Source: Candidatus Pacearchaeota archaeon
Lineage (GTDB): Archaea; Nanobdellota; Nanobdellia; Pacearchaeales; GW2011-AR1
Direction: 5' to 3'
Assembly (NCBI GenBank): GCA_018303845.1
Contig: JAGVXH010000004.1
Coordinates: 69,165-133,164 of the forward strand
DNA: 64,000 bases
In this document: positions 1 through 64,000 of the stretch, one piece after another
Numbering within the stretch: the stretch's first letter is position 1
Layout of the letters: each line of letters starts with the position of its first letter
Translations under genes and position numbers: made by a program
The notes under the pieces: model-generated
What the model was told of the DNA's origin: nothing
Seen by the model: only the letters and a program-made list of their open reading frames with translations
Database searches by the model: none

Positions 1-1161
1 TTAGATTTAATTATTTCAGAAATAGTTCATAACAATTTAACCGAGGCAGAAATAGCATTCTTCACAGCGGCAGAAAAAATAAATGGCATGAATTTTGAAG
101 AAACAATTTCTCTCACAAAAGCAATGATAAAAACTGGTGCGAGATTAAAATTCAAGGGAAAATATGTGGCGGATAAACATTGCATCGGAGGAATCGCAGG
201 GAACAGAACAACTCCAATCACAGTTGCGATATGTGCATCCGTGGGATTAATTCTTCCAAAAACTTCTTCTCGAGCAATAACCTCAGCATCAGGAACAGCC
301 GATGTAATCGAGACAATTTCAGAAGTAGAGTTACCTCTAAAAAAAATAATACAAGTTGTCAATAAAACAGGAGCCTGTCTTGCATGGGGAGGCTCTCTTG
401 GACTAGCACCTTCCGACGACAAGATTATACAAGTAGAAAGATTGCTTAACCTTGACATAGAGCCACAACTTCTAGCTTCAGTTATGGCAAAAAAAATTTC
501 CGCCGGGGCAAAGCACATATTAATTGACATCCCATTTGGTCGTGGGGCAAAAGTAAGAGATTTGGAAAAAGCAAAAAGTTTAGGAAGGAAATTTTTACGC
601 ATAGCAAAACGTTTCGACCTCAAAATGAAAGTAACTTACACTGACGGAACTCAGCCAGTTGGAAACGGGTTCGGACCAGTCTTAGAAATGCTAGACATAA
701 TAAAAGTTTTCCAAAATGACGGACCGCAAGACTTGAGAGAAAAATCCATTTACCTCGCAACCGAACTAATAAAACTTTGTGGGATAAAGGATGCCAATAG
801 AAAAGCCTCAGAAGCTTTAGCCTCGGGAAAAGCTTATGAGAAATTCAAAGAAATAATTAACGCGCAAAATGGGAAAGACAACTTTGATGAAAAAATAAAA
901 AATTTAAAATTAGGAAAAATAGTAAGAGTAATTCCAGTAGAAAAATCAGGTCAAATAGTAAGGATAAGTAACAAGGGAATAAACTCTCTTTGCAGAATTC
1001 TTGGAACTCCAGAAACAATTTCTGCCGGAGTCTATCTTCATAAGCATCTAGAAAAAGTCAAAAAGGGAGAACCTCTCCTAACTCTTTACGCAGAATCCCA
1101 AGTAAAGATGAAAGATGCTCTAAAATTTATAAAAGAGTTCAAGCCAATTGAGATAGAATAG
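1..1161 (+). CDS. deoA: AMP phosphorylase / thymidine phosphorylase family protein, 5'-truncated by the window edge
   Basis: Frame 1 is open from nt 1 (LDLIISEIVHNNLTEAEIAFFTAAEKINGM...), so the gene starts upstream. Family motifs present: KHCIGGIAGNRTTP and SSRAITSASGTADVIE, plus a C-terminal PYNP-type domain. Confidence 0.8.
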   Translation, partial: LDLIISEIVHNNLTEAEIAFFTAAEKINGMNFEETISLTKAMIKTGARLKFKGKYVADKHCIGGIAGNRTTPITVAICASVGLILPKTSSRAITSASGTADVIETISEVELPLKKIIQVVNKTGACLAWGGSLGLAPSDDKIIQVERLLNLDIEPQLLASVMAKKISAGAKHILIDIPFGRGAKVRDLEKAKSLGRKFLRIAKRFDLKMKVTYTDGTQPVGNGFGPVLEMLDIIKVFQNDGPQDLREKSIYLATELIKLCGIKDANRKASEALASGKAYEKFKEIINAQNGKDNFDEKIKNLKLGKIVRVIPVEKSGQIVRISNKGINSLCRILGTPETISAGVYLHKHLEKVKKGEPLLTLYAESQVKMKDALKFIKEFKPIEIE

Positions 1162-1954
1162 TTTTTCTAACAACTTCTGTATCTTGAGGCCCAGTAACGC
1201 CCATCCATTTATCGGGAGTAGAACAAAGTTTAACCTTTACTAATCCCCCTTTAATTAACTTAGACAATTCCGTAGAAAGCAAGCATTCACTTTTGCTGTT
1301 CTCCTTATTTTTTTTAAACAATTCAAGTTCCGAGTCCAGCATATCAAGAACATCGGGAGAAAACCCAAACAAATTAACATTGCATAATTCCTCGCCATTC
1401 AAATTTTTCTGAGTAAGATTATCCTTCGTTATCCCAAATACCTCATCTAGCCCACTAACATTTCCACTTTCATCAATTTCAAAAATACCACGATTTACAG
1501 AACAATTATCAGAAAGCATGTCCTTAAGCTTAAACCCGACAGTCGCGCTTATTTCGTTTCTCTTAAGGGCATCAAAGACAACTTTGAAACTGGTCTCACC
1601 ATAAATATCGTCTCCATTACAGACAACAAAAGGACAATCAATAAAATCTCTGGCACAACACAAAGCGTCCACCGTTCCCCACGGATTATTTCTCGTCCGA
1701 TGATCAAATTCTTGCCTAGCATAAAACACAGGAACCCCATTATATTCCCTACCAAACATTTCCAAAAACCCAGTCTCAGTTTTCTCTCCAACAACAAAAA
1801 TTATTTTACTAAAATCATTTTTAAGAGCCTGTCTCAAAGAATATTCAATCAAAGTCTCATCTTCAGGACCAACCCTCGCGAACTGTTTAACCTTTCCACC
1901 AAATCGACTAGACATCCCAGCAACAAGATAGACAAGAGCAACATTCTTTCCCAT
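1139..1954 (-). CDS. Sugar-phosphate nucleotidyltransferase (NTP_transferase fold)
   Basis: N-terminal LVAGMSSRFGG glycine-rich loop and a later NGDD motif. The ATG at 1954 is preferred over the TTG at 1963. Confidence 0.6.
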   Translation of the reverse strand: MGKNVALVYLVAGMSSRFGGKVKQFARVGPEDETLIEYSLRQALKNDFSKIIFVVGEKTETGFLEMFGREYNGVPVFYARQEFDHRTRNNPWGTVDALCCARDFIDCPFVVCNGDDIYGETSFKVVFDALKRNEISATVGFKLKDMLSDNCSVNRGIFEIDESGNVSGLDEVFGITKDNLTQKNLNGEELCNVNLFGFSPDVLDMLDSELELFKKNKENSKSECLLSTELSKLIKGGLVKVKLCSTPDKWMGVTGPQDTEVVRKTILSQLA

Positions 1955-1955
1955 C

Positions 1956-2549
1956 TTAAACAATTGTTGCCTTTAAAATCACAACATCCTCAACGGGTCG
2001 GTCGCCAGATCTAGTAGCGACACCAGCAATTTCGTCAACAACTTCCATCCCTTCCACAACCTCACCAAAGACAGGATGCTTGCTACTCAAAGGCTCTTTA
2101 TCATAATCCAAAAAAGAGTTGTCAACCAAGTTAATAAAAAATTGACTCGAACCAGTATTCGGTCCAGCATTAGCCATAGCAATTGTGCCCCGAACATTCG
2201 AATGCCCCGGAACAAACTCGTCCTTTATCTTAGGAATTTTCGGGTCGCCAAATCCAGTACCAGTCGGGTCGCCTCCCTGAATCATAAAATCCTCAATCAC
2301 CCTATGAAAAATAACACCGTCATAAGTTCCAGCTTCGACCAACTTCTTAAAATTCCCAGCAGTCACAGGCATGTCATCGTACAACTTTATTACGATATCC
2401 CCATGATTTGTTTCTAATTTCACTTTAGTTACCATATTAGCTTCCACATTGTCAAACATTTTAATAACAAACAACGTAAACAAAATAACCAATGCCACAC
2501 TTAAAAAGATTGCGACAGCCTTGTTTTTTAGCAACTTTTTAACACCCAT
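1956..2549 (-). CDS. Cyclophilin-type peptidyl-prolyl cis-trans isomerase with N-terminal membrane anchor
   Basis: FHRVIEDFMIQGGDPTGTG and GTIAMANAGPNTGSSQFFI motifs, with a hydrophobic N-terminus. ATG at 2549. Confidence 0.85.
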   Translation of the reverse strand: MGVKKLLKNKAVAIFLSVALVILFTLFVIKMFDNVEANMVTKVKLETNHGDIVIKLYDDMPVTAGNFKKLVEAGTYDGVIFHRVIEDFMIQGGDPTGTGFGDPKIPKIKDEFVPGHSNVRGTIAMANAGPNTGSSQFFINLVDNSFLDYDKEPLSSKHPVFGEVVEGMEVVDEIAGVATRSGDRPVEDVVILKATIV

Positions 2550-2602
2550 AAAGCAACCAGAACCAAACAAATTTAAAAACCTTCCCCCCACTTTAAACGT
2601 AA

Positions 2603-2683
2603 GCCTCTATCGCGTAATGGTATCGCACTGGTCTTGAACACCAGACCCCTCGGGGTATCCAGGTCCGATTCCTGGTGGAGGCG
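2603..2683 (+). tRNA. tRNA-Ser (anticodon TGA), class II, no encoded CCA
   Basis: Hand-folded. Acceptor GCCTCTA/TGGAGGC; D arm GCG-TAATGGTAT-CGC; anticodon arm CTGGT-CTTGAAC-ACCAG; 14-nt variable arm ACCCCTCGGGGTAT; T arm CCAGG-TCCGATT-CCTGG; discriminator G. The T-loop is slightly atypical (TCC rather than TTC). Confidence 0.7.
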
Positions 2684-2799
2684 TAGCCTAAATTAGGAAG
2701 AGGACCCTTGGGTTTAAAGAAAATCTCTAGATTTTCTTTAGGAACCTTCGGTTCCGTGTCCGAGCTTCTTTGAAGCGAAGGCGATTCCTGGTGGAGGCG
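2684..2799 (+). pseudogene. Degenerate tRNA-Ser(TGA)-derived copy with a three-hairpin insert (2716-2781) and an exact copy of the tRNA 3' end (2782-2799)
   Basis: GCCTAAA resembles the acceptor and ACCCTTGGGT the variable arm. The insert follows, then CGATT-CCTGG-TGGAGGC-G, identical to 2666-2683. The D and anticodon arms are missing. Confidence 0.45.
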
Positions 2800-2815
2800 T
2801 CCTAGTTTAGGAAAA

Positions 2816-2896
2816 GCCCATATCGCGTAATGGTATCGCAGTGGTCTCGAACACCACGCCCTCCGGGGCATCCCCGTTCGATTCGGGGTATGGGCG
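2816..2896 (+). tRNA. tRNA-Ser (anticodon CGA), class II, no encoded CCA
   Basis: Hand-folded. Acceptor GCCCATA/TATGGGC; D arm GCG-TAATGGTAT-CGC; anticodon arm GTGGT-CTCGAAC-ACCAC; variable arm GCCCTCCGGGGCAT; T arm CCCCG-TTCGATT-CGGGG; discriminator G. Confidence 0.8.
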
Positions 2897-2899
2897 TAA

Positions 2900-3111
2900 C
2901 TCATAAAGGCGTAATCGCGGTATCGCCGAGCTAAACGCTTTGAAGAAAAATAAATATAACTAAATTTTTCTGAAATGCATTTTGCGAGTAGGTCTCGAAC
3001 ACCACGCCCTCCGGGACATCCCCGTTTGGAAAAAATCTTTAGATTTTTTCCAGGAAGCTCTGCTTCCGTGTCCGAGTGTCTTTGACACGAAGGCGATTCG
3101 GGGTATGGGCG
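2900..3111 (+). pseudogene. tRNA-Ser(CGA) paralogue interrupted by two insertions (about 2930-2985 and 3028-3093); either a multi-intron tRNA or a pseudo-tRNA
   Basis: It is colinear with 2816-2896. CTCATA-AA-GGCGTAATCGCGGTATCGCC resembles the acceptor and D arm. TAGGT-CTCGAAC-ACCAC is the anticodon arm with 2 basal mismatches. The variable arm and CCCCG-TT follow, then a 66-nt insert, then CGATT-CGGGG-TATGGGC-G. Confidence 0.45.
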
Positions 3112-3130
3112 TAAATAGAAAGAGGATAAC

Positions 3131-3673
3131 TTATTTTTTCTTTTCAAATCTACCTAAAATATAGACACCGAACTTTGAAAGTATATTTACTAAAGAAATC
3201 ATAAAGTATGCAAAGAAAAAAAGTATTAAAGATTTACCCAAGAACACCTCTCTATCAAATACTATTATTTTATATAAATAGGACGGGAGAAATATTATTA
3301 ATACTATCAAAAAAATTCCAAAAATTATAGTAGTTAAGATATTATAGGATAAATTTTTCCTTAATTTCTCCATATATAGTTCAATTATTTTTTCAGAATT
3401 TTCTAGGCTAGCAAATTCTTTTTTTGAATATTTTTTTGTATTTGTTAATAAAATTAATACATTTATTAAAAATCCTACGATGATAGAGAAAAAGGCTATA
3501 GATGAGGTAATTATTTGATTAAATACAGTATCATTCAATGTCACAACAAGTACCATTGAGAGGAGAATGGGAATTATCAGAAAATTAAGAATAAAAATAG
3601 ATATTTTATAGTCATCTAACATTGTTTTATAATTTTCCCTTAGATAAATAAATATATTTAATGGTTCAAACAT
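3131..3673 (-). CDS. Multi-pass membrane protein (about 4-5 TM), function unknown, in an A+T-rich island
   Basis: Hydrophobic segments: IFILNFLIIPILLSMVLVV, SSIAFFSIIVGFLINVLILL, IIFGIFLIVLIIFL and LILFFFAYFMISLVNIL. The start overlaps the upstream gene stop by 8 nt. Confidence 0.5.
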   Translation of the reverse strand: MFEPLNIFIYLRENYKTMLDDYKISIFILNFLIIPILLSMVLVVTLNDTVFNQIITSSIAFFSIIVGFLINVLILLTNTKKYSKKEFASLENSEKIIELYMEKLRKNLSYNILTTIIFGIFLIVLIIFLPSYLYKIIVFDREVFLGKSLILFFFAYFMISLVNILSKFGVYILGRFEKKK

Positions 3674-4577
3674 TTTCTGCGACCTCTTTTAAAAATCCAA
3701 TTGCTTTATTATAAAATATATCTAATTTAGGAAAATCTCCTTCAAATTCTATTTCTTCTCCCTCGCTAAAACATATGCCTTGATCTACAATAAGAACTCT
3801 GGACGAACCATCTTTAAGTTCAACTTCCAATCTTAAAGTCTTGTATGTTTCTCCATCAATTTCTAAATATTTTTTACAATCATTATTTACGAGACCGCTC
3901 TTTATACTTTTAATAAATTCAGAAATAGGAGTTTTTGAGTTTCTTATGGTTATTATTTTTTCTTCTATCAATGTACCAACTTCGTATTTTCCCAAAGCTT
4001 TCAAAAGCCCTCTTTCTGAGTCTCTAGGAATTCTGTTTCTGATATATCGTATTTTATTTATTTTAAAGACTTTTGAAAGATCGTGTGATGTGATCGGATT
4101 AACATATAACTCTATTCCCCCTGAGTTTATCCCTTTATCCCTTAAGAATTCTCTCAATTGATCCTTGAGCATAGTTTTTATTCCTCTTCTCTTAAATTGA
4201 TTTATACAAATTATTGCGTAGTCCCCAATAATTTTCATCATATAATAATAAGGTATCTCTTCAGTTTCAATAGTGGTTTTTTCCTTTGTAATTTGAGTAG
4301 TTTTTATATTTTTTATTTTAGAGTTATACCCAAAATCGCCGTATCCTATACTGCCATAATAAACATCATCATCTTTATTATGCAAAAATTCTTTACACCC
4401 CATATATGTGCTATCGGCGTTGTTCACATAATTTCTATTCGCAGAAAGAAAATCTGAAAATAATCCAGGAAAATTAAGTCCAGTTAATAAATTTATAAAA
4501 ACATGCGGCTGGCCCTTTTTCCTAAACCTCATATCTCTAATCTTCAGCTTATATGGAACAAGCTTTATTACTACCAT
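3666..4577 (-). CDS. Hypothetical soluble 303-aa protein, in an A+T-rich island
   Basis: Long ORF with an ATG start, co-directional with and overlapping the membrane-protein gene. I recognise no family. Confidence 0.5.
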   Translation of the reverse strand: MVVIKLVPYKLKIRDMRFRKKGQPHVFINLLTGLNFPGLFSDFLSANRNYVNNADSTYMGCKEFLHNKDDDVYYGSIGYGDFGYNSKIKNIKTTQITKEKTTIETEEIPYYYMMKIIGDYAIICINQFKRRGIKTMLKDQLREFLRDKGINSGGIELYVNPITSHDLSKVFKINKIRYIRNRIPRDSERGLLKALGKYEVGTLIEEKIITIRNSKTPISEFIKSIKSGLVNNDCKKYLEIDGETYKTLRLEVELKDGSSRVLIVDQGICFSEGEEIEFEGDFPKLDIFYNKAIGFLKEVAENV

Positions 4578-4756
4578 AACATTGTAGGATTCTGGTCTTT
4601 TTAATTATTAGTATATTCAGTTATTGTTAATATAAAATCCAAAAACTTCCCACTAACCCGACCTCACCATTCCAGACATTTTCAACCGAAGAACGCAACC
4701 GCTAAAACGGCCTCATCCTTCGTCAAAAACAGCGTAGCCAACTAGACCTCATCGTT

Positions 4757-4791
4757 CTAATGGCTAATAGCTAAAAGCTAACAGCTAGATT
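4757..4791 (-). repeat. Period-7 CTA/TAG ladder (5 units: ctaatgg ctaatag ctaaaag ctaacag ctagatt) abutting the P1 stop codon
   Basis: CTA occurs at 4757, 4764, 4771, 4778 and 4785, which reads as TAG on the gene strand in rotating frames. Confidence 0.7.
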
Positions 4792-5071
4792 ATCCGAACA
4801 ATGAAGCCAAACCTGCAGCTGCATCAGCCTTTGGTTCTTCCTTCTTCTTCTTCTCTTCTACTACAGGGGCAGCAGCAACAGCGGGAGCCGCCATTACAGA
4901 CGCATTCGCCAACTTACTAGCGATATCAACACCACTTAAACTAGCTACCATTACCTTAACTTTCGCCTCGTCAACCGAAGCACCAGTCGCGGAAATAACA
5001 GCCTTTAAGTTAGCTTCGTTGATGTCCTTGCCAACCTTGTGCAACAAAAGAGCCGCATATGTGTATTCCAT
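4790..5071 (-). CDS. rpl12: Ribosomal stalk protein P1 (aL12)
   Basis: [26 protein letters not shown]..., an Ala/Lys/Glu hinge, and the C-terminal [10 protein letters not shown] tail. ATG at 5071. Confidence 0.9.
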
Positions 5072-5125
5072 TTTATTCCTTCTCCTCCGAAGATTTAACT
5101 CCGTAAGCATTACCTAAAGTTTTCA

Positions 5126-6004
5126 TTATCCAAACAAACTAGCAAGACCTGCAGCAGCGTCTACTTGTTTCTCCACTTTAGTTTCTTTAACTTCAACTTT
5201 TTCCACAGCCGCAACAGCCACAGGCTCAGGCTCTCCACTTATAATTCGACTAACAACACCCTCATGAGAAACAGCCTTAGCCAAAACCATATCAAGTGTA
5301 TTAGAATTCACAATCCCTAAATCAACAGCAAAAGCAAACGCCCTTCCATAATCATGTTCCAAGCCAGCAATCATTCCAACCTTGTCAATCTTAATATTAG
5401 CATAAACTTGTTTAGCATTTTTATCATAAGCAGCAACAGGGTCAATCCCAATTTCAAAAGGAACAATTCCAAGCTTAGCCATAATTGAAGCAATAGCCGC
5501 TGTAATCTCTTTACCTTCCTTTAAAATAACTTTATCCTTCAAAATAGAAATCTTTCCCTTATCAACTTTAGGCGCCAAGCCAACAGCACTCAAAGCAGAA
5601 ATATCTGGACCAGGAATCAAATCAGTAGGACCAGCCTTGACCTCAATGTCAAACGGAGCAATCTGTCCAGCCTTGGCTTTAGAAGGACTCTTATAGTCAG
5701 CCAAAAGCCCAGCAATAATAAAAGCGTCTTCCTCGCTAAATAGCATAGCAGTCGAATCACTAACATGCGGAACCAAATCATGAACTTCTTTCACATCACA
5801 ATGATCCAAAGCAAAATTAACCAAACTCTTCTTCACAACTTGAATCTTAGCCTTCCCCCGAAGTTTCTTCTTAATCTCTTGAAATTGCGCCGAAGGCAAA
5901 TTCTTAACAGAAATAACCATAACAGTCTTACTTCCCAAAAGACTAGCAAGCTCCTTAACTTTCGCCTTCTTTACATCACTAACATGCACCGTAGTATCAT
6001 TCAT
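5126..6004 (-). CDS. rplP0: Ribosomal protein uL10 (P0)
   Basis: Conserved position between uL1 and P1, and the same C-terminal [10 protein letters not shown] stalk tail. The ATG at 6004 lies one nt after the uL1 stop. Confidence 0.9.
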   Translation of the reverse strand: MNDTTVHVSDVKKAKVKELASLLGSKTVMVISVKNLPSAQFQEIKKKLRGKAKIQVVKKSLVNFALDHCDVKEVHDLVPHVSDSTAMLFSEEDAFIIAGLLADYKSPSKAKAGQIAPFDIEVKAGPTDLIPGPDISALSAVGLAPKVDKGKISILKDKVILKEGKEITAAIASIMAKLGIVPFEIGIDPVAAYDKNAKQVYANIKIDKVGMIAGLEHDYGRAFAFAVDLGIVNSNTLDMVLAKAVSHEGVVSRIISGEPEPVAVAAVEKVEVKETKVEKQVDAAAGLASLFG

Positions 6005-6005
6005 T

Positions 6006-6629
6006 TTACTTCCTCTCTTGAACAACGACAGGCTTAGTCATCGTAAATTTAATCAAAACGTCCTTAATATTATCTCGACCCTTAGGCAACTTCTTCTCAA
6101 GCTCAAGCATAGCAGCATCAATATTTGCAACCAAATCCGCGTCACTCATACTCTCCTTCCCAACACAAACCTTAATTGACATCTCCTTGTTCTTAACCCT
6201 AACAGAATTATCCATTTTCTTAATCATAACTTTAACCATATCATCATCTTCCTTTGGAACAATTCCAGCCAAAGGCGAAGGCATCTTGTTCATCGGACCA
6301 AAAACTCGACCAAACTTCGTAGCAACTTTACCCATCATCGGAGCAACAGCCAAAAACGCATCGTATTCTCTAGCTAACTTTTTAATATCCTTCAAATCCT
6401 TATACTTAACAAAATCTTCTTCAGTAATCGTATCAATAACCTTACTTCTTCTAGTAAAAAAAGCAGCCAATTTTTTCTTCCCCCCATGTGGAACAAAAAT
6501 AAAAGTATTCAACGCCTCTCGACGAACATCAAAATTCTTCAAATTCATAATCAAGTCTACCGACTGATCAAACTTTCTCTTCTTCTCCTTTCGAAGTTCC
6601 GCTATTGCCTTTATTGTTTCCATGCACAT
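6006..6629 (-). CDS. rpl1: Ribosomal protein uL1
   Basis: KFDQSVDLIMNLKNFD... is typical of uL1, and the gene sits in a uL1-uL10-P1 operon. An alternative ATG is at 6623. Confidence 0.9.
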   Translation of the reverse strand: MCMETIKAIAELRKEKKRKFDQSVDLIMNLKNFDVRREALNTFIFVPHGGKKKLAAFFTRRSKVIDTITEEDFVKYKDLKDIKKLAREYDAFLAVAPMMGKVATKFGRVFGPMNKMPSPLAGIVPKEDDDMVKVMIKKMDNSVRVKNKEMSIKVCVGKESMSDADLVANIDAAMLELEKKLPKGRDNIKDVLIKFTMTKPVVVQERK

Positions 6630-6771
6630 TAAACCGTTAGAATTTTTGAGTCGAGCAAGCTCTTCTACTAACAGTAGTATTAACCTAGCGAAATTTCACT
6701 TTATAAAACTTGCCATACCAAATAAAATTAATCACACAAATCCTTAAATAAGAAAATTAATCTATCTCAAT

Positions 6772-7125
6772 ATGGAACTAGTAGCACTACTCTCAACCGG
6801 CAAAGGAACATGGGGCCAAGTCTCAGGACTAATCCAAAAAGGCGAATGGGAAAAAGTAATAGTAGTTGGTCCACCCTTCGCAAAAGAATTCACAGTTAGC
6901 GGCGAACCTTTCGACTTCATAGAATTCGACCCAAACAAAAACCTAGCCCAACTACAAAAAGAATTCTTAAGCAAACTAAAAGGAAAGTTCCAAGGATTAG
7001 AAGTCGCGCTATCAATCGCATCTGGCAACGGCAAAGAACATATGGCACTACAATCAGCTTTACTAAATTTACCAGTCGGAGTCCGATTTACTGCCCTAAC
7101 TAAGGACGGCATAATAATGCTATAA
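6772..7125 (+). CDS. Hypothetical small protein (117 aa)
   Basis: ORF with an ATG start and a TATA-like box upstream. The LSTGKGTWG N-terminus suggests a small Rossmann-like fold; I recognise no family. Confidence 0.45.
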   Translation: MELVALLSTGKGTWGQVSGLIQKGEWEKVIVVGPPFAKEFTVSGEPFDFIEFDPNKNLAQLQKEFLSKLKGKFQGLEVALSIASGNGKEHMALQSALLNLPVGVRFTALTKDGIIML

Positions 7126-7126
7126 A

Positions 7127-7447
7127 ATGAGAGAGAGATATTTTATAATTGAAAGAGAACTTCCAGAAGGTTTAAGCAAACAATATCAGATATTTTCTAC
7201 AGCAACGGCAGGAACACATACCGGAAAAACACTGGAGTTGTTGGCGGCAAAATGTGTACGTAATGGATATATTAGAAAAGAGTACAACTTAACTACATTA
7301 AGAGCTCCAAATATAGACGAAGAAGGAGTGGCGGATTCTCCCATATCCATAGACGAAATTAAAGAATTCATAAATTATTACCTATGTTTCAAAGATAATC
7401 CCGTCACTCTTAATAAATATGAAGAGAAACATTCTCTAATTGGCTAA
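7127..7447 (+). CDS. Hypothetical small protein (106 aa)
   Basis: The ORF begins 1 nt after the preceding stop, so the two are probably co-transcribed. Confidence 0.4.
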   Translation: MRERYFIIERELPEGLSKQYQIFSTATAGTHTGKTLELLAAKCVRNGYIRKEYNLTTLRAPNIDEEGVADSPISIDEIKEFINYYLCFKDNPVTLNKYEEKHSLIG

Positions 7448-7487
7448 GGAGACAAAACGCCAAAATAAAGATTTGTATAATTCGTGG

Positions 7488-7508
7488 CTAAAAGCTAATA
7501 GCTAGTGA
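7488..7508 (-). repeat. Period-7 CTA/TAG ladder (ctaaaag ctaatag ctagtga) spanning the taw1 stop codon
   Basis: CTA occurs at 7488, 7495 (the stop codon) and 7502. Confidence 0.6.
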
Positions 7509-8550
7509 TCCTCATCCCAACCCCACGCCTAACCAACGCCACAACACAACTCCTCTCGTCCTCAGCCCCCAACTCCCACTCAACCGCCAAGCCCCCATGC
7601 AAAGCATGAGCTCCACCAACGCAGTTGAGCCTTTCCAGAAGTTTTCGAGCAAACTCCAAAACTTCTCCGTGCCAAACCTGTTTATCGTAACCCATCCTCT
7701 TCCGAGCAAACCCAACAGCCTTATATCCCTTGACATGAACAAAGTCCGGCTCAGCCCGTTTAATCAAAGAAACATATTCATCCAAATTTTCTTCACTCAT
7801 ATTAGTCATTTCACAAAATTCACCATCGCTTCCCTTCTTAACAAGCGTCAACCGAATAACTCGTCGAACCTTTCCTTTAAGTTTTCTCATCACATCAAGG
7901 CTCTTCAGAAAAACATTCCAAGCTTCGACCTTCGTAGACCGATGCCACTGCGAAAACAACTTCTCATTTGGAGCATTAGTAGAAATAACAAGTTGTGTAG
8001 GTAGTCCATCTTTCTCTAGCTTCTGCAAAGCTTCAGGGTTCAAACCATTAGTAACCAAAAACGAAACGCCCCCACGTCGACGAATTTCACTAAACATCTC
8101 ACCAAGTCTAGGATAAAGAGTCGCCTCTCCACTTAAACTCATTGTAAAAAGTTTAGGAGAAATCATTTCCTCAAAATTCTTCGCATCAACTTTTTTATTC
8201 CCTTTAATCCCCATTAGCATCTCACGTCTCTTCATAATAATTCCATCTAATATCTCCGTCGGAGAATCCACAACGGGCAACTCGGTCCCAAGATTCATTT
8301 CAATTGGCCTCCAACAATGTAAACACGAATTTTCGCACCACATGACACTAGGCGTCATCTGAACACAACCAGCACTCGAAATCCCATAAAACTTTTCCTT
8401 CCAACATCCCCTGTCGCCCCGCAAAGAATTCTTCGTCCAACGACAAATCTGAACAGCGCTAGTCTCTCCAACAAGTCCATAATTCATTTTCCTAAGCGTA
8501 CTTCTAACGCTACCAAGATTACATTTCCGAGATGGGTTCTTTCTTGCCAT
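7495..8550 (-). CDS. taw1: Radical-SAM tRNA 4-demethylwyosine synthase (Taw1/TYW1)
   Basis: Cys clusters CRWTKNSLRGDRGCWKEKFYG and CENSCLHCWRP, followed by SLSGEATLYP. The ATG at 8550 lies 27 nt downstream of the TATA-like ccttataaaatt (8571-8582). Confidence 0.8.
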   Translation of the reverse strand: MARKNPSRKCNLGSVRSTLRKMNYGLVGETSAVQICRWTKNSLRGDRGCWKEKFYGISSAGCVQMTPSVMWCENSCLHCWRPIEMNLGTELPVVDSPTEILDGIIMKRREMLMGIKGNKKVDAKNFEEMISPKLFTMSLSGEATLYPRLGEMFSEIRRRGGVSFLVTNGLNPEALQKLEKDGLPTQLVISTNAPNEKLFSQWHRSTKVEAWNVFLKSLDVMRKLKGKVRRVIRLTLVKKGSDGEFCEMTNMSEENLDEYVSLIKRAEPDFVHVKGYKAVGFARKRMGYDKQVWHGEVLEFARKLLERLNCVGGAHALHGGLAVEWELGAEDERSCVVALVRRGVGMRITSY

Positions 8551-8570
8551 AAAAACAAAACCCCATCTCA

Positions 8571-8582
8571 CCTTATAAAATT
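8571..8582 (-). promoter_or_regulatory. TATA-like box for taw1
   Basis: Reads TTTTATAAGG on the gene strand, about 27 nt upstream of the ATG at 8550. Confidence 0.45.
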
Positions 8583-8597
8583 AATTAAAGAAAAATA

Positions 8598-9977
8598 TTA
8601 CCAAATTCCAATAAACCAAAAAAACATCATCAATGCAAACATGAACAAAATCAAATAAGTCGCGATTTGATAAGCTCTTCTTGCAAGTTTTTCCGAACCA
8701 AACATTCCCCAAACGCTAAGATAAAAGAACCTTCCGCCGTCGAGCATTCCAAGTGGCATCATATTAAACAAAGCTACAAGCAAATTGATAACCATAATCC
8801 ACCAAAGCAAATGAAAAATAAAGAAAACAAATTCACCATCCCATGTCGGAGTATAGTAAGTTGAAGATTCTTTGAACCCCATAAACTTAGTTAAAAATCC
8901 CTGAATAAATCCTTTCGGGTTCGCCTCATTATGTCCAACACCCAAATAAGCCTTTCCTGAACCATCGGGATGCTCGCTTAACATTACATCATATTCATTA
9001 ACTTCGTCGTAGTAAACAGTCGTAAACCTAACAATATCGCCAGGCTTCTTATTTTCCAAAAACCATCTCAAGCTTTCTTGTCCCAAAATTTTCACATCAT
9101 CAGCCTGAACAATCGCCCCTTTCATCTCAGCAAGAACAGCAGGAGCCTCGACATAAGCAACCAAATATTCCTGATTCACAAGATCAAGTTGCAAAGCAAG
9201 CCCCTCATCCAAATAATAATTTCCATCATTAGTGAAAACTTTAGTTAGATTTCCAACCTTGTCAAACCCAGTCACATTTTCCAAAGGAATTGCAGTAACG
9301 GCATACGAATTAAAAATGTATCCCGACGCTGCAAAGCTACTAAAAAAGAAACCAACATAAAGTAAATAAAATAAAATAGCAACCAAGACATTCGCAAAAA
9401 CACCAGCCGCTAAAACCGTCATCTGGTCCAGTTTCTTTTTACTTTTCATGCTAGTCTCACTTTGCTCAACGAATGCTCCAAGTATTGGACCTAGGAAAAC
9501 CAAACCAGTGGATTTAATCTTAATTTTAAACAGCTTCATAAAAACGCCGTGGCTAAATTCATGAGCAATTGCAACAATTGCCAAGGCAACAATAAAATAA
9601 CTAAAATAAAATGGCGGGAAAAAGCTTTCCATACCAAACAGTTTGGGAAAATATGGAATTAGCGGAGCAATCGGAGGAGCCTTAATTAATTTTGTAATTT
9701 CAGGATGTAACAAATAAATCGCAACAGTCTGCCCAAGCATCCAAATCATCATAGCCATCAAAATCCCGCCAAGTCCAACAATCGCCCACTTCATCTTTTG
9801 CATAATAAAACCAAATTTCTGAGTAAACCAAGTCATAGCACGAATTCCATATTGCGTCCGCCACATAAACATCCAACCCTCTTTCGATAATTCACTCCTT
9901 CGCTTCCTCAAGAATAAAAATACACCCAAACTAAAAACTATCAAAAATACCATATCATAGACAAAAAAGCTTACCAT
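8598..9977 (-). CDS. Site-2 protease family (M50) membrane metalloprotease
   Basis: HEFSHG zinc motif, the NMMPLGMLDGGRF motif, multiple TM segments and a central soluble insert. Confidence 0.8.
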   Translation of the reverse strand: MVSFFVYDMVFLIVFSLGVFLFLRKRRSELSKEGWMFMWRTQYGIRAMTWFTQKFGFIMQKMKWAIVGLGGILMAMMIWMLGQTVAIYLLHPEITKLIKAPPIAPLIPYFPKLFGMESFFPPFYFSYFIVALAIVAIAHEFSHGVFMKLFKIKIKSTGLVFLGPILGAFVEQSETSMKSKKKLDQMTVLAAGVFANVLVAILFYLLYVGFFFSSFAASGYIFNSYAVTAIPLENVTGFDKVGNLTKVFTNDGNYYLDEGLALQLDLVNQEYLVAYVEAPAVLAEMKGAIVQADDVKILGQESLRWFLENKKPGDIVRFTTVYYDEVNEYDVMLSEHPDGSGKAYLGVGHNEANPKGFIQGFLTKFMGFKESSTYYTPTWDGEFVFFIFHLLWWIMVINLLVALFNMMPLGMLDGGRFFYLSVWGMFGSEKLARRAYQIATYLILFMFALMMFFWFIGIW

Positions 9978-10030
9978 GTTAGATAAACATAAAATCTCTT
10001 TAAAAAACTATTCTCTTTCTATAAAAACTA

Positions 10031-10591
10031 TTATCTAAGAGTGTGATAAAACAAATCACAACCAGGAGAAATCTGAGTTGTGTCTTTAGTGATATTTATA
10101 AATTTCTTTCGCCCAGGGTCCAGCCCAAAAACATCAATCGAAGTAAGCCTTCCATAATCTCCCAAATAAAACATAGCATCAACTACTTCACATCTTCTAA
10201 ATGCATCTTCTTCAGATTCTTTCTCTTTGTCTTTTTCTGATCCCCTAAAATCCTCTACAAAATATCCAAGAGTTACGACATCCCCAGATTTATTAGACAA
10301 TCCCCCAGTCAACTTAAACCTAGATTCTAACATATTAACGAATCCGACATAAGGAAAATATCCAGGTCCATTAACTCCGGGAAAAGCATGACTACGATAA
10401 CCATCCCTGTAATCTACTTTATTATACATTTCATTAAAAATCCAAGCAATCATTCCAAATCCATTCGGATAAAAATTTTCTTTCTTTCTATTCACCAGTC
10501 CATCTCCAACAATTATGCCAGCCAAATCAGGATTCTTCTTCAGAAAATTGACACGATTAAATGCTTCCTTCAACACTTTTGTTTTATTCAT
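10031..10591 (-). CDS. Hypothetical protein (186 aa)
   Basis: ORF with an ATG at 10591 (the track start at 10612 is TTG). I recognise no family. Confidence 0.45.
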   Translation of the reverse strand: MNKTKVLKEAFNRVNFLKKNPDLAGIIVGDGLVNRKKENFYPNGFGMIAWIFNEMYNKVDYRDGYRSHAFPGVNGPGYFPYVGFVNMLESRFKLTGGLSNKSGDVVTLGYFVEDFRGSEKDKEKESEEDAFRRCEVVDAMFYLGDYGRLTSIDVFGLDPGRKKFINITKDTTQISPGCDLFYHTLR

Positions 10592-10658
10592 CTTTTGATA
10601 CCATCCATTCAAACAAAATTTTTAAACTTTTTAATTATTATTATAAAAAAATATATAC

Positions 10659-10823
10659 TTACTTCTTTCGAACCGGCCGAAAATCCTGTCCCTTACACTT
10701 ACGACATCTAACTTTACCACCAACAATCTTCAAAGGTTCAACCTTCATCTTGTGCTTACAGTCTTTGCAAACAAACGCGTTCTTATACAAACGGTTTTGC
10801 GCAGCCGGAATTTTAGTCGCCAT
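10659..10823 (-). CDS. rpl40e: Ribosomal protein eL40
   Basis: Not in the ORF track (54 aa). Hand translation: MATKIPAAQNRLYKNAFVCKDCKHKMKVEPLKIVGGKVRCRKCKGQDFRPVRKK, a C4 zinc ribbon with a basic tail. Confidence 0.8.
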   Translation of the reverse strand: MATKIPAAQNRLYKNAFVCKDCKHKMKVEPLKIVGGKVRCRKCKGQDFRPVRKK

Positions 10824-10882
10824 AATCAATCATAAAAATTTTAGTTTAAAAGACTATCGGTTACAATCATAAAAATCTAAGA

Positions 10883-11269
10883 TTACAAAACTCTCTTCAG
10901 CAACTTCTCACCCTCGATATCCCAATACTCAATATTTGAACCTTCAACAACACCCGTTACATCTTCGGCAATCGGCAAGTCCAAATTCTCAAAATTCTCA
11001 CTATCCATAATACTCGCCATGTTTTCATGAATAGACAAAACCTGCCCATTCCTCTTATCAATCATAGGAACTTCAAACTTATCATGCCCAGGAATAACCA
11101 TAACTTTCTTCTTACCGCTAAATGCATTAATCGCCTCAAATCTAACTTTCGCATGACCATGCTTACCAGTTTTACTAATGTCCATTTTCTTAACCTGATG
11201 CGCAACGCCGTCAAGCAACAAGAAAGTCCCCACTCTCATCTCTGTAGCGTCAATAACTTTTGCAACCAT
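10883..11269 (-). CDS. eif5a: Translation initiation factor 5A (aIF5A)
   Basis: The SKTGKHGHAKV hypusine loop is present. The ATG at 11269 (MVAKVIDATEMRVG...) is preferred over the long track start. Confidence 0.9.
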   Translation of the reverse strand: MVAKVIDATEMRVGTFLLLDGVAHQVKKMDISKTGKHGHAKVRFEAINAFSGKKKVMVIPGHDKFEVPMIDKRNGQVLSIHENMASIMDSENFENLDLPIAEDVTGVVEGSNIEYWDIEGEKLLKRVL

Positions 11270-11350
11270 AATAACATAAAATTTATTCCTTTTATAAAAC
11301 TTTGCGTATATCATCCCAAAATTTAAAAATAAAGACCGTTTGTTGTTTTT

Positions 11351-11998
11351 ATGCCAATCCAAAAAAATGATTTCATAGAAATCTCTTTCACGGGAAAAAT
11401 CGCAAACACTTCCGAAATCTTCGACACAAATATCCTAGAAGACGCCAAATCGGCAGGATTCAAAACAACAAACATAAAACCCTTCATCTTGTCAGTCGGA
11501 CACAAAATGTTGCCCGCAGGATTCGACAACGATTTAATCGGAAAAGAAGTGGAAAAAAATTACAAAGTAACTCTAAACCCAAAAGAAGCTTTCGGAGAAA
11601 GGAACTCCCAATTGGTAAGAATGATTCCTGCAAAACATTTCCACGAACAAAAAATATCCCCAGTCAGAGGAATGCAAATTTCTCTAGACGGACAACTCGT
11701 AAAAGTTTTGTCTTCAGACAGGGGCAGAACATTAGTCGATTTCAACAATCCACTCGCAGGAAAAAAAGTCACCTATATATATAAGATAAACAAAATCATA
11801 ACTGACCAAAGGCAAAAAATCAATGCACTCCAAGAATTCCTCTTCCGACAAACTTTCGATTTTGAAATACATGGCAAGACCATAACATTCATTGTACCAA
11901 GACAGGCCGAACAATTCATTAAAATGTTCTCTCCAAAATTCGAAGAAATCCTAGCCCTAAAAATAGAAACAAAAACAATTGCAGAAAACAAAAAATAA
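11351..11998 (+). CDS. FKBP-type peptidyl-prolyl isomerase (archaeal long-type with IF insertion)
   Basis: FTGKIANTSEIFDTN, PAGFDNDLIGKEV and FNNPLAGKKVTY motifs. Confidence 0.75.
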   Translation: MPIQKNDFIEISFTGKIANTSEIFDTNILEDAKSAGFKTTNIKPFILSVGHKMLPAGFDNDLIGKEVEKNYKVTLNPKEAFGERNSQLVRMIPAKHFHEQKISPVRGMQISLDGQLVKVLSSDRGRTLVDFNNPLAGKKVTYIYKINKIITDQRQKINALQEFLFRQTFDFEIHGKTITFIVPRQAEQFIKMFSPKFEEILALKIETKTIAENKK

Positions 11999-12004
11999 TT
12001 CTAT

Positions 12005-13174
12005 TTGGCTAACCCCACAAATAATTATAAACCCAGATACGTATTCCAATTCATGAGAGATGTATCAGAAAGTGGTGATATCTTAGATATGCCATTAAAT
12101 TCGAAAAATAATCCAAACGCAGAAATAGATAGAGAACTAGAACAAATTCTAAAAAGACAATCTGCACGAATTAAAGTAGTCGGAGTCGGAGGAGGCGGAG
12201 GGAACACAGTCTCAAGAATGCGAGAAATTGGTGTTAGGGGAGGCGAAGTAATAGCGATAAACACCGACGCGCAAGATCTTCTTTATGCGAATTCCGATCA
12301 AAAAATCTTAATTGGAAGAGAACTTTCAAAAGGCTTAGGCGCGGGGTCAAATCCTCGAATAGGAGAAGAAGCCGCAAAAGAGCAGTCCCAAGAAATCAAG
12401 AAAAAATTAGAAAATTCAGATTTGGTTTTCATAACATGTGGATTAGGTGGCGGGACAGGAACGGGTGCAGCACCAATTGTAGCAGAAATTGCAAAAAAAC
12501 AAGGAGCTTTAGTAATCGGAGTTGTAACCTTGCCCTTCACAGTCGAGGGTGCGAAACGAATCGAAAACGCGATGGAAGGGCTTGAAAGAATGGAAGGGAT
12601 TGTTGATACGCTAATTGTAATCCCAAACGATAAACTCCTAGACCTAGCCCCAGACTTACCTCTCCCAACAGCATTTAAGGTTGCAGATGAAATTCTAACA
12701 AACGCAGTCAAGGGGATCACGGAGCTCGTAACGTCTTCAGGATTAGTTAATCTAGACTTCGCAGATGTTAAGGCAGTAATGGTAAATGGAGGAGTGTCTT
12801 TAATAGGGATGGGAGAATCTGATTCAGAAAATCGAGCCGAAGATGCAGTCTACAAAGCACTAAATAATCCACTTCTAGACGTAGACATAAAAAATGCAAG
12901 TGGCGCCCTAGTTAATGTAATAGGGGGGGTTGACCTTTCCCTAGAAGAATACAAAAATATAATTAAAAAAGTGGGCGAACAACTTTCTCCAGACGCGAAA
13001 TTAATTTCAGGCGCACAGATTTCAAAAGATATGGAAAAATCAATAAAAGTAATGGTAGTAATAACTGGAGTCAAATCCCCACAAATCTCAGGGGAAAGAA
13101 AGTCAATCCGAGAAACCAGAAAAAAAGACATGGAAGGGGAACTGGGAATCAAATTTATTGATGAAAAAGAATAA
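12005..13174 (+). CDS. ftsZ: Cell division GTPase FtsZ
   Basis: GVGGGGGNTV, the GGGTGTGAAP tubulin signature and the NTDAQ motif. The start is either TTG at 12005 or ATG at 12053. Confidence 0.9.
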   Translation: MANPTNNYKPRYVFQFMRDVSESGDILDMPLNSKNNPNAEIDRELEQILKRQSARIKVVGVGGGGGNTVSRMREIGVRGGEVIAINTDAQDLLYANSDQKILIGRELSKGLGAGSNPRIGEEAAKEQSQEIKKKLENSDLVFITCGLGGGTGTGAAPIVAEIAKKQGALVIGVVTLPFTVEGAKRIENAMEGLERMEGIVDTLIVIPNDKLLDLAPDLPLPTAFKVADEILTNAVKGITELVTSSGLVNLDFADVKAVMVNGGVSLIGMGESDSENRAEDAVYKALNNPLLDVDIKNASGALVNVIGGVDLSLEEYKNIIKKVGEQLSPDAKLISGAQISKDMEKSIKVMVVITGVKSPQISGERKSIRETRKKDMEGELGIKFIDEKE

Positions 13175-13236
13175 TCTATACATCAAATTTAACCGCTATC
13201 TCCGAAGTTTTAAAAACCCATTCTCTCTATACTAAT

Positions 13237-13422
13237 ATGGCAAAAGAAATCCTTAGGCAAATTTCGTCTCAATACCACAAGTATCTCAGAGTATGGCATC
13301 TCCTAAAAAAACCAACAATGGAAGAATTCAAAACAATATCAAAGGTTTCTGTCGTCGGACTTCTTGTAATAGGAGCATTCGGCTTTGTAATATCAGTTGC
13401 TATGAAATTAGCGTTCAAATAG
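13237..13422 (+). CDS. secE: Protein translocase subunit SecE (Sec61 gamma)
   Basis: A 61-aa protein with a single C-terminal TM segment, in the conserved position upstream of spt5 and rpl11. Confidence 0.75.
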   Translation: MAKEILRQISSQYHKYLRVWHLLKKPTMEEFKTISKVSVVGLLVIGAFGFVISVAMKLAFK

Positions 13423-13516
13423 ATATTCTAAAATTGACTTACCAAAACTTTTAAAAACTCAAAATTTCAATAAATTACATCTAGTTCTAGATTTTTATGA
13501 GCTAGTGTAAACAAAT

Positions 13517-14185
13517 ATGGCAATAGGATATGACGACGAATTTGACTACCTCGACGAAGAGGATAATAGTAGCGCAGAAGATGCTTTCGCTCCAAAGATA
13601 AAAGGTTCAACAAAACCCTCATTGGTTCCAGAAGACGCAGTGAATACAGAGCCAGCAAAAGAGCTAGCTGAAGAAGAACGAGAGATAGAAGAAGATGCGA
13701 ATATCAAACAGCCAAAGCCAAAGAGAGAGCATGAATCTCAAATATATATTGTCAAAGTTACAACAAACAAGGAAGATAAAGCCCTTGAAATGATTGCAGA
13801 CAAAGTTAACAAAAAAGGTGTTGGCATATATGCAATCGCAAGGCCACATGGACTACGGGGTTACATCTTTTTGGAATCTCCAGATCACAAGCATGCAGAA
13901 GATGCAGTATTTAATTTGCCGTATGTCAAAGGAATTATCGGAGAAACAGTTTCATATGAAAAAATAAAACAAATGCTTGAACCAGTTGCAGCAGACATAA
14001 AGATTGAAAAGAACGACATAATAGAAATTATTTCAGAACCATTCAAGAACGAGAAGGCAAAGGTTATCAGGGTAGACAAATCAAAGAATGAATGCGTTGT
14101 TTCTCTTCTGGGTGCAGCAGTTCCAATACCAGTTACAGTAAAGTTGGATAATATAAGAGTAATTCGAAGGGAGGAGGAAGAGTAG
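13517..14185 (+). CDS. spt5: Transcription elongation factor Spt5 (NusG) with about 70-aa acidic N-terminal extension
   Basis: An NGN domain (IYIVKVTTNKEDKALEMI) and a KOW motif (IIEIISEPFKNEKAKVIRVD), in secE-spt5-rpl11 synteny. Confidence 0.85.
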   Translation: MAIGYDDEFDYLDEEDNSSAEDAFAPKIKGSTKPSLVPEDAVNTEPAKELAEEEREIEEDANIKQPKPKREHESQIYIVKVTTNKEDKALEMIADKVNKKGVGIYAIARPHGLRGYIFLESPDHKHAEDAVFNLPYVKGIIGETVSYEKIKQMLEPVAADIKIEKNDIIEIISEPFKNEKAKVIRVDKSKNECVVSLLGAAVPIPVTVKLDNIRVIRREEEE

Positions 14186-14219
14186 TTAATCTTTTAAACT
14201 AACTATTCAAAAAATTAAA

Positions 14220-14846
14220 ATGGCAATTATTAAATTGATGGTAGAAGGTGGGAAGATGACACCAGGTCCAGCAGTTGCACAACAATTAGGACCGATGGGG
14301 ATAAATATGGGAAAAGTTATCGCCGATGTAAATGTAGCGACACAAGAATTCCAAGGAGTAACCCTTCCAGTTCATTTAACAGTTAACCCGGACACGAAGG
14401 AAGTAACGATTAAAGTTTTATCTCCTCCAACTTCAGAATTAATAAAAAAAGAATTAGGACTTTCGACAGCATCTGGAGCAAGGCTAAAACAAAGAATAGG
14501 AAATTTTGCAATAGAACAAGTTATCGCAATTTCGAAAGCAAAGCATGAGTCGATGCTATCAAATGATTTCATGGCAACATTAAAATCCGTAATCGGAACA
14601 TGCCAATCTCTTGGAGTATTAATTGAGAACAAAGAAACAAAAGAAATCATGAAAGATATCGCTAATGGAATGTTCGCAGAAGAAATTGCCGCTAAAAAAA
14701 CTAATGTTGATCCAGAAAAACGAAAGGCATTAGCAGTATACTTTGCAACAATCGCAGCAAAGCAAGAGGCACTCAAGAAGGCCGAGGATGCAGAAAAGGC
14801 AGCTGAGGAAGAGAAAAAAGCAGAAGCAGCCGTAAAGAAGAAGTAA
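14220..14846 (+). CDS. rpl11: Ribosomal protein uL11 with Lys/Glu/Ala-rich C-terminal extension
   Basis: GGKMTPGPAVAQQLGPMGINMGK and VLSPPTSELIKKELG motifs. At 208 aa it is longer than the roughly 160 aa I recall for archaeal uL11. Confidence 0.9.
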   Translation: MAIIKLMVEGGKMTPGPAVAQQLGPMGINMGKVIADVNVATQEFQGVTLPVHLTVNPDTKEVTIKVLSPPTSELIKKELGLSTASGARLKQRIGNFAIEQVIAISKAKHESMLSNDFMATLKSVIGTCQSLGVLIENKETKEIMKDIANGMFAEEIAAKKTNVDPEKRKALAVYFATIAAKQEALKKAEDAEKAAEEEKKAEAAVKKK

Positions 14847-14879
14847 GTTTATTAACTGAAGGAATCCCATGATATTCAT

Positions 14880-14952
14880 GGGGCTATGGTCTAGCCTGGT
14901 ATGATTCGAGGTTTGGGACTTCGCGACCGCGGTTCAAATCCGCGTAGCCCCA
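14880..14952 (+). tRNA. tRNA-Pro (anticodon TGG)
   Basis: Hand-folded. Acceptor GGGGCTA/TAGCCCC; anticodon arm CGAGG-TTTGGGA-CTTCG; T arm GCGG-TTCAAAT-CCGC; discriminator A. Confidence 0.85.
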
Positions 14953-14989
14953 TTAAAATTTAAAACCAAAAAAAACAAAAAAAACAAAA

Positions 14990-15220
14990 ATGGCAGTAAA
15001 AAACAAAAAAATCGGAAGCGCAGGAAGATTTGGCGCAGGTTATGGTAAGATAAAGCAAAAACTTGTAGCTGTGGAACGAAAACAGCGAATCAAGCAGGAA
15101 TGCCCCTTCTGTGAAGGTCGTGCAAAGCGAAAAATTAAATCTATTTGGGAATGCGAAAAATGTGGAAAAGAATTTGCATCTGGAGCATATCATTTAAAAA
15201 ACCAAAAAACCAAAAAATAA
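14990..15220 (+). CDS. rpl37ae: Ribosomal protein eL43 (L37Ae)
   Basis: GSAGRFGAGYG followed by the zinc ribbon CPFC...CEKCG. Confidence 0.9.
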   Translation: MAVKNKKIGSAGRFGAGYGKIKQKLVAVERKQRIKQECPFCEGRAKRKIKSIWECEKCGKEFASGAYHLKNQKTKK

Positions 15221-15221
15221 A

Positions 15222-15359
15222 ATGGCAGGATACAAATGTTTTCATTGCGGGAATAAGCTGAAATCAGAAGATTTGAAGAAGCGATTCGTTTGTCCAGAAT
15301 GTGGCTCCAGAATTTTTTATAAGCCACGAAATAAAATGAAGACAGTAAGTTCAGATTAA
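15222..15359 (+). CDS. rpoP: DNA-directed RNA polymerase subunit P (Rpo12)
   Basis: Not in the ORF track (45 aa). Hand translation: MAGYKCFHCGNKLKSEDLKKRFVCPECGSRIFYKPRNKMKTVSSD, a CxxC...CxxC ribbon. Confidence 0.75.
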   Translation: MAGYKCFHCGNKLKSEDLKKRFVCPECGSRIFYKPRNKMKTVSSD

Positions 15360-15360
15360 A

Positions 15361-15744
15361 GTGGAAGAAGAATGTAATGGGAATTGTTCAGGACATAATA
15401 ATCCATTCGCGAATTTAGATGCGGAGACTCAATCCCAAATTCAAGAACTTCAAATGCTGGAGCAGTCGTTTCAACAACTTCTAATGCAAAAGAATGCCTT
15501 CAGTATGGAATCCAACGAAACAGATTATATAATCAAAGAAGTCGAAAAAACAGAATCTGAACTTTCTAGAATTATCGGAGGACAAGTCGTGGTTAAGACA
15601 ACAAAAGAAGAGATATTAAAAGAGATGAATAACAAGAAAAGACTTCTTAATACAAGAATGAAATCAATTAACGAGCAAGAACAAGAATTCTCCAAAAAAA
15701 TCGAAGAGATCAGAGAAGAAGTAATGAAGAAGATTCAAGGATAA
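15361..15744 (+). CDS. pfdB: Prefoldin beta subunit
   Basis: Coiled-coil heptads flank a central beta hairpin (QIQELQMLEQSFQQLLMQK ... GGQVVVKTTKEE). GTG start. Confidence 0.65.
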   Translation: MEEECNGNCSGHNNPFANLDAETQSQIQELQMLEQSFQQLLMQKNAFSMESNETDYIIKEVEKTESELSRIIGGQVVVKTTKEEILKEMNNKKRLLNTRMKSINEQEQEFSKKIEEIREEVMKKIQG

Positions 15745-16004
15745 AATTTCGAATTAATTTCATGAGTGTATATTTTTAATTTCTCGTCGGCATTAGATGT
15801 AATTTATAATTTTAATCGCACAGATTAAATAAATTGTCCCTCGATAAACATGTCCCGTCGAGAAAAATATAACTTACTGAAAAATTACTCCTAGCAAGAG
15901 TTTACAAAAGCCCAAATAAAGCTTTCCCGTCGTTAAAATTCTCCAAAATAAAACTCATTGTCTACCACATAAATATTTAAATACTGAAATTATGAAAGTA
16001 CATT

Positions 16005-16403
16005 ATGGCTTTCAACATACTGAAAAAAATGATGGGAAACAAGGATGAAGTTTCCTCAGACTTCATAGAAATAGATCTGGAAAAAGAAAGATCTGATTCT
16101 AAAATCTTGATTAAGACTTTCGCCTTGAAAGTTTATGAGGATATTAACCCAATCTTAAATTCTTTAAGGGAAGGCTATTCGATTGCGGTAATTGACATAA
16201 AAACATTAAAATCAAAAGATGTAGTTGAATTAAAGAGAGCGGTTTCAAAAATTAAGAAAACAGTGGAAGCATTGGAAGGTAAAATCGCAGGATTCGGAGA
16301 TAATACAATTATCGCAACTCCATCTAGAGTTTTCGACATACAAAAAGGTTCGACTGAAGACTCAGCAAAATCAGTTAAGACTGATGAAATAGAAAAATTC
16401 TAA
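16005..16403 (+). CDS. sepF: Cell division protein SepF
   Basis: The DUF552-like core is present (EGYSIAVIDIKTLKSKDVVELKRAVSKIKKTVEALEGKIAGFGDNTIIATP). Confidence 0.75.
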   Translation: MAFNILKKMMGNKDEVSSDFIEIDLEKERSDSKILIKTFALKVYEDINPILNSLREGYSIAVIDIKTLKSKDVVELKRAVSKIKKTVEALEGKIAGFGDNTIIATPSRVFDIQKGSTEDSAKSVKTDEIEKF

Positions 16404-16435
16404 ATTCTTAAAAACTCTCTATTCTCCATAGTATA

Positions 16436-17131
16436 ATGAAAGCGCAGCGTGTTCCAGCCAGCAATGGTTCCAAGTCAACAAAAGTATTGCTCATAGAAAC
16501 AAAGCGTAAATTCAAAGACCATGATGTTAATCTTTCCTTACTAAATTCCTTAAGGGGCAAAACGATATCTTTGGCCGCAACAATCCAATACATAGACCTA
16601 GTCCCGAAAGTCAAATCCTATTTAGAATCTAAAAACAAAAAAGTCATCATAAAGCAAGGCGCTCGCCACAAAGCCCATGTGCTAGGTTGCAATTCAACAG
16701 CCTTAGACAAAACAGCAGACGAAATTCTCATAATCACCGATGGAAAATTCCACGCAATCAATAATGCAATTCAGATTCAAAAACCAATATATATTTTCTC
16801 AGGACAAACATTAGAGCAAATAACTCAAGAAGAAATAGATGCACATAATAAAAAAACTCTAGCAAAACAAAAAAAATTCCTACTTTCAGATTCCGTCGCC
16901 CTAATTCTTTCAACAAAGCATGGGCAGCATCATGAACAAATAGAAAAAATAAAAGACAAAATAAAAGCCTTAAATAAATCTGTATATATTTTTGAAGCTA
17001 ATAATATCAACACGCAAGAATTCGAAAATTTCCCACAAATAGGACTATGGATAAATACGGCATGTTTTGGATTGGCAAGAGATGATCCAAGAATCGTTAA
17101 TCTTCAAGATATAATACAGTTTCTAAAATAA
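16436..17131 (+). CDS. dph2: Diphthamide synthesis protein Dph2-like, short form
   Basis: ATIQYIDLVPKV, HVLGCNS, ITDGKFHAINNAI and WINTACFGLARDDPRIV motifs. At 231 aa it is shorter than I recall for archaeal Dph2. Confidence 0.6.
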   Translation: MKAQRVPASNGSKSTKVLLIETKRKFKDHDVNLSLLNSLRGKTISLAATIQYIDLVPKVKSYLESKNKKVIIKQGARHKAHVLGCNSTALDKTADEILIITDGKFHAINNAIQIQKPIYIFSGQTLEQITQEEIDAHNKKTLAKQKKFLLSDSVALILSTKHGQHHEQIEKIKDKIKALNKSVYIFEANNINTQEFENFPQIGLWINTACFGLARDDPRIVNLQDIIQFLK

Positions 17132-17138
17132 ATCAACT

Positions 17139-17507
17139 TCAGATTTTCGCCATTGAAAACACAGTCTTTAGCGCAACAACAATCGTAGATGGGATAAATA
17201 ACAGGGATAAACTGCCCAAAACATTTCGAAGCGAAGCCACAACATAATTATTGGTAGGGATATATTTTAAAGCATCTACTCCTAAAGCTCCAACAAGAAC
17301 GATGGAAAGACTCGCAAGTAAAAAAACCTGCGAATTTTTATCGCTAGTATTCATAATCCCTACAACTAAACCAATCAAAACTAATGCCGAATAAAACAAT
17401 CCGCCAGCAGATTCCAAGCTTTTATTAAACAGCCCCAGCATCACGGCCAAAACAACCCCAATCAAGAAAGCATAGGCACCCCACAAATTCTCTTTTGATC
17501 TAACCAT
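17139..17507 (-). CDS. Small membrane protein (about 4 TM)
   Basis: Hydrophobic throughout, with ATG start. Confidence 0.5.
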   Translation of the reverse strand: MVRSKENLWGAYAFLIGVVLAVMLGLFNKSLESAGGLFYSALVLIGLVVGIMNTSDKNSQVFLLASLSIVLVGALGVDALKYIPTNNYVVASLRNVLGSLSLLFIPSTIVVALKTVFSMAKI

Positions 17508-17601
17508 AAACTATAGACGACAATGTTATATTTAAGCTTTTCTCCGTCTCTAAAATTTTTTAGATAAAATAATCTAAAAATTATCCAGGGCGAATAGAAA
17601 A

Positions 17602-17612
17602 CTTTATAAATA
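17602..17612 (+). promoter_or_regulatory. TATA-like box
   Basis: ctttataaata lies about 28 nt upstream of the ATG at 17635. Confidence 0.45.
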
Positions 17613-17634
17613 GATGTAACTCAAGAATTACAAC

Positions 17635-19350
17635 ATGGCAAAAAATGTATTTGCAACTCTAGGCATTTTGGTGGTCCTATTATTGGGTTTTGGATTAATT
17701 TCAGCTTACTCTTCTACTCAAGACGGAATTCAAGTCGAGACGACACAAGAACTACCAAATCCAGTTTCTCCAGGTTCAACTTATATCGTAAAGGTAAACG
17801 TAACAAATAATAACGGAACAGCAATCGAATTAAGCTGGTCAGACACATCAGCAACATCTGGAATTACAGCAACAGTTCCGGCAAACGACACACTTGCAGA
17901 TGCAACATCAAAAGAATACTCGCTAACATATTCAATTCCAGCAAATTTTACAGGAACAGTAGACCATAAAGTCAACTTGGGCGCATACGTATCAAGTGTA
18001 AAAATTGCAGGATTCTTGCCATATTCAAGAGCAAACTATTCCAATGGCTCTACCTCTACAACACCATCAACAAAGGACACACTTTGTGAGCTAGAAGGCT
18101 ATTCTGAAAAAGGCAGATTAGAAATCTCAGACTTTGATGTAAATAATAAAGGCGATGGGAAAGATGATGAATGGCAATACTTAGATGTAGTTGAAGTTAA
18201 AGTAGAAGTTGGGAATACAGGTAGCGATGACGTTGAAGATGTAGAAGTAATGATAGCAATTTACGATGATAAAATTGAAAACGGCGGAAACGATGTAACA
18301 AACGACTTTGATATAGAAGACGAAATATTAACAGATATCGGAAAATTAAAAGATGACGATCAGGAATCAGTAATTTTCACAATTAATGAAGTATCTTCAG
18401 ATTTAGATGATGGAACATACTACATGTACATAATGACTTACGAAGATGGCAACGAGGCAGCGCAATGTAATTCTGAAGTTGACAGTGGAGATTTTTATTT
18501 TGCATTTACAGTTGAGTCAGTAGATTACGAAGATTCAATTGTGGTAAAGGGTTCTGAGTTTAAAACGCAAATGGACACTTACTGCGATCAGCAAAATCTA
18601 GAAATAGCGATTCCAATTTACAACCTAGGAGACGATGAAGAAGAAAGAATCCTAGTAAATTTATACAATTCAGAGCTAAAAATCGATGAATATATGGTAG
18701 TCGAAAATTTAGATAACGGGGATAAGGAAATCGTAACTTTCTTTGTAGATATTCCTTCAGATTTAGCGAAAGAGAAATATAATCTAGACGTAATAGTAAG
18801 TTTCGATTGGGATGATGACGAAGACGACAATAATCCATCATCATACGATGAGGAGAATACAGATTCTTCAATCAGACTAAACATCTTAGGATGCAAGGCG
18901 AAAGTGCCATCAATTGGAGCGAGCCTAGAGTCTGCAACAGAAGTGGGGAAAAATCTAATTATAAAGACAACAATAACAAACAACGGGAAGGTTAACGATT
19001 TTGTAGTCACTCCAATGGGTTTTGAAACATGGGCAGAACTAGTAAGTGTAACTCCACAGACAACAACAATAGCTTCTGGAAACACGCAAGAAGTAATAAT
19101 CACATTATCTCCAAAGCAAGCTGGTCCACAAACATTCAAGATAAATGTAGCATCAGGTGGGGAAATATATAACCAGCCAGTTTCTGTAAAAATTGCAGAA
19201 GCTCCAGGGGTCTTTTCAAGTCTAGGCTCAAGCCTAGGATTAAGCAATACAATGCTTTACTTGGTAGCGGGAATTGTTGGGCTATTAGTATTAATCTTTT
19301 TCGTGTTAATCATAAAGGTGGCACGAAGACCAACAAGAGCAGATTTTTAA
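17635..19350 (+). CDS. Secreted acidic surface protein with C-terminal sorting-signal-like tail
   Basis: N-terminal signal/TM segment, then Asp/Glu-rich beta-type domains. The C-terminus reads APGVFSS...LYLVAGIVGLLVLIFFVLIIKVARRPTR, i.e. a motif, a TM segment and a basic tail. Confidence 0.6.
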   Translation: MAKNVFATLGILVVLLLGFGLISAYSSTQDGIQVETTQELPNPVSPGSTYIVKVNVTNNNGTAIELSWSDTSATSGITATVPANDTLADATSKEYSLTYSIPANFTGTVDHKVNLGAYVSSVKIAGFLPYSRANYSNGSTSTTPSTKDTLCELEGYSEKGRLEISDFDVNNKGDGKDDEWQYLDVVEVKVEVGNTGSDDVEDVEVMIAIYDDKIENGGNDVTNDFDIEDEILTDIGKLKDDDQESVIFTINEVSSDLDDGTYYMYIMTYEDGNEAAQCNSEVDSGDFYFAFTVESVDYEDSIVVKGSEFKTQMDTYCDQQNLEIAIPIYNLGDDEEERILVNLYNSELKIDEYMVVENLDNGDKEIVTFFVDIPSDLAKEKYNLDVIVSFDWDDDEDDNNPSSYDEENTDSSIRLNILGCKAKVPSIGASLESATEVGKNLIIKTTITNNGKVNDFVVTPMGFETWAELVSVTPQTTTIASGNTQEVIITLSPKQAGPQTFKINVASGGEIYNQPVSVKIAEAPGVFSSLGSSLGLSNTMLYLVAGIVGLLVLIFFVLIIKVARRPTRADF

Positions 19351-19392
19351 TTTGACTACACAATTTTATAAGCAATAAAATCATATAACAAT

Positions 19393-19941
19393 ATGAATAA
19401 AGACACCAAAAAAATAATAAATCTATTCTCAAGATACATTTTAATTCTAGCCCTAGGAATAGGAAATCTCTACCTCATCTACAAAATCCTAACACCTCTA
19501 ACAATCCATACAACAAATCTAGCCATAAGAATATTTACAGCAACAACTTTAACAGAAGATATAATCCAATTCGGCCAATCAATAATTCAAATTGCTCCAG
19601 CATGCGTAGCCGGATCAGCCTTTTATCTTCTCATGGCCTTATTCTTATCAACTGCAAACATCCTTCCAAAAACAAGATTTAAAGCAATCCTAACGGCAAT
19701 CCTAGCACTTTTCATTCTCAATATTCTGAGAATTTTAATCCTAGCCTTCCTAATCGCAACCCCAAATTTCGAAATAATTCACTGGATATTCTGGCATCTA
19801 GTATCAACAATCTTCGTAGTCGCAACTTACATCACAACAATAAAATTTTACAAAATAAAATCAGTCCCAATAATATCCGATGTTAAATACCTGAAAAGTT
19901 TAATAAAGTCAAAACAAAAACATAAGAAAAAGAAAAAATAA
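19393..19941 (+). CDS. Exosortase/archaeosortase family protein (short form)
   Basis: Polytopic membrane protein. Candidate catalytic residues are Cys in IAPACVAGS, Arg in NILRILILAF and His in HWIFWHLVS. It lies directly downstream of a candidate substrate. Confidence 0.55.
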   Translation: MNKDTKKIINLFSRYILILALGIGNLYLIYKILTPLTIHTTNLAIRIFTATTLTEDIIQFGQSIIQIAPACVAGSAFYLLMALFLSTANILPKTRFKAILTAILALFILNILRILILAFLIATPNFEIIHWIFWHLVSTIFVVATYITTIKFYKIKSVPIISDVKYLKSLIKSKQKHKKKKK

Positions 19942-20682
19942 TTATTCTATAATTTCTTCAACTGGATAACTATCTCGAAAATCAATAACAGTTTTCATCA
20001 TAAACCTTTCAACAACATCAGAATCCTCACAATCTTTAGCACCAATAATATAACAATTAGGATTCATCTTGTCTTGAACAATTCCCCGTTCTCCAATCTC
20101 AACTACAACAACAGTTCGGTCCATCACATTCTCACAAGTCGCAAATCTTCTAGAAGTACCTTTGGCAATCTCTTCATCTGTAGACCCGCTCTCAATTGGG
20201 CCAACGCCAACACCCTTATTCAAAAAAGAACTCAAGTCTAACATTACACGAGATAATTCTCCTCGACATGCGTCAACTTCAGGACTAAGCGAAATAATAC
20301 CACCATACTTAAAACTATCAAGTTTGCCTTCAACATTCGCATCGTTTTTCCTAGGGTCTTCTCTAAAAAAAACATTAAAATGCAAATTCGGATTAGTCAA
20401 ACTAACAAATCTCCCATGGAAAATCCTTAAATCATCATAATCTTCAACGACCCAACTTGCTCCGCCAAATTCAAAATTCTTACTGGCCTCAATCCAAAAA
20501 TACGGCACCAAAACACAAGCAAAAACAATTCCAATAACAACGAAAAACCAAATCAACATCTTATTCTCATTATCTTTAATTTTCTTAGGAACCGTAATCT
20601 CATCCTCAACAATTTCTGCATCAACTATGTCGGCAATTCTACTTTTCACTTCCTGCTTCTTTATTTTCCTTCCAGCCATCAA
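19942..20682 (-). CDS. Single-pass membrane protein, function unknown
   Basis: TM segment LIWFFVVIGIVFACVLVPYFWI with an extracytoplasmic Cys-containing domain. ATGA overlap with the upstream gene. Confidence 0.5.
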   Translation of the reverse strand: MMAGRKIKKQEVKSRIADIVDAEIVEDEITVPKKIKDNENKMLIWFFVVIGIVFACVLVPYFWIEASKNFEFGGASWVVEDYDDLRIFHGRFVSLTNPNLHFNVFFREDPRKNDANVEGKLDSFKYGGIISLSPEVDACRGELSRVMLDLSSFLNKGVGVGPIESGSTDEEIAKGTSRRFATCENVMDRTVVVVEIGERGIVQDKMNPNCYIIGAKDCEDSDVVERFMMKTVIDFRDSYPVEEIIE

Positions 20683-21284
20683 TTAATACCAAGTATTTTG
20701 TACAAAAACGCATCACTTCCTCTCAAGACATCACCAACGATAAATACGCATTTTCCTTCGCTGTAGACCCGTGTCTCATTTCCAATCTCAAAAATAATCA
20801 AGTTAGAATTACAATCCTTAACTGGCAAATCTCCATTGCAAACAACCTCGCTCTCATTCGACTTACTAGTCAAGTTCCCAAAATCGTTCTCATCTTGTTG
20901 AAGACAAGCCTCTTGGTATCTTAAAACATAATTTCCAAAATTATTCAAAACCTCACCTGCGCCCTCACCAGGATTCACAAAATAAAGCGGCTGTCCGCTG
21001 TACATCCCAAATTCAACAGACAAATTCACATCAACATCACTAACCTCCGAAGGCAAATTCACAAATCCAAAAGAATCCCCTCCAATAGAAAGTTTCCATA
21101 TTCCACCATCACGAACAAAATCAAATCCATTCTCGCTAACACTATTCTTCCTCTCCTCGTCCGCACTCATGAGCGAATATCCAACACTAGAAGCAGTTAG
21201 CAAAAAAATCATAATAACTCCCAAAATAATATTATTCCGACGCTGAATCCGCTCAACATCCGCCATGGTCTTAATTTTTCTCAT
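20679..21284 (-). CDS. Single-pass membrane protein, function unknown
   Basis: TM segment IILGVIMIFLLTASSVGY. ATG at 21284. It lies downstream of the S-layer gene on the same strand. Confidence 0.5.
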   Translation of the reverse strand: MRKIKTMADVERIQRRNNIILGVIMIFLLTASSVGYSLMSADEERKNSVSENGFDFVRDGGIWKLSIGGDSFGFVNLPSEVSDVDVNLSVEFGMYSGQPLYFVNPGEGAGEVLNNFGNYVLRYQEACLQQDENDFGNLTSKSNESEVVCNGDLPVKDCNSNLIIFEIGNETRVYSEGKCVFIVGDVLRGSDAFLYKILGIN

Positions 21285-21342
21285 TCCATACAAAGCATTG
21301 CATCAAATATAAACCTTACGAATTGATTAAAACAACCCAAAT

Positions 21343-21371
21343 AAAAAAAGCCCGTCCCTTTCGGGGCGGGC
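21343..21371 (-). terminator. Stem-loop plus T7 tract downstream of the S-layer gene
   Basis: Gene strand reads GCCCGCCCC-GAAA-GGGACGGGC followed by TTTTTTT. Confidence 0.6.
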
Positions 21372-21414
21372 GAGTAAAAATAAAAAATAAATAATTTTTT
21401 CTTTACGTTTGAAC

Positions 21415-23688
21415 TTATGCAGTAACAACAGTAGCTTCTGTAGCAGATGTACCCTTCATTTTATTCCCGACAGTTGTATCAACGTCGTTATTCAATAAAT
21501 AAGTAACAGCCTTTTCAGTATCAGCAGCGTTATAACCAGCAACTAGTAAAGCAGTCTTTCCAGCCCTATCAAAGGATTGGATCAAAAACTCACCAGCGCC
21601 TACACCTGTAGCAGATGTAAACATAGCTTCACTATAAGCACCACCTAGTAATTCAGCAGCAACAGAGTTGATAGCAGAACCACCAACAACCACCAAATTC
21701 TTTCCACTCACAGTAGCAACCTGACTATCCTTAACAGTCATAACACCAGCGTCTCCGCTTGTGCTAATTGCTTCAGTAGATGTGATATAAACACCAGCTT
21801 CAACTTCTTCTCCATGGTACATCAATTTAACACTATATTGGTCAGTATTACTTTTATCGTGTAAAATTTCTGTAGCAAGAGCTGAATAGATGAAACCTCT
21901 GTATACATCAGTATCTCCGATTTCAGCAGCAGTAACTTCACTAGTAACAGTACTTATTGTAATCTTAGCAGATGAAATAGCAGCAGTCACATTTAATGTG
22001 TCTCCAGCAGCAACATCTCCATCCTTATCTTCTTCGACCATTTCGATCTTGTAAGAAGTTTGAGAAGTACCAGTCAAATTAAGTGCACCAGGTGCAGTAG
22101 AGGTAAGACTATCTACAGGTAAGTATACCTTCATTCCTTCAGCGGAATAAAGAGCATCAAACCTAACTTCAGAATTACCACTATTGTTAATAGCAACAGT
22201 CTTTTCTACCTTATTGATAGCACCAACAGTTAACTCAACATTACCAATCGTAAATTCATCGTCAGCCTTTCGGTCAGTCTTTGCATCTACCCAAACACCA
22301 TCTTTCTTATATTGGAAAGTGGTCTTGTTGATAGAATCAGCAATATTGAAGTTAGTTGCCTTCATCATGTAAGATTCAGCGTCTCTTCCGTCAGTCCAAG
22401 AAGCAATAAAGTAAGAATCTGTATCACCATCAAAGGTGATAGATGTTGTACCAGTAACTAATTTTTCATCGGAATCCTTTCCTATTCCTGTATAATTAGC
22501 TCCACTAACAGCCTTATACAAAAGATTGATATCTTCTGTAGAATCCTTCAATGGAAAGTTCTTCAAAACCAAACTATCTTCTCCTTCATAAGAAACTTCA
22601 ATAGTTTCTTCTTCTGGGTAGTCTAATCCTGTAAAACTTAAAGCAACAGATTCGAATCCTGGCATAGTTGCAACAGAATCCTCAGCAACGAAAACTTCGT
22701 CGTCAGTAGCCCAAGCAAGAGAAACACTAGTTAAAGATGTGGTAGCATTAACAATTGTACCAGTTAATCCGTCGACAGAATCTTCATTCATTTCAACTTC
22801 AGAACCGCTTTCAATTACTAACTTACCATTACCAATACTAAACTCAACTTTACTGATTCCAGTATCCTTAGCTGAATATAAAATTTCTTTCATACCCAAA
22901 TAAGCACCATCACTCAACTTGTAAGTCTCAGCAGCAGCGATATCATTAGTGATTTCACCATTAACATTCAACTTAGCCGAGTCACTATCAACAAACTCAA
23001 TACTAACAGTGTATGTCTTTCCTCCTGCAGTAATAGTAGCAGTTTCTCCTTCTGCGATAATAGCGTCAGAAGCAGAATCAAGCAAAGTCAACGTGTTATA
23101 ATCAGCAGCAAGAACATAATAGTCCTTACCCATGATAGTCAAGTCACTAGTAGGCAAATCAGCAATCAAGGGTTCTTCGGTAAATTCAAGTGTGTATGTT
23201 AAAACATTCGCACCTGAAGCGTACTTAATACCAACACTTGGCTCATCTGCTTTATAGTCGTTATCATCAAACATAGTCAAAGAAGCAGATGTCATAACAA
23301 TCTTTTGAGTATAATCAAATTCATCGTTATCATCATCTACATAAGTACCATCGTTCAAAAGAACAGGCATTTCATCTTCATCTAAAGTATCCTTAATAGA
23401 AGTGATTGCATCACCCAAGTGTAATTTAGTAGAAGTCTTCTCGAACATGTAAGAATCTCCGTCTGTAGAGATAGTTGTAGTTCCAGTTGTAGCAGCGTTT
23501 GCGTCTAGATTAGAAGCAATGGAAGCAGCAGCAATATTGTCCGAAGGTGCAGCGTTAGCTCCAACAACGATAGCAGTATTACTTGTGAAAGGTGTAGGAT
23601 ATGATGCAGCAGCAGCCATACCAACCGTAGCACCGATCAAAGCAGCGCTTCCCAAAACTGTAACAGCTTTTCTAAATAATTTTTTCAT
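21415..23688 (-). CDS. S-layer-type surface protein
   Basis: Signal peptide KKLFRKAVTVLGSAALIGATVGMAAAA, a Thr/Ser/Asp-rich beta-type body, and a C-terminal LVVVGGSAINSVAAELL...LLVAGYNAADTEKAV module. A GGAGG lies 8 nt before the ATG at 23688. A long upstream untranslated region is likely. Confidence 0.7.
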   Translation of the reverse strand: MKKLFRKAVTVLGSAALIGATVGMAAAASYPTPFTSNTAIVVGANAAPSDNIAAASIASNLDANAATTGTTTISTDGDSYMFEKTSTKLHLGDAITSIKDTLDEDEMPVLLNDGTYVDDDNDEFDYTQKIVMTSASLTMFDDNDYKADEPSVGIKYASGANVLTYTLEFTEEPLIADLPTSDLTIMGKDYYVLAADYNTLTLLDSASDAIIAEGETATITAGGKTYTVSIEFVDSDSAKLNVNGEITNDIAAAETYKLSDGAYLGMKEILYSAKDTGISKVEFSIGNGKLVIESGSEVEMNEDSVDGLTGTIVNATTSLTSVSLAWATDDEVFVAEDSVATMPGFESVALSFTGLDYPEEETIEVSYEGEDSLVLKNFPLKDSTEDINLLYKAVSGANYTGIGKDSDEKLVTGTTSITFDGDTDSYFIASWTDGRDAESYMMKATNFNIADSINKTTFQYKKDGVWVDAKTDRKADDEFTIGNVELTVGAINKVEKTVAINNSGNSEVRFDALYSAEGMKVYLPVDSLTSTAPGALNLTGTSQTSYKIEMVEEDKDGDVAAGDTLNVTAAISSAKITISTVTSEVTAAEIGDTDVYRGFIYSALATEILHDKSNTDQYSVKLMYHGEEVEAGVYITSTEAISTSGDAGVMTVKDSQVATVSGKNLVVVGGSAINSVAAELLGGAYSEAMFTSATGVGAGEFLIQSFDRAGKTALLVAGYNAADTEKAVTYLLNNDVDTTVGNKMKGTSATEATVVTA

Positions 23689-24166
23689 TTTTTTTAAACC
23701 TCCTTTCAGTACTGTTTGTTCAGCCGCCTTCTTCAAGGCCTTGAGGTTTAGCTCAAGTTCAACTTTTCTAACAGTCTGGCAGGTCTTATAACTTAGGGAG
23801 CGTTATAAGTTGTCGTCTCTAGGGTGTCCCTGTATGTACACTGACTAGTCAATGCATTATTGATAAACAATAACGCTAAACAAGAAACTCATTCTCCCTA
23901 TTTAAAGCTTACCCCCGACCTTAGTCCAAACAGCTTCGGAAAACGCCAATTTTTACAGGTTTACTTATAAATCTTTTGTTATTACAGCAAAATACAACAG
24001 AATAGAAGGGAGTTGTCCTTTCCATTTTCTAAAGCAATAAATATATATGGTATAAAATTACCCATATATAAAAAGCATAATATTTATATATCTTGGAGAA
24101 CTAGCCATACATATGAAATACTTAAATTATGAGGATTGCGGCTTATAAAATCTAATCCCTAGTAAA

Positions 24167-24517
24167 ATGACAACAAAAACCAAAATAAGATACGTCGATG
24201 TCAATGTGAATAAAGAAAACTTCGTCTCAAAACTAATCGGAGAAAAGAAAGCCCACGATTTTTCAGATGTTAAGCTCCTTAGAAACCTTCTTTCAAATGA
24301 AAAGTCCCGAATTCTTTATATCCTAAAACACCAATCTCCAAATTCAATTTACGCATTAGCAAAAATACTCGGTCGCGATTTCAAGTCCGTAAGGGATGAC
24401 ATCAAGGTCTTAGAAAGATTCGGCTTCATAGAATTTCATGCAGAAAAAACAGGAAAAAGAGAATCTTTAAAACCCGTATTAGTAATAGACAGATTGCAAA
24501 TCATAATAGAAATATAG
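24167..24517 (+). CDS. Winged-helix transcriptional regulator (ArsR-like)
   Basis: SRILYILKHQSPNSIYALAKILGRDFKSVRDDIKVLERFGFIE. A TATA-like gcttataaaatc lies about 22 nt upstream. Confidence 0.6.
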   Translation: MTTKTKIRYVDVNVNKENFVSKLIGEKKAHDFSDVKLLRNLLSNEKSRILYILKHQSPNSIYALAKILGRDFKSVRDDIKVLERFGFIEFHAEKTGKRESLKPVLVIDRLQIIIEI

Positions 24518-24519
24518 AC

Positions 24520-25002
24520 CTAAACTCCACAAATCCTGAGTCTAACAATCAAACTCTTCCCCCCAGAAACAATTGATCTTTGTGCCCCATTTGATACCCC
24601 AGTGCAATTCCCCTCACTCCATTTCAAAATCCCTTCACCATCTTTAACAAAAAACTCCGCGTTCCAACTATCAACCGAAGCATCGCTTAAAATCATAGAA
24701 CCAACAACATCTTTCAGACTCTGATTCAAATAATCACAAGCAGATATCCCCAAATTACTACAGCTATTTCCCTTAAAGCAACTCTTAAACAAATCCTCAA
24801 ACCTATCATAATCAGGCTCATAAACAATCGCGCACCCAGTTGTCGTCCTCATCACAACATCGAGCATATTAGAAACGCCAACGCTATCTTCACTTCCCTT
24901 ATCGTCTCGAACCGAAATAATCAAAAAAACCATCAACGCCACCATTACCAAGACCACAATCAAAACAAACCCAACAATCTCCTGTTGCCCTTTCCTATCC
25001 AT
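24520..25002 (-). CDS. Archaeal type IV pilin-like protein (class III signal peptide, +1 Gln)
   Basis: The N-terminus MDRKGQQEIVGFVLIVVLVMVALMVFLII combines a KGQ motif with a hydrophobic helix. Confidence 0.6.
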   Translation of the reverse strand: MDRKGQQEIVGFVLIVVLVMVALMVFLIISVRDDKGSEDSVGVSNMLDVVMRTTTGCAIVYEPDYDRFEDLFKSCFKGNSCSNLGISACDYLNQSLKDVVGSMILSDASVDSWNAEFFVKDGEGILKWSEGNCTGVSNGAQRSIVSGGKSLIVRLRICGV

Positions 25003-25020
25003 CTTGGGCCTCCGTCTTCT

Positions 25021-25473
25021 TCATCCCAACAACAATCTTCCCAATCTCGCACTTATCATAAACACTCCCAAATTCTTTAACTCGTTGACAAATAGAAACA
25101 TAAGACGATAATAATTACAATCCGCAGCGGGGCACTTAACAATCGATTCAAATGCTGGATAAACCTTATAAATTTCTAGGGACGCAATCGGCCAAAATCC
25201 ACCCATGGAATTTCCAAAACCTCCACTCAAAATCCGAAGCTTATCCTCATCGACAGTCATAGAATCTCGAGCATTATAACTTAATTCAGTCATGGCAGCA
25301 ATATTAGCTAAAGAAGAAATGGCCTGTTCTCTATTCAATTCCTCCGCCCCACTTTTAACATCCCTAAATGTAATTGCCAAAAAAAACAACCCAACCAAAA
25401 TAAAAAAAAAGAACACACCAATAATCATAAATGCCATCTGTATAATCTTCATTTGCCCCCGACCAGCTACCAT
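25021..25473 (-). CDS. Archaeal type IV pilin-like protein
   Basis: N-terminus MVAGRGQMKIIQMAFMIIGVFFFFILVGLFFL. Confidence 0.55.
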   Translation of the reverse strand: MVAGRGQMKIIQMAFMIIGVFFFFILVGLFFLAITFRDVKSGAEELNREQAISSLANIAAMTELSYNARDSMTVDEDKLRILSGGFGNSMGGFWPIASLEIYKVYPAFESIVKCPAADCNYYRLMFLFVNELKNLGVFMISARLGRLLLG

Positions 25474-25523
25474 TTAGAACCCTCCCGTAAATTTAAATTA
25501 AAAATAGCAAAGTTGCATGGTCT

Positions 25524-25583
25524 CCCCAAACCCCCAAACCCCCAAACCCCCAAACCCCGAGTAAAAAAACAAAGTTTTTTTAC
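25524..25583 (-). repeat. (C5A3)n array (25524-25558) plus 10-bp A/T palindrome enclosing the stop of the 313-aa gene (25561-25583)
   Basis: Plus strand reads ccccaaa(cccccaaa)x3cccc, then GTAAAAAAAC-AAA-GTTTTTTTAC. Confidence 0.85.
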
Positions 25584-26521
25584 CATACCCCGCAAACCTC
25601 CCTATCATTCTTCCTTTTCAAATCATCCCCAAATCCCTTAAGCGAAATCAAATCCTCGCTAGTAGCACTACTAACCATTCCGCCCCAAATAAGTAAGTCC
25701 CCTTTCATATTCGTCCCACAATCCCGAGCATCCATCAAATCAGCCTTTTCACTAAAAACCTCAGCAATCTGCCTAGTCCGATACATTAACCTTTTAACAT
25801 TACAATCATAAACAGCCTTATCACTAACAATCGCCCCATACATCAAACTTCCAACATACCGCAAATCTCCAGACGGCTTAGAAACAACCCCCTCATCATA
25901 AACCGAATCACATCCCTTGGAACACGAACCATAAACAATCGCATCGCAGTCAACTCCACCTCCAAAACAAATCCTTTCACTGCCAGAACTACAATTTTCA
26001 AAAACAATATTTTCAATACCTAGTCCCAAGATTTCATTCTTCACAACATCTGGAGCATTCAAAAAACAATATCTTCCACTCATCAAAAAAATCAAATCAC
26101 TAACTTCATAAGGAAACTCAAACGGCTTAGAAAACACATAATAATCAAAACCCTGGTTGTCCTGTTCGGAAAAGATATACTTATTACGAACCGAACTTTT
26201 TCCTCCAGCCAAATTCCAATCACTTCCAATGCCACTTCGAGTCGCAATAGAAATATCATTTTGCCCAAATTTCCCGTCATCTAAACAAATATTATTCAAT
26301 CGCGTCTCCTGCTGAAAAATAATTTTTCCAAACTTCCCTTCGCCAAATCCAGCATGCATCGGGTCAGTCAAAATAGAAACACTTAGTGCCGCCGCCGTAT
26401 CACTCCCATATCTCAAAGTATCCCCTGTCTGAACCGCCCCCCAAATCGCCAAAGCAAGAATAGTCCCACCAGCAAGAATAGCAAAAATCCAAACAAAATC
26501 AAACTGCCCTCTTTTCATCAA
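25580..26521 (-). CDS. Archaeal type IV pilin-like protein (large, 313 aa)
   Basis: N-terminus MMKRGQFDFVWIFAILAGGTILALAIWG, followed by a Cys-containing globular domain. Confidence 0.55.
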   Translation of the reverse strand: MMKRGQFDFVWIFAILAGGTILALAIWGAVQTGDTLRYGSDTAAALSVSILTDPMHAGFGEGKFGKIIFQQETRLNNICLDDGKFGQNDISIATRSGIGSDWNLAGGKSSVRNKYIFSEQDNQGFDYYVFSKPFEFPYEVSDLIFLMSGRYCFLNAPDVVKNEILGLGIENIVFENCSSGSERICFGGGVDCDAIVYGSCSKGCDSVYDEGVVSKPSGDLRYVGSLMYGAIVSDKAVYDCNVKRLMYRTRQIAEVFSEKADLMDARDCGTNMKGDLLIWGGMVSSATSEDLISLKGFGDDLKRKNDREVCGVW

Positions 26522-26549
26522 AACTCAAAGCCATAACAAATTTATAAAA

Positions 26550-27041
26550 CTACTCAATCCAAACAAGCCTATCATAAAACCCCTTCCTAATCTTCAGTCC
26601 AGCATCAACATCAACACAATAAGGGTTCTTTGTTCTAGTAATCTTCGTCACATTAATCCTATCAATATTCTTCCATTGCATCCCCTCAGCTTTTTCAGGA
26701 GGAATCAAAAAAGTATTTGCATCATAAACATCATAGTTCCTAATTGCATCATAATCCGCCCCAGTGTTAGTTATCCTCGCAGACAAATTAGCAAAACAAA
26801 TTCTCGTAATATCTCCAGGCAAACTAACTTCAAAATCCCGGTCGCTCTCTTGTCCCCGAACAGCATCATTAACAGCCTTCTGCAAATCCTCATAAAATAT
26901 TCCAATACTAGCACCCTCACCTAAATCAACAAAACTCTTAACTGCAATAAAAGCAATTACAACAAAAACAATAATTAAAAAAATAGCAAATATCATTCCA
27001 AAAGACATCCCTACCGCCTCCTGTCCTTTCTTGCTCACCAT
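26550..27041 (-). CDS. Archaeal type IV pilin-like protein
   Basis: N-terminus MVSKKGQEAVGMSFGMIFAIFLIIVFVVIAFIAV. Confidence 0.6.
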   Translation of the reverse strand: MVSKKGQEAVGMSFGMIFAIFLIIVFVVIAFIAVKSFVDLGEGASIGIFYEDLQKAVNDAVRGQESDRDFEVSLPGDITRICFANLSARITNTGADYDAIRNYDVYDANTFLIPPEKAEGMQWKNIDRINVTKITRTKNPYCVDVDAGLKIRKGFYDRLVWIE

Positions 27042-27060
27042 AAAAAATAAAGCCTCTTAC

Positions 27061-27072
27061 ATTTTATAAAAC
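27061..27072 (-). promoter_or_regulatory. TATA-like box for the four-gene pilin-like unit
   Basis: attttataaaac lies about 25 nt upstream of the ATG at 27041. Confidence 0.45.
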
Positions 27073-27148
27073 CTTCACTTAGCATTCTGCCTCTAAAACG
27101 AAGCCTTTCCAACAAAGTTGAGCCTTTCCACCTCACGTGAGCTTTGCG

Positions 27149-27177
27149 CGGAAAATTTCCTTACAAGAAATTTTCCG
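27149..27177 (-). terminator. 11-bp perfect hairpin with the stop codon of the 727-aa gene in its loop
   Basis: CGGAAAATTTC-cttacaa-GAAATTTTCCG; the tta at 27161-27163 is the stop codon. Confidence 0.5.
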
Positions 27178-29344
27178 TCGGCCTAATAATCATTGAACAT
27201 CCAGCCTCTTCATTCAAAAATTCATCCCGACATTTAATATAATAAGTATTCTTATTACTCCATTCCGCAACATGAACAGTCGTGTTCCCATAAGGCATCT
27301 CGGTCCCTTCAACAAAACTAAAGTCACAGTCATCTAAAGAATAACTACATTCACTATCCCGAATGGTTACAATCTTAAGCATACCACCTTCTTCATAAGC
27401 TCTAGCAATAACTGGTGCATCCGTATCAATATCAACCTCAAACTTTACAACATCCTTAACCAAATTCCCGCCTTCATCAACACACTTCACATAATAATTA
27501 TGCGTTCCTTCTACCAAGTCCAATCTCTGCGTGTGAATCCCATCTTCTTTATTCGTATCAAAGAACTGGATATAACCTTTGTCATCACTAGACCATTCAC
27601 AAACAGCCAGCCCATTATTACAGCCAAAATAAGTCTCAACGTAAAGCTCAATCGGAGCAGGACTAACTCCTCCAAACACCGTTCCATTAGGTTTCATATT
27701 CTTCAAAACAAGACCAGTGCTTCCCCTCAAACTAAACTCAAAACTCTGTGTCATCTCATTCCTGTCCTTCTCTTCCTTCCCTGGTTGATCCTTGCATCTC
27801 ACAAAATAACTAGCCCCGTCTCTCGGAATTCCAGTAAGCGTTCCCTTGCAAGCAAACAACTGCGCCGCATTAGCCTGATTGTAATTAGCGGCACAACTCA
27901 TAGAATTCTCCATTAAATCATAATCCTGATTTTGAAAACTCCACTTACAACTCGCAGGTTCATTCACATAAAATATAACTTCACTCTTGTCAATATTTTC
28001 AGCAACACAACCACCATTTGTAATCGAAGTAGCTTCAACTTTCGGAGGCGTCGTGTCAGGACTCGGGTCAACACAAAACTTTACAGCATATTCAGCCTCG
28101 TTAGTATTCCCATTCTTATCTTGGCATCTCAAATAAAACATCATATCCTTTCCATTCGTCAAAACAAAACCACTTCCTTGCAACTCACTAGCACCTGGCA
28201 AACTAAACGACTCACTATGGTTATAAGAATACAAATTACTCCCACCAAAATAAGCACTCATCTCATCATATGTCGTAGTATGGTTAAAATCAATCTTACA
28301 CTGTGCCGGCTCGTCAACGGTTATCCCAAATTCCAACGGACTAAATGCTTTCAAACAACCGTCTTTTGAAGCCACATTAACAATCTCAAATCCAGGCCCA
28401 GGCGGACTAGTCTTAACATTCTTGTAGCTATGTCCCTTCGTAAGTTCATCATAGTTCGGCTTAATAATAGGAGGATTAACATCCCGTGGATTAACATAGA
28501 CACATTTCTCTTCAATGGTTCCTTCGTTTACAATCTCACAACTTTGACCTAGCGATTTACATCTGTATTCAGAACAAGGAAGCGTCGCGTCGTTACAAGC
28601 CTCACAATTATCCCCACCAGTCGGAGCCTGCCACGGCATACAATTAAAAGTCACAATCTTTGTCTCACTAGTCTTATACATCATAACAAAAACTAGTGCC
28701 CCAATACCAAGTCCAGCCAAAGCAGGATTCGCTCCAAGCCAAGAAAGCTGTCCACCCGAAGCAAATATACCACCAGCTTCCGAACCAGCACCACTCATAT
28801 ACGTACTCAATATTTTATATGTTCCAAGTCCAGCAGCTAAACTCGTCCCTAATGCCTTTGAATTTCCCTCGCTCATTCCAAACATATTTCCAAGCATCGT
28901 CCCAGCAATATATGCAATCACCGCCCATTGCACACCAGAAGCAAGAGCACTAGCCCCACTTCCAGGAGTCATTTTAAATAAACCAGAAGCATAAGAATCA
29001 GGATGAGCACCAATCTCTCCCGTATATTCAAACATGCCCTTCGCCCCCAATCCACTACCGGTAGTTGGAGTATTAAGTCCAAAATTCGATTTACCTATCC
29101 AACTATCATAATCAGAAGAAGTATCTTTCATGATTTCCCATATCCCCTCCGAATTCACAATTTTAGTCGGCTCCCCCTCAACCATTAACAAATCTCCAGG
29201 TACACCATTTATAGCAGTCCCTTCATCAAGAAAAACAGCCCCACTAGCCACCCCCATCATAAAACAAATCCCAACAAATCCAAAAACCAACAACCAAACC
29301 TGCAACCCCGCCATTCCTTTCTTCCCAAAATCACCTACTCTCAT
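27161..29344 (-). CDS. Giant surface protein, C-terminal-half type: signal anchor, glycine-zipper membrane segment, Cys-rich module and four Ig-like repeats
   Basis: It is homologous to residues of about 600-1273 of the 1273-aa protein (DSWIGKSNFGLNTP vs ESWIAKLSIFATP; CMPWQAPTGGDNCEACND vs CKPWQAPVGGNDCEECND). Four repeats share the pattern C(K/E/S)(I/W/Y)..., Y(Y/F)(L/V/I)(R/K)C.D..GN. Confidence 0.6.
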   Translation of the reverse strand: MRVGDFGKKGMAGLQVWLLVFGFVGICFMMGVASGAVFLDEGTAINGVPGDLLMVEGEPTKIVNSEGIWEIMKDTSSDYDSWIGKSNFGLNTPTTGSGLGAKGMFEYTGEIGAHPDSYASGLFKMTPGSGASALASGVQWAVIAYIAGTMLGNMFGMSEGNSKALGTSLAAGLGTYKILSTYMSGAGSEAGGIFASGGQLSWLGANPALAGLGIGALVFVMMYKTSETKIVTFNCMPWQAPTGGDNCEACNDATLPCSEYRCKSLGQSCEIVNEGTIEEKCVYVNPRDVNPPIIKPNYDELTKGHSYKNVKTSPPGPGFEIVNVASKDGCLKAFSPLEFGITVDEPAQCKIDFNHTTTYDEMSAYFGGSNLYSYNHSESFSLPGASELQGSGFVLTNGKDMMFYLRCQDKNGNTNEAEYAVKFCVDPSPDTTPPKVEATSITNGGCVAENIDKSEVIFYVNEPASCKWSFQNQDYDLMENSMSCAANYNQANAAQLFACKGTLTGIPRDGASYFVRCKDQPGKEEKDRNEMTQSFEFSLRGSTGLVLKNMKPNGTVFGGVSPAPIELYVETYFGCNNGLAVCEWSSDDKGYIQFFDTNKEDGIHTQRLDLVEGTHNYYVKCVDEGGNLVKDVVKFEVDIDTDAPVIARAYEEGGMLKIVTIRDSECSYSLDDCDFSFVEGTEMPYGNTTVHVAEWSNKNTYYIKCRDEFLNEEAGCSMIIRPTENFL

Positions 29345-29694
29345 ATTAAATCCCCCTTCCCCAACTCGTTTTTTAATTTCCTAAAAACTTTTTTTAAGGA
29401 CGGCAACTCCCTAACTGCTTCCGCGTAAAGCCTCTGGCTATTGGTTAGGCTATAAGCATGAACGAGAAAATGCCGGTTATCGACCAGCCCCTTCCAATTA
29501 ATTTCCTTATTTTTTAATTTTGTCTCTTTAGATATTTTAGCGGCGTTCTCCCCTATCTCTTCAAATCTCTTACTGACAGCATCGACCAAAAGAGAATTCT
29601 TCCTAAAGTCATCTAAGCTCACTCCACTCAGGTACTTTTCAATAAGAAGAATAGACTTCAATATATTATCAACATAAATCAAATCTCTTTTCAT
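29341..29694 (-). CDS. HEPN domain protein (DUF86-type toxin of the HEPN-MNT pair)
   Basis: The R-x4-H motif is present in LVDNRHFLVHAY. It has ATGA overlaps with both neighbours. Confidence 0.75.
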   Translation of the reverse strand: MKRDLIYVDNILKSILLIEKYLSGVSLDDFRKNSLLVDAVSKRFEEIGENAAKISKETKLKNKEINWKGLVDNRHFLVHAYSLTNSQRLYAEAVRELPSLKKVFRKLKNELGKGDLI

Positions 29695-29981
29695 ATTATT
29701 CTCACCTCTTCGTCTAAAACCTGTTTTCTAATCAAAGGATGGATGCAACCATATTCTACCAAATCAACCTTTCTTTTCAAATACCCCTCAATCATCCCTT
29801 TGATCCCAACTAATTCACTCAAGCTCAAATCACTATCTACCTCAATTAAAATATCTACATCACTTCCACGCCTCTCCGCGCTCTTGGAATAACTTCCAAA
29901 TAAGCCAATTTTCTTTACCCCAGATTTCTCCAACATTTTCTGTTTACTACGAATTATCTCAATTATGTTTTTTCTATTCAT
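29691..29981 (-). CDS. Minimal nucleotidyltransferase (MNT antitoxin of the HEPN-MNT pair)
   Basis: The GLFGSYSKSAERRGSDVDILIE pol-beta NTase motif (GS...DxD). Confidence 0.75.
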   Translation of the reverse strand: MNRKNIIEIIRSKQKMLEKSGVKKIGLFGSYSKSAERRGSDVDILIEVDSDLSLSELVGIKGMIEGYLKRKVDLVEYGCIHPLIRKQVLDEEVRII

Positions 29982-31774
29982 TGTAACCTCCTCTTCGCCC
30001 CGTCAACCACCCACTTATATCCATCATCCGTATAAGCCCCGTCATAATTAACAGCTCCACCACAATCTCCAAGAGCAGTACAAACACCATTGGCACTCTC
30101 AGCCCAAGCGTCCTCCATGCATTCAGCCCCCTCAACAATCTTACTTCCTCCAATCAACCCCTTCTCATAAACAACAACACACTTCGCATTCGCCTGCCCA
30201 CAAATCTGCTTAGCACTTCCCTCTTCCCAAAACTTTAAACCAGGAGAAAAATTCGGAACACAAATTCCATCAGGTCGGTTAGTAGTAGTCGTAGGAGCTA
30301 CCTCTTCGGCTTTATCATCCCCTCCAAAAATAGAGTTCCCAGTTATCGGTGCAACAACACTTCCAGTAGGATTCGTAAAAGCAGGAGTATTTGTTGTAGT
30401 AGGATTCGTAAAAGTAGAAGCACTCGCACTAGGATTGGAATAAGTTGCAGAATCACTTTGAGTTGCCCCTCCCAAAACCATCCCTAAAACCGAAGGCATC
30501 CACTTACAATCTCGCCTATCAATATTCAAACAATCATCCTTATCAGTTTGCATAACGCACTCCTGCCACCGATTAACTCGACAAGCCGCAGTCCCAAACT
30601 TTCCACCAGTCGTATCAATTGACCCCTCCAAACAAACCTCATTCCTATAATCCGCACAAGGCTCAACCCGAACTTCCCCATCCGAACAAACTTCCCGATA
30701 ATATCTCGCCCCAGGCGCAATTTCCAAACTACCAGGCCCCCCAACCCCCGAACCACCCATGGAAGCACCGCTTCCAGCGACACACCAAGACTCCCCATTA
30801 ATCCGCTTGTCTCCATCTCTATCAACACATTCAGTCTTCTGACAATAATTGTCGCTCCCAGAAGGTCCCCCGATCAAACCCTCAAACTCCGAGCACCGAG
30901 TTCCAAGCATATAATCACAATTCCCACAATTCATATTACTTCCATCATTTGCCTTACAAACCTCATCACTTTCCAAAACTCGCCCCCTATTCCAACTCTT
31001 CACCTTATCACTTGAATAAACATTTTCCAAATTTCCACAAGAGTCAACCCAAAAAACATCACCCCCAGAACAAGTCGTACTCGTCTGCTTAGCACAAGAA
31101 GTCCCAAGCTCTTCAGCCGAACAAAGATAGTCCTTGTAAAAAGTTTTATCACTACTAATACTAAGATTGGTCTGATTCAAAATTTCAACCTTCTCACTAG
31201 CCCCACATTCTCCCCTTGTCGTAAATTCACAAAGTCTTTCAAACTCTTTCTCATAAACACAAGCCCCTTTGTCTTGTGCCTGAGCCTCAGCAATACAATC
31301 AACCTCATTTGTAACATCAGTCCTATAATCATTTTCAACACCAAACAAACTCGATAATCTCTTACATCTAACTAAAGAAACAAACGCAGCTTGGTCCGCA
31401 ATTACACAACATCCCAACTGACACTGTGGTACCTCATCAGGTTCTCTTGGGTCCCAAGTCCCACCATTATCATTACAAACCCTCTGCGGCGTATTTCCCA
31501 TACAAATTCCTTCACCAGAATCATAACAAGTTCCAAGTCGACAATACGAAGTAGTCTGGCAAGAAGTCGGAGCAGAATTATAACCAGCAGCACAAGCCGA
31601 TTGTTTATCATTAACACACCAAGCCCCGCCAGTAGTTTTCTCGCAACAATAACTTACTTCACTAGTAGCTGCCATCCCAAACCCTATAAGTAAAATAACA
31701 AAGCTGAGCAAGCATCCAAACCCCCAAACCCCCAAACCCCCAAACCCCCATTTATGAAAATTTTCAATTTTCAT
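29978..31774 (-). CDS. Giant surface protein, N-terminal-half type: G-repeat-encoded leader, signal peptide and Cys-rich ectodomain
   Basis: It is homologous to residues of about 70-595 of the 1273-aa protein (VFWVDSCGNLENVYSS vs VYFVDSCGNVGNIYDSS; INGESWCV vs DNGESWCV; VEPCADYRNEVC vs IEPCADYRNQIC; LGDCGGAVNY vs LGDCGGSVNI). Confidence 0.6.
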   Translation of the reverse strand: MKIENFHKWGFGGLGVWGFGCLLSFVILLIGFGMAATSEVSYCCEKTTGGAWCVNDKQSACAAGYNSAPTSCQTTSYCRLGTCYDSGEGICMGNTPQRVCNDNGGTWDPREPDEVPQCQLGCCVIADQAAFVSLVRCKRLSSLFGVENDYRTDVTNEVDCIAEAQAQDKGACVYEKEFERLCEFTTRGECGASEKVEILNQTNLSISSDKTFYKDYLCSAEELGTSCAKQTSTTCSGGDVFWVDSCGNLENVYSSDKVKSWNRGRVLESDEVCKANDGSNMNCGNCDYMLGTRCSEFEGLIGGPSGSDNYCQKTECVDRDGDKRINGESWCVAGSGASMGGSGVGGPGSLEIAPGARYYREVCSDGEVRVEPCADYRNEVCLEGSIDTTGGKFGTAACRVNRWQECVMQTDKDDCLNIDRRDCKWMPSVLGMVLGGATQSDSATYSNPSASASTFTNPTTTNTPAFTNPTGSVVAPITGNSIFGGDDKAEEVAPTTTTNRPDGICVPNFSPGLKFWEEGSAKQICGQANAKCVVVYEKGLIGGSKIVEGAECMEDAWAESANGVCTALGDCGGAVNYDGAYTDDGYKWVVDGAKRRLQ

Positions 31775-31777
31775 AAA
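31716..31777 (-). repeat. (C5A3)4 array (31716-31749) plus 12-bp perfect palindrome (31751-31777) enclosing the TGA/ATG junction
   Basis: TTTATGAAAATT-ttc-AATTTTCATAAA. The array lies inside the 598-aa ORF and encodes WGFGGLGVWGFG. Confidence 0.85.
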
Positions 31778-32520
31778 TCATATCCCGCCGGGAACACTAA
31801 ACTCCGACTCGCAAATTTAAATTTATCACCAAACACTTTATTCTCCAAAACATAAACCGTAGTCCCTTCGCCCCTCTTTGTCTTCTCGATATAATAATCA
31901 GGATAATAAAGCATCATGGCTGAAACATCGCTATCCCCATACTTAGTCTCAAACTGCAAAATAGAAGTCGCAATCATCACAGTTTCATAAGCCGGAGAGT
32001 TAACCTTAACATTAAACCGAGCAAATCTGCTAGTCCCAACCGAAGTCGGAGCATCAATTTCTAGTCGAACAACTCCAGGCTCAATTTCTACATTATAATT
32101 AACCGCGCCACTAACAACTTCATATCCCTGATCCTTCAAAGAATTCAAACTAGCCTCATAACAAGCATCAACCTCTTCCCGAATCAAAACCTCCAGATTC
32201 TCATCAAACACATTCTTCAAAAACGGAACCTGTACAGTACAAGTCTCATAAAAATTATTAGTATAACAAAGATAAGTCAACTCCTCACCCTGATAAGTAT
32301 AGGTGAAATCAGCATCAATAAAACCAGCCTTTCCCTCAAGTTCACTAATCCCATTTTCCATCGCATCGGCAACACAGCCTTCAAATCCCTTTACCCCACT
32401 ACCTTCACTCAAAAATGTCGGTCTAGCCCAAAGAAAAAAAATCAAAATAGCCGAAACTATTAAAATCCCAATCAAAATAAAAATCGTAACCTGCCCCTTT
32501 TTCTCCATCAAATTCTTCAT
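31771..32520 (-). CDS. Archaeal type IV pilin-like protein (paralogue of 36881-37645)
   Basis: MKNLMEKKGQVTIFILIGILIVSAILIFFLW. The C-terminus FKFASRSLVFPAGYDL compares with FKFAVRSCAFAPGI in the paralogue. The ATG at 32520 lies 25 nt downstream of TATA-like atttataaaa (32541-32550). Confidence 0.6.
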   Translation of the reverse strand: MKNLMEKKGQVTIFILIGILIVSAILIFFLWARPTFLSEGSGVKGFEGCVADAMENGISELEGKAGFIDADFTYTYQGEELTYLCYTNNFYETCTVQVPFLKNVFDENLEVLIREEVDACYEASLNSLKDQGYEVVSGAVNYNVEIEPGVVRLEIDAPTSVGTSRFARFNVKVNSPAYETVMIATSILQFETKYGDSDVSAMMLYYPDYYIEKTKRGEGTTVYVLENKVFGDKFKFASRSLVFPAGYDL

Positions 32521-32540
32521 GTCAGTCCAAGCCTTTCCAT

Positions 32541-32550
32541 ATTTATAAAA
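32541..32550 (-). promoter_or_regulatory. Internal TATA-like box between the giant gene and the pilin-like gene
   Basis: Reads TTTTATAAAT on the gene strand, about 25 nt upstream of the ATG at 32520. Confidence 0.4.
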
Positions 32551-32557
32551 TCTCTCA

Positions 32558-35500
32558 TCATATAGCAACTATTTCCGCCAAACATCTGCTCGGCAAATTT
32601 CCATATTTATCTTCACACTGAATAAAATATTTTTTCCCATAATCAACCGAAAACGAAAGTGCATCCCCCTCTCCAATACTAACTCCATCTTCCCAATCAA
32701 ATTTACAGCCAGTAAAAGAATACCGACATTCTCCAGCTCCATTCAAAAGTAAATTCATTCTTCCCTGTTCTTCCCATATCCTAGTAATCGTAATAATAGA
32801 ACTAATTCCCTCTTCCCCTTCCTCTTCCCCTTCCTCTTCCCCCCCTTGCACATTAAAGTCCCCCTGAACAACTCGGAATTCAGTCAAACCACGAGCAACG
32901 TCTCCATTTTCATCGGAACATTCAACATAAATTTTCTTCGCCCCAGTTCCAACATTCAAAGTCTGAACATGTGTCCGCGCATCCCCAGTTTCAAACATTT
33001 CAATCATACTTCCATAACCACTAAACGAATAAGAACAAAAATGATTTACCCCTCCGCCACTAGTCGCAACTTTCAAATCGATAGTCGTAAAATCAGTATT
33101 AATTTCAATGATATTATCTGGTTTAATCTTGTCAATTGAAATCTTCGAACTAGGTTTTACCAAATTAAAAACAAAACTTTGCGCATTCGCATTTCGTTTA
33201 CTCGTATCATTTTCCCAAGGTTGGTCCATACATCTAACATAATAATTATTACTAGAATTCCCGATTGCAAAAACCCCATTGCAAACATATCCCAAAGCAT
33301 TAGACGGCGCACCCAAGGAATCCCCACACACCATATCATTTCCCATTTCGGAATAATCAACATCCCGCAAATCCCATTTACAAGTCGCAAGTTCATTTGT
33401 CACAATCATCACATCTTTACTCGTCACATCAAAACCAACATTTCCTATTCCTTCACTCGCAACAATTTTAGGCGCAGTAACATCTTCACCTTCAATAACA
33501 CAAGTTTTAATCTCATAAATTCCAGGACTCTCCAGCCCATATCTGTCCCGACATTTAACATACAAACTTAAATCTCCAGTCCAATTCGAACCTTGACTTT
33601 GTCCATGACTAGGGTCAGGCAAATTAAAAACAGCAGTATGATTATACAAATAGCTATTCCCACCTAAACTAAAAACCATGTCATCAAAATCTTTCACGGC
33701 AACATCAAACTTACATTGTGCAGGTTCACTTGTAACAATCCCAATCGGCAATGGGGTATAGGCCAGAACACAACCACCCCTATCATTGACAATACTAAAT
33801 CCATTTTCCCCATCCTCATAGTCTCCACCTTCAAAGTCAATCCCAGTCTGTCGATGAATAATCGGAGGCGTCGCATCCCCAGGATTCCCATCTACACAAA
33901 GTTCATCCCCGCTTCCTTCATTAATCAACTCACATCCCGCCCCCAAACTCTCGCATCTATATCTCGAACAAGGCTTCAACGGATCATCATTGCACTCCTC
34001 ACAATCATTCCCTCCAACTGGAGCCTGCCATGGCTTACACTCAAAATCAACTTCAATTGGTGGGCATTTGCTTCTCCCGAAGAATAAAGAAATAACGATT
34101 AAAGCAACTCCAACCCAAAACAGAGGAGTCGCAAGCATTACAGTCATAGTAGGACTTAGCATATAAGCCGCTCCAATCGCCGCTCCACCAAGTCCCATCA
34201 ACATACTACCTCCTTCACTAAGCCCCAAATATTGCCCCAGCATTTGACCAACAACAAATCCAATTCCAGCACCAATCATTGCTCCAGAATAAGGCCCAAT
34301 AACTTTTATGAAACTTTCCGGAAGAATCTTGTCGAAAGGAATAAAATTACGAGCCATTGAAAAAATTGCTCCTTTCATATCTGGGTTAGCAGCTCCAATC
34401 GCTAGACCAAGTCCAGCAACACCAACTCCTATACTAGTGAAATCAAAACTCTTTTCTTCTTCCCCGCCAACCGTAGGCGTAACCGCCCCGCCCCAGACGC
34501 CAGCAGCCGCCAAATACTCTGAATAGTCTTCAACTTCAGCAAACTGTCCAGGAACCGGAGTGGCAAATATAGACAATTTCGCAATCCAACTCTCACTTAA
34601 GCCCGGGGAATTTCGAATAATATAATTCCCAGACCATTCCCCAACAATATTAACCGAACCACCGCAATCCCCAAGTCCTCGACAAAAATCATTCATTTCC
34701 TGTCCAAATGTTTCACTTAAACAATTTTGATTCGCAACATATCTACATCCACCCCATTTCTTCGAAGCTCGAACAACAGTACAAGTCTGACTTGCCATTC
34801 CACAAAGTCTCTCTGCAGTAGTTTGGTATCTAGCATCATTTAAAGCAAAGCCTCCAGGATACTTTGGCAAACAAACATCAAATGTAAACTTGTCAGCAAT
34901 TGCAACTTTTTCAACTCGACAATTCAAAGTCGCACTACACTTGTCAACCATTCGCACTTTCTTGTCACTAGCACAATCACTAGCCGCCAAATTAAGACAA
35001 TTTATTTTATCGGCATTACTAGGATAAAGAGTATAATTCCCACAAAGTTTAGTCCGACTCTCAGTACACGCTTTTTTCTCAGCTTCAGTCCGAACCTCAT
35101 CAGCATCCTCACTATTCAAGTTAATACATTCTCGCCAATTATTCGCAATACAAGCAGCATTGTCAAATTCAACCTTCTTCCCATCAACTTCAAATTCTTT
35201 TGACTGAACACAAATTTGATTTCGATAATCGGCACAGGGCTCTATCTGCACAACTCCTTGAGAACAAACATACTTCCAATGCCGACTCCCAACAACATCG
35301 TTCCCATTCCCAATCGCCCCGTCGTAAACACACCAAGATTCTCCATTATCGTATTTCACCCCATCAAACATACAACTCGTATCCCGACAATAAAAACTTC
35401 CAACCTCAACCTTGAAATTATCCTCACTAGCAGAAGCGCAAATTCCACCAGCGAACCTATTGCAATTCCCACAACTAGGGCTATCCCCATTCCCTTCTCC

Positions 35501-36379
35501 TGCCCCACAAGAATCATTGTACTGAACAACAGAGTCCCAATAGCTCACATCCTCAACCCTAGAAGAATCATAAATATTCCCAACATTCCCGCATGAGTCA
35601 ACAAAATAAACCCCATCTTTCCCATCGACACATTTCGTCTGCTTAGTCATCTTGCAACTTGTATTAAGGGAAGGATTAGTGCAAAGAGATCCTTCAGCGA
35701 AATCTCCCCCGTAAGAAAAACATTCAGCTTCACTCACGAATTTACATTCTCCTTCCCTGATAACACAAGCCCCCTCTTTTTGTTCAGCAGCTAAAAACAG
35801 ACAAGCCCCCTCATCAACCCCAGTTCTCCAATCAACAATATCATCGTCCCCCATTGCGAAAACCAAACTATCAACCTCACATTGTCCTTCTGTCTCAAAA
35901 ATAGTTTTACTCCCCAAAACACAACATCCAAGTCGAGCCCCGGGCAAATTACAATTCGGATCCTTAACCCATTTTGCAGGACAAGCAAATTTCAAAACAT
36001 TCTTATCATAAGTTCCACTCTTGTCATCATAACAACAACCTTTCTCACAAAATGAAGTCGCAGCACAAAGCGCACCCTCGGCAAATGGCGAATCACTTAT
36101 GCAATTCTCCGGACTCGTAGTCCCACAAACTTGCCCTTCATTACTAGCAAAACAACATCCAGCACCTTCACTATTCATTGAAATAGGGTAATTCTTCCAT
36201 GTCTGATTTTCAGTCAATTTTCCACCCCCCATTTTATCAAGAAAATCCTTAATGGTCATCTTCTCTTTTTCTGCCCCAGAAACTAAACTAACTTCTTCAA
36301 ACCCAACAAAATAACAAAACGAAAAAAGCATCCCAATCATCAAAATCATCTCAAATCCAGCAGTAATTTTCCTATTCAT
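32558..36379 (-). CDS. Giant (1273 aa) Cys-rich surface protein: signal peptide, Cys-rich ectodomain, glycine-zipper membrane segment, Cys-rich module and four Ig-like repeats
   Basis: Uninterrupted ORF colinear with the 598-aa and 727-aa proteins. The central segment GAMIGAGIGFVVGQMLGQYLGLSEGGSMLMGLGGAAIGAAYML is followed by LFWVGVALIVISLFF. Confidence 0.65.
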   Translation of the reverse strand: MNRKITAGFEMILMIGMLFSFCYFVGFEEVSLVSGAEKEKMTIKDFLDKMGGGKLTENQTWKNYPISMNSEGAGCCFASNEGQVCGTTSPENCISDSPFAEGALCAATSFCEKGCCYDDKSGTYDKNVLKFACPAKWVKDPNCNLPGARLGCCVLGSKTIFETEGQCEVDSLVFAMGDDDIVDWRTGVDEGACLFLAAEQKEGACVIREGECKFVSEAECFSYGGDFAEGSLCTNPSLNTSCKMTKQTKCVDGKDGVYFVDSCGNVGNIYDSSRVEDVSYWDSVVQYNDSCGAGEGNGDSPSCGNCNRFAGGICASASEDNFKVEVGSFYCRDTSCMFDGVKYDNGESWCVYDGAIGNGNDVVGSRHWKYVCSQGVVQIEPCADYRNQICVQSKEFEVDGKKVEFDNAACIANNWRECINLNSEDADEVRTEAEKKACTESRTKLCGNYTLYPSNADKINCLNLAASDCASDKKVRMVDKCSATLNCRVEKVAIADKFTFDVCLPKYPGGFALNDARYQTTAERLCGMASQTCTVVRASKKWGGCRYVANQNCLSETFGQEMNDFCRGLGDCGGSVNIVGEWSGNYIIRNSPGLSESWIAKLSIFATPVPGQFAEVEDYSEYLAAAGVWGGAVTPTVGGEEEKSFDFTSIGVGVAGLGLAIGAANPDMKGAIFSMARNFIPFDKILPESFIKVIGPYSGAMIGAGIGFVVGQMLGQYLGLSEGGSMLMGLGGAAIGAAYMLSPTMTVMLATPLFWVGVALIVISLFFGRSKCPPIEVDFECKPWQAPVGGNDCEECNDDPLKPCSRYRCESLGAGCELINEGSGDELCVDGNPGDATPPIIHRQTGIDFEGGDYEDGENGFSIVNDRGGCVLAYTPLPIGIVTSEPAQCKFDVAVKDFDDMVFSLGGNSYLYNHTAVFNLPDPSHGQSQGSNWTGDLSLYVKCRDRYGLESPGIYEIKTCVIEGEDVTAPKIVASEGIGNVGFDVTSKDVMIVTNELATCKWDLRDVDYSEMGNDMVCGDSLGAPSNALGYVCNGVFAIGNSSNNYYVRCMDQPWENDTSKRNANAQSFVFNLVKPSSKISIDKIKPDNIIEINTDFTTIDLKVATSGGGVNHFCSYSFSGYGSMIEMFETGDARTHVQTLNVGTGAKKIYVECSDENGDVARGLTEFRVVQGDFNVQGGEEEGEEEGEEGISSIITITRIWEEQGRMNLLLNGAGECRYSFTGCKFDWEDGVSIGEGDALSFSVDYGKKYFIQCEDKYGNLPSRCLAEIVAI

Positions 36380-36735
36380 TTCCTTTCCTCTAAATATTTA
36401 ATATAAGCCCAAATCTTCTTACTAGCTTCATCAAGCTTCTTCATAACCAAATCAAATTTCATTTCATCAACATACTCAATATCCGAAGAAATATAAAATT
36501 GTGTTTCTAACTCCCGAACACTTCCAAGAGAAATTCTCAAAAACTGAACAAATTCTTTCACCGAATCTCTTCCACATCCTTCCGCAATATTAGAAGGAAT
36601 GCTAACCGCAGCTCTTCTCATTTGAGAGGTAATCCCATAAAGCTCATCCTTAGGAAATCCCTTAGTAATAATATAAACTTCTTTAGCAACTTCTCTTCCG
36701 ATATTCCAAATCTGAAGTTTCCTATAATCTCTCAT
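36376..36735 (-). CDS. Four-helix-bundle protein of the 23S rRNA-intervening-sequence / Avd family
   Basis: YKKLxVW-like N-terminus (YRKLQIWNIGREVAKEVY), SQMRRAAVSIPSNIAEGCGR and GSVRELETQ motifs. ATGA overlaps at both ends. Confidence 0.75.
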   Translation of the reverse strand: MRDYRKLQIWNIGREVAKEVYIITKGFPKDELYGITSQMRRAAVSIPSNIAEGCGRDSVKEFVQFLRISLGSVRELETQFYISSDIEYVDEMKFDLVMKKLDEASKKIWAYIKYLEERK

Positions 36736-36884
36736 ACATATCTCCTAGCATAGTTGCTCAACCCGGGCGAAGCCCTAACCAAACCCCCAAACCCCCAAAC
36801 CCCCAAACCTCCGCGAAGCAAGGACCTAACCAAACCCCCAAACCCCCAAACCCCCAAACCCCCATGAAAATTTCTAATTTTCAT
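36732..36884 (-). CDS. 50-aa leader ORF encoded by two G-repeat arrays (MKIRNFHGGLGVWGFGGLVRSLLRGGLGVWGFGGLVRASPGLSNYARRYV)
   Basis: Hand-translated. Its ATG overlaps the stop of the 254-aa gene (tcat at 36881-36884), and its TGA overlaps the Avd-family ATG (tcat at 36732-36735). Its N-terminus MKI(R/E)NFH matches the start of the 598-aa protein. Confidence 0.4.
   Translation of the reverse strand: MKIRNFHGGLGVWGFGGLVRSLLRGGLGVWGFGGLVRASPGLSNYARRYV
36776..36884 (-). repeat. Two (C5A3)n arrays (36779-36809 and 36831-36863), each preceded by a GCGAAGC-type mini-hairpin, plus a 9-bp palindrome (36864-36884)
   Basis: Sequence reads ctaaccaaa(cccccaaa)x3cc...gcgaagcaaggacctaaccaaa(cccccaaa)x3ccccc, then ATGAAAATT-tct-AATTTTCAT. 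Confidence 0.85.
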
Positions 36885-37645
36885 ATCCCAGGTGCAAAAG
36901 CACAACTCCTCACAGCAAATTTAAATTCATCTCCACTTCGTCGGTCAATTACTCGATACATCTTCGAATCCCGATAATCAACCCGCCTAATATCATACTC
37001 CGGATAAAGCAACATATATCCATTATACTCAAAATAACAAAATTGCGACTCACTATTAACAATTTCTCGAGTCACCCGAACCAAATTATAAATAGGCGAA
37101 ACAACCTCTAAACTAAAATCATTAAAACTCTTAGCTCCAGACTCACTAGAAATTTCAATATCCTTCTTCAAAGAAACCTTGACATAGCCAGGCAATAAAT
37201 CAACAGAATATTCAGTCGCCCCACCTTTAACATCATAGCCTCTATTCTCAAAATCTTCTCTCATCGAATTAAAACAACTCTGTACGCCAACACTAGTGTC
37301 CCTTTCAATTTCACTCTCAATTTGCAACTCAAGCATCGGATGAATATTATAACATCCCTGATAAAAATCCGCCTGATAACACAAATAGCCCCACTCATTA
37401 CCCTGATATGAAATAGCCTGCGAAGGCAAAATCTCCCCTCCATTCTCAAGCATCTTGTCAACAGAATCCCTAACAACATCTCCAACACATCCAGCAATAA
37501 AATCCCTAGGCCCCAAATCGCTTGGTCGAACGGCCTCTCCTCCACGGTTCATCAAATAAATCAAGCCCAAAATAACAACAACAATCATAATCGCAACTAT
37601 GATAAATATCGTTACCTGCGCTCTTTTCCCATTTTTCTCTCCCAT
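36881..37645 (-). CDS. Archaeal type IV pilin-like protein (paralogue of 31771-32520)
   Basis: N-terminus MGEKNGKRAQVTIFIIVAIMIVVVILGLIYL. Confidence 0.6.
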   Translation of the reverse strand: MGEKNGKRAQVTIFIIVAIMIVVVILGLIYLMNRGGEAVRPSDLGPRDFIAGCVGDVVRDSVDKMLENGGEILPSQAISYQGNEWGYLCYQADFYQGCYNIHPMLELQIESEIERDTSVGVQSCFNSMREDFENRGYDVKGGATEYSVDLLPGYVKVSLKKDIEISSESGAKSFNDFSLEVVSPIYNLVRVTREIVNSESQFCYFEYNGYMLLYPEYDIRRVDYRDSKMYRVIDRRSGDEFKFAVRSCAFAPGI

Positions 37646-38379
37646 TAATTCAACTCCACGTACAAATAATAAGCCGTACTTCCAGCAAATCCAGAATCCC
37701 CATTTTCTGGCACAATCATTTGAAAATCATAATCAGCTCCATCATAACCAGCAATACCATCTTCAATTTTCGCGGCAAAAACAATATTCGCAGAATCATA
37801 CAAAATAATCTCCTCAAAACTCGAACTCTGACTAGCATTATTCACATAACTATTCACGGCAAAACAGTCAGTCGCGCCGATAGGAACTCCACTCACAACA
37901 TAAGTTCCAGCGTTAGTTCCATTAAACGTCGAAGAAATATTGTCCTCTCCGATATGATCCATCGCAACATCTTCGGCAATAATTTCAGCGTCACTAGCAC
38001 ATTCAATATTCCCCCAGTCGACAGCCCCAGAAACTCGAGTCGCATAAACCTGTCCCCCAATTGAAGAAATAGACCAGTCATAAATCGACGAATCACTAGA
38101 ATCATCTAATGTAAACCTCCCATCAACCCAACCAACAAAAGCCTTCCAATGCGGATTCTGAACAATGGTGGAGACATTCAATTTCGAAATTAGTCCACCA
38201 GAAACATTAACATTACTGCCCGTATTAGGACCACCCCAAGTTTCATTTAAGGTAACATTCAAGGAATCCGGACCAACAGGAGCAGCCGAAACAATACTAA
38301 TAAATCCAAACAAAATAATCAAAACCGCCAATCTTCCAACTTCCAACTTCTGATTTCTAATCTCTAACTCAACATCCAT
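37645..38379 (-). CDS. Secreted beta-rich protein, function unknown
   Basis: Signal anchor LAVLIILFGFISIVSAAPVG, with several N-x-S/T sequons. The TAATG junction overlaps the next gene. Confidence 0.5.
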   Translation of the reverse strand: MDVELEIRNQKLEVGRLAVLIILFGFISIVSAAPVGPDSLNVTLNETWGGPNTGSNVNVSGGLISKLNVSTIVQNPHWKAFVGWVDGRFTLDDSSDSSIYDWSISSIGGQVYATRVSGAVDWGNIECASDAEIIAEDVAMDHIGEDNISSTFNGTNAGTYVVSGVPIGATDCFAVNSYVNNASQSSSFEEIILYDSANIVFAAKIEDGIAGYDGADYDFQMIVPENGDSGFAGSTAYYLYVELN

Positions 38380-38549
38380 AATGTCACCCCCGCTTTCTTA
38401 ATCCTTTCAACCTTCTCAGAAATAAGTAGCTCCATCAAATGTTTCTCAGCAGTATTCCAAGAAACCGAAAACTTCTCCGCCACTTCGCTGCTAGTAACAA
38501 TCCTCTCCGTCTTAATCAACTTCAAAAGCTCCGCATCAGCAATCTTCAT
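38364..38549 (-). CDS. Small winged-helix DNA-binding protein (61 aa)
   Basis: MKIADAELLKLIKTERIVTSSEVAEKFSVSWNTAEKHLMELLISEKVERIKKAGVTLWMLS. The track ORF's N-terminal extension is A/T-rich promoter sequence. Confidence 0.5.
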   Translation of the reverse strand: MKIADAELLKLIKTERIVTSSEVAEKFSVSWNTAEKHLMELLISEKVERIKKAGVTLWMLS

Positions 38550-38793
38550 AATAATATTCAACATAATATACTTATAAATATTACTATTAAAATAACTATT
38601 AATATTAAAACTAATAATAATAAGAATATACATATGAATAAATAAAATATATAACATAATAATATACCTATGAATATAACTATGAATAATATTATGAATA
38701 CTCATAAATAGCAAGTAAAAAATTAATTTAATTCTCTAGTATAACAGATAAATTCACCAAGTTTTCTAGTAAGAATAAAAATTATTTTTATTT

Positions 38794-39369
38794 TCAATCA
38801 CACCAGTTATATCCGGCAGCCGTATATGCGCCAGTAGGAGCCGTAGTTGTAGTGCTCCATCTTCCCGAGCAACAATTGCCAGCAGGCGGGTCTGCGCAAC
38901 CACCACTCCAACACGAAGTATACCCGCTTCCGCAAGCCCCTACCCAACAAAGTGCTTGACCAGATGACCAACAAGTTGGTGCCACATAGCAAGCCCCACA
39001 ATCCCCAGAACAACTACTACAAGTCTCCCCATTATTACAACTACCATCACCACAATATGGTGCCACATAGCAAGCTGCCACATAGCAAGCCCCACAATCT
39101 CCAGAACAACTACTGCAAGTCTCCCCATTATTACAACTACCATCTCCGCAATATAGTGCAACAACGGTAGAGCCACAATTTTTCCCAGTTATCTTCTGAC
39201 AAAAAGCATCATTGACGACGGTATTCCCGTTCAATTCAATTTCGCCTCCACTATGCCCCATAACATTCGGATTATTCCCGCCATAACTATAAACAAAGCT
39301 AAAACTAAACAGAACAACAATTAAACCAACCCAAATAAAATCCCTCTTCCCAAATTCAATCTTCACCAT
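38794..39369 (-). CDS. Cys-rich secreted protein with internal 81-nt tandem repeat
   Basis: N-terminal anchor GKRDFIWVGLIVVLFSF and a duplicated YCGDGSCNNGETCSSCSGDCGACYVA module. A TATA-like ctatttaaatac lies 27 nt upstream. Confidence 0.6.
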   Translation of the reverse strand: MVKIEFGKRDFIWVGLIVVLFSFSFVYSYGGNNPNVMGHSGGEIELNGNTVVNDAFCQKITGKNCGSTVVALYCGDGSCNNGETCSSCSGDCGACYVAACYVAPYCGDGSCNNGETCSSCSGDCGACYVAPTCWSSGQALCWVGACGSGYTSCWSGGCADPPAGNCCSGRWSTTTTAPTGAYTAAGYNWCD

Positions 39370-39409
39370 TACAGTTAATATTAATAAAAACTATTTAAAT
39401 ACTTCCACT

Positions 39410-40132
39410 CTAGTCATTCTCAACCCTAGGAGCCAAAATAAATCCAACTCCCATCCTCTCTCCAGGAAAATCAAGTCGCAAAGGATAATCATCCGAAAAA
39501 GAAACAACAACACTATCCGAAACCTTCATCCCTTTAATGAACTTCATCAAATATTCTAAGCTATACTTACTCCTTCCCTTCCCAAACATCTCCAAGTCAG
39601 AACCACTAAACTCAGCACGAGCCGAATTCAAACTCCCATTCCCTTCAATTGCAAAAACATCATCCTTCAAAACAAAAGCACAAGAGTCCGCCACAACCGA
39701 AGCATCTTCAACAGCCTGACTAAAATCCCGAGCGTTCATCTCAATCCGAGCCGCAAAATTCAAAGCTGGAATATCCTTATCTTCAGCCGAAACCTCAATC
39801 AAAGAAAGACTAAAATTCCTCTTAATCTTATCAAAAATCGTAATCTTCAACTTCCCCTCAACTTCCTGAAGCGTAATACTCGCAGCGCCACTCGCCCTCT
39901 TCAAAATCTTTTTCAAATCTCCAAGATTCACGCCCCAAACCGCATTCCCAGGATTATATTCAACAAACGATTCTTTAGGCAACCGAAAAATAACCAAAGC
40001 AACATTCGCCGGGTCAACCGCCACAACACTTAACCCATCCTCCAAGAGCTTAATCCTAACCTCAACAACAACATTGGAAATAATATCAATCGCATCCCCA
40101 AGCAACTTCGGATCATCCAATTTCAAAATCAT
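39410..40132 (-). CDS. pcn: DNA polymerase sliding clamp PCNA
   Basis: 240 aa with a typical PCNA N-terminus and two-domain layout. A TATA-like ttatttaaag lies 25 nt upstream. Confidence 0.8.
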   Translation of the reverse strand: MILKLDDPKLLGDAIDIISNVVVEVRIKLLEDGLSVVAVDPANVALVIFRLPKESFVEYNPGNAVWGVNLGDLKKILKRASGAASITLQEVEGKLKITIFDKIKRNFSLSLIEVSAEDKDIPALNFAARIEMNARDFSQAVEDASVVADSCAFVLKDDVFAIEGNGSLNSARAEFSGSDLEMFGKGRSKYSLEYLMKFIKGMKVSDSVVVSFSDDYPLRLDFPGERMGVGFILAPRVEND

Positions 40133-40191
40133 ATTCTCAAAACCCCAACTTCTTATTTAAAGATTATTATACTACAATTCAAAACAAAAAA

Positions 40192-40505
40192 CTAAATCTT
40201 CTTCTCCAAAGAATTAGATCTTATAATTATCGTAGAATAACCCGTACTAAAAAGAATAAAATTCCCAGCAACATATTCATTCCATTGGCCATCTTCTAAT
40301 TTTATATTAGCAATAGAAATGTGTCCGCCCACAGAATCCAAAATAAATCCATCATTCTCACGAGTTACACTTAATTTTCTACATTCGCCCTCTCCAATAG
40401 GATCGGTAAAGATATCTATGCATAAGCCTCTTCTGCTCTCGTGAATTTTTCTACATCAGTCTTAGTCAGATTACTATAGACAAGTTCTACATCATACAAC
40501 TCCAT
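40192..40505 (-). pseudogene. Small gene apparently broken by a frameshift
   Basis: MELYDVELVYSNLTKTDVEKFTRAEEAYA ends at a stop. A second frame then continues without any start codon: IDIFTDPIGEGECRKLSVTRENDGFILDSVGGHISIANIKLEDGQWNEYVAGNFILFSTGYSTIIIRSNSLEKKI. Confidence 0.35.
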
Positions 40506-40649
40506 AAAACATAAAGCATGTTTTCTTATTTAAGTATTATCAAATTCCAACATATACATCCCAAGCCACAACAATCCCTAAAAACAATCTTTACCTAATA
40601 TTTTCATGCAAATTAGATATAAAAGAAACTCGTTCTCTCTACCAAGCGT

Positions 40650-40725
40650 CCATGAGAAAATGTGCGGCGAAGCCCACAGTTTATCATGGAATAATCCTAC
40701 CACCTACCACCTACCACCTACCACC
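40650..40725. repeat. Composite element: GAA-loop hairpin (40650-40689), AATAAT, then (CTACCAC)x4 (40697-40724)
   Basis: CCATGA-GAAAA-TGTGCGGC-GAA-GCCCACA-GTTTA-TCATGG, then aataat, then the heptamer array. Confidence 0.7.
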
Positions 40726-40745
40726 TTAAATCGGAGGTTCAACTA

Positions 40746-42341
40746 ATGGCAACAACCCAAAACACAGCCCCATCAAAAGCCGCAAATATAGCCATCTCCT
40801 ACTACTCAAGATTAGACATCCAAAACGCAATGTTTACCTTCTGCAAAAACCGCGAAACCGTAGCAAACCACAACAACAACTTCTTCGCCAAACGCCCAGA
40901 CACATTCGATTACCCATCAGACATCTTGTCACAAGCAAAACAAGGCGCAACTTCATTCCACACCTCCGAAGAAATCTGGGCAAATCCACTCGACATCAAT
41001 ACCAACATGACGCCCGAGCAATACAATAAAATCAAAACCGGCTGGGACCTTCTAATAGATATCGATTCCCCATTTCTAGACTACGGCAAAATCGCAGCAA
41101 AACTCTTAATAGAACAATTTGAGGCTCACGGAATCCACAACTACGGAATCAAATTCTCCGGAGGCAAAGGCTTCCATATCCTAATCCCCTCCAATGCATT
41201 CCCAAAACAATTCCACAATCAAGTTACAAAAGACCAATTCCCAGAATGGCCCAGAGCAATTGCAACTTATCTCTTCAAAAAAATAAGAGAACCAATGAAC
41301 GAAGAGCTAATAAAACTTTCAGGAAAAGAATCCCTAATCAAACAAGGAGAGCTAGTTTCTGAACAGACCTGTCCAAAGTGCGACAAGCCAACATTAAAAA
41401 AGAAAATCTACAAATACGTCTGCCCAAACATAAAATGCAAATCCGAAATAGAAAGTTTCACAAAAAAAAGAATAGCAATGCTTTGCCCAGGATGCAACAC
41501 GAAAATGAATATGGTAGATGAAAGGGAAATCGACTTCTGCGAATCATGCAAAAAAAGCACTGCAAGACTAGAAGCAATTTCTTCATTCGGAGGAGTCAAA
41601 CAAGAAAACTTGCAAAAGCAATTCAAAGAAGAAATCACAATCAAATCAACAACCGACGCAATCGACATAGTCCTAGTCTCACCTCGCCATCTCTTCCGCG
41701 CCCCGTATTCCTTACACGAAAAAACAGCATACGCCTCAATCCCCATTACAAAAGACCAACTAGAAAACTTCAAACCTTCAGACGCCGACCCCCTAAAAAT
41801 AACAAAAACATATTCATTCATGCCAGACTCAATTGAAGGCGAAGCAACTTTATTATTAGAAAAAGCATTGCACGAAGCCGAAAAATCAAAACCAAAAGAA
41901 ATAGAAAAAAAATACGATGGACACGGAGTTGACCTAAAAGGCCTAACAATAACACCGGACATGTACCCACCAGTTATAAAAAAAATCCTCCAAGGAATCC
42001 CTTCCGATGGCAGAAAAAGAGCATTATCCCTACTTCTCTCCTTCTTTACTTCTCTAGAATTCCCAAAAGACCATATCGAAGAAATCATTAGAGAGTGGAA
42101 CAAAAAAAATTATCAGCCTCTAAAGGAAGGCTACATCAAAGCTCAAATAGACTGGGCAATCAAAAACAAGCGCCTCCCCCCAAACTACGACAAACCAATC
42201 TACAAAGAATTCGGAATACTCGGTCCCCCAATCCCAGGCATCAAAAACCCAATCAACTACACAATCAAAAAAGCATTCCAAGCAAAAGGAAAACCTTCAG
42301 AAGATTTTAACGTCAAGCCAAAACATAAAAGTCAAATCTAA
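40746..42341 (+). CDS. priS: Archaeo-eukaryotic primase PriS fused to a C-terminal helical-bundle (PriL/PriX-like) domain, with an inserted multi-CxxC zinc module
   Basis: The catalytic motifs DLLIDIDS, SGGKGFHILIP and RAPYSLHEKT are present. The insert is CPKC...CPNIKC...CPGC...CESC. The C-terminal part reads PPVIKKILQGIPSDGRKRALSLLLSFF. A GGAGGT lies 9 nt upstream. Confidence 0.75.
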   Translation: MATTQNTAPSKAANIAISYYSRLDIQNAMFTFCKNRETVANHNNNFFAKRPDTFDYPSDILSQAKQGATSFHTSEEIWANPLDINTNMTPEQYNKIKTGWDLLIDIDSPFLDYGKIAAKLLIEQFEAHGIHNYGIKFSGGKGFHILIPSNAFPKQFHNQVTKDQFPEWPRAIATYLFKKIREPMNEELIKLSGKESLIKQGELVSEQTCPKCDKPTLKKKIYKYVCPNIKCKSEIESFTKKRIAMLCPGCNTKMNMVDEREIDFCESCKKSTARLEAISSFGGVKQENLQKQFKEEITIKSTTDAIDIVLVSPRHLFRAPYSLHEKTAYASIPITKDQLENFKPSDADPLKITKTYSFMPDSIEGEATLLLEKALHEAEKSKPKEIEKKYDGHGVDLKGLTITPDMYPPVIKKILQGIPSDGRKRALSLLLSFFTSLEFPKDHIEEIIREWNKKNYQPLKEGYIKAQIDWAIKNKRLPPNYDKPIYKEFGILGPPIPGIKNPINYTIKKAFQAKGKPSEDFNVKPKHKSQI

Positions 42342-42389
42342 CTCCTGGAGCACAATAAATCTTTTAACTGCTAATAAAAATTAAAAAAG

Positions 42390-42905
42390 ATGAATCTAAA
42401 AAAACAAATAGCGATATATCTTATTCCCCTAATAATCGCCACAACTCCAGCTTTAGCCTCCGAAAGAAACGAGTTTGTCTTCAACTTCTTCAAAACAATC
42501 TTCAGAACAGCCCTTGTCCCAATAGCAGTGCCATATTCTGGATTAACAAATTTATACGAAAAAACAAAAGAAGAAGGAGCCACGGGATTTGCAGAAAATG
42601 TGGGGGATGTCTTTGGGGCAGTTATCCCAAAAATGGCAGAGGAAGTCACAGCTCCATTTCGAAATGAAGAAATGAATTTACCAGTGGGGGATAAAGGGGA
42701 ATTTTATAGAAAGATAAAAGAATATTCTTTTCTGGAAACATTAACAAACGCCATATTGCCAACAATTACGATAGGGATAAATCCACTAATCATTCCATTT
42801 AATTACACACTTAAAAAAATATCCGAATCTAGAACCGAATCCGAACAACGCCAAAGATATTTAGAAGGAATTCTAGAAAAACTTATTCAAACTAACGGTT
42901 CATAA
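42390..42905 (+). CDS. Hypothetical secreted or membrane protein
   Basis: N-terminal signal-like segment IAIYLIPLIIATTPALA. Confidence 0.45.
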   Translation: MNLKKQIAIYLIPLIIATTPALASERNEFVFNFFKTIFRTALVPIAVPYSGLTNLYEKTKEEGATGFAENVGDVFGAVIPKMAEEVTAPFRNEEMNLPVGDKGEFYRKIKEYSFLETLTNAILPTITIGINPLIIPFNYTLKKISESRTESEQRQRYLEGILEKLIQTNGS

Positions 42906-42954
42906 TAACAATCCCTTTCTAAATATTTATAAACATCTCGAACCTCAAACCATT

Positions 42955-44808
42955 ATGAAAAAGACGTGCACATTCCTAGCCCTATTCCTAATCTTATTTT
43001 CTCTAACAATAGTCGCGGCAGCCGACAACTCAACAACCAATCAAACAGAAGCCAAAACAAAAATAAACAAAGGCTTCACTTGCCTAGAAGAGAAAGCCAA
43101 AAAATGTCAAGGGCTAACAACACAAGAAATCGCCCTAACAATAATGGCAACTCCAGACAAGATTTTCGATGACTGTGTAGACGAACTAAAAGACAAAAAA
43201 AAATCAGACCACTGGGGAAACATTCGTGACACAAGCCTAGCAATAATAGCACTAAAACATGCAGGCGAAGATACAGAAGCCTCAGAAAAATGGCTTCTAA
43301 AACAAAACAAAACTCCAACCGACCTAATTTGGTATTTACAACAAGACTCGAACAGCGCAGTAGAATGTCACATCGGATACAATGCGAATGATTATACAAT
43401 CAACATCAACGAAGACAAAAAAATCGATAAGAATGCCGGCTCATGTTTAACACGGGCTCAATCAAATTTTTGGCTACAAATCAATAACGTTTGTTACGAA
43501 GAAAAATTTAAAATCGAATGTGACAAAGATTTTATAGCAAATCTAATCTACCGAAACAAAAATGCCCCAACAATCTACGTCCTAGAAGGAACTTCATCAT
43601 CTCCAGCATTTGGTTCAGTAGAATTACAAGTGACATCTAGCTGTTTCGGAGAAAGCACTTGCGATTACGAAGCAACTGCTTGGGCAGCCCTAGCACTTTT
43701 AGAAACGGGACATAACGTAGACGAATTTATTCCATACATAATCGCAATGTCAGAAACAAATGAAAGATACCTGCCTAGCTCATTCATATATATCCTAACA
43801 AACTACGAAGATTACGCAAGCGCTCTAATCGTAGAACAAAAACTAGGCAACTTCTGGGAAGCAAAGTCAACCGCCTACAACAGATATTACGATACAAGTT
43901 TAGGTCTATTAGCATTATCAAGTTCAAAGGCAGAACAAATCACGAAAGCAAAAGATTGGTTATTATTTTCTCAAGGATCAAACGGTTGCTGGCAAAACTC
44001 TGTCAGAGAAACAGCTATGGCATTATGGGCACTGGAAGGGCGAACTGGGAAAAAGGGAAAAACTACAAATAATACAGGTAACAGCGTAACATATTGTTCT
44101 GAAGCAAATTACTTTTGCATTCCATCAAAAGACTGCATAGGCTCAGAAGACGTAGGAAACAATTATTTTTGCCCATCCTTATCAGATACATGTTGTATGA
44201 CACAAAGTCTAAAAACATGTTCCGAATATTTCGGACAAGTTTGTCCTTTGGACCAAATATGCACCGGAAATTCAAAAGAAGCAACAGACACAGATAGTTG
44301 CTGCACGGGATACTGCGAAGCAAGAGTTCAAGAAAGCGAATGCGAAGCAAATTTTTACACATGTATGGATACTTGTTCAGAATTCCAAGAACCAATGTCG
44401 ACATATTCATGCAGCCTAGGACAAACATGTTGTAGAACTAAAACTACGAAACCTAGTGCCAGTTCAATATGGTGGATTTGGGTTCTAATAATTTTAATTT
44501 TAATAACATTAGCAGCAATAGGTTATGCCTACAGAGAACAACTAAAACTCTACTGGTTCCAATTCAAAACAAAATTCAAAAAAGATGAAGGTGAATCAAC
44601 GCCATCAAGACAGGGCTCTTCAGGAATCCCTCCGCGTCCAGGTTTCCCCCCAATAAGAAGACCTCGCCCAATGATGCCACCTCAGCAAAGACCAGTCCAA
44701 CAATCTCAAAGACCAGTTCAAGGGCAACCCCCGCAAGTAAGATCCTACGACAAAAGAGACAAAGCGATGTCAGATACATTCGAAAAACTTCGAAAAATGT
44801 CCAAATAA
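42955..44808 (+). CDS. Secreted alpha/alpha-toroid (prenyltransferase/terpene-cyclase-like repeat) protein with Cys-rich stalk, TM anchor and Pro/Gln-rich tail
   Basis: Signal peptide. The repeats are RDTSLAIIALKHAG, ATAWAALALLETG, YDTSLGLLALS and RETAMALWALEG. A Cys-rich block precedes the TM segment WWIWVLIILILITLAAIGYAY. Confidence 0.55.
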   Translation: MKKTCTFLALFLILFSLTIVAAADNSTTNQTEAKTKINKGFTCLEEKAKKCQGLTTQEIALTIMATPDKIFDDCVDELKDKKKSDHWGNIRDTSLAIIALKHAGEDTEASEKWLLKQNKTPTDLIWYLQQDSNSAVECHIGYNANDYTININEDKKIDKNAGSCLTRAQSNFWLQINNVCYEEKFKIECDKDFIANLIYRNKNAPTIYVLEGTSSSPAFGSVELQVTSSCFGESTCDYEATAWAALALLETGHNVDEFIPYIIAMSETNERYLPSSFIYILTNYEDYASALIVEQKLGNFWEAKSTAYNRYYDTSLGLLALSSSKAEQITKAKDWLLFSQGSNGCWQNSVRETAMALWALEGRTGKKGKTTNNTGNSVTYCSEANYFCIPSKDCIGSEDVGNNYFCPSLSDTCCMTQSLKTCSEYFGQVCPLDQICTGNSKEATDTDSCCTGYCEARVQESECEANFYTCMDTCSEFQEPMSTYSCSLGQTCCRTKTTKPSASSIWWIWVLIILILITLAAIGYAYREQLKLYWFQFKTKFKKDEGESTPSRQGSSGIPPRPGFPPIRRPRPMMPPQQRPVQQSQRPVQGQPPQVRSYDKRDKAMSDTFEKLRKMSK

Positions 44809-44809
44809 T

Positions 44810-46147
44810 ATGGAATACAAAAAAATATTTTTACCCCTATTCCTTATCCCTTGTTCCCTATTTCTTATTCTAGTCGTATCAGCGTCCCCAACATTACAAC
44901 TTCAAAACGAACAAATTCAACCAGGCGAAACTATTTTTTGCACAATAACAACATTGGGAGAATTCACATCTCAAATAGAAAAATCCCAAATCAAATTCTT
45001 CCAAGGAAGAAAACAAATTACATTAGAAACCGACATTCTCTTCTACAACCAAACACACTATCTAGCAATTTATACCACACAAGAAACAAACCTAACACTT
45101 CAAATAGAAAACATCCTATACAAAGAAGCTGACCAACTGCAATCAATAACAATAATAGAGAACCTTTCAATCCAAAAAAATATCTTATTCAATAAAAATA
45201 CAAACGAAACATATACCCAAATCCTAAAAATCAAACCAGGCCACATTTTTTCGTCAACGCAGCCAAAACTAAAACTAACTAATGTAGGAACTGCAAATCT
45301 CAACTTAACATTTAACGAACAAGAAATTTCTCTTTCTCCTTTGTCCTCCCAAGAATTAAACTTTACACCAACAGAAACTTTCACTTTAACAAAAGTATCA
45401 ACATACAAAGATTTCCTAGTCCCAACAGTCTATCTAAAATCAGAACTTAATACAACTTTTATTTCTCCGACGACAAAACTCGACCTTCGAGCCGATCCAG
45501 ATTTACTATTCATAGAACTTTTCACTGAAAATGAAACCACCGTAACAATACAACTTTTCAATTTCGCAGATCAAAATCTAACTGACATAAAAATAGCACA
45601 CAACACATCATTCCTAGAAATAACAGAATTAGAAAACTTTCAACCAAAGGGAATTCAAAATCTAACACTAAAACTAGGGCCCGAAAATCCAGGGCACTTC
45701 CAAGGGACAATCAACATATCATACATGCAAAATGAAAATCAAAACATTTTGCAAATCCCACTAAGTATCTTCGTCTTATCAAAAGGAACTCCAAAAGAAA
45801 ACTTTCAAATTATAGAAAAAACCTGTGAAGAAATGCTAGGACAAGTTTGCAAATCAGGAGCGGAGATATGTAATAAAACACCAATATTTACAAAAAATTT
45901 AGAATATTGTTGTTTGGGCTCATGCATCTCGATAAAAGAAGAATCTAGTTCAGGTGGATTCGGTTGGCTAGTCGGGATAGTTATCCTAATAGTTCTAGTT
46001 CTAATAGGATATAGCTTCTACAAAAAACAACAACTTTTCCAATCTCCGACGTCAAAAGATGCCCTTGCAACAACGACAAAATCTTTCGAATCTCGCATAT
46101 CCGGAAACCAAACCAAAAGAACAGTAGGCGATCTCACAAAATTTTAA
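44810..46147 (+). CDS. Sequon-rich secreted protein with Cys-rich stalk and TM anchor
   Basis: Signal peptide and more than 12 N-x-S/T sequons. CEEMLGQVCKSGAEICNKT...CCLGSC is followed by the TM segment GWLVGIVILIVLVLIGY. Confidence 0.55.
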   Translation: MEYKKIFLPLFLIPCSLFLILVVSASPTLQLQNEQIQPGETIFCTITTLGEFTSQIEKSQIKFFQGRKQITLETDILFYNQTHYLAIYTTQETNLTLQIENILYKEADQLQSITIIENLSIQKNILFNKNTNETYTQILKIKPGHIFSSTQPKLKLTNVGTANLNLTFNEQEISLSPLSSQELNFTPTETFTLTKVSTYKDFLVPTVYLKSELNTTFISPTTKLDLRADPDLLFIELFTENETTVTIQLFNFADQNLTDIKIAHNTSFLEITELENFQPKGIQNLTLKLGPENPGHFQGTINISYMQNENQNILQIPLSIFVLSKGTPKENFQIIEKTCEEMLGQVCKSGAEICNKTPIFTKNLEYCCLGSCISIKEESSSGGFGWLVGIVILIVLVLIGYSFYKKQQLFQSPTSKDALATTTKSFESRISGNQTKRTVGDLTKF

Positions 46148-46735
46148 CTACTTTTTCTTCTTAGTAACTTTCTTAGCAACCTTTTTCTTAACAGTTTTCT
46201 TCACAGCCTTCTTCTTGGCCACGTCACTACCTAATTCATGTTTGCCGGCCACACTCCCAGATTTCAACTCCGCGATCTCCTTATCTCTCGCAATCAAAAT
46301 CCTCTGCATCTTCTGCATCTGTTCAATTAACTGTCTCATTCTCTCGCCCGCAATCTTTGCAATCTCATCATACCGATGCATCCTTCCCGAAATATTGTTT
46401 AACAAATTAGTAGCCTCAACACAGTCCAAATCAACACTAGAAGGCTCAATAACCTCAACGCTACTTGGCATAAAATCAAACATAGTCTCAGTCATCCTAG
46501 AAAGACTCGGAAGCTCAAAATCACATTCAGCAAAAGCAGTAAACATCTCCTCGCCTTCAGCAACCTCTTTCCCTTCTTCCCTAGGAATAACACGCGGTTC
46601 ACTTACCTTAATTTCATAAACTTCAGCGTCCTTAATCTGCCTCAGAATCCCAACGTGTTTCTCCAGCCTTTCCGTCAAATATCCCGCCGGCCGACCTGCC
46701 ATTTCAACAATCATAATCACCCTAACCATAAACAT
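46148..46735 (-). CDS. Hypothetical protein with coiled coil and Lys-rich tail
   Basis: ORF with the C-terminal tail KKKAVKKTVKKKVAKKVTKKKK. I recognise no family. Confidence 0.45.
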   Translation of the reverse strand: MFMVRVIMIVEMAGRPAGYLTERLEKHVGILRQIKDAEVYEIKVSEPRVIPREEGKEVAEGEEMFTAFAECDFELPSLSRMTETMFDFMPSSVEVIEPSSVDLDCVEATNLLNNISGRMHRYDEIAKIAGERMRQLIEQMQKMQRILIARDKEIAELKSGSVAGKHELGSDVAKKKAVKKTVKKKVAKKVTKKKK

Positions 46736-46752
46736 TCAACATCACTTCTATT

Positions 46753-47373
46753 TTAAAACTTATCCCAAGCCATAATCCCAACCAAACAAATTAAAAACAA
46801 ACAAAGCAAATATGGCAACCAATCAACAAACAACGCATCCTTAGAAACATAATCCCATTCATCCTCGATAACAGCCTTGCCGTCAAGCGAAACAATCTTT
46901 CTGTCTAAATCAATAACCTTTTCTTTTTCGTCAAAATCTGTACTTATTTGTACAGCTTGCGAGTTAGTATTTTCTTCTATTATTCCCCCATTGTCTTCCA
47001 CGGCCAAAACCTTCAATTTTCCAGCATCAAATTCTTCCTTCCACTCTCCATCTCGCAATTTCACTACAACATCATACCTCCCCTCTTCTGCAATCTTTAA
47101 CCTCACAACCTCATTTTTCTGAATAAAATCGTTGACATAATAATACCCACTATCCCAAGTCTCACCATCCCAAATCTTCAAAACCGAGTCCCGCTTCTTA
47201 TCAACTTCAATTTTCAAATCATACTTTCCATCCCCATCATCAACCTCAATATCACATTCAAATTCCTCTCCAGCATAAATCTCATCAGGACAGTCAAAGT
47301 CAATCTCAACTCCAGAAACAAATCCAATCAAGAAAATAGCTAACAAAAACTTCAACATCAAAATCAATACCAT
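46753..47373 (-). CDS. Hypothetical secreted protein with C-terminal TM
   Basis: Signal peptide LKFLLAIFLIGFVSG and C-terminal TM segment WLPYLLCLFLICLVGIMAW. Confidence 0.45.
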   Translation of the reverse strand: MVLILMLKFLLAIFLIGFVSGVEIDFDCPDEIYAGEEFECDIEVDDGDGKYDLKIEVDKKRDSVLKIWDGETWDSGYYYVNDFIQKNEVVRLKIAEEGRYDVVVKLRDGEWKEEFDAGKLKVLAVEDNGGIIEENTNSQAVQISTDFDEKEKVIDLDRKIVSLDGKAVIEDEWDYVSKDALFVDWLPYLLCLFLICLVGIMAWDKF

Positions 47374-47435
47374 CCAAAACTTAAATAACTTTCCACCTCA
47401 CAAAAACTTAAAAACAAACCTTCCCACAAAAATAT

Positions 47436-48953
47436 ATGACAGAAGAAAAATTAACAATGGAAGAACTTTCATCTTTCTGTAAACGAAAGGGTATCATCTT
47501 TCAAGCAGCAGAAATCTACGGTGGGCTATCAGGCTTCTTTGATGTTGCCCCATTCGGGCTAAATATTCAAAACAACATAAAGGAAATTTACAGAAAAGAA
47601 CTAATCTACAAACGAGAAGATATGGTTGAACAGGATGGCTCAATTATAACGAATCCAAGAGTTTGGAAGGCATCAGGTCACTTAGATGGTTTTGGAGATT
47701 TAATTTTAACAACGAAAAAAACAAGAACAAAACTTCGAGCCGACCATTTCGTAGAAGATGAACTTAAAATTCCAACAGATGGGATGAAGGCAGCAGAAAT
47801 ACAGGCATTAATAGTAAAACATAATCTAAAATACAAAGGAGAAGAATTCGAGGAAATAAAAGATTTTAATTTATTGTTTCCAGTAAGAATCGGAGCAGAC
47901 GAATCAAAAGATTCAATAGCATATCTTAGAGGTGAAACTTGCCAAAGTATTTTCCCAAACTTTAGATTAATAACCGAAATATGCAGGAAAAAATTACCTT
48001 ATGGAATCATGCAAATAGGAAAAGCCTTCCGAAACGAAATCGCTCCAAGAGATTTTCTCTTCAGGTGCCGAGAGTTCGAACAATTAGAAGTAGAGTATTT
48101 TTTCAATCCAAAAGATAAATTCGATAAATTAACCGAAGACTTGCTTAATACAAAATTCCAATATCTCTCGGCCGCAGCTCAAGATTCAGGCTCAGATGAA
48201 ATGAGAGAAGCAACGATAAAGGAATTAGTAAAATCTAAAGCAATGAGCGATATTCATGGATATTGGATGGCGATAATGCTAAATCTAGCGCAAAAAGAAA
48301 TGGGCTTAAGTTACAAAAATCTTCGAGTAAGACAACATGTAAAAACAGAACTTTCTCATTATAGCGCCGGAACTTTTGACATTGATTATAATTATCCGAA
48401 CGGCTTCAAAGAAATGCTGGGAATGGCAAATCGAACAAACTTCGATCTAAAACAACATCAAGAACATTCAGGTTCAAAACTAGAATACTTCGATGAAGCA
48501 ACAGGTGAAAAATTCCTACCACACGTAATTGAACCTTCATTTGGAATTGGCAGACATCTTTTGGCAGTTCTCTTAGATGCGTATACAAAAAATGAGAAAG
48601 GAGAGATAGTCCTAAAACTTCCAAAAAAACTAGCTCCAACAAAAGCCTCAGTATTCCCTCTCCTTAGCAAACCTGAATTCATCGCATTGTCAAGAGAAAT
48701 TTATACAGACCTAATCGAAAACGACATCATATCTAGTTTTGACAAATCAGGCTCAATCGGAAAAAGATATGCAAGGGCAGACGAAATAGGAACCCCATAC
48801 TGCATAACAATCGATCACGACTCATTAGAAACAGGCATAATAACGGTAAGAGACAGAGATTCCGCAAAACAGATAAAAGTTCATAAAGACAAACTTGCGG
48901 AGACAATAAGAAATTTAATCAACGACAGGATAGAGTTCTCATCGTTGAAATAA
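47436..48953 (+). CDS. glyS: Glycyl-tRNA synthetase (archaeal/eukaryotic alpha2 type)
   Basis: RKGIIFQAAEIYGGLSGFFDVAPFG, FRNEIAPRDFLFRCREFEQLEVEYF and a C-terminal anticodon-binding domain. Confidence 0.9.
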   Translation: MTEEKLTMEELSSFCKRKGIIFQAAEIYGGLSGFFDVAPFGLNIQNNIKEIYRKELIYKREDMVEQDGSIITNPRVWKASGHLDGFGDLILTTKKTRTKLRADHFVEDELKIPTDGMKAAEIQALIVKHNLKYKGEEFEEIKDFNLLFPVRIGADESKDSIAYLRGETCQSIFPNFRLITEICRKKLPYGIMQIGKAFRNEIAPRDFLFRCREFEQLEVEYFFNPKDKFDKLTEDLLNTKFQYLSAAAQDSGSDEMREATIKELVKSKAMSDIHGYWMAIMLNLAQKEMGLSYKNLRVRQHVKTELSHYSAGTFDIDYNYPNGFKEMLGMANRTNFDLKQHQEHSGSKLEYFDEATGEKFLPHVIEPSFGIGRHLLAVLLDAYTKNEKGEIVLKLPKKLAPTKASVFPLLSKPEFIALSREIYTDLIENDIISSFDKSGSIGKRYARADEIGTPYCITIDHDSLETGIITVRDRDSAKQIKVHKDKLAETIRNLINDRIEFSSLK

Positions 48954-49104
48954 TTGTTCCATCTAAAACTTTGTGAGAAATGTGGCGCCGAATACAATAC
49001 AATTTATTATGAAGAAATTATCATTAAAAAATCCGTGTAGTCTATGCCCAAAATTTCCTAATCCAAAACCAAATTCTTAAAAACCGTCTCTTCATCATTA
49101 ACAA

Positions 49105-50883
49105 ATGTTATCCAAAAATTCTAATCCCATTCTAACCATGATGAAAACCGAATGGGAATACTTGGGAGAAAATAAAAAAAAATTCCTATTTTATATGTCT
49201 TTATTCATAATAGCAGGAACCATAAATCTAAGCTCCGCCTGGGTAATAGGAATCATTTTCAATTCAATACAAAGCGGACAAATTAACAGTCAAGAAGAAT
49301 TAACAAAACTGTTTTTTCTAATATCGTTAATATTCTTCATAAGACTAAGTTTTTGGATATTCCACGGAACAGGAAGAATAATGGAACAGTTAACGGCGTT
49401 CAAAACCCACAAGAATTATGCCGACGACAAAGTGAAAAGAACGTTAGAGCTTCCAGTAAAATGGCACAAAGACAATCATTCAGGAGACACAATTGATAGA
49501 ATAAACAAGGCGAGGTTATCACTTCTGTCATACTCGCAACATGATTCATTCGAATTGATCTATATTCTGCTAGGAATATTCGGTTCGCTGGCAGTAATAT
49601 TTTTCATTAACCCAAAAATAGGAATTTTTGCTTTAGTGTCTTGCATAGCTATACTGTTGATGACAATGAAGCTAGATAAAAAAGCAAAACAATTATATAA
49701 AAATACAAATCAACTAGAGCATAAACTTTCTTCTTCAATTTTCGACTATTTTTCAAATATAATAACAGTTATAACATTAAGGCTAAAAAAAATAGTAAGA
49801 AAAAAAATAGGGGGAAGAATTCAAGAGCCGTATAAAGACTATAGAAAGATAACATATTTAGTAGAGACAAAGTGGGGGCTAGGGGATTTGGCAATTAAGC
49901 TGATGACAGTCTTGGTATTAATTTATCAAGCACATACGGATTTTAATAAATCTGGAGTAATTATGATAGGAACACTTTTTATGCTTTATAGCTATCTAGA
50001 CAGAGTGGGTAACTCTTTTTTTAATTTTGCGCAATTCTACGGTAAAATGACAAAAAAAGCGGCAGATATAGAATCAGTAGAGCCAATTGACGATGCCTTC
50101 AAGGATTTGGAGGATGAATTAAGAACTCAACTTCCAAGCACATGGAAACAAATCCAAATCAAAAATCTAGATTTTACCTATAATTCCAAAGGAAAAATTC
50201 AGCACCTAAAAAATATAAATTTCCAATTTAATAAAGGGCAAAAAATTGCCTTGATAGGAGAATCAGGTTCAGGCAAATCTACAATTCTAGCTTTACTAAG
50301 AGGACTTTATCTTCCACAAAAAGCTGAAATCACCTGTGACAACAAGCCCCTAAAGCACGGAGTCCAAACTCTAAAGCAATCCGTAACCTTAATTCCACAA
50401 GACCCAGAAATCTTCAACGAAACAATCCGCTACAATATAACAATGGACATGTTCAACAATCAAAAAGACTTAGACAAAGCAATAAGGATGGCACAATTCA
50501 AAACTGTAGTAGACCGTCTTCCAAACGGGGTGGATACTTCGGTTCAAGAAAAAGGCGTCTCTCTTTCAGGCGGAGAAAAGCAAAGACTAGCCCTAGCAAG
50601 AGGAATCTTAGCGGCTTACGATTCCGACATAATCCTTCTAGACGAACCAACCTCTTCAGTAGATTCAATTAATGAAAAGAAAATTCACGAAAATATCTTC
50701 AAGGAATTTAAGGGCAAAACAATCATCTCTTCAATCCACCGACTTCACCTCCTGGATAAATTCGACTACATATACATGTTCGACAAAGGAAAAATAATCG
50801 GACAAGGAACATTGAAAGAAATCAAGCAAAATCCAAATTTCAAAGATATCTGGCAGAGATATATGGGCGCAATGAAAGAATAA
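49105..50883 (+). CDS. ABC exporter, fused permease and ATPase
   Basis: A six-TM N-terminal half, then Walker A GESGSGKST, signature LSGGEKQR and Walker B IILLDEPTS. Confidence 0.85.
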   Translation: MLSKNSNPILTMMKTEWEYLGENKKKFLFYMSLFIIAGTINLSSAWVIGIIFNSIQSGQINSQEELTKLFFLISLIFFIRLSFWIFHGTGRIMEQLTAFKTHKNYADDKVKRTLELPVKWHKDNHSGDTIDRINKARLSLLSYSQHDSFELIYILLGIFGSLAVIFFINPKIGIFALVSCIAILLMTMKLDKKAKQLYKNTNQLEHKLSSSIFDYFSNIITVITLRLKKIVRKKIGGRIQEPYKDYRKITYLVETKWGLGDLAIKLMTVLVLIYQAHTDFNKSGVIMIGTLFMLYSYLDRVGNSFFNFAQFYGKMTKKAADIESVEPIDDAFKDLEDELRTQLPSTWKQIQIKNLDFTYNSKGKIQHLKNINFQFNKGQKIALIGESGSGKSTILALLRGLYLPQKAEITCDNKPLKHGVQTLKQSVTLIPQDPEIFNETIRYNITMDMFNNQKDLDKAIRMAQFKTVVDRLPNGVDTSVQEKGVSLSGGEKQRLALARGILAAYDSDIILLDEPTSSVDSINEKKIHENIFKEFKGKTIISSIHRLHLLDKFDYIYMFDKGKIIGQGTLKEIKQNPNFKDIWQRYMGAMKE

Positions 50884-50901
50884 ATAAATTTCATATAAAT
50901 T

Positions 50902-50929
50902 CTACAATCTAATTTCTAATCTCTACTAT
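50902..50929 (-). repeat. Period-7 CTA/TAG ladder (ctacaat ctaattt ctaatct ctactat) in a convergent intergenic region
   Basis: CTA occurs at 50902, 50909, 50916 and 50923. Confidence 0.65.
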
Positions 50930-50956
50930 CTCGCAAAACGCCACATCAGTATATGC

Positions 50957-51526
50957 CTATTCCTTTTCACGCATTCTATCAAGGATGCTACAAACGTCCT
51001 CATACTCAACTCTCACTCGTCCTTTCTCCTTCATCTTACTTGCCACCAATATCTCCGAAAAAATCCCTTCTCGAAGCAGCCAAGCACACTTCAACTTTTC
51101 CTCTTTCGAAAGCACTCCATTCATTTTAACCTCAACCCCAATCACCTTAAATAAATCACCTCGTTTCTCAAAAGCAACAAAATCAGGAAACCCAGTCCCA
51201 ATTGTCATGACGCCTCGCCCAACACCAAATCGCTTAAACACTCTTTTACAAGAAATAACTTTACCCTCGACAAGATCAACATTATTTGACCATTTATCAA
51301 CAATCCATCCTTTCTCTTCCAAGTCCTTCCTTATCTTCAATTCAAACGCCCCGCCACTAGACCGACTAACAGAACCTCTTTTCACGTTTAACTTCTTCTT
51401 CTGAACTCCAATCTTTCCTTCGCTGTCCCATTCAGTAACATATTCAACGCTAGAAGCCCGCCTAATCTCCTCAAGAAAATCTTTCCTCTTCAATTTCTTC
51501 TCTCTGTCTACACTCTTTAATTCCAT
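50957..51526 (-). CDS. PD-(D/E)XK nuclease, Hjc-like (putative Holliday junction resolvase) with N-terminal extension
   Basis: GGAFELKIRKDLEEKGW...GFPDFVAFEK...IGVEVK matches the E...D...E-x-K arrangement. Confidence 0.45.
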   Translation of the reverse strand: MELKSVDREKKLKRKDFLEEIRRASSVEYVTEWDSEGKIGVQKKKLNVKRGSVSRSSGGAFELKIRKDLEEKGWIVDKWSNNVDLVEGKVISCKRVFKRFGVGRGVMTIGTGFPDFVAFEKRGDLFKVIGVEVKMNGVLSKEEKLKCAWLLREGIFSEILVASKMKEKGRVRVEYEDVCSILDRMREKE

Positions 51527-51566
51527 ATAAATAAGAAAACATTTCCAATTATAAAATTATACATTC

Positions 51567-52274
51567 CTATTTTCTTTTCAAACTCAAGTAAAAGCTATTA
51601 ACAAAAATCAAAGAAAAAATGCTAATTAGAGTTGTAACAATTACTCCAAGAAAAACCCCAACCATTCCGATAAAACTAAATAATCCATCAAACATAGCTC
51701 CAGTAATCCCAACAATAACATAGAAAAGAAGCATATATCCAAATGCCTTCCACCATCTACCTTTGACAATCTCGTGACTTCTTTTTAACGATTTCATAAT
51801 AGATTTATTCTCTGCAACCAAAACATAAACAGCAAACATCCAATATATCTGAAAGACAATCCCAGGAATTATCAACAAACAATATAACGGAACCAAAAAA
51901 ACAAACAACAACAATCCAAGTAATAAAGCCTTACCGTAAAAACTCCAGCCTCCCTTCATCGCTGCACCAAAATTAACTGCATTCTTCTTCTTTCCATTAT
52001 TCAAAGTGTAAATTATACAAACAGCCAAAAAAGTAGAAAATATCCATAGTCCAAAAATCCAAGGAGCAAGAATTTTAATCTCCATGAAAATATCTCCAAT
52101 CGAAGGGACGACCCCATCAATTAAAAAACTAGTCCTATTCCTATCCCAAATAGCAAAAATAATGCCAGGTAAAAAACTAAATAATAATCCCAAAGAAGCA
52201 AACAGCCCAATCTTACCCCAAAGCAAATCCCAAGATTCTCCAAGCACTTTCCCAAACGAAACATCACTCTTCAT
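51567..52274 (-). CDS. Polytopic membrane protein, function unknown
   Basis: About six hydrophobic segments. Confidence 0.5.
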   Translation of the reverse strand: MKSDVSFGKVLGESWDLLWGKIGLFASLGLLFSFLPGIIFAIWDRNRTSFLIDGVVPSIGDIFMEIKILAPWIFGLWIFSTFLAVCIIYTLNNGKKKNAVNFGAAMKGGWSFYGKALLLGLLLFVFLVPLYCLLIIPGIVFQIYWMFAVYVLVAENKSIMKSLKRSHEIVKGRWWKAFGYMLLFYVIVGITGAMFDGLFSFIGMVGVFLGVIVTTLISIFSLIFVNSFYLSLKRK

Positions 52275-52364
52275 AAAAGGTATAAGAAATTATTCTTTAT
52301 AAAAGTTTAGGCAGCCAAATAATACATCCCATAATTATTTATAGCAGGACACATAAAAACAAAT

Positions 52365-52643
52365 ATGATATCACTAGAAAATAATCCATATCTAAAAAGA
52401 GACAAAGCATTAGAGGATAAACTCATCTCATTACTATTAGAATTAGAAAAAGATGCAAAAGCAGAATCAGAGTGCAGTTCGAAAGGACATCCAAATGCAA
52501 AATTCCAAGACATAATATCAAGTGCGTCTGGAGCATTGTATTATTGCCCGAATTGTGATAAACTTATCCACAAACAATTAACAGAAGAACAGCAAAAAAT
52601 TTGGCATGATGTCGTAAACACAGTCTACAAATCCCGAGCATAA
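52365..52643 (+). CDS. Hypothetical small protein with a possible zinc-binding pair
   Basis: CSSKGH...CPNCDK. Confidence 0.4.
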   Translation: MISLENNPYLKRDKALEDKLISLLLELEKDAKAESECSSKGHPNAKFQDIISSASGALYYCPNCDKLIHKQLTEEQQKIWHDVVNTVYKSRA

Positions 52644-52789
52644 ACAGTTCGTCTAAAATTACCCTTCGCCCTTTCCGTCGCCTTCTTCAACATCTCTTCA
52701 ACTTGCTTTTCTAACCCCACAGCCAAGTCTTCTCCTAAATTCAATCCGCCAAGCATTCCCCGCAGTTTACTTTTTATAATCACACCCAT
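52625..52789 (-). CDS. Possible histone-fold-like small protein (54 aa)
   Basis: Not in the ORF track. Hand translation: MGVIIKSKLRGMLGGLNLGEDLAVGLEKQVEEMLKKATERAKGNFRRTVYARDL, which resembles the alpha1-L1-alpha2-L2 region of archaeal histones (..GRKTV...D). It overlaps both neighbouring ORFs by about 20 nt. Confidence 0.3.
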   Translation of the reverse strand: MGVIIKSKLRGMLGGLNLGEDLAVGLEKQVEEMLKKATERAKGNFRRTVYARDL

Positions 52790-53402
52790 CTTTTACTCCA
52801 CTCCTTCTACCAAAATACTCTTTAAATAAATTACTTAAGTAGTAAACATAAAACCCACCAAGCAAAACAATCCCTATCCATAAAATATACCTCTCAGCAG
52901 CCGCAACAATTTCATAGCTCTCCCCCAAAATATATCCCAAAAACATAAAACAAATTACCCAAATAACACTTCCCACAATACTAAAAAATAAAAATCTAAA
53001 AAAAGAAACCCGTTCATTTCCAACGACGAACGGAGCAATAGACCGAGTAACAGGATTCATTCTACCAAAAATAAGCGACTTCCCCAGATGCCTATGAACA
53101 ACCTTAATCACTCTATCAATCGTAACATGCTTCACCAAAAAAAATCCAGCCTTCCTATGTAAAAATCCTCTAGGACGAAATCTGCCAAGCCAATATCCAA
53201 AAACATCAACTGCAATACAAGCAGCAACCCCAACCAAAACAATTTTCCACAAAGCAAAATATCCAAGTCTTGCTAAAAACCCGCAAACCAAAAGTGCAAT
53301 CATTCCCCCAGGAACAAACGCTCCCAAAAAAGGAAAGCTCTCAAAAAAAATAGCTATGAACACGACAACGTATCCCCAAAATCCAAAAAACTCCTCGCTC
53401 AT
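52767..53402 (-). CDS. DedA/SNARE-associated family membrane protein
   Basis: FFESFPFLGAFVPGG motif and a polytopic layout. Confidence 0.7.
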   Translation of the reverse strand: MSEEFFGFWGYVVVFIAIFFESFPFLGAFVPGGMIALLVCGFLARLGYFALWKIVLVGVAACIAVDVFGYWLGRFRPRGFLHRKAGFFLVKHVTIDRVIKVVHRHLGKSLIFGRMNPVTRSIAPFVVGNERVSFFRFLFFSIVGSVIWVICFMFLGYILGESYEIVAAAERYILWIGIVLLGGFYVYYLSNLFKEYFGRRSGVKDGCDYKK

Positions 53403-53520
53403 ATAAAACAAATTCTCAACAAACACCATCTACTTATTTCTCAAAATTTCTTTAAATAACTTCCCACTTCCAAAACAAAATCCGTCAAATCTGCGTAATC
53501 TGCGGCTAAATTTTCTTCCA

Positions 53521-54105
53521 TTATTTCAATCCAATCTTCCCAGCAATATCCCTAGTCGCCAAAATCCCAATTTCAAAAAATTCATCCAAACCTAAACCGG
53601 CCTTTTCAATCTCTCCAATCAATTCCCTGTTGCATCCAGCCGCAAAAGCCCTATCTTTAAACTTCTTCTTCAGCCCCTTAATTTCCATATCACTAACCCG
53701 ACCCTCTCGCATTAAAGCATAAGCATAAATGAGCCCAGTCAAAGTCTCCGAAGCGACCAAAGCATACTCAATTCTTTTAGTCCTAACCTTATCTTTCAAG
53801 CTAGGAATAATATCGAGCCCATAAGCATGTGACTGAACAGTCTCAATAAATTCATCACTAAATCCCTTCTCTTTCAATATCTTAACACAAGCAATGCAAT
53901 GTTCAGAAAGATTATTTTTAGTTATCGACCAATCAACATCGTGCAACAACCCAACCATTCCCCAATACTCAATATCCTGACCAAACTTTTCAGCCAAACC
54001 TCGCATAATCGCCTCGCTCTCAAGATAGTGATTCATATCACTTTCCAACTGCGACATCCCCTTCAAAAATTCCAAAGCCTCATCTCTGTTAATAGGTAAA
54101 CCCAT
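53521..54105 (-). CDS. HD-domain phosphohydrolase
   Basis: GLLHDVDW (the HD motif) and a downstream conserved His (VQSHAYG). Confidence 0.65.
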   Translation of the reverse strand: MGLPINRDEALEFLKGMSQLESDMNHYLESEAIMRGLAEKFGQDIEYWGMVGLLHDVDWSITKNNLSEHCIACVKILKEKGFSDEFIETVQSHAYGLDIIPSLKDKVRTKRIEYALVASETLTGLIYAYALMREGRVSDMEIKGLKKKFKDRAFAAGCNRELIGEIEKAGLGLDEFFEIGILATRDIAGKIGLK

Positions 54106-54144
54106 AAGCCAACAACGCAAATCCCCTTTAATAAATTAACCCGT

Positions 54145-54186
54145 CCATAAGAAATGCGGAGTCGAAGACTGCACAATTTTTTATGG
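54145..54186. repeat. GAA-loop hairpin family member
   Basis: CCATAA-GAAA-TGCGGAGTC-GAA-GACTGCACA-ATTTT-TTATGG. It is followed by accaccaagcccccacacagtgagcc, which resembles 62776-62800. Confidence 0.6.
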
Positions 54187-54229
54187 AAGAAAACCACCAA
54201 GCCCCCACACAGTGAGCCACCCAAAAAAT

Positions 54230-55768
54230 TTATTTTTTGAGCCTTTCCGAAGACTTAGTCTTCGAGTCATCAGGAGTCTTCGACTCCGCCGGCTTCATCA
54301 AAGGAAAAGCTACACATTCTCTAGCTGGCTTTCCCATAAAAAACGCGAACAACCTTTCCGAAACCCCAAACCCACAAGCCGGAGGCATCCCATATTTCAA
54401 CGCTTCAACAAACTCTTCATCGTGGTCCATTGCCTCCTCATCCCCCTTCTCGCCCAACTTAGCCTGTTCAATAAACCGCGCCTCCTGGTCCATCGGGTCA
54501 TTCAATTCACTATACCCATTCCCGCACTCACTTCCAGCCAAAATAATCTGAAACCTCTCAACCTTTCTGCTATCTTCTTTACTAGTTTTAGACAAAGGAG
54601 AAAGCTCAATTGGATGCCCAACCAAAAACCCAGGACCAGATAATTTCTTTCGACAAAACTTCCAAAGCGTGTCTGCAAGTCGCCACTTGTCAACTTTGGC
54701 GTCATGTTCCATATTAAGTTCAATTAACTTCCCAACAATATCTTCTTTTGAAGCCGCAAAAACATCAACACCAGTTTCCTTCAAAATCGTCTCTGCAAAA
54801 TCATAAACCTCCCACTTCTTTCCCATATCGACCTCATGCCCCTGTGCAGAAAACTTCAAGGACCCAATAGTTGCCATCGCAACCGCCTTATACATTTCCT
54901 CGCACAACTTCATCCCAGCACGAAAATCAACATAACCCCAATAAAACTCCATCTGCGTGTAATCCTGCAAATGTTCCGCGTCCATCCCCTCGTTCCTAAA
55001 CTGCCTTCCAATCTCAAATGTTTTCTCATAACCAGCTACGAGCAACTTTTTCTGCCAAAGTTCCCCCATAGAAATCCTAAGATATACGTCTAAATCCAAA
55101 GCATTATGATGAGTAATAAAAGGATTAGCAGCAGCACCCCCAGCAGAATTTTCTAAGACAGGAGTCTCAACTTCTAAAAAACCTTTCTCTATCAAAAATG
55201 ACCTCATCGAATTCCAAAACCGCGATTTCGCAATAAACATTTTCTTAACATCCTCGTTCATTATTATATCCAAATATCTTTTTCTCAAGCGTTCTTCTTC
55301 GTCTTTTAATCCAGCATACTTATCAGGCAAAGGCAAAACAGCTTTAGTCAAAATATCAATTCTAGAAGCCATAATAGAAATTTCACCACTCTTAGTCTTA
55401 ACAACTTCACCCTCAACACCAACAATATCCCCAGAATCAATATCTTTGAAACTCGACAAAACTTCATCCGACACCTCGCCCTTCTGAACAATAACTTGAA
55501 TAGACCCTTTCAAGTCCTGCACTTCAAAAAAATTCAACTTCCCAAAAGCCCTCTTCCCCATAACTCGTCCGGCAATAACCCTAATCTTTCCAGACTTTTC
55601 CTCTTCCTTCAAATTAGAAAATTTATCTTTAACATCAACAGAATGAATCCTCTTTTCGCTTAAATCAAATCGATGCGCATAAACCTCAATCCCATTTTCC
55701 CGAAGTCCAGCTATCTTCTTAATCCGCTCATCAACAATTTGCTTTTCTCTTCCCTTCAATTCAGCCAT
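54230..55768 (-). CDS. lysS: Lysyl-tRNA synthetase, class II
   Basis: An OB-fold N-domain, FLEVETPVLENSAGGAAANPF and FRNEGMDAEHLQDYTQMEFY. The ATG at 55768 lies 27 nt downstream of ctttataaaatt. Confidence 0.9.
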   Translation of the reverse strand: MAELKGREKQIVDERIKKIAGLRENGIEVYAHRFDLSEKRIHSVDVKDKFSNLKEEEKSGKIRVIAGRVMGKRAFGKLNFFEVQDLKGSIQVIVQKGEVSDEVLSSFKDIDSGDIVGVEGEVVKTKSGEISIMASRIDILTKAVLPLPDKYAGLKDEEERLRKRYLDIIMNEDVKKMFIAKSRFWNSMRSFLIEKGFLEVETPVLENSAGGAAANPFITHHNALDLDVYLRISMGELWQKKLLVAGYEKTFEIGRQFRNEGMDAEHLQDYTQMEFYWGYVDFRAGMKLCEEMYKAVAMATIGSLKFSAQGHEVDMGKKWEVYDFAETILKETGVDVFAASKEDIVGKLIELNMEHDAKVDKWRLADTLWKFCRKKLSGPGFLVGHPIELSPLSKTSKEDSRKVERFQIILAGSECGNGYSELNDPMDQEARFIEQAKLGEKGDEEAMDHDEEFVEALKYGMPPACGFGVSERLFAFFMGKPARECVAFPLMKPAESKTPDDSKTKSSERLKK

Positions 55769-55788
55769 AATCCCTCCAGTAGAATTCA

Positions 55789-55800
55789 CTTTATAAAATT
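55789..55800 (-). promoter_or_regulatory. TATA-like box (ctttataaaatt) for lysS
   Basis: The same 12-mer recurs at 55986-55997. Confidence 0.45.
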
Positions 55801-55966
55801 ACTCAATTAACTCTTCAAGTCTCTCCCCTCTATTCATTTGCTCTTCTTTCAATTCCCTTTTTAACTCTCTAGCAATTTCCGCAAGTCTTTCAGACTCATA
55901 AGCAATACTGTCATCCAAAGTCCTTCCAGCGATGAAATCATCATTTTCAATATATGAATCTTCCAT
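55799..55966 (-). CDS. Hypothetical acidic small protein
   Basis: ORF. The ATG at 55966 lies 25 nt downstream of the TATA-like 12-mer at 55986-55997; the track start at 55981 is too close to that box. Confidence 0.35.
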   Translation of the reverse strand: MEDSYIENDDFIAGRTLDDSIAYESERLAEIARELKRELKEEQMNRGERLEELIE

Positions 55967-55999
55967 GCAAGTCCAACTCATCCAACTTTATAAAATTAT

Positions 56000-56308
56000 T
56001 CAAAACAAAACCGACTTATCCTCATTCAACATAAGATGAAACTCCAACTCACTAATCCTAATAGAATGAATTTTTGCCTCACCATTTCTAGCCGAATTAG
56101 GATTCAAATAACAACCCCCGTCTTCCAAGGCAACAATAAAATTAAGCGGATTCTTTTCAAAGTCATTATCTTTGCAGGCCTCAACTAAATGACTCTTACA
56201 AGAATATGAACTATCCTTCAAGTAATAATTCTCTGCCGCAGTCCCCCCAATTATCTCAACCCTATAATCCGCTCTCCCTCCACATTCTTTACAATCTCTC
56301 ACAATCAT
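56000..56308 (-). CDS. Hypothetical small Cys-containing protein
   Basis: An ORF of 102 aa with an N-terminal CKEC. Confidence 0.4.
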   Translation of the reverse strand: MIVRDCKECGGRADYRVEIIGGTAAENYYLKDSSYSCKSHLVEACKDNDFEKNPLNFIVALEDGGCYLNPNSARNGEAKIHSIRISELEFHLMLNEDKSVLF

Positions 56309-56309
56309 T

Positions 56310-56588
56310 TCAAAACCTCAAAGCTTTAAATTCACTAAAGTCCCCACTCCACTTCTTCTCTTCAACCTTAACTCCACGAATCTGTGCATGTTCAGGTCCC
56401 GTCTTTAAAAATTCATTCAACCTACTTAAAGCTTCAGCCTCGCCCTCCGCAACAATCTCAACAGTCCCATCCTCCAAATTCCTAACAAATCCACGCAACT
56501 TCAACTCATCCGCATGTGTCTTTACAAACTGTCTAAAAAAAATCCCCTGAACAGTTCCCTGGACCACAAATCTCGCCGCCTTCTTCAT
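56310..56588 (-). CDS. acyP: Acylphosphatase
   Basis: VQGTVQGIFFRQFV and GFVRNLEDGTVEIVAEG motifs. Confidence 0.85.
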   Translation of the reverse strand: MKKAARFVVQGTVQGIFFRQFVKTHADELKLRGFVRNLEDGTVEIVAEGEAEALSRLNEFLKTGPEHAQIRGVKVEEKKWSGDFSEFKALRF

Positions 56589-56632
56589 AACACTAAAAAG
56601 TCCCCAATCAATTTAAACCTTCCTATGAAAAT

Positions 56633-57341
56633 TCACTTTTTGATTCTAACAACAAAAAACAAACGATTAGAATTTTTATTTGGTTTATCTAGCTCAAAGC
56701 TATCATATATATCCAAGATTTCAAAATCTTCCTTTCGAAGTGCTAAAATAATTTCTAACTTAGTATACGCTTGCTGAGTATGAATCTCCCGTCCCTTCTT
56801 CCCAAAATCAAATATAGTCTTTGCTATTCTCTTGCCTTTATCATAAATACAAATATGTTTGAATTTAACATCAGAAACTTCTCTGTCATAGGTTCCCTTG
56901 TGTTTAGTTATGTATAAATGCGGAGTATTAAAATCAAAAATAAAAATACCATCTGGATTTAAATGATTTCCAACTTTCTTAAAAGTCTGCTGAACCCGTT
57001 TTATATTTTTCAAGTAATTCAAAGAATCGAATGGACATAGAATCAAGTCAAATTTTCTATCAAGTTTAAGTTTTGACATATCTTGGACATAGAAGTTAGT
57101 TTTAGGAAAATTATTTTTTGCAACTTTAATCATTTCCGGGGAAAGATCTGTCCCGATAGTCCCCAATCCTTTCTTTCCCAGTTCTCCTATCAAATTTCCA
57201 GTTCCACAGGCAATATCAAGAACACTTTTAGGATTCAGCTTGAACTTTTTTTTTCACTGCATTAATTATCTTCAAATATTCTAAACTAAAACTCCCCCAA
57301 TCTTTATTATAAATAAATGCCAATTTTTCATACGACTTCAT
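56633..57341 (-). pseudogene. Class I SAM-dependent methyltransferase interrupted by a frameshift in an A9 homopolymer (T9 on the plus strand at 57236-57244)
   Basis: The upstream frame MKSYEKLAFIYNKDWGSFSLEYLKIINAVKKKVQAES ends at a stop. The shifted frame continues KKFKLNPKSVLDIACGTGNLIGELGKKGLGTIGTDLSPEMIK..., which contains motif I. Confidence 0.7.
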
Positions 57342-57375
57342 AATACTAGAGATGCATTTTGGTATATATAAGTAT

Positions 57376-57456
57376 CCATGAGAAATGCGCGCCAGAGGCG
57401 TGCAATTTTTCATGGAATAATCTAATTTCTAATCTCTAAAATCTATCATCTAGGCG
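57376..57456. repeat. Composite element: GAA-type hairpin (57376-57415), AATAAT, then a period-7 CTA/TAG ladder (57422-57456)
   Basis: CCATGA-GAAA-TGCGCGCC-AGA-GGCGTGCA-ATTT-TTCATGG, then aataat, then ctaattt ctaatct ctaaaat ctatcat ctaggcg. The last CTA is the trmY stop codon. Confidence 0.75.
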
Positions 57457-58046
57457 CAAGAGCGCCTATCCATCTCATTATGCAAAATCGTCGCGACCTG
57501 ACTAGCAAACAAGACTCTAGGTCCAACCGAAACCCCATCAATCTTCTTCAAAAATTTTCGAAAACCCGAAGGAAACCCCTCATGATCTCCAATCAAAAAA
57601 ACCGAATTCTTCCCTTCTCTAAGTTCTAATTTCAAATCTCTAATATCTGTGCCTTTGCCATCAAGCAAAAGCACATCCTTCCCCTCTTTATCCAAATCCA
57701 AAACCAACTTTTCAAAACCTTTCTTCTCAATACTACAACCAGGAACAATTTCCCGAAGCCCCTCTTCATCTTTCGCCTTGTAAAGCATCCTCTTAATCAA
57801 CCCCGCAACATTCTTCTTACTAATCGGCATCTCCTCATTGGACTCAAAAACCAAATGTCGCGGATTATTCGGCCCCCCATCAAAAATCAAATGAAGCTTC
57901 ACATCCTCTCTCATAGCATTAGAAGTAAAAAAACAACTAATAATAAAATTACAAACAATATCCATCCGCCCAGCCTCCATCAAATTATCCCCAATCAAAT
58001 TCCCAGCCGTCACAGCATCCTTAGAATAATAAACAAATTCTCTCAT
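57450..58046 (-). CDS. trmY: tRNA (pseudouridine54-N1)-methyltransferase TrmY, copy 1
   Basis: A SPOUT-family protein of about 200 aa: MREFVYYSKDAVTAGN...GRMDIVCNFIISCFF...FLIGDHEGF. Confidence 0.7.
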   Translation of the reverse strand: MREFVYYSKDAVTAGNLIGDNLMEAGRMDIVCNFIISCFFTSNAMREDVKLHLIFDGGPNNPRHLVFESNEEMPISKKNVAGLIKRMLYKAKDEEGLREIVPGCSIEKKGFEKLVLDLDKEGKDVLLLDGKGTDIRDLKLELREGKNSVFLIGDHEGFPSGFRKFLKKIDGVSVGPRVLFASQVATILHNEMDRRSCA

Positions 58047-58079
58047 AAAATAAAAAAGTTATTCTGGTATAAAAAGTTT

Positions 58080-58153
58080 TCATAAGAAATCATGAGGCGA
58101 AAGCCCGTGATTTTTTGTGAAATTTCTACTCCCTAAAATCTAATCTCTAATCT
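58080..58153. repeat. Composite element: hairpin (58080-58120) plus a period-7 CTA/TAG ladder (58126-58153)
   Basis: CCATAA-GAAA-TCATGAGGC-GAAA-GCCCGTGA-TTTT-TTGTG, then ctactcc ctaaaat ctaatct ctaatct. The last CTA is the stop of trmY copy 2. Confidence 0.7.
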
Positions 58154-58752
58154 CTGGCTTCTCTAACATCCAACTCATTCTGCAAAATCACCAAAGTCTG
58201 AACCGCCAAATACATCTTTTTTCCAAGACTGACTCTTCTGATCCCAGCCTTCTTCAACCATTTCTCTTCGTACTTCGGAAACCCATCCTGATCACCAATC
58301 AAAAAAACAACATTATCCAATCCTTCAATATCCCTAATCCCTTCGCCCTTCTTATCTAACAAAACAACTCGCTCTATCCCAACTTTCTCAATAACTTCAC
58401 GAAGTCCTTTCTTCTCAACAAAAAAATTCGGCAAAACCTCAATTCGTTTATCCTTAACATATCCATCCAAAACTTTCTTCAAAACTCCAGCAACATCTTT
58501 GGCTGCAACATCAATATTATTAGCACTCGGAATCGCAATTTTATGTGGTGCAATTTCAATATACTTCGGATGGTCCGGCGTCCCATTAAAGATTAGATGC
58601 AATCTAACATCATCACGGGAATTATGCGAAACAAAAAAACTATTAATAATAAAATTACAGACGATGTCCATTCGCCCAGCCACCATTAAATCATTCCCAA
58701 TCATCTTGCCACTAGTCACAGCACTCCCAGAATAAAAAATAAATTCCCGCAT
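58147..58752 (-). CDS. trmY: TrmY-family SPOUT methyltransferase, copy 2 (divergent paralogue)
   Basis: MREFIFYSGSAVTSGK...GRMDIVCNFIINSFF...FLIGDQDGF, colinear with copy 1. Confidence 0.65.
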   Translation of the reverse strand: MREFIFYSGSAVTSGKMIGNDLMVAGRMDIVCNFIINSFFVSHNSRDDVRLHLIFNGTPDHPKYIEIAPHKIAIPSANNIDVAAKDVAGVLKKVLDGYVKDKRIEVLPNFFVEKKGLREVIEKVGIERVVLLDKKGEGIRDIEGLDNVVFLIGDQDGFPKYEEKWLKKAGIRRVSLGKKMYLAVQTLVILQNELDVREARD

Positions 58753-58807
58753 AAAAAATAAAACTTAATCCAATATTAAAACTTATCCACAAGAAATTAT
58801 AGAGCTT

Positions 58808-60262
58808 CTAACTACTCTCACTATTCCTTAATTTTTTCTTCCCAAAAAATTCAATCGCTCGAACCAACTCTTTGTGCGTCTTAGCGTAATCTTCAATAGA
58901 CTTCTTTTTCTGATAAGCTTCTAGTGCTTGAACTAGGGCCGTCGCTCCAGCCCGTGTCCCATCAGGATGCGCATGACAACCAGCACCCATCGTAGTAATA
59001 AAGTCCGTAGTGCCAGCAACATCAATAAAAGCCTTTAATAAAGTAGGATTAAGCCCGCCAGAAATAATCGGAGCACACTTCTTAATGCCTCTCCAAGAAT
59101 CGTCGCTTAAAATAACATGATGCAAAGAATCCTCCCGAACCAACTTCAAAACATCCTTATCTTTTCCCGGAACCTTAGCCCAAGACTGCTCAAAGAAATG
59201 CCCCTTAGCAACCAAGTCCAAAATCCCCTTCGCCGCAACAATGTCTTCTTCGGGTGTTCCAGCCATCTTCCCAACTCCAGCAGTCCCAGTATGAATCCCA
59301 GAAGCTCCACTCAGCCGAGCAAATTTACTCAAAACCAAAACGGAAAAACCAATCGGATTTTCAGGCCGAGTAAACGCCCCATGCATCGCTCGATGAAAAT
59401 GAATGAACACATCAGGATATTTCCTTCGAAGAGTTTGCACAGCCATCCATCCAGCAGTCAACCCATCAATTAAAAATGCATAACTCCCGGGCTCAAAACC
59501 AGCCCCACGAATCATCTCACATCGCTCAATCATCGTATCAAAATCCGCAGCCGAAACATTAAACGAATGAACCTTTTTTTTCCCAGTCTCACGAACCGCC
59601 TTATCCATCGCCTCTTTAACATGCAAAACCATTTTATCATAAGGACAAAAATCTTGATTGGCTTGAGGCTCATCATTCTTTACAAAGTCTCCACCACCAA
59701 CCCAAAAATCATAACAAACTTCAGCATATTCAGCAGAAGTGAGACCCATCTTGGGCTTAACAATCGTGCCAAGCACAGGCCGACCTTTAATCCCCAAATA
59801 TTTTTTCATATCATCAAGTGTATAACTAGGTCCGTCATACTGTTCAAGCATAGCAGAAGGAAACCAAATATCAAGCAACTTCAAAGCACTAATTTGTTTC
59901 ATCCCCAAAACATTCCCAACAACATAAGTCAAAATATTTTGAACATTCCCGCCTCGATCAAACAATCTCCAAGGATAAGCAATCCAAACCAATTCTTTCT
60001 TGTAATCAACCTGATAAACAAGCGCGTCCATCTCATGCGAAAAATCAGTTTCAGTCTGAACCGTAAAATTAGTCCCAGTAGAACTTTCCGCCGCAATCTC
60101 CGCAGCCGCTTGCAAAGTATTCAGTCCCTTTCCCGGAACAAAATGAAAAACGCAAAGCATATACTCCCCATTTTTAGGATTCTTCAATTCAAAATTAGTA
60201 TAACGCAACTGCTTAGCATTCAAACTCTTCAATTCGTCCTGCAGCTTCTTAGGCATCACCAT
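58808..60262 (-). CDS. rbcL: RuBisCO large subunit, form III or II/III-like
   Basis: GTIVKPKMGL, GGGDFVKNDEPQ (the carbamylated-Lys region), HFHRAMHGAF and SGGLNP motifs. No small-subunit gene is present. Confidence 0.85.
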   Translation of the reverse strand: MVMPKKLQDELKSLNAKQLRYTNFELKNPKNGEYMLCVFHFVPGKGLNTLQAAAEIAAESSTGTNFTVQTETDFSHEMDALVYQVDYKKELVWIAYPWRLFDRGGNVQNILTYVVGNVLGMKQISALKLLDIWFPSAMLEQYDGPSYTLDDMKKYLGIKGRPVLGTIVKPKMGLTSAEYAEVCYDFWVGGGDFVKNDEPQANQDFCPYDKMVLHVKEAMDKAVRETGKKKVHSFNVSAADFDTMIERCEMIRGAGFEPGSYAFLIDGLTAGWMAVQTLRRKYPDVFIHFHRAMHGAFTRPENPIGFSVLVLSKFARLSGASGIHTGTAGVGKMAGTPEEDIVAAKGILDLVAKGHFFEQSWAKVPGKDKDVLKLVREDSLHHVILSDDSWRGIKKCAPIISGGLNPTLLKAFIDVAGTTDFITTMGAGCHAHPDGTRAGATALVQALEAYQKKKSIEDYAKTHKELVRAIEFFGKKKLRNSESS

Positions 60263-60332
60263 CTCAATATGTTAAATAAAATACCTTTTTATATTATTCC
60301 CCATGTAAATCATAAGTCCTCTCACAAAGTTC

Positions 60333-61502
60333 TCATAGCTTACTAGCTCTCTCAACAAAACTAACTCGATACTTTCCTCTCTCACTATTCCATGCAATAA
60401 TTTTATTCAGACCCAAAGCCAAGAATCCAAAGCCAAGAACATACAAAATCCCAGACAACGCAATCTCAGGAAAATTAGTAGGACCTAAATATTTTATAAT
60501 ACCACTAATAACTCCAACTCCGACGAGGAATTGTATGGAGCTAATCCCTTTCCCACGAATCCCCTTTTCGGCATCTTCCAAAACCCGAATCGCCGAATTC
60601 ACATAATCAAGCGTCATCGCCCAAACTTCCTTAATGTATTCAAGCGTATTAAACAAATCCTCAAACCGATACTGAAACAAATCATTTAAACTATCATCAA
60701 TTTTAACTTTCTTAGAAATATCTCGCCGCGTCCGTGCATAATTATTCATCTGATTAATTCTATTTCTAATTAACTGCACAGTCTTCTGATAGCTATCAAG
60801 TCTAGCCTTATACTCTCCAATATCTTTTCCTCTAACAAATTCTTTCTTTCCAATCGCATCAATCTCTTCCCAAATCTTCCGATGAATATCAAGATACTTA
60901 TGCAATTGCAACTTAAAATCACTAAAAAAAATCTGCATCTCCGTCAAAGTCGCTAATTCTTTTTTCTTCCCACTAGAAACATCAACAACAATATTATCCC
61001 TCGTCTTAGAAACCTTGATATCTCTAGACTGCGTCTCCAAATAAACCTCACCAAATTCAACTCCAACTTTAGATTTACTAACATCTTCGACAACCCTCTC
61101 AATTATAAACGGATGAATCTCTTTCATATTAGACAAAATCTTCGGAGTTGGCGCGCCCAAAGAAAACAAATAATTAATAGCAGGCGAAAACTTGTCATGA
61201 AAATAATTTTCAATTTCTTTTTTAGTCTTAGAAATATCAACACTTTCCTTGGACAAAACATAAAGCCCATCCTCAAAATACTTCAGCCTAACACCACTTT
61301 TGGTTTCAATTTCAAGATATTCCAAATGCCCAACAATCCGATTCACTGAAGTCAGTCCCAATCCAGTCCGCAAACTTTTCAACTTTTCTTTATCCAAATC
61401 CAATTCACTAGTCCCATGCAACAAAAACCGATGTACTTCACTCAAATGAAGCGTAGTTCTTTGATACCAACCGCCAAAAACAACCCTAACTTTATTCACC
61501 AT
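60333..61502 (-). CDS. Hypothetical protein with soluble N-domain, coiled coil and two C-terminal TM helices (CorA-like topology)
   Basis: The C-terminus reads FLVGVGVISGIIKYLGPTNFPEIALSGILYVLGFGFLALGL. GPTNF sits where CorA proteins carry GMN, so the assignment is speculative. Confidence 0.35.
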   Translation of the reverse strand: MVNKVRVVFGGWYQRTTLHLSEVHRFLLHGTSELDLDKEKLKSLRTGLGLTSVNRIVGHLEYLEIETKSGVRLKYFEDGLYVLSKESVDISKTKKEIENYFHDKFSPAINYLFSLGAPTPKILSNMKEIHPFIIERVVEDVSKSKVGVEFGEVYLETQSRDIKVSKTRDNIVVDVSSGKKKELATLTEMQIFFSDFKLQLHKYLDIHRKIWEEIDAIGKKEFVRGKDIGEYKARLDSYQKTVQLIRNRINQMNNYARTRRDISKKVKIDDSLNDLFQYRFEDLFNTLEYIKEVWAMTLDYVNSAIRVLEDAEKGIRGKGISSIQFLVGVGVISGIIKYLGPTNFPEIALSGILYVLGFGFLALGLNKIIAWNSERGKYRVSFVERASKL

Positions 61503-61591
61503 CTTAAATAAGTCATAATAACATTTACTTTTTATATGTTACCCAAGCAAAATCCGTATTCATACGTGGACAAATTTTTCTTTCAAAAAAT

Positions 61592-62020
61592 CTAAACTTT
61601 CACCCTCTCGATATCCCCAACAATTAACCAATCATCCATATTCCCAAATTCGCTTTTATCTATTTCAAAAGGTTTAACTTCTTTAACTTTTCCAACCCCA
61701 ATTAAAACCAAATATCTTTTTCCGCCCCACTTCTTTTTCTGAGCATCGCTTAAAGCCAACTCTTCCATATTATCCTCGACCAAAGCAAAAGATTCAATCT
61801 CGCTGAGTTCCTCAGAATTAAAAACAGAAGTCACCCGCCCCCAAGCCCTAATCAAGCCCTCTCCATTATTCCGAATAAAGTAAAGCCCATCTCCAACATC
61901 AACTCGACCATAAGGCAACTTTCTTCCAGTTGCCCCACGAATAATCATACTCTTTTCTCCTGAAACCAAGGCCTCCATCTCTAATGCCTTAGCGTCTACG
62001 TAAACTACATGATCAGTCAT
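61592..62020 (-). CDS. ASCH/PUA-like domain protein
   Basis: SGEKSMIIRGATGRKLPYGRVDVGDGLYF is a pattern typical of ASCH folds. Confidence 0.45.
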   Translation of the reverse strand: MTDHVVYVDAKALEMEALVSGEKSMIIRGATGRKLPYGRVDVGDGLYFIRNNGEGLIRAWGRVTSVFNSEELSEIESFALVEDNMEELALSDAQKKKWGGKRYLVLIGVGKVKEVKPFEIDKSEFGNMDDWLIVGDIERVKV

Positions 62021-62087
62021 TCCAAAGAAAGCTAATAATTATTTTTATATTTAACGATTTTCCAAAATCTAAGCAATCAATTCTCCC

Positions 62088-62738
62088 TCACCGACTTTTC
62101 AAAACCCCAACCCTATCACAAAATTCCGCAACCGGACACTCCGAACACTTCGGTGAAACAGGCAAACAAATCTCCCGCCCAAACTGAACAAAGGCACTAT
62201 TAAACTCCTTCCAAAACCTTTTAGGCAAAATCTCCATCAACTTCTTCTCCGTCTCTTCCGGTGTCTTAGTCTTAATCCATCCAAGCCGATTCGGAATCCG
62301 ATGACAATGAATATCAATCGGCAAAACAGCTTTCCCAAAAGCAAACGCTAAAACAATATTCGCGGTCTTCGGTCCAACATGTTTAATCGAAATTAACTCA
62401 TCATAATTCTGTGGAACAACCGAATCAAACCGCGCAATCAAATCCTTCGACACTTCCTTCAACGCAACGGCCTTCTTATTAAAATGTCCACTTCGAAAAA
62501 TAATCCTCTTCAATTCTTTCATGTCCAAATCTACAATCGCCTTCGGAGTATTAGCGACAGCAAATAAATCCCTCGAAATAACATCCGTCACTTCATCCCG
62601 AGCCCGAAGAGAAAGCAAACAAGAAATCAAAATCTCAAACGGCGTAGCATTTCCTCGCATAGTGTTTAGTGTAGTAGTGCTCCGCGGATATTTTTTAGAA
62701 AGAATATTCATAGTCCGAATAATATCAATTTTACTCAT
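62088..62738 (-). CDS. nth: Endonuclease III (HhH-GPD DNA glycosylase with 4Fe-4S cluster)
   Basis: SCLLSLRARDEV, the HhH motif IKHVGPKTANIVL, and the cluster CLPVSPKCSECPVAEFC. Confidence 0.85.
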   Translation of the reverse strand: MSKIDIIRTMNILSKKYPRSTTTLNTMRGNATPFEILISCLLSLRARDEVTDVISRDLFAVANTPKAIVDLDMKELKRIIFRSGHFNKKAVALKEVSKDLIARFDSVVPQNYDELISIKHVGPKTANIVLAFAFGKAVLPIDIHCHRIPNRLGWIKTKTPEETEKKLMEILPKRFWKEFNSAFVQFGREICLPVSPKCSECPVAEFCDRVGVLKSR

Positions 62739-62842
62739 ATAACACTAAAGAACAATCAAGTCTTAAATCTTTAGCCGCCAAGCCCCCAGCGAAACTGAGC
62801 TTTTCTATTGATGAAGTCAATGAGCCTTTCCGTATCAACGAG

Positions 62843-63163
62843 CTATTCCAGCAAAACTGAGTCATTCCATTCGCAAAGCGAATGATTCCCCCTCGGGTCA
62901 ACCCAATCCTCGCCATGCTGGTAATCCGCACCCTCAATCGCAGTCATCTCAACTAAAGTCCCATTCTCACAAACAACCTCAAAGTCCCGACAATAATTAT
63001 TTTCATCACAAACCGCAACAGTATGATGTCCATTACTTTCATTTACTCCAACAACAACCTCCCCAGTGGTCTCCCCAAATCCCAATCCAAAATAAACAAT
63101 TACAATTAGCAAAACAACCCCAACTCCAATCAAAATTTTATCATCGCTATTCATTCCAATCAA
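62843..63163 (-). CDS. Small membrane-anchored Cys-containing protein
   Basis: TM segment ILIGVGVVLLIVIVYFGLGFG. The 3' end runs into a degenerate repeat region, so the C-terminus is uncertain. Confidence 0.4.
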   Translation of the reverse strand: MIGMNSDDKILIGVGVVLLIVIVYFGLGFGETTGEVVVGVNESNGHHTVAVCDENNYCRDFEVVCENGTLVEMTAIEGADYQHGEDWVDPRGNHSLCEWNDSVLLE

Positions 63164-63195
63164 ACCCAGAAATCGTTTAATAATTTATCTGCCTT

Positions 63196-63349
63196 AAACA
63201 AATCTCGCGAAATAACATCTACAACCTCATTTCGCGCCCGCAAATTAAGTAAGCGTCGCATTCCTGTGCATAGCATTCAAAGTTGTCGTACTCCGCGGAT
63301 ACCTCTTCCCCGAAATATCCATCGTTTTGGAAATATTAATCTTGCTCAT
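63196..63349 (-). pseudogene. Degenerate duplicate of the nth 5' end
   Basis: MSKINISKTMDISGKRYPRSTTTLNAMHRNATLT then a stop, compared with nth MSKIDIIRTMNILSKKYPRSTTTLNTMRGNATPFEIL. An internal deletion of about 25 nt is followed by further homology (RNEVVDVISRDLF). Confidence 0.6.
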
Positions 63350-63379
63350 ACAAAACATTAGGACCAGAATTTTATATGG

Positions 63380-63856
63380 TTATTCAAACTTTTTGTTAGG
63401 GTGTGGATGGCTAAGGTTGAAGAAGCTTCTTTTCTTTTTATAGTATTCACCAATAGTTTTCGAGCCTTCCCATAAATTGCTTTCATGAGCAGCAATTTGA
63501 TGTTCTAATCTACACGGAGGAACCACTTCAATTTCCTCAAGGCCATCAAGTCCCTTATTAATTTTGTATGCTTTATATCTTTCAGGAAGAGCATCTGTCT
63601 CGGACTCAGGGGTTCTATAACACGAAACAACAATTTCGGAAGGAAAGACGACAAAATACTTTGCAATTTCTCTATTATTCAAATGTGGGTCTTGAACCAT
63701 AGCTCCTTCTATTAATTCTTTAACAGCATTGAATCGAGATTCATCTTTCCTATCCCAAGTATGCGCTTCTTCCATAAATTCCAAATCAGCAAAATGTGCA
63801 ATCCCATGGTCTCCAACTCTATCTACTCTAAAGCTCTCTGCCCTATATTTTGCCAT
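63380..63856 (-). CDS. Hypothetical protein (158 aa)
   Basis: ORF with an ATG start. I recognise no family. Confidence 0.45.
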   Translation of the reverse strand: MAKYRAESFRVDRVGDHGIAHFADLEFMEEAHTWDRKDESRFNAVKELIEGAMVQDPHLNNREIAKYFVVFPSEIVVSCYRTPESETDALPERYKAYKINKGLDGLEEIEVVPPCRLEHQIAAHESNLWEGSKTIGEYYKKKRSFFNLSHPHPNKKFE

Positions 63857-63904
63857 AATTGGAATATTCGCATAAGGTATAAAAACTTTACTATAATAAA
63901 TAAT

Positions 63905-64000
63905 TTATTTTCTCTCCACTACAACCCCGTTTTCAACATCCTTCAAAACAAAACCCATCTCCAAAATCAAATCCCTAATCTCATCCGCCTTCTTCCAATT
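63905..64000 (-). CDS. cysS: Cysteinyl-tRNA synthetase, C-terminal fragment (gene continues beyond the window)
   Basis: NWKKADEIRDLILEMGFVLKDVENGVVVERK matches the conserved CysRS C-terminal helix-hairpin (K.W..AD.IRD.L...G..L.D...G..W). Confidence 0.6.
   Translation of the reverse strand, partial: NWKKADEIRDLILEMGFVLKDVENGVVVERK

Follow-up and report, generated by a model that had tools for sequence, protein, structure and literature searches.

Covarying three-hairpin modules within redundant tRNA-Ser copies of a Candidatus Pacearchaeota archaeon

The window analyzed here is a 64,000-nt stretch of a Candidatus Pacearchaeota contig. Near its start lie two intact tRNA-Ser genes, each followed by a trailing unit (unit 1 and unit 2) that ends in a copy of that gene's own 3' end and carries a hairpin module, termed B (Table 1). 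ARAGORN and the Rfam tRNA model agree on both intact genes, in line with the original prediction that they are canonical. The T-loop of tRNA-Ser(TGA) is TCCGATT, and its position 55 is therefore a C. In 11/13 related loci (designated by L numbers), the first tRNA-5'-like start has the same promoter-like box 33-34 nt ahead of it; in L035, L041 and L122, that start is a displaced 5' fragment, not an intact tRNA. In the window, this box probably drives transcription of the entire tRNA-Ser cluster. Gene callers place a spurious 184-aa ORF across the cluster.

The whole 601-nt stretch is spanned by five independent assemblies at 99.8-100% identity, which rules out an assembly artefact, and in five shorter contigs the covered part is 99-100% identical. 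A variable island begins directly downstream of the cluster. Its two ORFs (180 aa and 303 aa) matched no Pfam or PADLOC family. In L030, the island is replaced by ∼290 nt of unrelated sequence, after which homology restarts at aacccgacctcacc.

Table 1. Features of the tRNA-Ser cluster and its surroundings (positions within the window).
Feature	Position	Strand	Basis or remark
Archaeal promoter-like box AATTTAAAAAC	2570-2580	+	Sole such box in cluster
tRNA-Ser(TGA), intact	2603-2683	+	ARAGORN tRNA-Ser(tga); Rfam tRNA 54.7 bits
Duplicated inter-tRNA trailer TAGCCTAAATTAGGAAGAGG	2684-2703	+	Resembles trailer 2800-2819 and L034 empty-site trailer
T-arm 5'-half-like remnant ACCCTTGGGTT (probable)	2704-2714	+	Directly left of module B1
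Module B1, 67 nt	2715-2781	+	Covariance model R1, 65.2 bits; fold
B1 layout, left part	T; hairpin 1 2716-2725/2730-2739; A; hairpin 2 2741-2746/2750-2755	+	Sequence, fold
B1 layout, right part	Linker GTGTCCGA 2756-2763; hairpin 3 2764-2768/2772-2776; GAAGG 2777-2781	+	Sequence, fold
3'-end copy of tRNA-Ser(TGA), C56 to G73, 18 nt	2782-2799	+	18/18; 0.01 expected by chance
Native inter-tRNA trailer TCCTAGTTTAGGAAAA	2800-2815	+	Homologous to sequence directly after tRNA-Ser(TGA) in L034, L118
tRNA-Ser(CGA), intact	2816-2896	+	ARAGORN tRNA-Ser(cga); Rfam tRNA 50.5 bits
Pseudo-tRNA-Ser(CGA), decayed 5' part (acceptor + D arm)	2897-2926	+	Aligns to intact tRNA with indels
Module A, second conserved insertion, D arm/anticodon stem junction	2927-2990	+	Holds covarying hairpin
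Pseudo-tRNA-Ser(CGA), anticodon arm, variable arm, T-stem 5' strand, TT	2991-3026	+	∼95% identical to 2840-2878
Module B2, 67 nt	3027-3093	+	Covariance model R1, 65.0 bits
B2 layout, left part	T; hairpin 1 3028-3037/3042-3051; A; hairpin 2 3053-3058/3062-3067	+	Sequence
B2 layout, right part	GTGTCCGA 3068-3075; hairpin 3 3076-3080/3084-3088; GAAGG 3089-3093	+	Sequence
3'-end copy of tRNA-Ser(CGA), 18 nt	3094-3111	+	18/18 identity
Variable island directly downstream of cluster	3112-4650	.	Two minus-strand ORFs
ORF, 180 aa	3131-3673	-	Hydrophobic sequence, suggests membrane protein
ORF, 303 aa	3666-4577	-	Within variable island

The predicted second 3'-end copy behind each tRNA-Ser was confirmed, with 18/18 identity for both. 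CGATTCCTGGTGGAGGCG occurs exactly twice (2666-2683 and 2782-2799), as does CGATTCGGGGTATGGGCG (2879-2896 and 3094-3111), where shuffles expect 0.01-0.03 matches. The units begin 1-3 nt past the tRNA 3' end, and the trailing copies, unlike the upstream genes, are called as tRNAs by neither ARAGORN nor Rfam. Unit 1 is without the tRNA 5' half, having neither a D arm nor an anticodon arm. A reading of its left flank (2684-2703) as an acceptor/D arm was not borne out: the similarity to the tRNA 5' end is not significant, its score being reached by 193/2000 shuffles, whereas the score against the trailers (2800-2819 and L034) is reached by 0-1/2000. This flank is thus a duplicate of the trailer, which extends the direct repeat at unit 1 to ∼35 nt. 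The related proposal of an acceptor 5' strand covarying with the 3' copy, as in a tRNA minihelix, was set aside in favor of the duplicated trailer. The segment between this flank and B1 is probably a T-arm remnant. The 12-mer ACCCTTGGGTTT left of B1 is identical in L036, and L031 and L037 have analogous NNNGG-TT sequences ahead of the insert.

Unit 2 retains more of the tRNA and is not a functional cloverleaf. The anticodon stem of its pseudo-tRNA-Ser(CGA) is down to 3 bp (TAGGT vs ACCAC), the first acceptor pair is mismatched, and the D arm is altered; the indels of the decayed 5' part are 3 nt between the acceptor and D stem and an extra CGC in the D-loop. In L030, the fragment matching 3094-3111 reads CGATTTGGGGTACAGGCG, an acceptor type shared with the tRNA-Ser(CGA) of L031 and L117 and not with L030's adjacent gene. 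The fragment of L034 also differs in acceptor type from the gene beside it.

Module B lies within the T-loop, as first described, between T55 and C56; its length is 67 nt, not 66 nt, owing to an extra T. The three hairpins and six compensatory pairs reported for it were confirmed in both sequence and fold. B1 and B2 share 78% identity, and every stem difference between them is compensatory. A 32-nt pattern common to both inserts is found only at 2756-2787 and 3068-3099, with 0 occurrences expected by chance. The linkers, said to be invariant, are so within the window and vary in relatives (GTGCCCGA, CGTTCCGA, GTGTCTGA, GACGG). Paired cells make up 94.5% of the core alignment, where 7/13 pairs changed on both sides; in the full sense alignment, these values are 96.5% and 7/23. 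The covariation was matched by 0/500 shuffles in either alignment, and sliding of the pairing partners removes the signal from both. The hairpins of B are under selection. Imperfect pairs are biased, with 7 G.U-type cells on B's element strand vs 1 A.C.

Comparison with known structured RNAs returned tRNA only. Rfam 15 covariance models matched nothing else in window positions 2500-3250 at E up to 10, nor in ten related loci at E up to 1. No H/ACA box was found in B. Three motif readings were rejected: a C/D box, as inspection shows no UGAUGA or CUGA box; a K-turn formed by CC-GA-[hairpin 3]-GA-A-GG, as on inspection the bulged strand lacks a 3-nt bulge located 5' of its GA; and a hammerhead-like GA-helix-GAA, for which the CUGANGA core is absent and Rfam gave no match. 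The ends of B (TGGAAAA... and ...CGAAGG) are not mutual inverted repeats. Two Logan contigs of the window's species stop exactly at 2781, and two species have contigs ending exactly after GAAGG, which was taken as a hint of several contexts.

Unit 2 contains a further insertion between the D and anticodon arms, at the place where one of ∼55 nt had been predicted; it proved to be a separate conserved module, A (∼2927-2990), with counterparts in L030, L038, L117 and L120. Module A is 97% identical in L030 and 86% identical in L038, where a TGA-type pseudo-tRNA hosts it. The trailing element of L117 and L120 is a relative of A; neither the L118 pseudo-tRNA nor the intact tRNAs contain the module. 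In its fold, two 3-nt bulges bracket a 4-bp helix (UCGC/GCGA) and the outer helices are weak; its UGAAGA/CUGA-like motifs are only imperfect. Module A behaves similarly to B. The idea that the two are permuted copies of one element was rejected on the basis of a weak alignment, whose score shuffles reach in 4/300 cases for B1 and 145/300 for B2.

These inserts could be read as large non-canonical introns cut by the archaeal splicing endonuclease, making the trailing copies intron-containing tRNA-Ser genes. In favor are the unique borders of B, precisely at T55 and C56, and the bulged 4-bp helix of A. The splicing endonuclease of ultrasmall archaea is also reported to have broad substrate specificity (PMC3239211). 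The bulge-helix-bulge search proposed originally for the insert borders was run, and the motif is absent at B (central helix 3/4, outer 2/3, inner 1/3), where the splice register also fails to restore a 7-nt T-loop. A comes closer (central helix 4/4, flanking helices 2/3 and 1/3), on a scale where 2.6% of random sequences give the full motif at a fixed site pair; this motif is lost in L038 and L117, and with A removed, the anticodon stem still has an A.A mismatch. Furthermore, unit 1 is without D and anticodon arms, and intact intron-less genes lie directly upstream. Finally, an intron would always be sense, yet the B core is antisense in L034, L035 (twice) and L122. The lack of a bulge-helix-bulge, the broken tRNA copies and the reverse-complement cores beside 5' fragments make the intron explanation highly implausible.

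The relatives' loci, some of which came from a metagenome scan via the neighboring cyclophilin (80 loci, mostly from unrelated bacteria, six of them useful), reveal sites with and without B. In both the window and L030, the sequence of the pseudo-tRNA(CGA) is CCCCGTT-[T+B]-CGATT. The pseudo-tRNAs of L118 (CGA) and L038 (TGA), like the intact tRNA, have an uninterrupted GTTCGATT or GTCCGATT. Because these pseudo-tRNAs of relatives are orthologous, empty sites of B exist; the spacer ahead of the pseudo-tRNA is common to L118 and L030. In L034, the TCCTAATATTAGGAAAA trailer comes immediately after the tRNA(TGA) end, an empty site for all of unit 1. The two tRNAs of L033 abut, leaving it empty at both genes, and L120 is empty where L117 is occupied. 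Insertion converts GTT/CGATT to GTT-[67 nt]-CGATT, with nothing duplicated.

Orientation also varies. The covariance model detected B cores antisense to the tRNA in L034 (48.5 bits) and L035 (57.1 and 41.5 bits), between a 14-nt 5' fragment (nt 1-14) and the intact tRNA. This reverse-complemented form is shorter than the 67 nt of the window; it adjoins the duplicated 5' end (nt 1-14), and tRNA nt 6-14 recur on its two sides as a 9-bp inverted repeat (CATCGCGTA...TACGCGATG). In L122, the core is likewise opposite to the tRNA strand and promoter. L122 has the order GCCCACATCGCGT-T-B, B being in the D-loop after nt 13. Whichever tRNA end is involved, the GAAGG/GACGG end of B always points toward the outer, displaced fragment.

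Comparison of close genomes points to turnover. Window and L030 share 98.3% identity in unit 1 and 98.1% in the pseudo-tRNA plus A. Despite these 98% flanks, B2 is only 83.6% identical and its fragment 83.3%. B has been replaced or turned over between near-identical genomes. Furthermore, the B of L030 unit 2 is 90% identical to that of L122, though the two lie in different tRNAs and different loops, while the orthologous pair of window and L030 unit 2 copies is 84% identical; host proteins are 84% identical between L030 and L122 and 97% between the window and L030. B similarity does not mirror host relatedness. L036 and the window, whose hosts are 81% identical, have B at the same position with a common 12-mer to its left.

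Every B copy seen is at a tRNA-Ser locus, in a biased sample for which tRNA-Ser loci were the only ones fetched. A scan of GTDB representative genomes with the pattern CCGTGTCCGAN{10,16}GAAGGCGATT returned 19 bacterial chance matches only (covariance model ≤16 bits). Three patterns gave 0, 5 and 13 matches in IMG/VR, all ≤22 bits where true copies score 41-65 bits; the top-scoring of these matches lie in coding DNA of GC-rich phages. BLAST of phage and plasmid collections found no match to B. As far as searched, the B family occurs only in a single lineage of aquifer archaea with small genomes (DPANN-like).

A conserved structure downstream of a single promoter-like box could also signify an RNA. 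The trailing units would then be functional tRNA-Ser-derived RNA genes, co-transcribed with the cluster and released by tRNA-processing enzymes, with B as the body of a small RNA or a protein platform. This is consistent with units starting 1-3 nt past the tRNA 3' end, with the structure kept by covariation and its G.U pairs biased to one strand, and with linkers and the 12-mer left of B that are kept between hosts whose neutral DNA is saturated. In a small sample, T runs are ≤4 in copies between two tRNAs and T6-T7 in terminal copies, a distribution that would favor read-through where a downstream tRNA is needed. The units are, however, wholly missing in the close relatives L033, L034 (3' side), L118 and L038, and the core of L034, L035 and L122 is opposite to the tRNA strand and promoter. 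The seeming acceptor 5' strand of unit 1 is the duplicated trailer, the acceptor of L030 unit 2 pairs poorly, and no Rfam family, C/D boxes or H/ACA box were found. An RNA gene is judged rather unlikely.

tRNA genes are classical landing sites of integrating elements, and the resulting scars are usually treated as inert. B itself might be immobile, a conserved arm next to the attP of elements (viruses or plasmids) that recombine with tRNA-Ser ends. On that reading, today's loci would be cargo-free att-flanked remnants, or miniature elements mobilized in trans like cis-mobilizable elements. In archaea, such scars are well known, and partial tRNA genes beside complete ones are a known result of element integration (PMC9897764). 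The same loop-to-gene-end repeat is present here, with an exact terminal tRNA duplication on four different targets (18/18 for both window copies and for L036 and L037; 14/14 in L035). At unit 1, the ∼35-nt repeat reaches into the trailer, its tRNA part perfect and 13-14/17 identical beyond, as attP/attB hybrids would be. The GAAGG/GACGG end facing the displaced fragment also fits, as do the foreign acceptor types of L030 and L034, which suit one-end replacement, the unoccupied sites (L034 on the 3' side of tRNA(TGA), L033, L120) and the variable island next to the cluster.

Other features fit poorly. Documented archaeal cases measure 9-23 kb (PMC9897764), whereas the inter-repeat DNA here is geneless and spans 98 and 197 nt in the window, with a range of 65-450 nt among relatives. 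Neither the genes called at the loci nor the ∼50 window ORFs included an integrase family or element gene. B splits the T-arm (CCCCG-TT/CGATT-CGGGG) that would be expected as the crossover region, placing covarying hairpins inside the would-be crossover loop, and compensatory change in three hairpins is atypical of protein-binding arm sites. B-free homologous pseudo-tRNAs are known. In the window and L118, the pseudo-tRNA on the left side of B resembles the tRNA of the respective host, which is unexpected for an element-borne arm. One B copy is in a D-loop, the same module also marks 5'-end duplications in mirror image, and searches of IMG/VR, phages and plasmids yielded no related sequence. 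An immobile att arm is thus an unlikely account of B. The original prediction had anticipated that the 3'-end repeats might be att scars around unrelated internal sequence; the att-type look and the empty L034 site agree with the first part, but the inserts are related between copies and covary, and the structured module therefore stays a real feature.

The explanation that we favor, at a probability of about 0.5, treats B as a small DNA insertion module that is non-autonomous, depends on its structure and resides in loops of redundant tRNA-Ser copies. It is a ∼67-nt unit with discrete borders, composed of three hairpins joined by short conserved linkers, that would land in the T-loop after T55 or in the D-loop after nt 13. 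The redundant copies would be pseudogenes or att-like terminal duplications, as arise from element integration into tRNA genes, and the duplicated segment would run from the T-loop to the 3' end plus trailer, or from the 5' end to the D-loop. Insertion into the spare copy would be tolerated because the intact upstream tRNA retains function. A recombinase or transposase encoded elsewhere would recognize the B hairpins in single-stranded form. Pfam searches of the ∼50 ORFs of the window, which is a small part of the genome, found no transposase, integrase or reverse transcriptase, and no cognate Y1 (HUH) transposase was present among these ORFs, the area read being the 64-kb window and flanks of ≤10 kb. 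The originally proposed T-loop-targeting mobile RNA element comes closest to this mobile DNA module, given the empty sites, both orientations, replacement and incongruence; DNA is favored over RNA, and the D-loop copy widens the target.

Two observations argue against simple insertion of a mobile DNA module. It leaves the 9-bp inverted repeat flanking the reverse form unexplained, and the shared position and 12-mer in the window and L036 could mean conservation in place, i.e. a host function, instead of repeated insertion. Other mobile element types were considered and rejected. B has no terminal inverted repeats and no target-site duplication; the inverted repeats seen at the locus are internal hairpins or tRNA-derived sequences. 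With no terminal inverted repeats at B or at the inter-repeat DNA, a casposon-like or terminal-inverted-repeat transposon, MITE or mini-casposon does not fit, and a retroelement primer copy was dismissed as the fragments are without CCA.

A broader proposal is tentative: B, and perhaps also A, may be minute hairpin cassettes of a class not described before, which in DPANN-type archaea move single-stranded into tRNA-Ser D- and T-loops, with redundant tRNA fragments as possible safe landing pads, or else a new tRNA-linked structured RNA carried along by tRNA transcription and processing. In this reduced-genome archaeon, the scars of two serine tRNA genes carry a tiny module that keeps its three hairpins by compensatory change, is exchanged between near-identical genomes and occurs in both orientations. 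Independent mobility of B would place it among the smallest structured mobile elements so far known from Archaea and make it an example of tRNA-gene loop targeting. The duplicated end would take the hit, allowing essential single-copy tRNA genes to tolerate invasion.

Single-strand hairpin recognition has parallels in the ends of IS200/IS605 elements and their miniature derivatives, in REP/REPIN sequences moved by RAYT transposases and in integron attC sites. B shares with these systems a tiny size, structure kept over sequence, a one-strand bias of imperfect pairs and short conserved single-stranded segments beside the hairpin foot. Its structured, strand-specific hairpins are likewise accompanied by no target-site duplication, and insertion follows a short motif (GTT or CGT) with hairpin loops as preferred targets. 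The left-end geometry differs from that of IS608, B having 1 nt between the junction and hairpin 1. In addition, peel-and-paste transposition creates no tRNA-end duplications, whereas B accompanies them, and no Y1 transposase or integron integrase was identified here.

Archaeal tRNA introns offer the other comparison. They are known with a bulge-helix-bulge at D-arm or T-loop positions, and intron transposition has occurred in Thermoproteales. The likeness lies in non-canonical positions that include the T-loop and in related inserts within different tRNA genes. B differs from mobile introns in having no bulge-helix-bulge, in its non-functional host copies and in its antisense copies, and 61-67 nt with three independent hairpins would be atypical of them. 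The modules bear on the origin of disrupted tRNA genes, such as those split or with introns at odd positions, as discrete D-arm and T-loop inserts that are not, or not yet, spliceable.

The two tRNA-Ser genes of the original prediction, tRNA-Ser(TGA) and tRNA-Ser(CGA), were confirmed by both ARAGORN and Rfam. As it had also claimed, the last 18 nt of each gene recur once, as an exact copy, 98 and 197 nt downstream, respectively, where 0.01-0.03 recurrences are expected by chance. Immediately 5' of each 18-nt copy lies a three-hairpin segment, module B (B1 in unit 1, the stretch trailing tRNA-Ser(TGA); B2 in unit 2, trailing tRNA-Ser(CGA)). The three stems differ between B1 and B2 by compensatory changes only, and no change is seen in the linkers GTGTCCGA and GAAGG, in agreement with the prediction. 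The 601-nt stretch is spanned entirely by five independent assemblies (99.8-100% identity), and a further five, shorter contigs match it at 99-100% wherever they overlap it; an assembly artefact is thereby ruled out for the tRNA/B cluster. Rfam returned only tRNA matches in the window feature and in 10 related loci. The window (G+C ∼37%) is archaeal in origin, as its genes show: ribosomal protein P0 with the archaeal/eukaryotic insertion domain, a wyosine-synthesis radical-SAM enzyme, PCNA, primase small subunit, Spt5, aIF5A, diphthamide synthase, FtsZ and SepF. Genome style and provenance suggest that the host is a DPANN-type archaeon.

Positions of the features discussed (window positions unless a related locus, L, is named)
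Feature	Position	Strand	Remarks
Cyclophilin gene	1956-2549	minus	adjoins the tRNA-Ser cluster
184-aa ORF	2593-3147; L020 5403-5957	minus (window)	antisense across both tRNAs and both modules
tRNA-Ser(TGA)	2603-2683		T-loop at 2657-2663
Trailer copy, unit 1	2684-2703		
Module B, B1	2715-2781		67 nt
tRNA-Ser(CGA)	2816-2896		
Module A	2927-2990; also L030, L038, L117, L120		∼61-64 nt, between D arm and anticodon stem of pseudo-tRNA-Ser copies
Module B, B2	3027-3093		67 nt
Variable island	3112-4650		directly downstream of the second 3' fragment; two ORFs of no known family
Tandem PF04013 genes	57450-58046; 58147-58752	minus	
125-nt insert	L117 about 2425-2555	minus	
Spacer (∼190-250 nt)	L030 2470-2667; L118 about 100-246	minus	between intact tRNA-Ser(CGA) and pseudo-copy
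tRNA-Ser 5' fragment region	L041 1993-2128		
Cyclodipeptide synthase genes	L031 2239-2991; L122 1573-2310		
RadC-like genes	L035 1190-1855; L036 1695-2357; L122 213-875		adjoin the cluster

Syntenic tRNA-Ser loci of relatives were fetched via the cyclophilin. This protein was found on 16 contigs, assembled from Rifle-aquifer and other groundwater samples; the relatives' cyclophilins are 70-97% identical to that of the window. This single syntenic anchor lies behind all loci, so the association of B with tRNA-Ser may stem from the sampling. The loci form a patchwork of units and inserts. Both units are present in L030 (cyclophilin 97%), and unit 1 in L036 (81%), whose hairpins have strongly diverged with pairing retained. 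The two tRNAs of L033 abut with nothing trailing. L034 is an empty site for unit 1, because the trailer TCCTAATATTAGGAAAA, which in the window comes after the second 18-nt copy, directly abuts tRNA(TGA) there. Shorter or different inserts occupy the same T-loop position in L031 and L037 and share only parts with B, hairpin 3 of the L037 insert being identical to that of B.

In one alignment of the pseudo-tRNAs of the window, L030, L118 and L038 with the intact tRNA, B is an insertion of 67 nt that cleanly separates GTT from CGATT, and module A, a second insert, sits cleanly after the D arm. The nearly complete pseudo-tRNA(TGA) of L038 carries A and has an intact T-arm, while the pseudo-tRNA(CGA) of L118 carries neither A nor B. 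The central hairpin stem of A covaries (AGAAAAAT/ATTTTTCT, ATAAAAT/ATTTTGT, GCAAAC/GTTTGC) between conserved flanks (CGCTTTGA ... GAAATGCA). After tRNA-Ser(TGA), L117 has a 125-nt insert unrelated to B, with a direct repeat of 17 nt (GGGTGTGGGCGTCAAAG) on its flanks, extending 6 nt past the tRNA end; its close relative L120 has an empty site there, and the insert represents a further duplicative insertion at this gene. The spacer shared by L030 and L118 is conserved (87% identity over 68 nt) between hosts that are ∼80% identical at the protein level. It contains nested inverted repeats (GCAAAT...ATTTGC, GGTT...AACC), has been lost from the window and might be another structured element.

Covariation of B was scored in two alignments. 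A model-guided core alignment of seven distinct sequences had 94.5% of cells paired and 7 of 13 pairs changed on both sides; for a sense alignment of five full-length copies the values were 96.5% and 7 of 23. The covariation score was reached by 0 of 500 shuffles in either case, and sliding the partners lowered pairing to 32-59% and 35-61%, respectively. Hairpin 2 position 6-15 shows four pair types. Among non-Watson-Crick cells on the element's own strand, seven are G.U-type and one is A.C, although some of these cells arise because hairpin 3 is imperfectly registered in L034 and L036 (inspection by eye gives one G.T for L034 and none for L036). Because G.U-type cells exceed A.C, the structure of B is suggested to matter on one strand, as ssDNA or RNA; this reading covers loci where that strand is antisense to the tRNA.

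Such antisense copies were found 5' of tRNA(CGA) in L034 and L035 and of tRNA(TGA) in L122. In L035, a promoter-like box (AATTTAAAAAC) lies at the usual 33-34 nt, but from a 14-nt duplicate of the tRNA's 5' end (GCCCACATCGCGTA) rather than from the tRNA; this fragment is separated by 62 nt from the intact tRNA, whose first 14 nt are identical to it. Read in reverse complement, the intervening sequence, GAAAAC-TTTTAA-GTTTTC-GTGTCCGA-hairpin-GACGG, equals hairpin 2, linker, hairpin 3 and terminal pentamer of B. Flanking this reverse cassette are a 9-bp inverted repeat of tRNA nt 6-14 (CATCGCGTA...TACGCGATG) and a conserved 9-nt linker, ATGARCAAA. L122 in addition has a full, sense-oriented B in the D-loop, immediately following nt 13 of a second tRNA 5' copy. 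With a covariance model of the B core, copies scored 41-65 bits and all else in ∼550 kb of fetched sequence ≤22 bits. The L122 contig terminates exactly after GAAGG, and two Logan contigs of the window species exactly at the last base of B1, which in de Bruijn assembly suggests, as a hint and not proof, more than one continuation after B. L041 has a promoter box, a 24-26-nt tRNA-Ser 5' fragment (acceptor and whole D arm), ∼110 nt and an intact tRNA-Ser(CGA); its junction GCCGAACAAAACGCT resembles the start of A. The arrangement is suggestive of a third class of breakpoint, lying at position 26/27.

The large non-canonical intron proposed originally did not hold up: B has no adequate splice motif at its borders, unit 1 lacks both D arm and anticodon arm, and a copy in antisense cannot be a tRNA intron. 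When all registers around the borders were scanned, the best had three of four central-helix pairs, weak flanking helices, and would not restore a 7-nt T-loop. Module A has a partial bulge-helix-bulge-like motif (4-bp helix, two 3-nt bulges, poor outer helices); with A removed, the anticodon stem still has an A.A mismatch, and neither L038 nor L117 retains the motif, which speaks against A as an intron too.

The similarity of B is mismatched to host relatedness. B of L030 unit 2 is 90% identical to that of L122 (host cyclophilins 84%), in different tRNAs and different loops, versus 84% to B2 at the orthologous position (cyclophilins 97%); B1 and B2, two loci of one cluster in the same genome, share 78%. 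Between the window and L030, identity falls abruptly from 98% to 84% exactly at the left border of B2, with 11/67 differences in B and 3/18 in the 3' fragment amid flanking non-coding DNA that is 98% identical. This drop and the host incongruence indicate exchange or re-insertion of B-containing segments, and a passive, vertically inherited scar is hard to reconcile with them.

The repeats themselves resemble integration products. Positions 2684-2703 are significantly similar to the native trailer (score reached by 0-1 of 2000 shuffles) but not significantly to the tRNA 5' end (193 of 2000). Since this segment copies the trailer, the unit-1 direct repeat extends to ∼35 nt, with its tRNA part perfect and its trailer part matching at 13-14/17, the pattern of attL/attR hybrids. 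The 18-nt fragments are likewise perfect beside diverged trailers. The L030 (TACAGGCG) and L034 (GCCTGTA) fragments carry the acceptor type of the L031/L117 tRNA(CGA), not that of the adjacent gene, which fits a tRNA end exchanged for that of incoming DNA. In archaea, integration is documented to leave partial tRNA genes next to complete ones, with 9-23 kb between copies (PMC9897764); here, the copies are only 65-450 nt apart with no gene between them, and no integrase was seen among the called genes of the loci or among ∼50 window ORFs. B could be the conserved attP-proximal arm of integrative elements since deleted or miniaturised, which we consider unlikely.

It seems about equally unlikely that the trailing units are tRNA-linked small RNAs, a reading favoured by a single promoter for the cluster, by T runs of ≤T4 in copies preceding a tRNA and T6-T7 in terminal copies, and by retention of the linkers and of a 12-mer on the left side of B in hosts that are 81% identical at the protein level.

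Several further observations concern the surroundings. The T-loop of tRNA-Ser(TGA) is TCCGATT, with C at position 55, as in L030, L034 and the L038 pseudo-tRNA; U is nearly universal there, and L031 and L036 have TTCGATT. The GTCCGA hexamer of the TCCGATT-type T-loop region also occurs within the B linker GTGTCCGA. The 184-aa antisense ORF, a called protein in public gene predictions with no family match, is almost certainly spurious. Neither of the overlapping 180-aa and 303-aa island ORFs matched Pfam or PADLOC; the hydrophobic sequence of the former suggests a membrane protein. L030 has ∼290 nt of unrelated DNA containing a 58-aa ORF in place of the island, and in other relatives the spot is taken by other genes, for an MFS transporter or for a zinc-ribbon protein bearing a PD-(D/E)xK-nuclease-like motif. 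The two tandem genes both match PF04013, the family of aTrm56, an archaeal methyltransferase acting on T-loop C56, which is the nucleotide immediately 3' of where B is inserted; the link is probably a coincidence, but it is unusual for a reduced genome to have a tandem duplicate of this enzyme. Cyclodipeptide synthases use aminoacyl-tRNAs; one gene lies ∼125 nt from tRNA-Ser(TGA) in L031 and another between tRNA-Ser leader remnants and cyclophilin in L122. RadC-like genes occur in three relatives.

The reading we favour, at roughly even odds (about 0.5), takes B as a discrete, structure-dependent DNA module inserting into loops of redundant tRNA-Ser copies. These copies and the terminal fragments would be att-type duplications at an integration hot spot. 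By analogy, B may work like IS200/IS605 hairpin ends, REPINs or integron attC sites, whose recognition takes place on a folded single strand.

Follow-up and report, generated by a model that had tools for sequence, protein, structure and literature searches.

A conserved cell-surface gene cluster of Pacearchaeota/Woesearchaeota-type archaea encodes type-IV-pilin-like proteins and giant cysteine-rich proteins

Within the window, the 64-kb stretch of DNA that was analysed as a whole, every credible gene between positions 39369 and 24520 is encoded on the minus strand, in agreement with the sequence-only reading that preceded this work. The core of the locus runs in the order p254, G1, p265, G2, p163, p313, p150, p160 and comprises six pilin-like proteins together with two giant Cys-rich surface proteins, G1 and G2. 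Most of the genes had been described as joined by ATGA or TAATG overlaps; such overlaps are found at only 6 of the 12 junctions (ATGA at five, TAATG at one). At one further junction, an overlap of 11 nt exists only if a doubtful TTG start is the true one, and the other five are gaps of 18-145 nt. The presence counts given below are taken over 79 related loci.

At the head of the operon lies a small winged-HTH protein (38364..38714, minus strand) with weak matches to HTH_DeoR and DUF7342. Its true open reading frame is probably about 60 aa long, beginning MKIADAELL, and homologues of 60-160 aa are located between PCNA and p254 in 26 of the 79 loci. Two other genes at the upstream end are variable accessories, not conserved parts of the locus: a 191-aa protein (38794..39369, minus strand) whose Cys content is 12% and which contains a tandem duplication of 96 nt, with homologues in 3 loci, and a 244-aa secreted or anchored protein (37645..38379, minus strand) with seven N-glycosylation sequons and a homologue in 4 loci. 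Three unrelated small genes inside the locus had been missed by the sequence-only reading. The MNT gene (29691-29981, minus strand; PF01909; 10 of 79 loci) and the HepT gene (29341-29694, minus strand; PF01934; 7 of 79 loci) are placed between the two halves of G2, and the junction that they occupy varies among related loci; this toxin-antitoxin pair is a passenger outside the system. A 23S_rRNA_IVP-family four-helix-bundle gene (36376..36735, minus strand; PF05635, E 7e-38), located between p254 and G1, is likewise a variable passenger, present in 5 of the 79 loci at a junction that is not constant.

All six pilin-like products carry a short basic N-terminus, then KGQ, RGQ, RGQ, KGQ, KGQ or RAQ and, after it, a hydrophobic stretch of about 20 residues, just as the claim of six class-III-like N-termini with Gln at +1 had it. 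The 254-aa p254 (36881..37645, minus strand; N-terminus MGEKNGKRA-QVTIFIIVAIMIVVVILGLIYL) is the partner of G1 and lies immediately upstream of it in 57 of the 79 loci. Its family comprises 262 database clusters, none of which has a functional name or a Pfam domain. The partner of G2, p265 (31771..32568, minus strand; ..MEKKG-QVTIFILIGILIVSAILIFFLW), occurs in 65 loci, and the ATG at 32520 or that at 32508 is probably its true start. p254 and p265 are paralogues (31% identity, E 1e-37), each followed by a giant, so the locus does consist of two paralogous modules. The other four pilin-like genes, also on the minus strand, are p163 (26550..27041; MVSKKG-QEAVGMSFGMIFAIFLIIVFVVIAFIAV; 47 of 79 loci), p313 (25580..26521; MMKRG-QFDFVWIFAILAGGTILALAIWGAV; 10 Cys; 44 loci), p150 (25021..25473; MVAGRG-QMKIIQMAFMIIGVFFFFILVGLFF; 41 loci) and p160 (24520..25002; MDRKG-QQEIVGFVLIVVLVMVALMVFLIISV; 6 Cys; 32 loci), with p163, p150 and p160 being small proteins.

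A FlaFind-like scan of the window in six frames returned 10 class-III-like N-termini, of which 7 are in the locus; the 3 similar N-termini outside it have no Gln at +1. Across 1.4 Mb of related loci, 224 of the 245 occurrences of the motif fall in these families. The +1 Gln is retained across species in five families by 45 of 50, 51 of 61, 27 of 42, 28 of 29 and 27 of 29 members, the first figure referring to the motif-bearing p254 members of related loci, and the sequence of the N-terminal hydrophobic helix is nearly invariant inside each family across species. Between families, profile-profile similarity is confined to the N-terminal 30-80 residues (probability 55-92%). Membership in a DUF361-type family, which had been suggested, was not borne out, as none of 89 family members matched DUF361, Class_IIIsignal or any other pilin or class III HMM of Pfam or NCBIfam. 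The best PDB profile match of p163 was the alpha1 helix of the type IV pilin PilE1, which was non-significant (E 0.23), and a search of the PDB for a relative of p313 found none. The six proteins are classed as type-IV-pilin-like on their sequence features: the leader is short and basic, a [G/A]-Gln site follows, and the hydrophobic N-terminal helix is conserved. In Methanococcus maripaludis, processing by EppA needs Gln at +1 (PMC4390842).

G1 (32558..36379, minus strand) is an intact giant of 1273 aa with 69 Cys. It begins with a hydrophobic helix (aa 9-27) that is conserved and class-III-like, reading KKAQA[GS]FE in distant members. A disulfide-rich head (aa ~64-590; aa 64-590 at 34610..36190, minus strand) follows, in which about 35 Cys are invariant among 47 sequences. 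AF2 modelled the head with a mean pLDDT of 81.8 and the other half of G1 with 79.9; Foldseek found no structural relative of the head (best E 0.9 in PDB and 0.024 in BFVD). The membrane helices (aa ~645-765; 34085..34447, minus strand) include the glycine-zipper segment GAMIGAGIGFVVGQMLGQYLG and the strongly hydrophobic VMLATPLFWVGVALIVISL, and the Pfam Gly-zipper_Omp match is sub-threshold (19.9 bits against a 25-bit cut-off). In the AF2 model there are three to four glycine-zipper membrane helices, with helices at aa 688-717, 722-741 and 745-765 predicted at pLDDT ~80-89 and that at aa 648-664 at ~50. The C-terminal part (32561..34072, minus strand) was modelled as a Cys knot (aa ~770-835) and four tandem beta-sandwich domains of Ig/FN3 type (aa ~840-1273), each of the latter carrying a conserved Cys pair whose Cys are invariant in homologues. 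Foldseek matched this stalk to tandem Ig/FN3 proteins (best E 4e-12; 277 matches at E<=1e-3).

The two other large proteins are G2a (29978..31774, minus strand; 598 aa, 42 Cys) and G2b (27161..29344, minus strand; 727 aa). G1 residues 64-583 align with the former (29% identity, E 2e-47) and residues 704-1266 with the latter (33% identity, E 2e-81). Because each aligns to one half of G1, the two represent one split paralogue. The assertion that each of the three large proteins combines three parts thus holds for the 1273-aa protein only: G2a is the Cys-rich head, with a Sec-like N-terminal signal and otherwise no membrane segment, whereas G2b is the membrane, Cys-knot and four-Ig half, with an N-terminal TM segment at aa 16-34 and glycine-rich helices at aa ~130-221. 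The same split is found in many species, also in genomes that do not have the HepT/MNT pair, and in others G2 is fused (1300-1440 aa). Cys makes up 5.4%, 7.0% and 3.3% of the 1273-, 598- and 727-aa proteins, as compared with 1.1% in housekeeping proteins of the window and none in the S-layer protein. At 50% identity, about 3,700 representatives make up the giant family, not one of them functionally named, and the giants match no characterised family.

The core order recurs across 76 species-level DPANN genomes, in each case adjoining PCNA/primase, and full-text literature searching gave no description of the architecture, as the sequence-only reading had surmised. These results establish a real, widely conserved and previously undescribed gene cluster, a cell-surface operon that belongs to the core genome and is characteristic of Pacearchaeota/Woesearchaeota-type DPANN archaea. 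In its minimal form (locus L036), the p254 and G1 pair stands alone among tRNA synthetase genes. The observation that the window holds no assembly machinery was upheld: a Pfam scan of essentially all window ORFs of at least 140 aa gave no T2SSE/FlaI ATPase, T2SSF/FlaJ platform or A24 peptidase, no GxGD multi-TM candidate was seen among the window ORFs without a Pfam match, and the 79 related loci (1.4 Mb of related flanks) likewise yielded no gene for a prepilin peptidase, an ATPase or a platform. Machinery missing from the window is not machinery missing from the genome, and it is plausibly encoded elsewhere. CpaF/TadC/PilA loci are reported for Pacearchaeota (PMC11291902) and TFF system 1 (Epd type) for DPANN (bioRxiv 10.64898/2026.04.22.720090); according to one paper, DPANN lack the components of type IV pili.

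Then, what would such a cluster build? Probably a cell-surface attachment or envelope structure. To the specific proposal that it encodes an EppA-type pilin-like scaffold, assembled in trans and displaying two giant adhesin-like proteins, we give about even credence. The [G/A]-Gln site is of the kind cut by EppA-type prepilin peptidases, which would leave the hydrophobic helix in the mature protein; we infer that the six pilin-like proteins are probably processed, and possibly also polymerised, by machinery encoded elsewhere. Their N-terminal helices would probably pack into a short scaffold resembling a pseudopilus or a tip complex. This scaffold would hold the two paralogous giants of about 1,200 aa, intact G1 and, here, split G2 (598 + 727 aa), the gene of each directly following, in the core order, that of its own 250-aa pilin-like partner. 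Each giant would present a disulfide-rich head of no recognised fold, an anchoring helix bundle and, beyond a Cys knot, a stalk made up of four Ig-like domains, and its glycine-zipper and hydrophobic helices would anchor it in the producer's own membrane. In the AF2 model, the three confident helices would place head and stalk on opposite sides of the membrane, unless the fourth, low-confidence helix also spans it. Such membrane helices fit poorly with display on an extended pilus. Most likely, the giants serve in adhesion to another cell or surface, or in contact with it. An enrichment of Pacearchaeota in large size fractions has been read as strong host attachment (bioRxiv 10.1101/2020.05.14.094862).

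The same membrane helices and four-Ig stalk would also suit a different arrangement, which we regard as rather unlikely: a fixed membrane-anchored complex of pilin-like proteins and giants across the space under the S-layer, anchoring or organising it like the Sulfolobales bindosome or the SlaB stalk, and being neither an adhesin nor an extendable pilus. An S-layer gene (21415-23736, PF05124) is the usual neighbour. It follows the locus in 24 related loci as well as in the window, and y204, y246 and an exosortase-like gene are conserved neighbours that accompany it. The S-layer protein has neither a C-terminal membrane anchor nor Cys. The median identity of the locus proteins (40-56%) resembles that of the S-layer protein (42%), unlike what a hypervariable host-specificity factor would show, and the locus is a fixed core-genome element adjoining PCNA and primase. 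However, the adjacency may be inherited synteny of very small genomes, as PCNA and primase show equal synteny although their functions are clearly unrelated. Between the S-layer gene and the locus lies a divergently oriented regulator gene (24167-24517), no S-layer gene was found in the 21.7 kb covered around the minimal pair of L036, and nothing shows a physical link between the locus proteins and the S-layer.

The giants had also been pictured as pilus-tethered and membrane-inserting. Their Gly/Ala-rich hydrophobic segments, placed between head and stalk, are reminiscent of the fusion peptides of viruses and of pore formers with glycine zippers, and the break in the split paralogue parts the head from the hydrophobic portion. 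In Pacearchaeota, which are metabolically minimal and seemingly strongly host-attached, such segments might insert into or fuse with the host membrane, forming a bridge or pore for the uptake of host material. We consider this improbable. A strongly hydrophobic helix (KD 2.36) comes directly after the glycine-zipper helices, and AF2 packs both into one compact bundle, as for a resident membrane anchor. Nothing similar to fusexins/HAP2, to viral fusion proteins or to pore-forming toxins emerged from Foldseek (PDB, BFVD); a sequence match to Syncytin-1 lies in the Ig region and is non-significant (E 0.26), and relatives in viral contigs were looked for and none found. The helices look like the giants' own anchor.

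It is very improbable that these are Sec-secreted or signal-anchored proteins acting independently, with [G/A]-Gln a lineage habit free of prepilin-peptidase processing: the lack of pilin HMM matches and of a peptidase or ATPase gene nearby, and a -2 position that is not always K/R in homologues (e.g. KHGQ, KLGQ, KNGQ), are in line with it, but, unlike in Sec signals, the [G/A]-Gln conserved among species precedes the hydrophobic stretch, at the place of a class III site, and is not followed by a conserved AxA-type site; Sec signal peptides lack sequence conservation, whereas these helices are nearly invariant inside families; and 6-8 such genes are clustered as one operon in 76 genomes, with flanking genes almost devoid of the motif.

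The preferred reading, a pilin-like scaffold with giant adhesin-like proteins, can be set against several known systems. Proposed host-contact proteins of symbiotic archaea that are likewise large and extracellular are the SPEARE proteins of Nanohaloarchaeota and the archaeal fusexins, but the giants have no protease, restriction-endonuclease or class II fusogen domain and no structural match. The C-terminal domains match the beta-sandwiches of tandem Ig/FN3 adhesins and S-layer stalks (NCAM, PTP-delta, the GhpA grappling-hook protein, EA1) as a generic fold only, at 7-13% identity, and the conserved Cys pair of each domain and the Cys knot in front of them are features peculiar to the giant family. 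The GxxxG repeats of G1 recall glycine-zipper families (Gly-zipper_Omp/YMGG; SlyB/Pcp type), and one homologue is labelled 'glycine zipper family protein' at NCBI. The Pfam scores, however, are below cut-off (19.9 against 25 and 16.8 against 28.9 bits), and those families are small bacterial outer-membrane lipoproteins, whereas the zipper of G1 occupies a short stretch of an archaeal protein of 1,273 aa.

The bindosome of Sulfolobus consists of class III signal proteins assembled near the S-layer. Shared with it are pilin-like signals on non-filament surface proteins that may stay near the envelope, and in the present locus the S-layer gene is adjacent; substrate-binding-protein domains and BasEF-like ATPase and membrane genes are absent here, and the cargo is instead giant Cys-rich proteins. 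Bacterial minor-pilin tip complexes that carry a large adhesin (FimU-PilVWX with PilY1; GspHIJK) offer another parallel, as in both cases four different small pilin-like proteins are encoded with very large non-filament proteins; subsystem 4A/B includes a PilY-like adhesin, and G1, like 'modular pilins', itself begins with a conserved pilin-like helix. The differences are that sequence or fold similarity to PilY1 and pilins is absent, that the giants have internal membrane helices, that the +5 E is not conserved, and that this system belongs to an archaeon, which has neither an outer membrane nor a secretin. The Epd pili of Methanococcus maripaludis with EppA (archaeal TFF 'system 1') differ from this locus in that the latter is matched by none of the pilin or class III models of Pfam and NCBIfam, lacks EppA, the ATPase and the two platform genes in or near it, and has no evident small, Tad-like major pilin; its pilin-like genes have as partners giants of about 1,200 aa, of which the Epd cluster has none. 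What the two have in common is a short basic leader ending in [G/A], the +1 Gln and the hydrophobic helix, and several different pilin-like genes gathered in one cluster.

All credible genes between positions 24520 and 39369 of the window lie on the minus strand, as the sequence-only reading had proposed. From the upstream end they encode a 191-aa protein with 12% Cys (38794-39369), a small winged-HTH protein (38364-38714), a 244-aa secreted protein (37645-38379), the pilin-like p254 (36881-37645), a 23S_rRNA_IVP-family protein (36376-36735), the intact giant G1 (1273 aa, 32558-36379), the pilin-like p265 (31771-32568), the two parts of a second giant, G2a (598 aa, 29978-31774) and G2b (727 aa, 27161-29344), with MNT (29691-29981) and HepT (29341-29694) between them, and the pilin-like p163 (26550-27041), p313 (25580-26521), p150 (25021-25473) and p160 (24520-25002). 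The accompanying statement that most genes are joined by ATGA or TAATG overlaps held in part. Five ATGA overlaps and one TAATG overlap are present; elsewhere neighbouring genes are 18-145 nt apart, with one doubtful 11-nt overlap. PCNA (39410-40132) and a primase gene (40746-42341) lie upstream, and a convergent HVO_A0114-type HTH gene (24167-24517) and a minus-strand S-layer gene (21415-23736) lie downstream. The remaining genes of the window, whose GC content is about 37%, include those for form III RuBisCO, FtsZ, ribosomal proteins and tRNA synthetases, a content consistent with a DPANN archaeon. A 96-nt tandem duplication (38980-39163; 1.9 copies, 93% identical) in the gene of the 191-aa Cys-rich protein doubles the peptide YCGDGSCNNGETCSSCSGDCGACYVA. 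Elsewhere in the window ARAGORN called two plus-strand tRNA-Ser genes (2603-2683 and 2816-2896), the first of which alone was confirmed at the Rfam gathering threshold; the calls overlap a 184-aa minus-strand ORF (2593-3147), which is therefore probably spurious.

Each of the six pilin-like proteins, named by length in residues, begins with a leader of 4-9 residues followed by [KR][GA]Q and about 20 hydrophobic residues, which bears out the class III N-termini first noticed from the sequence alone. The short basic leader, the G or A at -1 and the hydrophobic stretch immediately after it are found in the homologues from 76 genomes as well. When a FlaFind-like rule was applied to the whole window, 10 N-termini fitted, seven of them in the locus, and only the six carried Gln at +1. 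A Gln at this position is a requirement of the EppA peptidase (PMC4390842); it is present in all six proteins here and in 64%-97% of the motif-bearing homologues in five families. In the 76 related genomes, members of each family share a strongly conserved G/A-Gln pair and helix sequence, for example GQQEMVGFVLIVVLV in p160 and GQM[KQ]IQQMAFMI in p150, and the -2 position is less strictly kept. The motif occurs 245 times in 4,276 ORFs of related loci, with 224 of the occurrences in the six families and the remainder mostly at the N-termini of giants. Profile-profile comparison linked the families only through their first 30-80 residues. p254 and p265 are paralogous (31% identity, E 1e-37; hhalign probability 100%). 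Judged by their sequences, the N-termini behave as class III signals and pilin alpha1 helices do, and not as Sec signals.

Membership of a described pilin family was not recovered. The six proteins gave no match to DUF361 or archaeal pilin HMMs (Pfam at E<=0.1, NCBIfam at E<=1), and no pilin or class III model (Class_IIIsignal, DUF361 and others) was found among 89 family members at E<=0.05, where the Pfam matches were scattered and attributed to chance. Sequence profiles of the p163, p313 and p254 families found nothing significant in the PDB, the best matches including cresol dehydrogenase (E 0.14), and the p163 family profile reached a non-significant E of 0.23 with the alpha1 helix of PilE1. 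The only above-threshold Pfam or NCBIfam matches among the proteins of the locus are to its passenger genes.

The locus consists of two modules, as had been claimed, with paralogous giants each encoded directly downstream of its own pilin-like partner gene of about 250 aa. Residues 64-583 of G1 align to the 598-aa protein (29% identity, E 2e-47) and residues 704-1266 to the 727-aa protein (33% identity, E 2e-81). The claim that each of three giants combines three parts is therefore wrong; here the G2 head is a separate protein of 598 aa and the membrane segments and stalk form another of 727 aa, and in other genomes it is a fused protein of 1300-1440 aa. The HepT/MNT insertion was considered as the cause of the division and rejected. 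The same split is found in L003, a related locus, with a different gene inserted, and in many other genomes with no insert at all. HepT and MNT match a HepT-like RNase (PF01934, E 3e-16) and a nucleotidyltransferase (PF01909, E 6.5e-14), respectively, and their genes overlap by 4 nt, the arrangement of a type VII toxin-antitoxin pair. The MNT/HepT and IVP genes are passengers, found at varying junctions. Small toxin-antitoxin genes of HEPN and nucleotidyltransferase type (HepT/MNT, HEPN+NTase) and 23S_rRNA_IVP genes for four-helix bundles recur at different operon junctions across species (window 29341-29981 and 36376-36735; L036:11732-12852), and passengers of this kind seem to insert there preferentially.

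The two halves of G1 were modelled separately with AlphaFold2 using a 47-sequence alignment. The head half (aa 1-640; mean pLDDT 81.8, 261 residues at or above 90) is predicted to be beta-rich and disulfide-rich, with about 35 invariant cysteines. Its best Foldseek matches had E values of 0.9 in the PDB and 0.024 in BFVD, neither of which counts as a match, and the sequence profile of the giant family found nothing significant in the PDB (Syncytin-1, E 0.26). On the basis of these empty searches, we regard the modelled head fold as having no known relative. In the model of aa 600-1273 (mean pLDDT 79.9), helices at aa 688-717, 722-741 and 745-765 have pLDDT values of about 80-89 and the segment at aa 648-664 has low confidence. 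The helices are followed by a small knot with seven invariant cysteines and then by four consecutive predicted beta-sandwich domains (aa 840-1273, pLDDT mostly 80-95). This stalk gave 277 Foldseek matches at E<=1e-3 to tandem Ig/FN3 proteins in the PDB (best E 4e-12), a generic likeness, and a sub-threshold Big_13 match only in Pfam. The glycine zipper GAMIGAGIGFVVGQMLGQYLG likewise has only sub-threshold Pfam matches (aa 693-718; PF13488 at 19.9 bits against a cut-off of 25, and PF13441 at 16.8 bits against 28.9), with a GxxxG-repeat motif visible in G1 and conserved as AIGAGIGM. The helix after it, VMLATPLFWVGVALIVISL, is strongly hydrophobic. The head and the stalk side, both Cys-rich, are expected to be extracellular, which calls for an even number of membrane passes between them; only three of the helices in G1 are confident. 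In the 727-aa half a first, putatively N-in, helix precedes three more.

The N-terminal helix of G1 (36299-36379) is itself conserved (FE..LM..S.FAF.Y). In distant members (P0112, P0115, P0116 and P0076; loci L049 and L059) a G1-type helix has KKAQ or KRAQ in front of it, which is the motif of the small pilin-like proteins, and some split C-terminal halves of giants begin in the same manner. From these starts G1 may itself be pilin-like, and the giants may be prepilin-like proteins. The G2 heads carry ordinary Sec-type signals.

The giant family is large. Clustering at 90% identity leaves over 1,000 clusters, and a full HMMER scan returned 3,702 representatives at 50% identity, of which 1,916 reach E<=1e-30. 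At least 486 stretches from GTDB species representatives carry genes for relatives. Where a source name is given it is 'hypothetical protein', with one exception ('glycine zipper family protein'), and the named organisms are Pacearchaeota, Nanoarchaeota and unclassified archaea. When the proteins of the window were mapped onto 76 retained loci, a recurrent gene order was found, which settles whether the arrangement is conserved in relatives: z445< z617< primase<, then PCNA> (HTH)> p254> G1> p265> G2> p163> p313> p150> p160>, then HTH<, then S-layer> y204> y246> exosortase-like<, where arrowheads give gene direction and the z and y labels denote neighbouring-gene proteins. Some genomes have a third module (L001), and L036 has p254 and G1 only, among tRNA synthetase genes. 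Median identity to the window is 40-56% for the proteins of the locus, 65% for PCNA, 60% for primase and 42% for the S-layer protein. No relatives were found on IMG/VR viral contigs, and a viral origin was rejected on this ground and on that of the fixed chromosomal position.

Homologues of G1 and p254 (P0069 and P0210) are carried by a contig of 569 kb whose deposited name is 'Methanococcoides sp. SA1'. It may represent a DPANN genome that was either assembled together with a methanogen or wrongly labelled as one, and this could point to a host. The names given to L055 ('Pseudomonadota') and L020 ('Methanosarcinales') suggest comparable errors of labelling or binning.

On one side of the conserved block, a 182-aa multi-TM protein (19393-19941, plus strand) has a weak Exosortase_EpsH match (E 7e-5) and an ACVAG motif. 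Its gene is grouped with minus-strand genes at 19942-21293 and 21415-23736, and is syntenic with the S-layer gene and the single-pass y204 and y246 in 7-12 related genomes; the S-layer protein has no obvious PGF-CTERM-type tail. On the other side, two conserved surface proteins of 617 and 445 aa (42955-46147, plus strand) combine a signal peptide with a Cys-rich region close to the membrane and a TM anchor at the C-terminus, belong to no Pfam family, and adjoin the primase gene in 16-21 related genomes, which makes the whole 25-kb neighbourhood rich in surface proteins.

The locus contains four (GGGGGTTT) arrays of about 4.4 copies each on the coding-sense minus strand (25524-25558, 31716-31750, 36779-36811 and 36830-36864), and the pattern has 12 matches where 0.04 would be expected. 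The 598-aa ORF contains one of the arrays within its 5' end, coding there for WGFGGLGVWGFG, and with a period of 8 nt a change in copy number could shift that reading frame. G-quadruplex formation and a role as a phase-variation switch are both conceivable for the arrays. None of 79 related loci has them, and G-quadruplex repeats were rejected as a conserved feature, the G5T3 arrays being specific to this genome.

The absence of assembly machinery stated in the sequence-only reading was confirmed and extended. Genes for a T2SSE/FlaI ATPase, a T2SSF/FlaJ platform or an A24 peptidase are absent both from the 64-kb window and from 1.4 Mb of flanks in 79 related loci, and no pilus ATPase or A24 peptidase motifs were found in the 4,276 ORFs of related loci. 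The single Walker-A protein that was found is SMC/Rad50-like. The neighbouring-gene proteins z617, z445, y204, y246, o303 and o389 were rejected as divergent machinery, being secreted, single-pass or soluble. The literature on DPANN pilus machinery is in conflict. He et al. describe DPANN as missing type IV pilus components (bioRxiv 10.1101/2020.05.14.094862), whereas Hamm et al. reported that cluster-2 DPANN, Pacearchaeota among them, have two conserved CpaF/TadC loci (PMC11291902) and a 2026 preprint placed TFF system 1, of Epd/EppA type, in DPANN (bioRxiv 10.64898/2026.04.22.720090). On the strength of the latter two reports, machinery acting in trans for the pilin-like proteins is plausible.

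What, then, might a core-genome operon of extracytoplasmic proteins with six class-III-like N-termini and two paralogous giants do? The reading we prefer, to which we give roughly even credence, is a pilin-like scaffold that displays the giants for contact. The leaders would be cut by an EppA-like peptidase, the retained helices would bundle into a short pseudopilus-like or tip-like scaffold that positions the giants, the glycine-zipper and hydrophobic helices would anchor them in the cell's own membrane, and the heads and Ig stalks would mediate contact. The same proteins might instead build an S-layer or envelope scaffold, which we consider less likely. A bolder proposal, for which our expectation is low, is a hitherto unrecognised surface organelle specific to Pacearchaeota and Woesearchaeota. 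Its pilin-like helices would have given up filament formation and would hold together the two giants, themselves disulfide-rich membrane proteins of partly pilin-like character, as a fixed complex for host contact. Such a complex might need a peptidase only, with no dedicated pilus ATPase, and an oligomeric channel or bridge between symbiont and host might be formed by its glycine-zipper helices. Insertion into the host membrane, the idea first attached to the zipper-bearing giants, appears unlikely; no fusogen fold (class I/II/III or HAP2/fusexins) was among the Foldseek matches of both halves against the PDB and of the head against BFVD. That the products are ordinary Sec proteins with a coincidental motif is improbable, the conservation of the helix and the G/A-Gln pair being unlike that of Sec signals.

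Among DPANN archaea, Pacearchaeota and Woesearchaeota rank with the most abundant and with those most reduced in metabolism. To our knowledge, no member of either has been cultured, and we know of no account of the means by which they hold and exploit their hosts. The operon is fixed in the core genome, takes up about a quarter of the 64-kb window and encodes the largest extracytoplasmic proteins of these archaea, and none of its core proteins has a functional name in the databases searched. If it is an attachment or envelope apparatus, it would offer a concrete molecular target for cryo-ET, metaproteomics and host-range studies and a usable lineage marker, and it would add to the roles known for archaeal type-IV-pilin-like modules.

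Full-text literature searches returned no description of the locus. The giants belong to no described family, and both the giant family and, as modelled, its head fold are new; no PilY1-like beta-propeller or vWA adhesin domain was detected in them by Pfam, PDB sequence profile or Foldseek. The locus matches no pilin HMM and has no local machinery. In its proposed working it is most alike to Epd/EppA-type pilin sets and to bacterial minor-pilin/adhesin tip complexes, and we file it as a type-IV-filament-related surface system.

What the first reader, a model, noticed from the sequence alone, without database searches (positions are those of the whole stretch)
31716..31777. A palindrome covering the stop and start codons, followed by a (G5T3)4 G-quadruplex motif inside the 598-aa ORF: a possible phase-variation or translational switch
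On the gene strand, TTTATGAAAATT-GAA-AATTTTCATAAA is a 12-bp perfect inverted repeat. It contains both the TGA of the pilin-like gene and the ATG of the 598-aa gene.

Four G5 tracts separated by T3 follow immediately. They are translated as WGFGGLGVWGFG, ahead of the hydrophobic signal core.

Four G5 runs with 3-nt loops are a canonical intramolecular G4 former.

The repeat unit is 8 nt, so gain or loss of one unit shifts the reading frame and would switch the 598-aa protein off. That would also affect the genes translationally coupled downstream. This is how contingency loci behave in bacteria.

The same composite motif recurs at two other junctions in this locus.
Basis: partly seen in the sequence, partly recalled or inferred. 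Interest (0 to 1): 0.7.

Follow-up and report, generated by a model that had tools for sequence, protein, structure and literature searches.

The report
Hairpin plus G-quadruplex gene-junction insert
The motif is real, but rather than an on/off repeat switch it is one copy of an apparently undescribed family of short inserts (a hairpin over the stop/start codons plus a four-unit G-rich array) that sit between translationally coupled genes in Pacearchaeota and are always kept readable by the ribosome.

Summary
On the minus strand, a 13-bp perfect hairpin (31750-31778) contains the TGA of the pilin-like gene and the ATG of the 598-aa ORF. It is followed by (G5T3)4GG (31716-31749). The arrays are the only canonical G4 motifs in 64 kb (G4Hunter 2.56). 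They recur at 36.8 kb (two copies) and 25.5 kb.

Relatives carry the same architecture with different repeat units (G4T3C, G5TGT, 16-17-nt units), always about four units long. It also occurs at unrelated operon junctions. Orthologues with the element are polyphyletic, and most orthologues have a plain signal peptide instead.

In every case an ORF starts in the hairpin. It is either fused in frame to the next gene (this site) or is a 25-67-aa relay ORF whose stop overlaps or lies within a few nucleotides of the next start codon. Hairpin arms covary, and the stems extend into the local last codon.

Repeat number is invariant in eight assemblies of this strain and in related genomes, so phase variation is not supported.

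Best reading: a dispersed structured insert that preserves termination-reinitiation coupling and probably throttles it. A purely selfish element cannot be excluded.

The parts
31750..31778 (-). 13-bp perfect hairpin with a 3-nt loop (ATTTATGAAAATT-GAA-AATTTTCATAAAT). It encloses the TGA of the 265-aa gene and the ATG of the 598-aa ORF.
   Evidence: RNA fold -9.3 kcal/mol, z = -4.3 against shuffles.
31716..31749 (-). (G5T3)4GG array of 34 nt, G-rich on the sense strand, translated as WGFGGLGVWGFG.
   Evidence: G4Hunter 2.56 and a predicted five-layer G4.
29978..31774 (-). 598-aa cysteine-rich secreted protein. Residues 1 to about 20 are the translated element, fused in frame to an otherwise ordinary signal peptide (CLLSFVILLIGFGMA/ATSE).
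31771..32568 (-). Upstream pilin-like gene with a class III signal-peptide-like N-terminus (MKNLMEKKGQVTIFILIG). The likely true start is the ATG at 32520 (249 aa).
   Evidence: No Pfam hit.
36864..36884 (-). Site 3 hairpin core, ATGAAAATT-AGA-AATTTTCAT, over the TGA of the 254-aa pilin-like gene.
36830..36863 (-). Site 3a array, (G5T3)4GG.
36779..36812 (-). Site 3b array, GGAGGTTT(G5T3)3GG. It is a tandem second copy 51 nt downstream of 3a.
36759..36778 (-). 3' GC-hairpin module TTAGGGCTTCGCCCGGGTTG. It is shared with elements in L029, L030, L032, L078 and L165, and encoded as LVRASPGL in related sORFs.
36732..36884 (-). 50-aa relay ORF. Its ATG overlaps the upstream TGA (ATGA), and its TGA overlaps the ATG of the IVP gene (ATGA).
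   Evidence: Called as a gene in other assemblies. Homologous sORFs P0125-P0129.
25561..25583 (-). Site 1 hairpin, GTAAAAAAAC-TTT-GTTTTTTTAC, enclosing the TAA of the 313-aa gene.
25524..25558 (-). Site 1 array, G4T3(G5T3)3G4.
25467..25586 (-). 39-aa relay ORF. Its start overlaps the upstream stop (ATGGTAA), and its stop overlaps the ATG of the next pilin-like gene (ATGGTAG).
   Evidence: Called as a 39-aa gene in L035 and L040.

Best explanation
The motif is one copy of a dispersed family of short structured inserts found in Pacearchaeota and related DPANN archaea. Each insert has three parts: (i) an AT-rich hairpin whose left arm is the stop/start overlap of two co-directional genes; (ii) a tandem array about 34 nt long with four G-tracts on the sense strand; (iii) often a small GC hairpin. 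These inserts lodge at junctions where genes are translationally coupled by overlapping stop and start codons. Such coupling fails if about 20 nt of untranslated spacer is introduced, so only inserts that remain translated survive. At 31.7 kb the insert is fused in frame to the signal peptide of the 598-aa protein. At 36.8 kb and 25.5 kb it forms a short relay ORF that starts on the upstream stop and ends on the downstream start.

Proposed mechanism: in the mRNA the hairpin hides the stop/start overlap and the array folds into a very stable G-quadruplex. A ribosome finishing the pilin-like gene opens the hairpin, re-initiates at the AUG inside it, and must then unwind the quadruplex. Coupling is therefore kept but throttled, so the large cysteine-rich surface protein is made in lower amounts than the pilin-like protein.

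Shown: the family, its positions, the preserved reading frames, stem covariation, constant array length and high G4 propensity. Inferred: that the G4 folds in vivo, the throttling effect, and spread by transposition or recombination.
For: (1) The same architecture occurs with different repeat units in relatives. L030 has ATGAAAATT-TTT-AATTTTCAT followed by (G4T3C)4. L032 has (G5TGT)4, (G5TTN)4 and (G4CGTG3TGTATC)2. L101 has (G4ATATGCTTCGCAT)3G3. L033 has (G4T3C)3-4 and (G3CAAT)3. Arrays are always about 4 units long with 3-5 G-tracts.

(2) The element occurs at unrelated junctions: within a ribosomal-protein-like gene cluster (L101), after an RNA-polymerase-subunit-like gene (L078), between a putative ABC ATPase and permease (L134) and between two membrane-protein-like genes (L069) (these gene identities are my reading of the ORF translations and were not confirmed by a family search).

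(3) Relay ORFs: the ORF starting at the hairpin ATG ends in a TGA overlapping the downstream ATG in window site 3, L101, L134 and L078. It ends 5 nt before the downstream ATG in L069 and 9 nt past it in L032a. Site 1 runs from ATGGTAA to ATGGTAG. The ORF is fused in frame in window site 2, L029, L030, L032b, L033 and L165. The chance probability per relay ORF is about 0.02-0.03.

(4) The constraint acts on the nucleic acid and not the peptide. L032a combines a synonymous ATT>ATC change with a compensating AAT>GAT change (N>D). L165 and site 1 have different palindromes. L032b keeps the stem only through G.U pairs. Stems extend into the local last codon: 19 extra Watson-Crick pairs, against 6.1 +/- 2.5 with permuted flanks, P about 1e-4.

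(5) All hairpins fold better than shuffles, with z from -3.1 to -7.1. The arrays score G4Hunter 2.56, the highest in the window.

(6) Distribution is patchy. About 7 of 110 orthologues carry the element, and each has an element-free sister in the NJ tree. Empty junctions have a plain ATGA/TAATG overlap and a short signal peptide.

(7) Literature: termination-reinitiation at ATGA overlaps operates in archaea and is nearly abolished by about 20 nt of spacer (PMC6728339, PMC10666635).
Against: There is no expression, structure-probing or ribosome data, so G4 folding and any throttling are inferred. Ribosomes translating through the array would unfold it, so an RNA-level role may be transient. The first tract is degenerate in several arrays (GGAGG, GGTGG), and some family members (L078, L069, L029) lack a clean G4, so the G4 is not indispensable to the family. 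The strong genome-wide G excess on coding strands (69 versus 5 G5 runs) weakens strand bias as evidence. No transposase or reverse transcriptase was found in the window, and no terminal inverted repeats or target duplications were seen, so the mode of spread is unknown. In-frame cases at the 598 junction were found through their protein N-termini, which is an ascertainment bias. The unbiased evidence for frame preservation rests on six intercistronic cases.
Confidence: 0.55

Rival explanations
1. Purely selfish or neutral repeat element. The insert spreads by transposition, gene conversion or slippage, and is merely tolerated wherever it keeps the downstream gene translated. The G4 and the hairpin would serve its own propagation, or nothing at all, and not host gene regulation.
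For: Polyphyletic, patchy presence with element-free sister orthologues. It occurs at unrelated operon junctions. Several near-identical copies occur in one genome. Repeat units are lineage-specific and perfectly homogenised. Degenerate copies lack a G4 (L029, L078, L069). A precedent exists in Rickettsia palindromic elements, which are inserted in frame into genes (PMC10969869).
Against: Array length is held at about four units across lineages with different units, which suggests a constraint on structure. Stems are adapted to the local codon. There is no mobilising enzyme, terminal repeat or target duplication. None was found in viral contigs.
Confidence: 0.28
2. Phase-variable contingency locus. 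Slipped-strand gain or loss of an 8-nt unit would switch the 598-aa protein and the coupled downstream genes off and on.
For: The unit length is not a multiple of 3, and a change of one unit truncates the ORF after 32-34 codons. The repeats are perfect. Six contig ends fall within about 80 nt of the arrays in independent assemblies, which could reflect heterogeneity.
Against: Eight assemblies of this strain have the same unit number at every assembled array. The protein cluster holds no array-length variants; the 565-aa member is cut by a contig end and the 588-aa member differs elsewhere. The array-encoded stretch has the same length in 7 of 8 arrays from four other genomes. Arrays from many lineages all have about four units. 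Most copies lie in relay ORFs or at apparently housekeeping junctions. Contig breaks are also expected from four identical 34-nt repeats within 11 kb.
Confidence: 0.05
3. Transcriptional attenuator or mRNA-end element. The hairpin plus G4, each followed by U-runs, would pause or terminate RNA polymerase, or protect the upstream pilin-like mRNA from 3' exonucleases. This would give more pilin-like transcript than downstream transcript.
For: It lies directly after abundant-type structural genes (pilin-like genes here; what looks like a ribosomal-protein gene in L101). Site 1 has a T7 run in its right arm, which is an archaeal oligo-T terminator-like signal. Each G5 is followed by T3. The G-rich strand is the non-template strand.
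Against: The strict preservation of an open frame through the element, and of stop/start overlaps at both ends, is unnecessary for a terminator and implies read-through translation. Sites 2 and 3 have only T3-T4 runs. The downstream genes have no promoters of their own in the 0-nt gaps.
Confidence: 0.09
4. DNA-level recombination signal, as with the Neisseria pilE G4. A cruciform plus G4 would trigger breaks and gene conversion between the paralogous pilin-like/large-protein cassettes, driving surface variation.
For: The locus holds two paralogous cassettes with the motif at both pilin-like/large-protein junctions. Small IVP and MNT/HepT genes are inserted at varying junctions in relatives. 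One internal segment of the 598-aa gene differs between strains.
Against: The paralogues are only 29-32% identical in protein sequence, far too diverged for homologous gene conversion. The element also sits at junctions that do not look like surface-protein genes. It lies inside the transcribed and translated operon, not upstream of a promoter.
Confidence: 0.03

Closest known systems
Rickettsia palindromic elements (RPEs) and other intragenic MITE-like repeats
   Same: Short, palindromic, multi-copy repeats that insert into coding regions in frame, are translated, and are tolerated by the host protein (PMC10969869). Their distribution among orthologues is patchy.
   Different: RPEs are about 150 bp, encode a conserved peptide, and insert inside unrelated genes. 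The element here is 60-150 nt, its peptide is not conserved, and it contains a tandem G-tract array. It sits specifically on stop/start overlaps, either as an N-terminal extension or as a separate relay ORF. No terminal inverted repeats or target duplications were seen. The host is an archaeon.
REP/BIME-type intercistronic palindromes of bacteria
   Same: Dispersed, structured repeats between genes of one operon that can modulate the relative expression of upstream and downstream genes.
   Different: REPs are extragenic and untranslated, have a conserved GTAG-type head, and are linked to RAYT transposases. This element is translated, has a G4 array, and has no RAYT nearby.
Translational coupling by termination-reinitiation at ATGA/TGATG overlaps (Huber et al., PMC6728339, PMC10666635)
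   Same: All junctions carrying the element are 4-nt or near overlaps. The whole operon in the window is a chain of ATGA overlaps.
   Different: Known coupled pairs overlap directly. Here a short structured relay ORF is interposed, overlapping at both ends. I did not find this arrangement described in my literature searches.
Regulatory RNA G-quadruplexes near start codons, and archaeal G4s
   Same: Four G-tracts with short loops on the sense strand close to an initiation codon. G4s are documented computationally and experimentally in archaea (PMC7565180, PMC12873603).
   Different: Those are single motifs in 5' leaders or genes. This is a perfect tandem array paired with a stop/start hairpin, multi-copy, in an AT-rich DPANN genome where no other G4 motif occurs in 64 kb.
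Neisseria pilE G4 / simple-sequence contingency loci
   Same: A G4 motif or a short tandem repeat associated with a pilus-type surface locus.
   Different: There are no near-identical silent donor copies, the position is not upstream of a promoter, and there is no repeat-number variation.

Membership tests
Canonical intramolecular G-quadruplex motif | Four or more runs of at least 3 G separated by loops of 1-7 nt | tested here: met
   Regex scan. G5 x4 with T3 loops at 31721-31749.
Canonical intramolecular G-quadruplex motif | High G4 propensity score | tested here: met
   G4Hunter 2.56 with a 25-nt window, the top score in the window. ViennaRNA with the G4 option gives -66.2 versus -23.9 kcal/mol.
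Canonical intramolecular G-quadruplex motif | Folding demonstrated (CD, ThT/NMM, K+ dependence, RT stop) | not testable with these tools
   Requires oligonucleotide experiments.
Simple-sequence contingency (phase-variation) locus | Repeat unit not divisible by 3 inside an ORF, so that a change of one unit shifts the frame | tested here: met
   8-nt unit. Plus or minus one unit gives a stop after 32-34 codons. This holds for site 2 only; the other arrays lie in short relay ORFs.
Simple-sequence contingency (phase-variation) locus | Repeat number varies between closely related strains or within populations | tested here: not met
   Eight assemblies are identical. No array-length variants in the protein cluster. 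Same length in related genomes. Read-level minority variants could not be examined.
Neisseria-type pilin G4 recombination system | Highly similar silent donor cassettes for gene conversion | tested here: not met
   Paralogues are 29-32% identical in protein sequence.
Neisseria-type pilin G4 recombination system | G4 located upstream of the expressed pilin gene, with its own sRNA promoter | tested here: not met
   The array lies downstream of the pilin-like gene, inside the translated operon.
MITE | Terminal inverted repeats at both ends and target-site duplication | tested here: not met
   The only inverted repeat is the hairpin at the 5' end. No flanking direct duplication appears in alignments of filled and empty junctions.
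RPE-like in-frame palindromic repeat | Multi-copy, palindromic, inserted so that the host reading frame is preserved | tested here: met
   Four arrays in the window. In-frame fusion or relay ORF in all 13 instances examined.
RPE-like in-frame palindromic repeat | Conserved encoded peptide / sequence homology to RPE families | tested here: not met
   Peptides are not conserved beyond MKI.NFH, which is forced by the palindrome. The host is archaeal and the sequence is unrelated.
REP/REPIN | Associated RAYT (IS200/IS605-like) transposase in the genome | tested here: inconclusive
   None among the window ORFs scanned with Pfam. The rest of the roughly 965-kb genome could not be searched.
Termination-reinitiation coupled gene pair | Stop and start codons overlap (ATGA, TGATG) or lie within a few nt | tested here: met
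   Both ends of the relay ORFs and the 265/598 junction meet this.
Termination-reinitiation coupled gene pair | Downstream translation depends on upstream translation | not testable with these tools
   Needs reporter assays of the kind in PMC10666635.
Archaeal intrinsic terminator | Oligo-T run of at least 5 on the sense strand | tested here: inconclusive
   Site 1 has T7. Sites 2 and 3 have only T3-T4.
Known RNA family (Rfam) | Match to a curated covariance model | tested here: not met
   No hit with E up to 1 in 24000-39000.

The most novel reading that the evidence does not exclude
DPANN archaea may carry a previously undescribed class of translated intercistronic 'relay' elements. Each would be a hairpin that cages the stop/start overlap, followed by a four-tract G-quadruplex array. 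These elements would target, or survive only at, translationally coupled junctions, and would use ribosome-unwound RNA G4s to set the stoichiometry of operon products. That would be the first natural case of G4-gated termination-reinitiation coupling, and of an element adapted to stop/start overlaps.
Probability: 0.3. Interest if true: 0.75.

Novelty: new variant of a known kind. Interest (0 to 1): 0.55.

Why it matters
If the reading is right, it gives a natural, compact system for asking how ribosomes deal with very stable RNA G-quadruplexes. It would also show how translational coupling can be relayed across an insert by a throw-away mini-ORF. It identifies a repeat family in DPANN archaea, whose genomes are usually thought to be nearly free of repeats.

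There are practical consequences too. Gene callers annotate these inserts as N-terminal extensions or as 30-67-aa 'hypothetical proteins'. The arrays also coincide with metagenome assembly breaks, so recognising them improves annotation and binning of Pacearchaeota genomes. Finally, it corrects an attractive but unsupported phase-variation story.

Tried and rejected
- **Exact (G5T3)3G5 in 185,579 representative genomes:** 28 scattered bacterial hits and no archaea. This gave no information on function.
- **Metagenome scan for the palindrome alone:** Only L069, L078, L101 and L134 were useful. A pattern that included a G-tract would have been a better use of the single scan.
- **Viral-contig scans for the 3' module and for right arm plus G-tracts:** only chance matches in unrelated, mostly GC-rich phages. 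There is no link to viruses.
- **Rfam:** no hit.
- **Short-N-terminus orthologues as possible frame-shifted 'OFF' alleles:** P0047 is an empty junction with a miscalled start, and P0025 is not on record.
- **P0122 (565 aa) as a repeat-number variant:** it is truncated by a contig end.
- **Link between the arrays and IVP (PF05635/bAvd-like) genes:** the flanks of IVP genes in L029, L032, L033 and L165 carry GC-rich hairpin-like repeats but no G4 arrays, so there is no strict association.
- **Homology of the DNA 3' of the array to the signal-peptide DNA of the 1273-aa paralogue in another frame:** orthologue comparison shows that the present frame is the conserved one, so I treat that similarity as chance.
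- **A functional micropeptide or a functional N-terminal extension:** rejected because the peptides are not conserved and the compensatory changes are non-synonymous.
- **Assembly artefact:** rejected because the arrays are identical in independent assemblies made by different pipelines.
Full report
**Observation.** The gene strand is the minus strand. It reads ...GGATATGATTT ATGAAAATTGAAAATTTTCATAAAT GGGGGTTTGGGGGTTTGGGGGTTTGGGGGTTTGG ATGCTTGC....

- The inverted repeat is 13 perfect base pairs with a 3-nt loop (31778..31750).
- It contains the TGA of the 265-aa gene (31773..31771) and the ATG of the 598-aa ORF (31774..31772).
- The array (G5T3)4GG occupies 31749..31716.
- The array pattern is far beyond chance: 13 overlapping matches against 0.01 expected.
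- Three of these arrays are the only canonical G4 motifs in 64 kb, all on the gene strand; the fourth (site 3b) has a degenerate first tract and is found by pattern search and TRF.
- The motif recurs at 36.8 kb, as a hairpin ATGAAAATT-AGA-AATTTTCAT followed by two arrays 51 nt apart. It also recurs at 25.5 kb, with a different hairpin GTAAAAAAAC-TTT-GTTTTTTTAC followed by an array.

**Context.**
- The window comes from a Candidatus Pacearchaeota archaeon. The 598-aa protein is 100% identical to J4226_03125, and the longest contig carrying it is 964,825 bp.
- GC content is about 38%, with a very strong G excess on coding strands.
- The locus lies next to an S-layer-like gene. It contains many proteins with class III signal-peptide-like N-termini (…KGQ/RGQ followed by a hydrophobic stretch).
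- It holds two paralogous cassettes. One runs 254-aa pilin-like gene, motif x2, a 119-aa PF05635 (23S rRNA IVP / Avd-like) gene, then a 1273-aa cysteine-rich protein. The other runs 265-aa pilin-like gene, motif, 598 aa, MNT/HepT toxin-antitoxin pair, then 727 aa.
- The 598-aa and 727-aa proteins match the N- and C-terminal halves of the 1273-aa protein, at 29% and 32% identity.
- Nearly all junctions in the operon are ATGA overlaps.
- The window ORFs scanned with Pfam include no transposase or reverse transcriptase.
- Rfam has no match.

**The element is a family.** The 598-aa family has more than 1,300 homologues.
- Most start with a short Sec-type signal peptide such as MNKLIFGFVFLLLVGFGMAATSE.
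- About 7 of 110 full-length orthologues instead begin MKI.NFH followed by a Gly/Phe/Val/Arg-rich stretch.
- Their DNA shows the same architecture with different repeat units. L030 has ATGAAAATT-TTT-AATTTTCAT followed by (GGGGTTTC)4 and GGAGGGCTGCGCCCGGGTTGG. L032 has (GGGGGTGT)4, (GGGGGTTN)4 and (GGGGCGTGGGTGTATC)2. L033 has (GGGGTTTC)3-4. L165 has a different palindrome (TCATTCAAAT/ATTTGAATGA) followed by G5T3G4T4G5T3GGAGGG. L029 is a degenerate copy.
- Empty orthologous junctions (L163, L164, L166) have a plain stop/start overlap and the short signal peptide.
- In an NJ tree of 72 orthologues, the seven element-bearing proteins fall in seven different places, each next to an element-free sister. 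The element has therefore been gained or lost repeatedly.

**Not specific to the pilus-like locus.** The palindrome-only metagenome scan was mostly noise, but it recovered the composite at four unrelated junctions. The gene identities given here are my reading of the ORF translations and were not confirmed by a family search.
- L101: within a ribosomal-protein-like gene cluster (possibly uS5/uL30), with (GGGGATATGCTTCGCAT)3GGG.
- L078: after a large RNA-polymerase-subunit-like gene (possibly rpoB), with a 13-bp stem, a non-G middle part and the GGGCTGCGCCCGGGTTGG module.
- L134: between a putative ABC ATPase and a putative permease.
- L069: between two membrane-protein-like genes, in the same genome as L032.

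Short ORFs homologous to the 50-aa ORF of site 3 exist in at least four other genomes (P0126-P0129). They share the module order MKI(R/K)(N/D)F(H/Q), GGLGVWGFGG, LVRASP(E/D/G)L.

**Key regularity: the element is always translatable.**
- In the intercistronic copies, the ORF beginning at the hairpin ATG (which overlaps the upstream stop) stays open through the array. It ends in a TGA overlapping the downstream ATG in window site 3 (50 aa), L101 (33 aa), L134 (31 aa) and L078 (33 aa).
- It ends 5 nt before the downstream ATG in L069, and 9 nt past it in L032a (67 aa).
- Site 1 has a 39-aa ORF running from ATGGTAA to ATGGTAG.
- The other two frames hit stops much earlier.
- Composition-preserving shuffles give about 0.02-0.03 per instance for such a bridge. 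These six cases were found through their DNA and not through protein calls, so they are unbiased with respect to frame.
- At seven other junctions, including the finding itself, the ORF is fused in frame to the downstream gene.
- This fits published work. In Haloferax, termination-reinitiation coupling at 4-nt overlaps is almost abolished by about 20 nt of untranslated spacer (PMC6728339, PMC10666635). A 75-150-nt insert can therefore preserve coupling only if it is itself an ORF overlapping at both ends.

**The constraint is on nucleic-acid structure, not on the peptide.**
- Peptides are not conserved beyond MKI.NFH, and the palindrome itself dictates that motif.
- L032a carries ATT>ATC (synonymous) with the compensating AAT>GAT (Asn>Asp).
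- L165 and site 1 have unrelated palindromes.
- L032b keeps the stem only through G.U pairs, which points to RNA.
- Stems extend beyond the shared core into the last codon of whatever gene lies upstream (TTA/TAA, CTA/TAG, ACGA/TCGT, CAT/ATG, AA/TT). This gives 19 extra pairs, against 6.1 +/- 2.5 with permuted flanks, P about 1e-4.
- All eight hairpins fold better than shuffles, with z from -3.1 to -7.1.
- Arrays differ in unit sequence between lineages but are consistently about four units long, about 34 nt, with 3-5 G-tracts. They score G4Hunter 2.56, and the predicted fold is a hairpin followed by a five-layer G4.
- Constant tract number with changing loops is what selection for an intramolecular quadruplex would give.
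- However, the first tract is often degenerate, and a few family members have no G4. The G4 is therefore a frequent feature of the family but not an obligatory one.

**Phase variation.**
- In principle one unit more or less truncates the 598-aa ORF.
- Eight independent assemblies of essentially this strain, from different samples and assemblers, carry identical arrays at all sites wherever they were assembled.
- The 90% cluster of the protein has no array-length variants. The 565-aa member is cut by a contig end, the 588-aa member differs in an internal segment, and one member has substitutions in the array but the same length.
- Related genomes keep the same array length.
- Six contig ends fall within about 80 nt of an array. 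That could hint at heterogeneity, but it is equally expected from four identical 34-nt repeats within 11 kb and from poor sequencing of G-runs.
- Consensus assemblies cannot exclude rare variants, so I give phase variation about 5%.

**Interpretation.** The best-supported statement is structural and evolutionary. This is one copy of a dispersed family of structured inserts that occupy translationally coupled junctions and are retained only in a translated form.

For mechanism I commit to a throttled-coupling model. The hairpin cages the stop/start overlap. The terminating ribosome opens it and re-initiates. The G4, which begins 26 nt downstream of the AUG, must then be unwound, and this lowers output of the downstream large surface protein relative to the pilin-like protein.

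That functional step is inferred. A purely selfish element, tolerated because it keeps coupling, is the main rival at about 0.28. Less likely are a transcriptional attenuator or mRNA-end element (about 0.09), a Neisseria-like recombination signal (about 0.03; the paralogues are only about 30% identical) and phase variation (about 0.05).

**Comparison with known systems.** The element works like several known things:
- in-frame palindromic repeats, namely the Rickettsia RPEs (PMC10969869);
- intercistronic REP-type palindromes;
- regulatory RNA G4s;
- ATGA termination-reinitiation coupling.

It is not a member of the MITE, RPE or REP families, because it lacks terminal repeats, a conserved peptide and an associated RAYT transposase. 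It also fails the defining tests for contingency loci and for the pilE G4 system. I found no description of hairpin-plus-G4 relay ORFs in the searched literature. G4s as such are documented in archaea (PMC7565180, PMC12873603). I therefore rate it a new variant of a known kind, of moderate interest.

Noticed in passing
window 27161-31774 (-) versus 32558-36379 (-): The 598-aa and 727-aa genes correspond to the N- and C-terminal halves of the 1273-aa paralogue (29% and 32% identity). An MNT (96 aa) / HepT (117 aa) toxin-antitoxin pair sits between them (29341-29981), and all four junctions are ATGA overlaps. The split form is the common one in relatives (orthologues of about 560-610 aa), but the toxin-antitoxin insertion is strain-specific.
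   Followed up: partly
window 36376-36735 (-); L029 4855-5220, L032 11833-12192, L033 4872-5229 and 12022-12387, L165 9224-9586: Small PF05635 (23S rRNA intervening-sequence protein / bAvd-like) genes sit at different intergenic positions of the same syntenic locus in different Pacearchaeota. One copy in L033 is fragmented. Their upstream flanks contain short GC-rich hairpin-like direct repeats. They behave like mobile mini-genes.
   Followed up: partly
window about 30700-30790 (-), inside the 598-aa gene: A strain variant (P0121, 588 aa) has VYDDGHGDGGDRVGSRYFREI where the window has VAGSGASMGGSGVGGPGSLEIAPGARYYREV. The variant resembles the orthologue consensus. The window's version coincides with a G-rich stretch (G4Hunter 2.16), so it may be a compensated double frameshift or a segment replacement.
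   Followed up: no
window 38980-39163 (-), in the 191-aa ORF at 38794-39369: A 96-nt tandem duplication (1.9 copies, 93% identity) encodes a repeated CGDGSCNNGETCSSCSGDCGACYVA module in a small cysteine-rich secreted protein.
   Followed up: no
window 38545-38700: A very AT-rich block of nested direct and inverted repeats (periods 6-24 nt; 43-nt arms, 74% complementary), lying within an ORF listed at 38364-38714 between the surface-protein operon and the cysteine-rich gene, close to the PCNA and primase genes. It may be a promoter or other regulatory region.
   Followed up: no
window 32809-32842: The repeat (CCTCTTCCCCTT)2.8 on the plus strand encodes a GGEEEGEEEGEEG acidic linker in the 1273-aa protein. 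G4Hunter gives 2.16 on the gene strand, but with GGA/GAA interruptions.
   Followed up: no
L036, L037, L038, L161, L162 (assemblies of the same strain): Six contig ends fall inside or within about 80 nt of the G-arrays, so the arrays act as metagenome assembly breakpoints.
   Followed up: partly
window 31692-31728 versus 36308-36344: There is 76% DNA identity over 37 nt between the region just 3' of the site-2 array and the signal-peptide DNA of the 1273-aa gene, but in a different reading frame (a 4-nt indel). I judged this to be coincidental, because orthologues support the present frame.
   Followed up: yes
L002, L007, L010, L015, L016, L019-L022 (Bacteroidota MAG KLAP56) and L005 (Gammaproteobacteria MAG): Exact (G5T3)n arrays occur on nine contigs of one Bacteroidota MAG, six of them within about 170 nt of the end of the fetched stretch. 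A run of 10 matches sits near the start of the stretch fetched from a 2.49-Mb Gammaproteobacteria chromosome. This could be a telomere-like feature, a repeat family, or contamination.
   Followed up: no
whole window: There is an unusually strong G-over-C excess on coding strands (GC skew of magnitude 0.3-0.48 in 2-kb windows where genes lie on the minus strand), with 69 versus 5 G5 runs between the two strands. A RuBisCO large-subunit gene (Pfam RuBisCO_large; form not determined) lies at 58808-60262.
   Followed up: no
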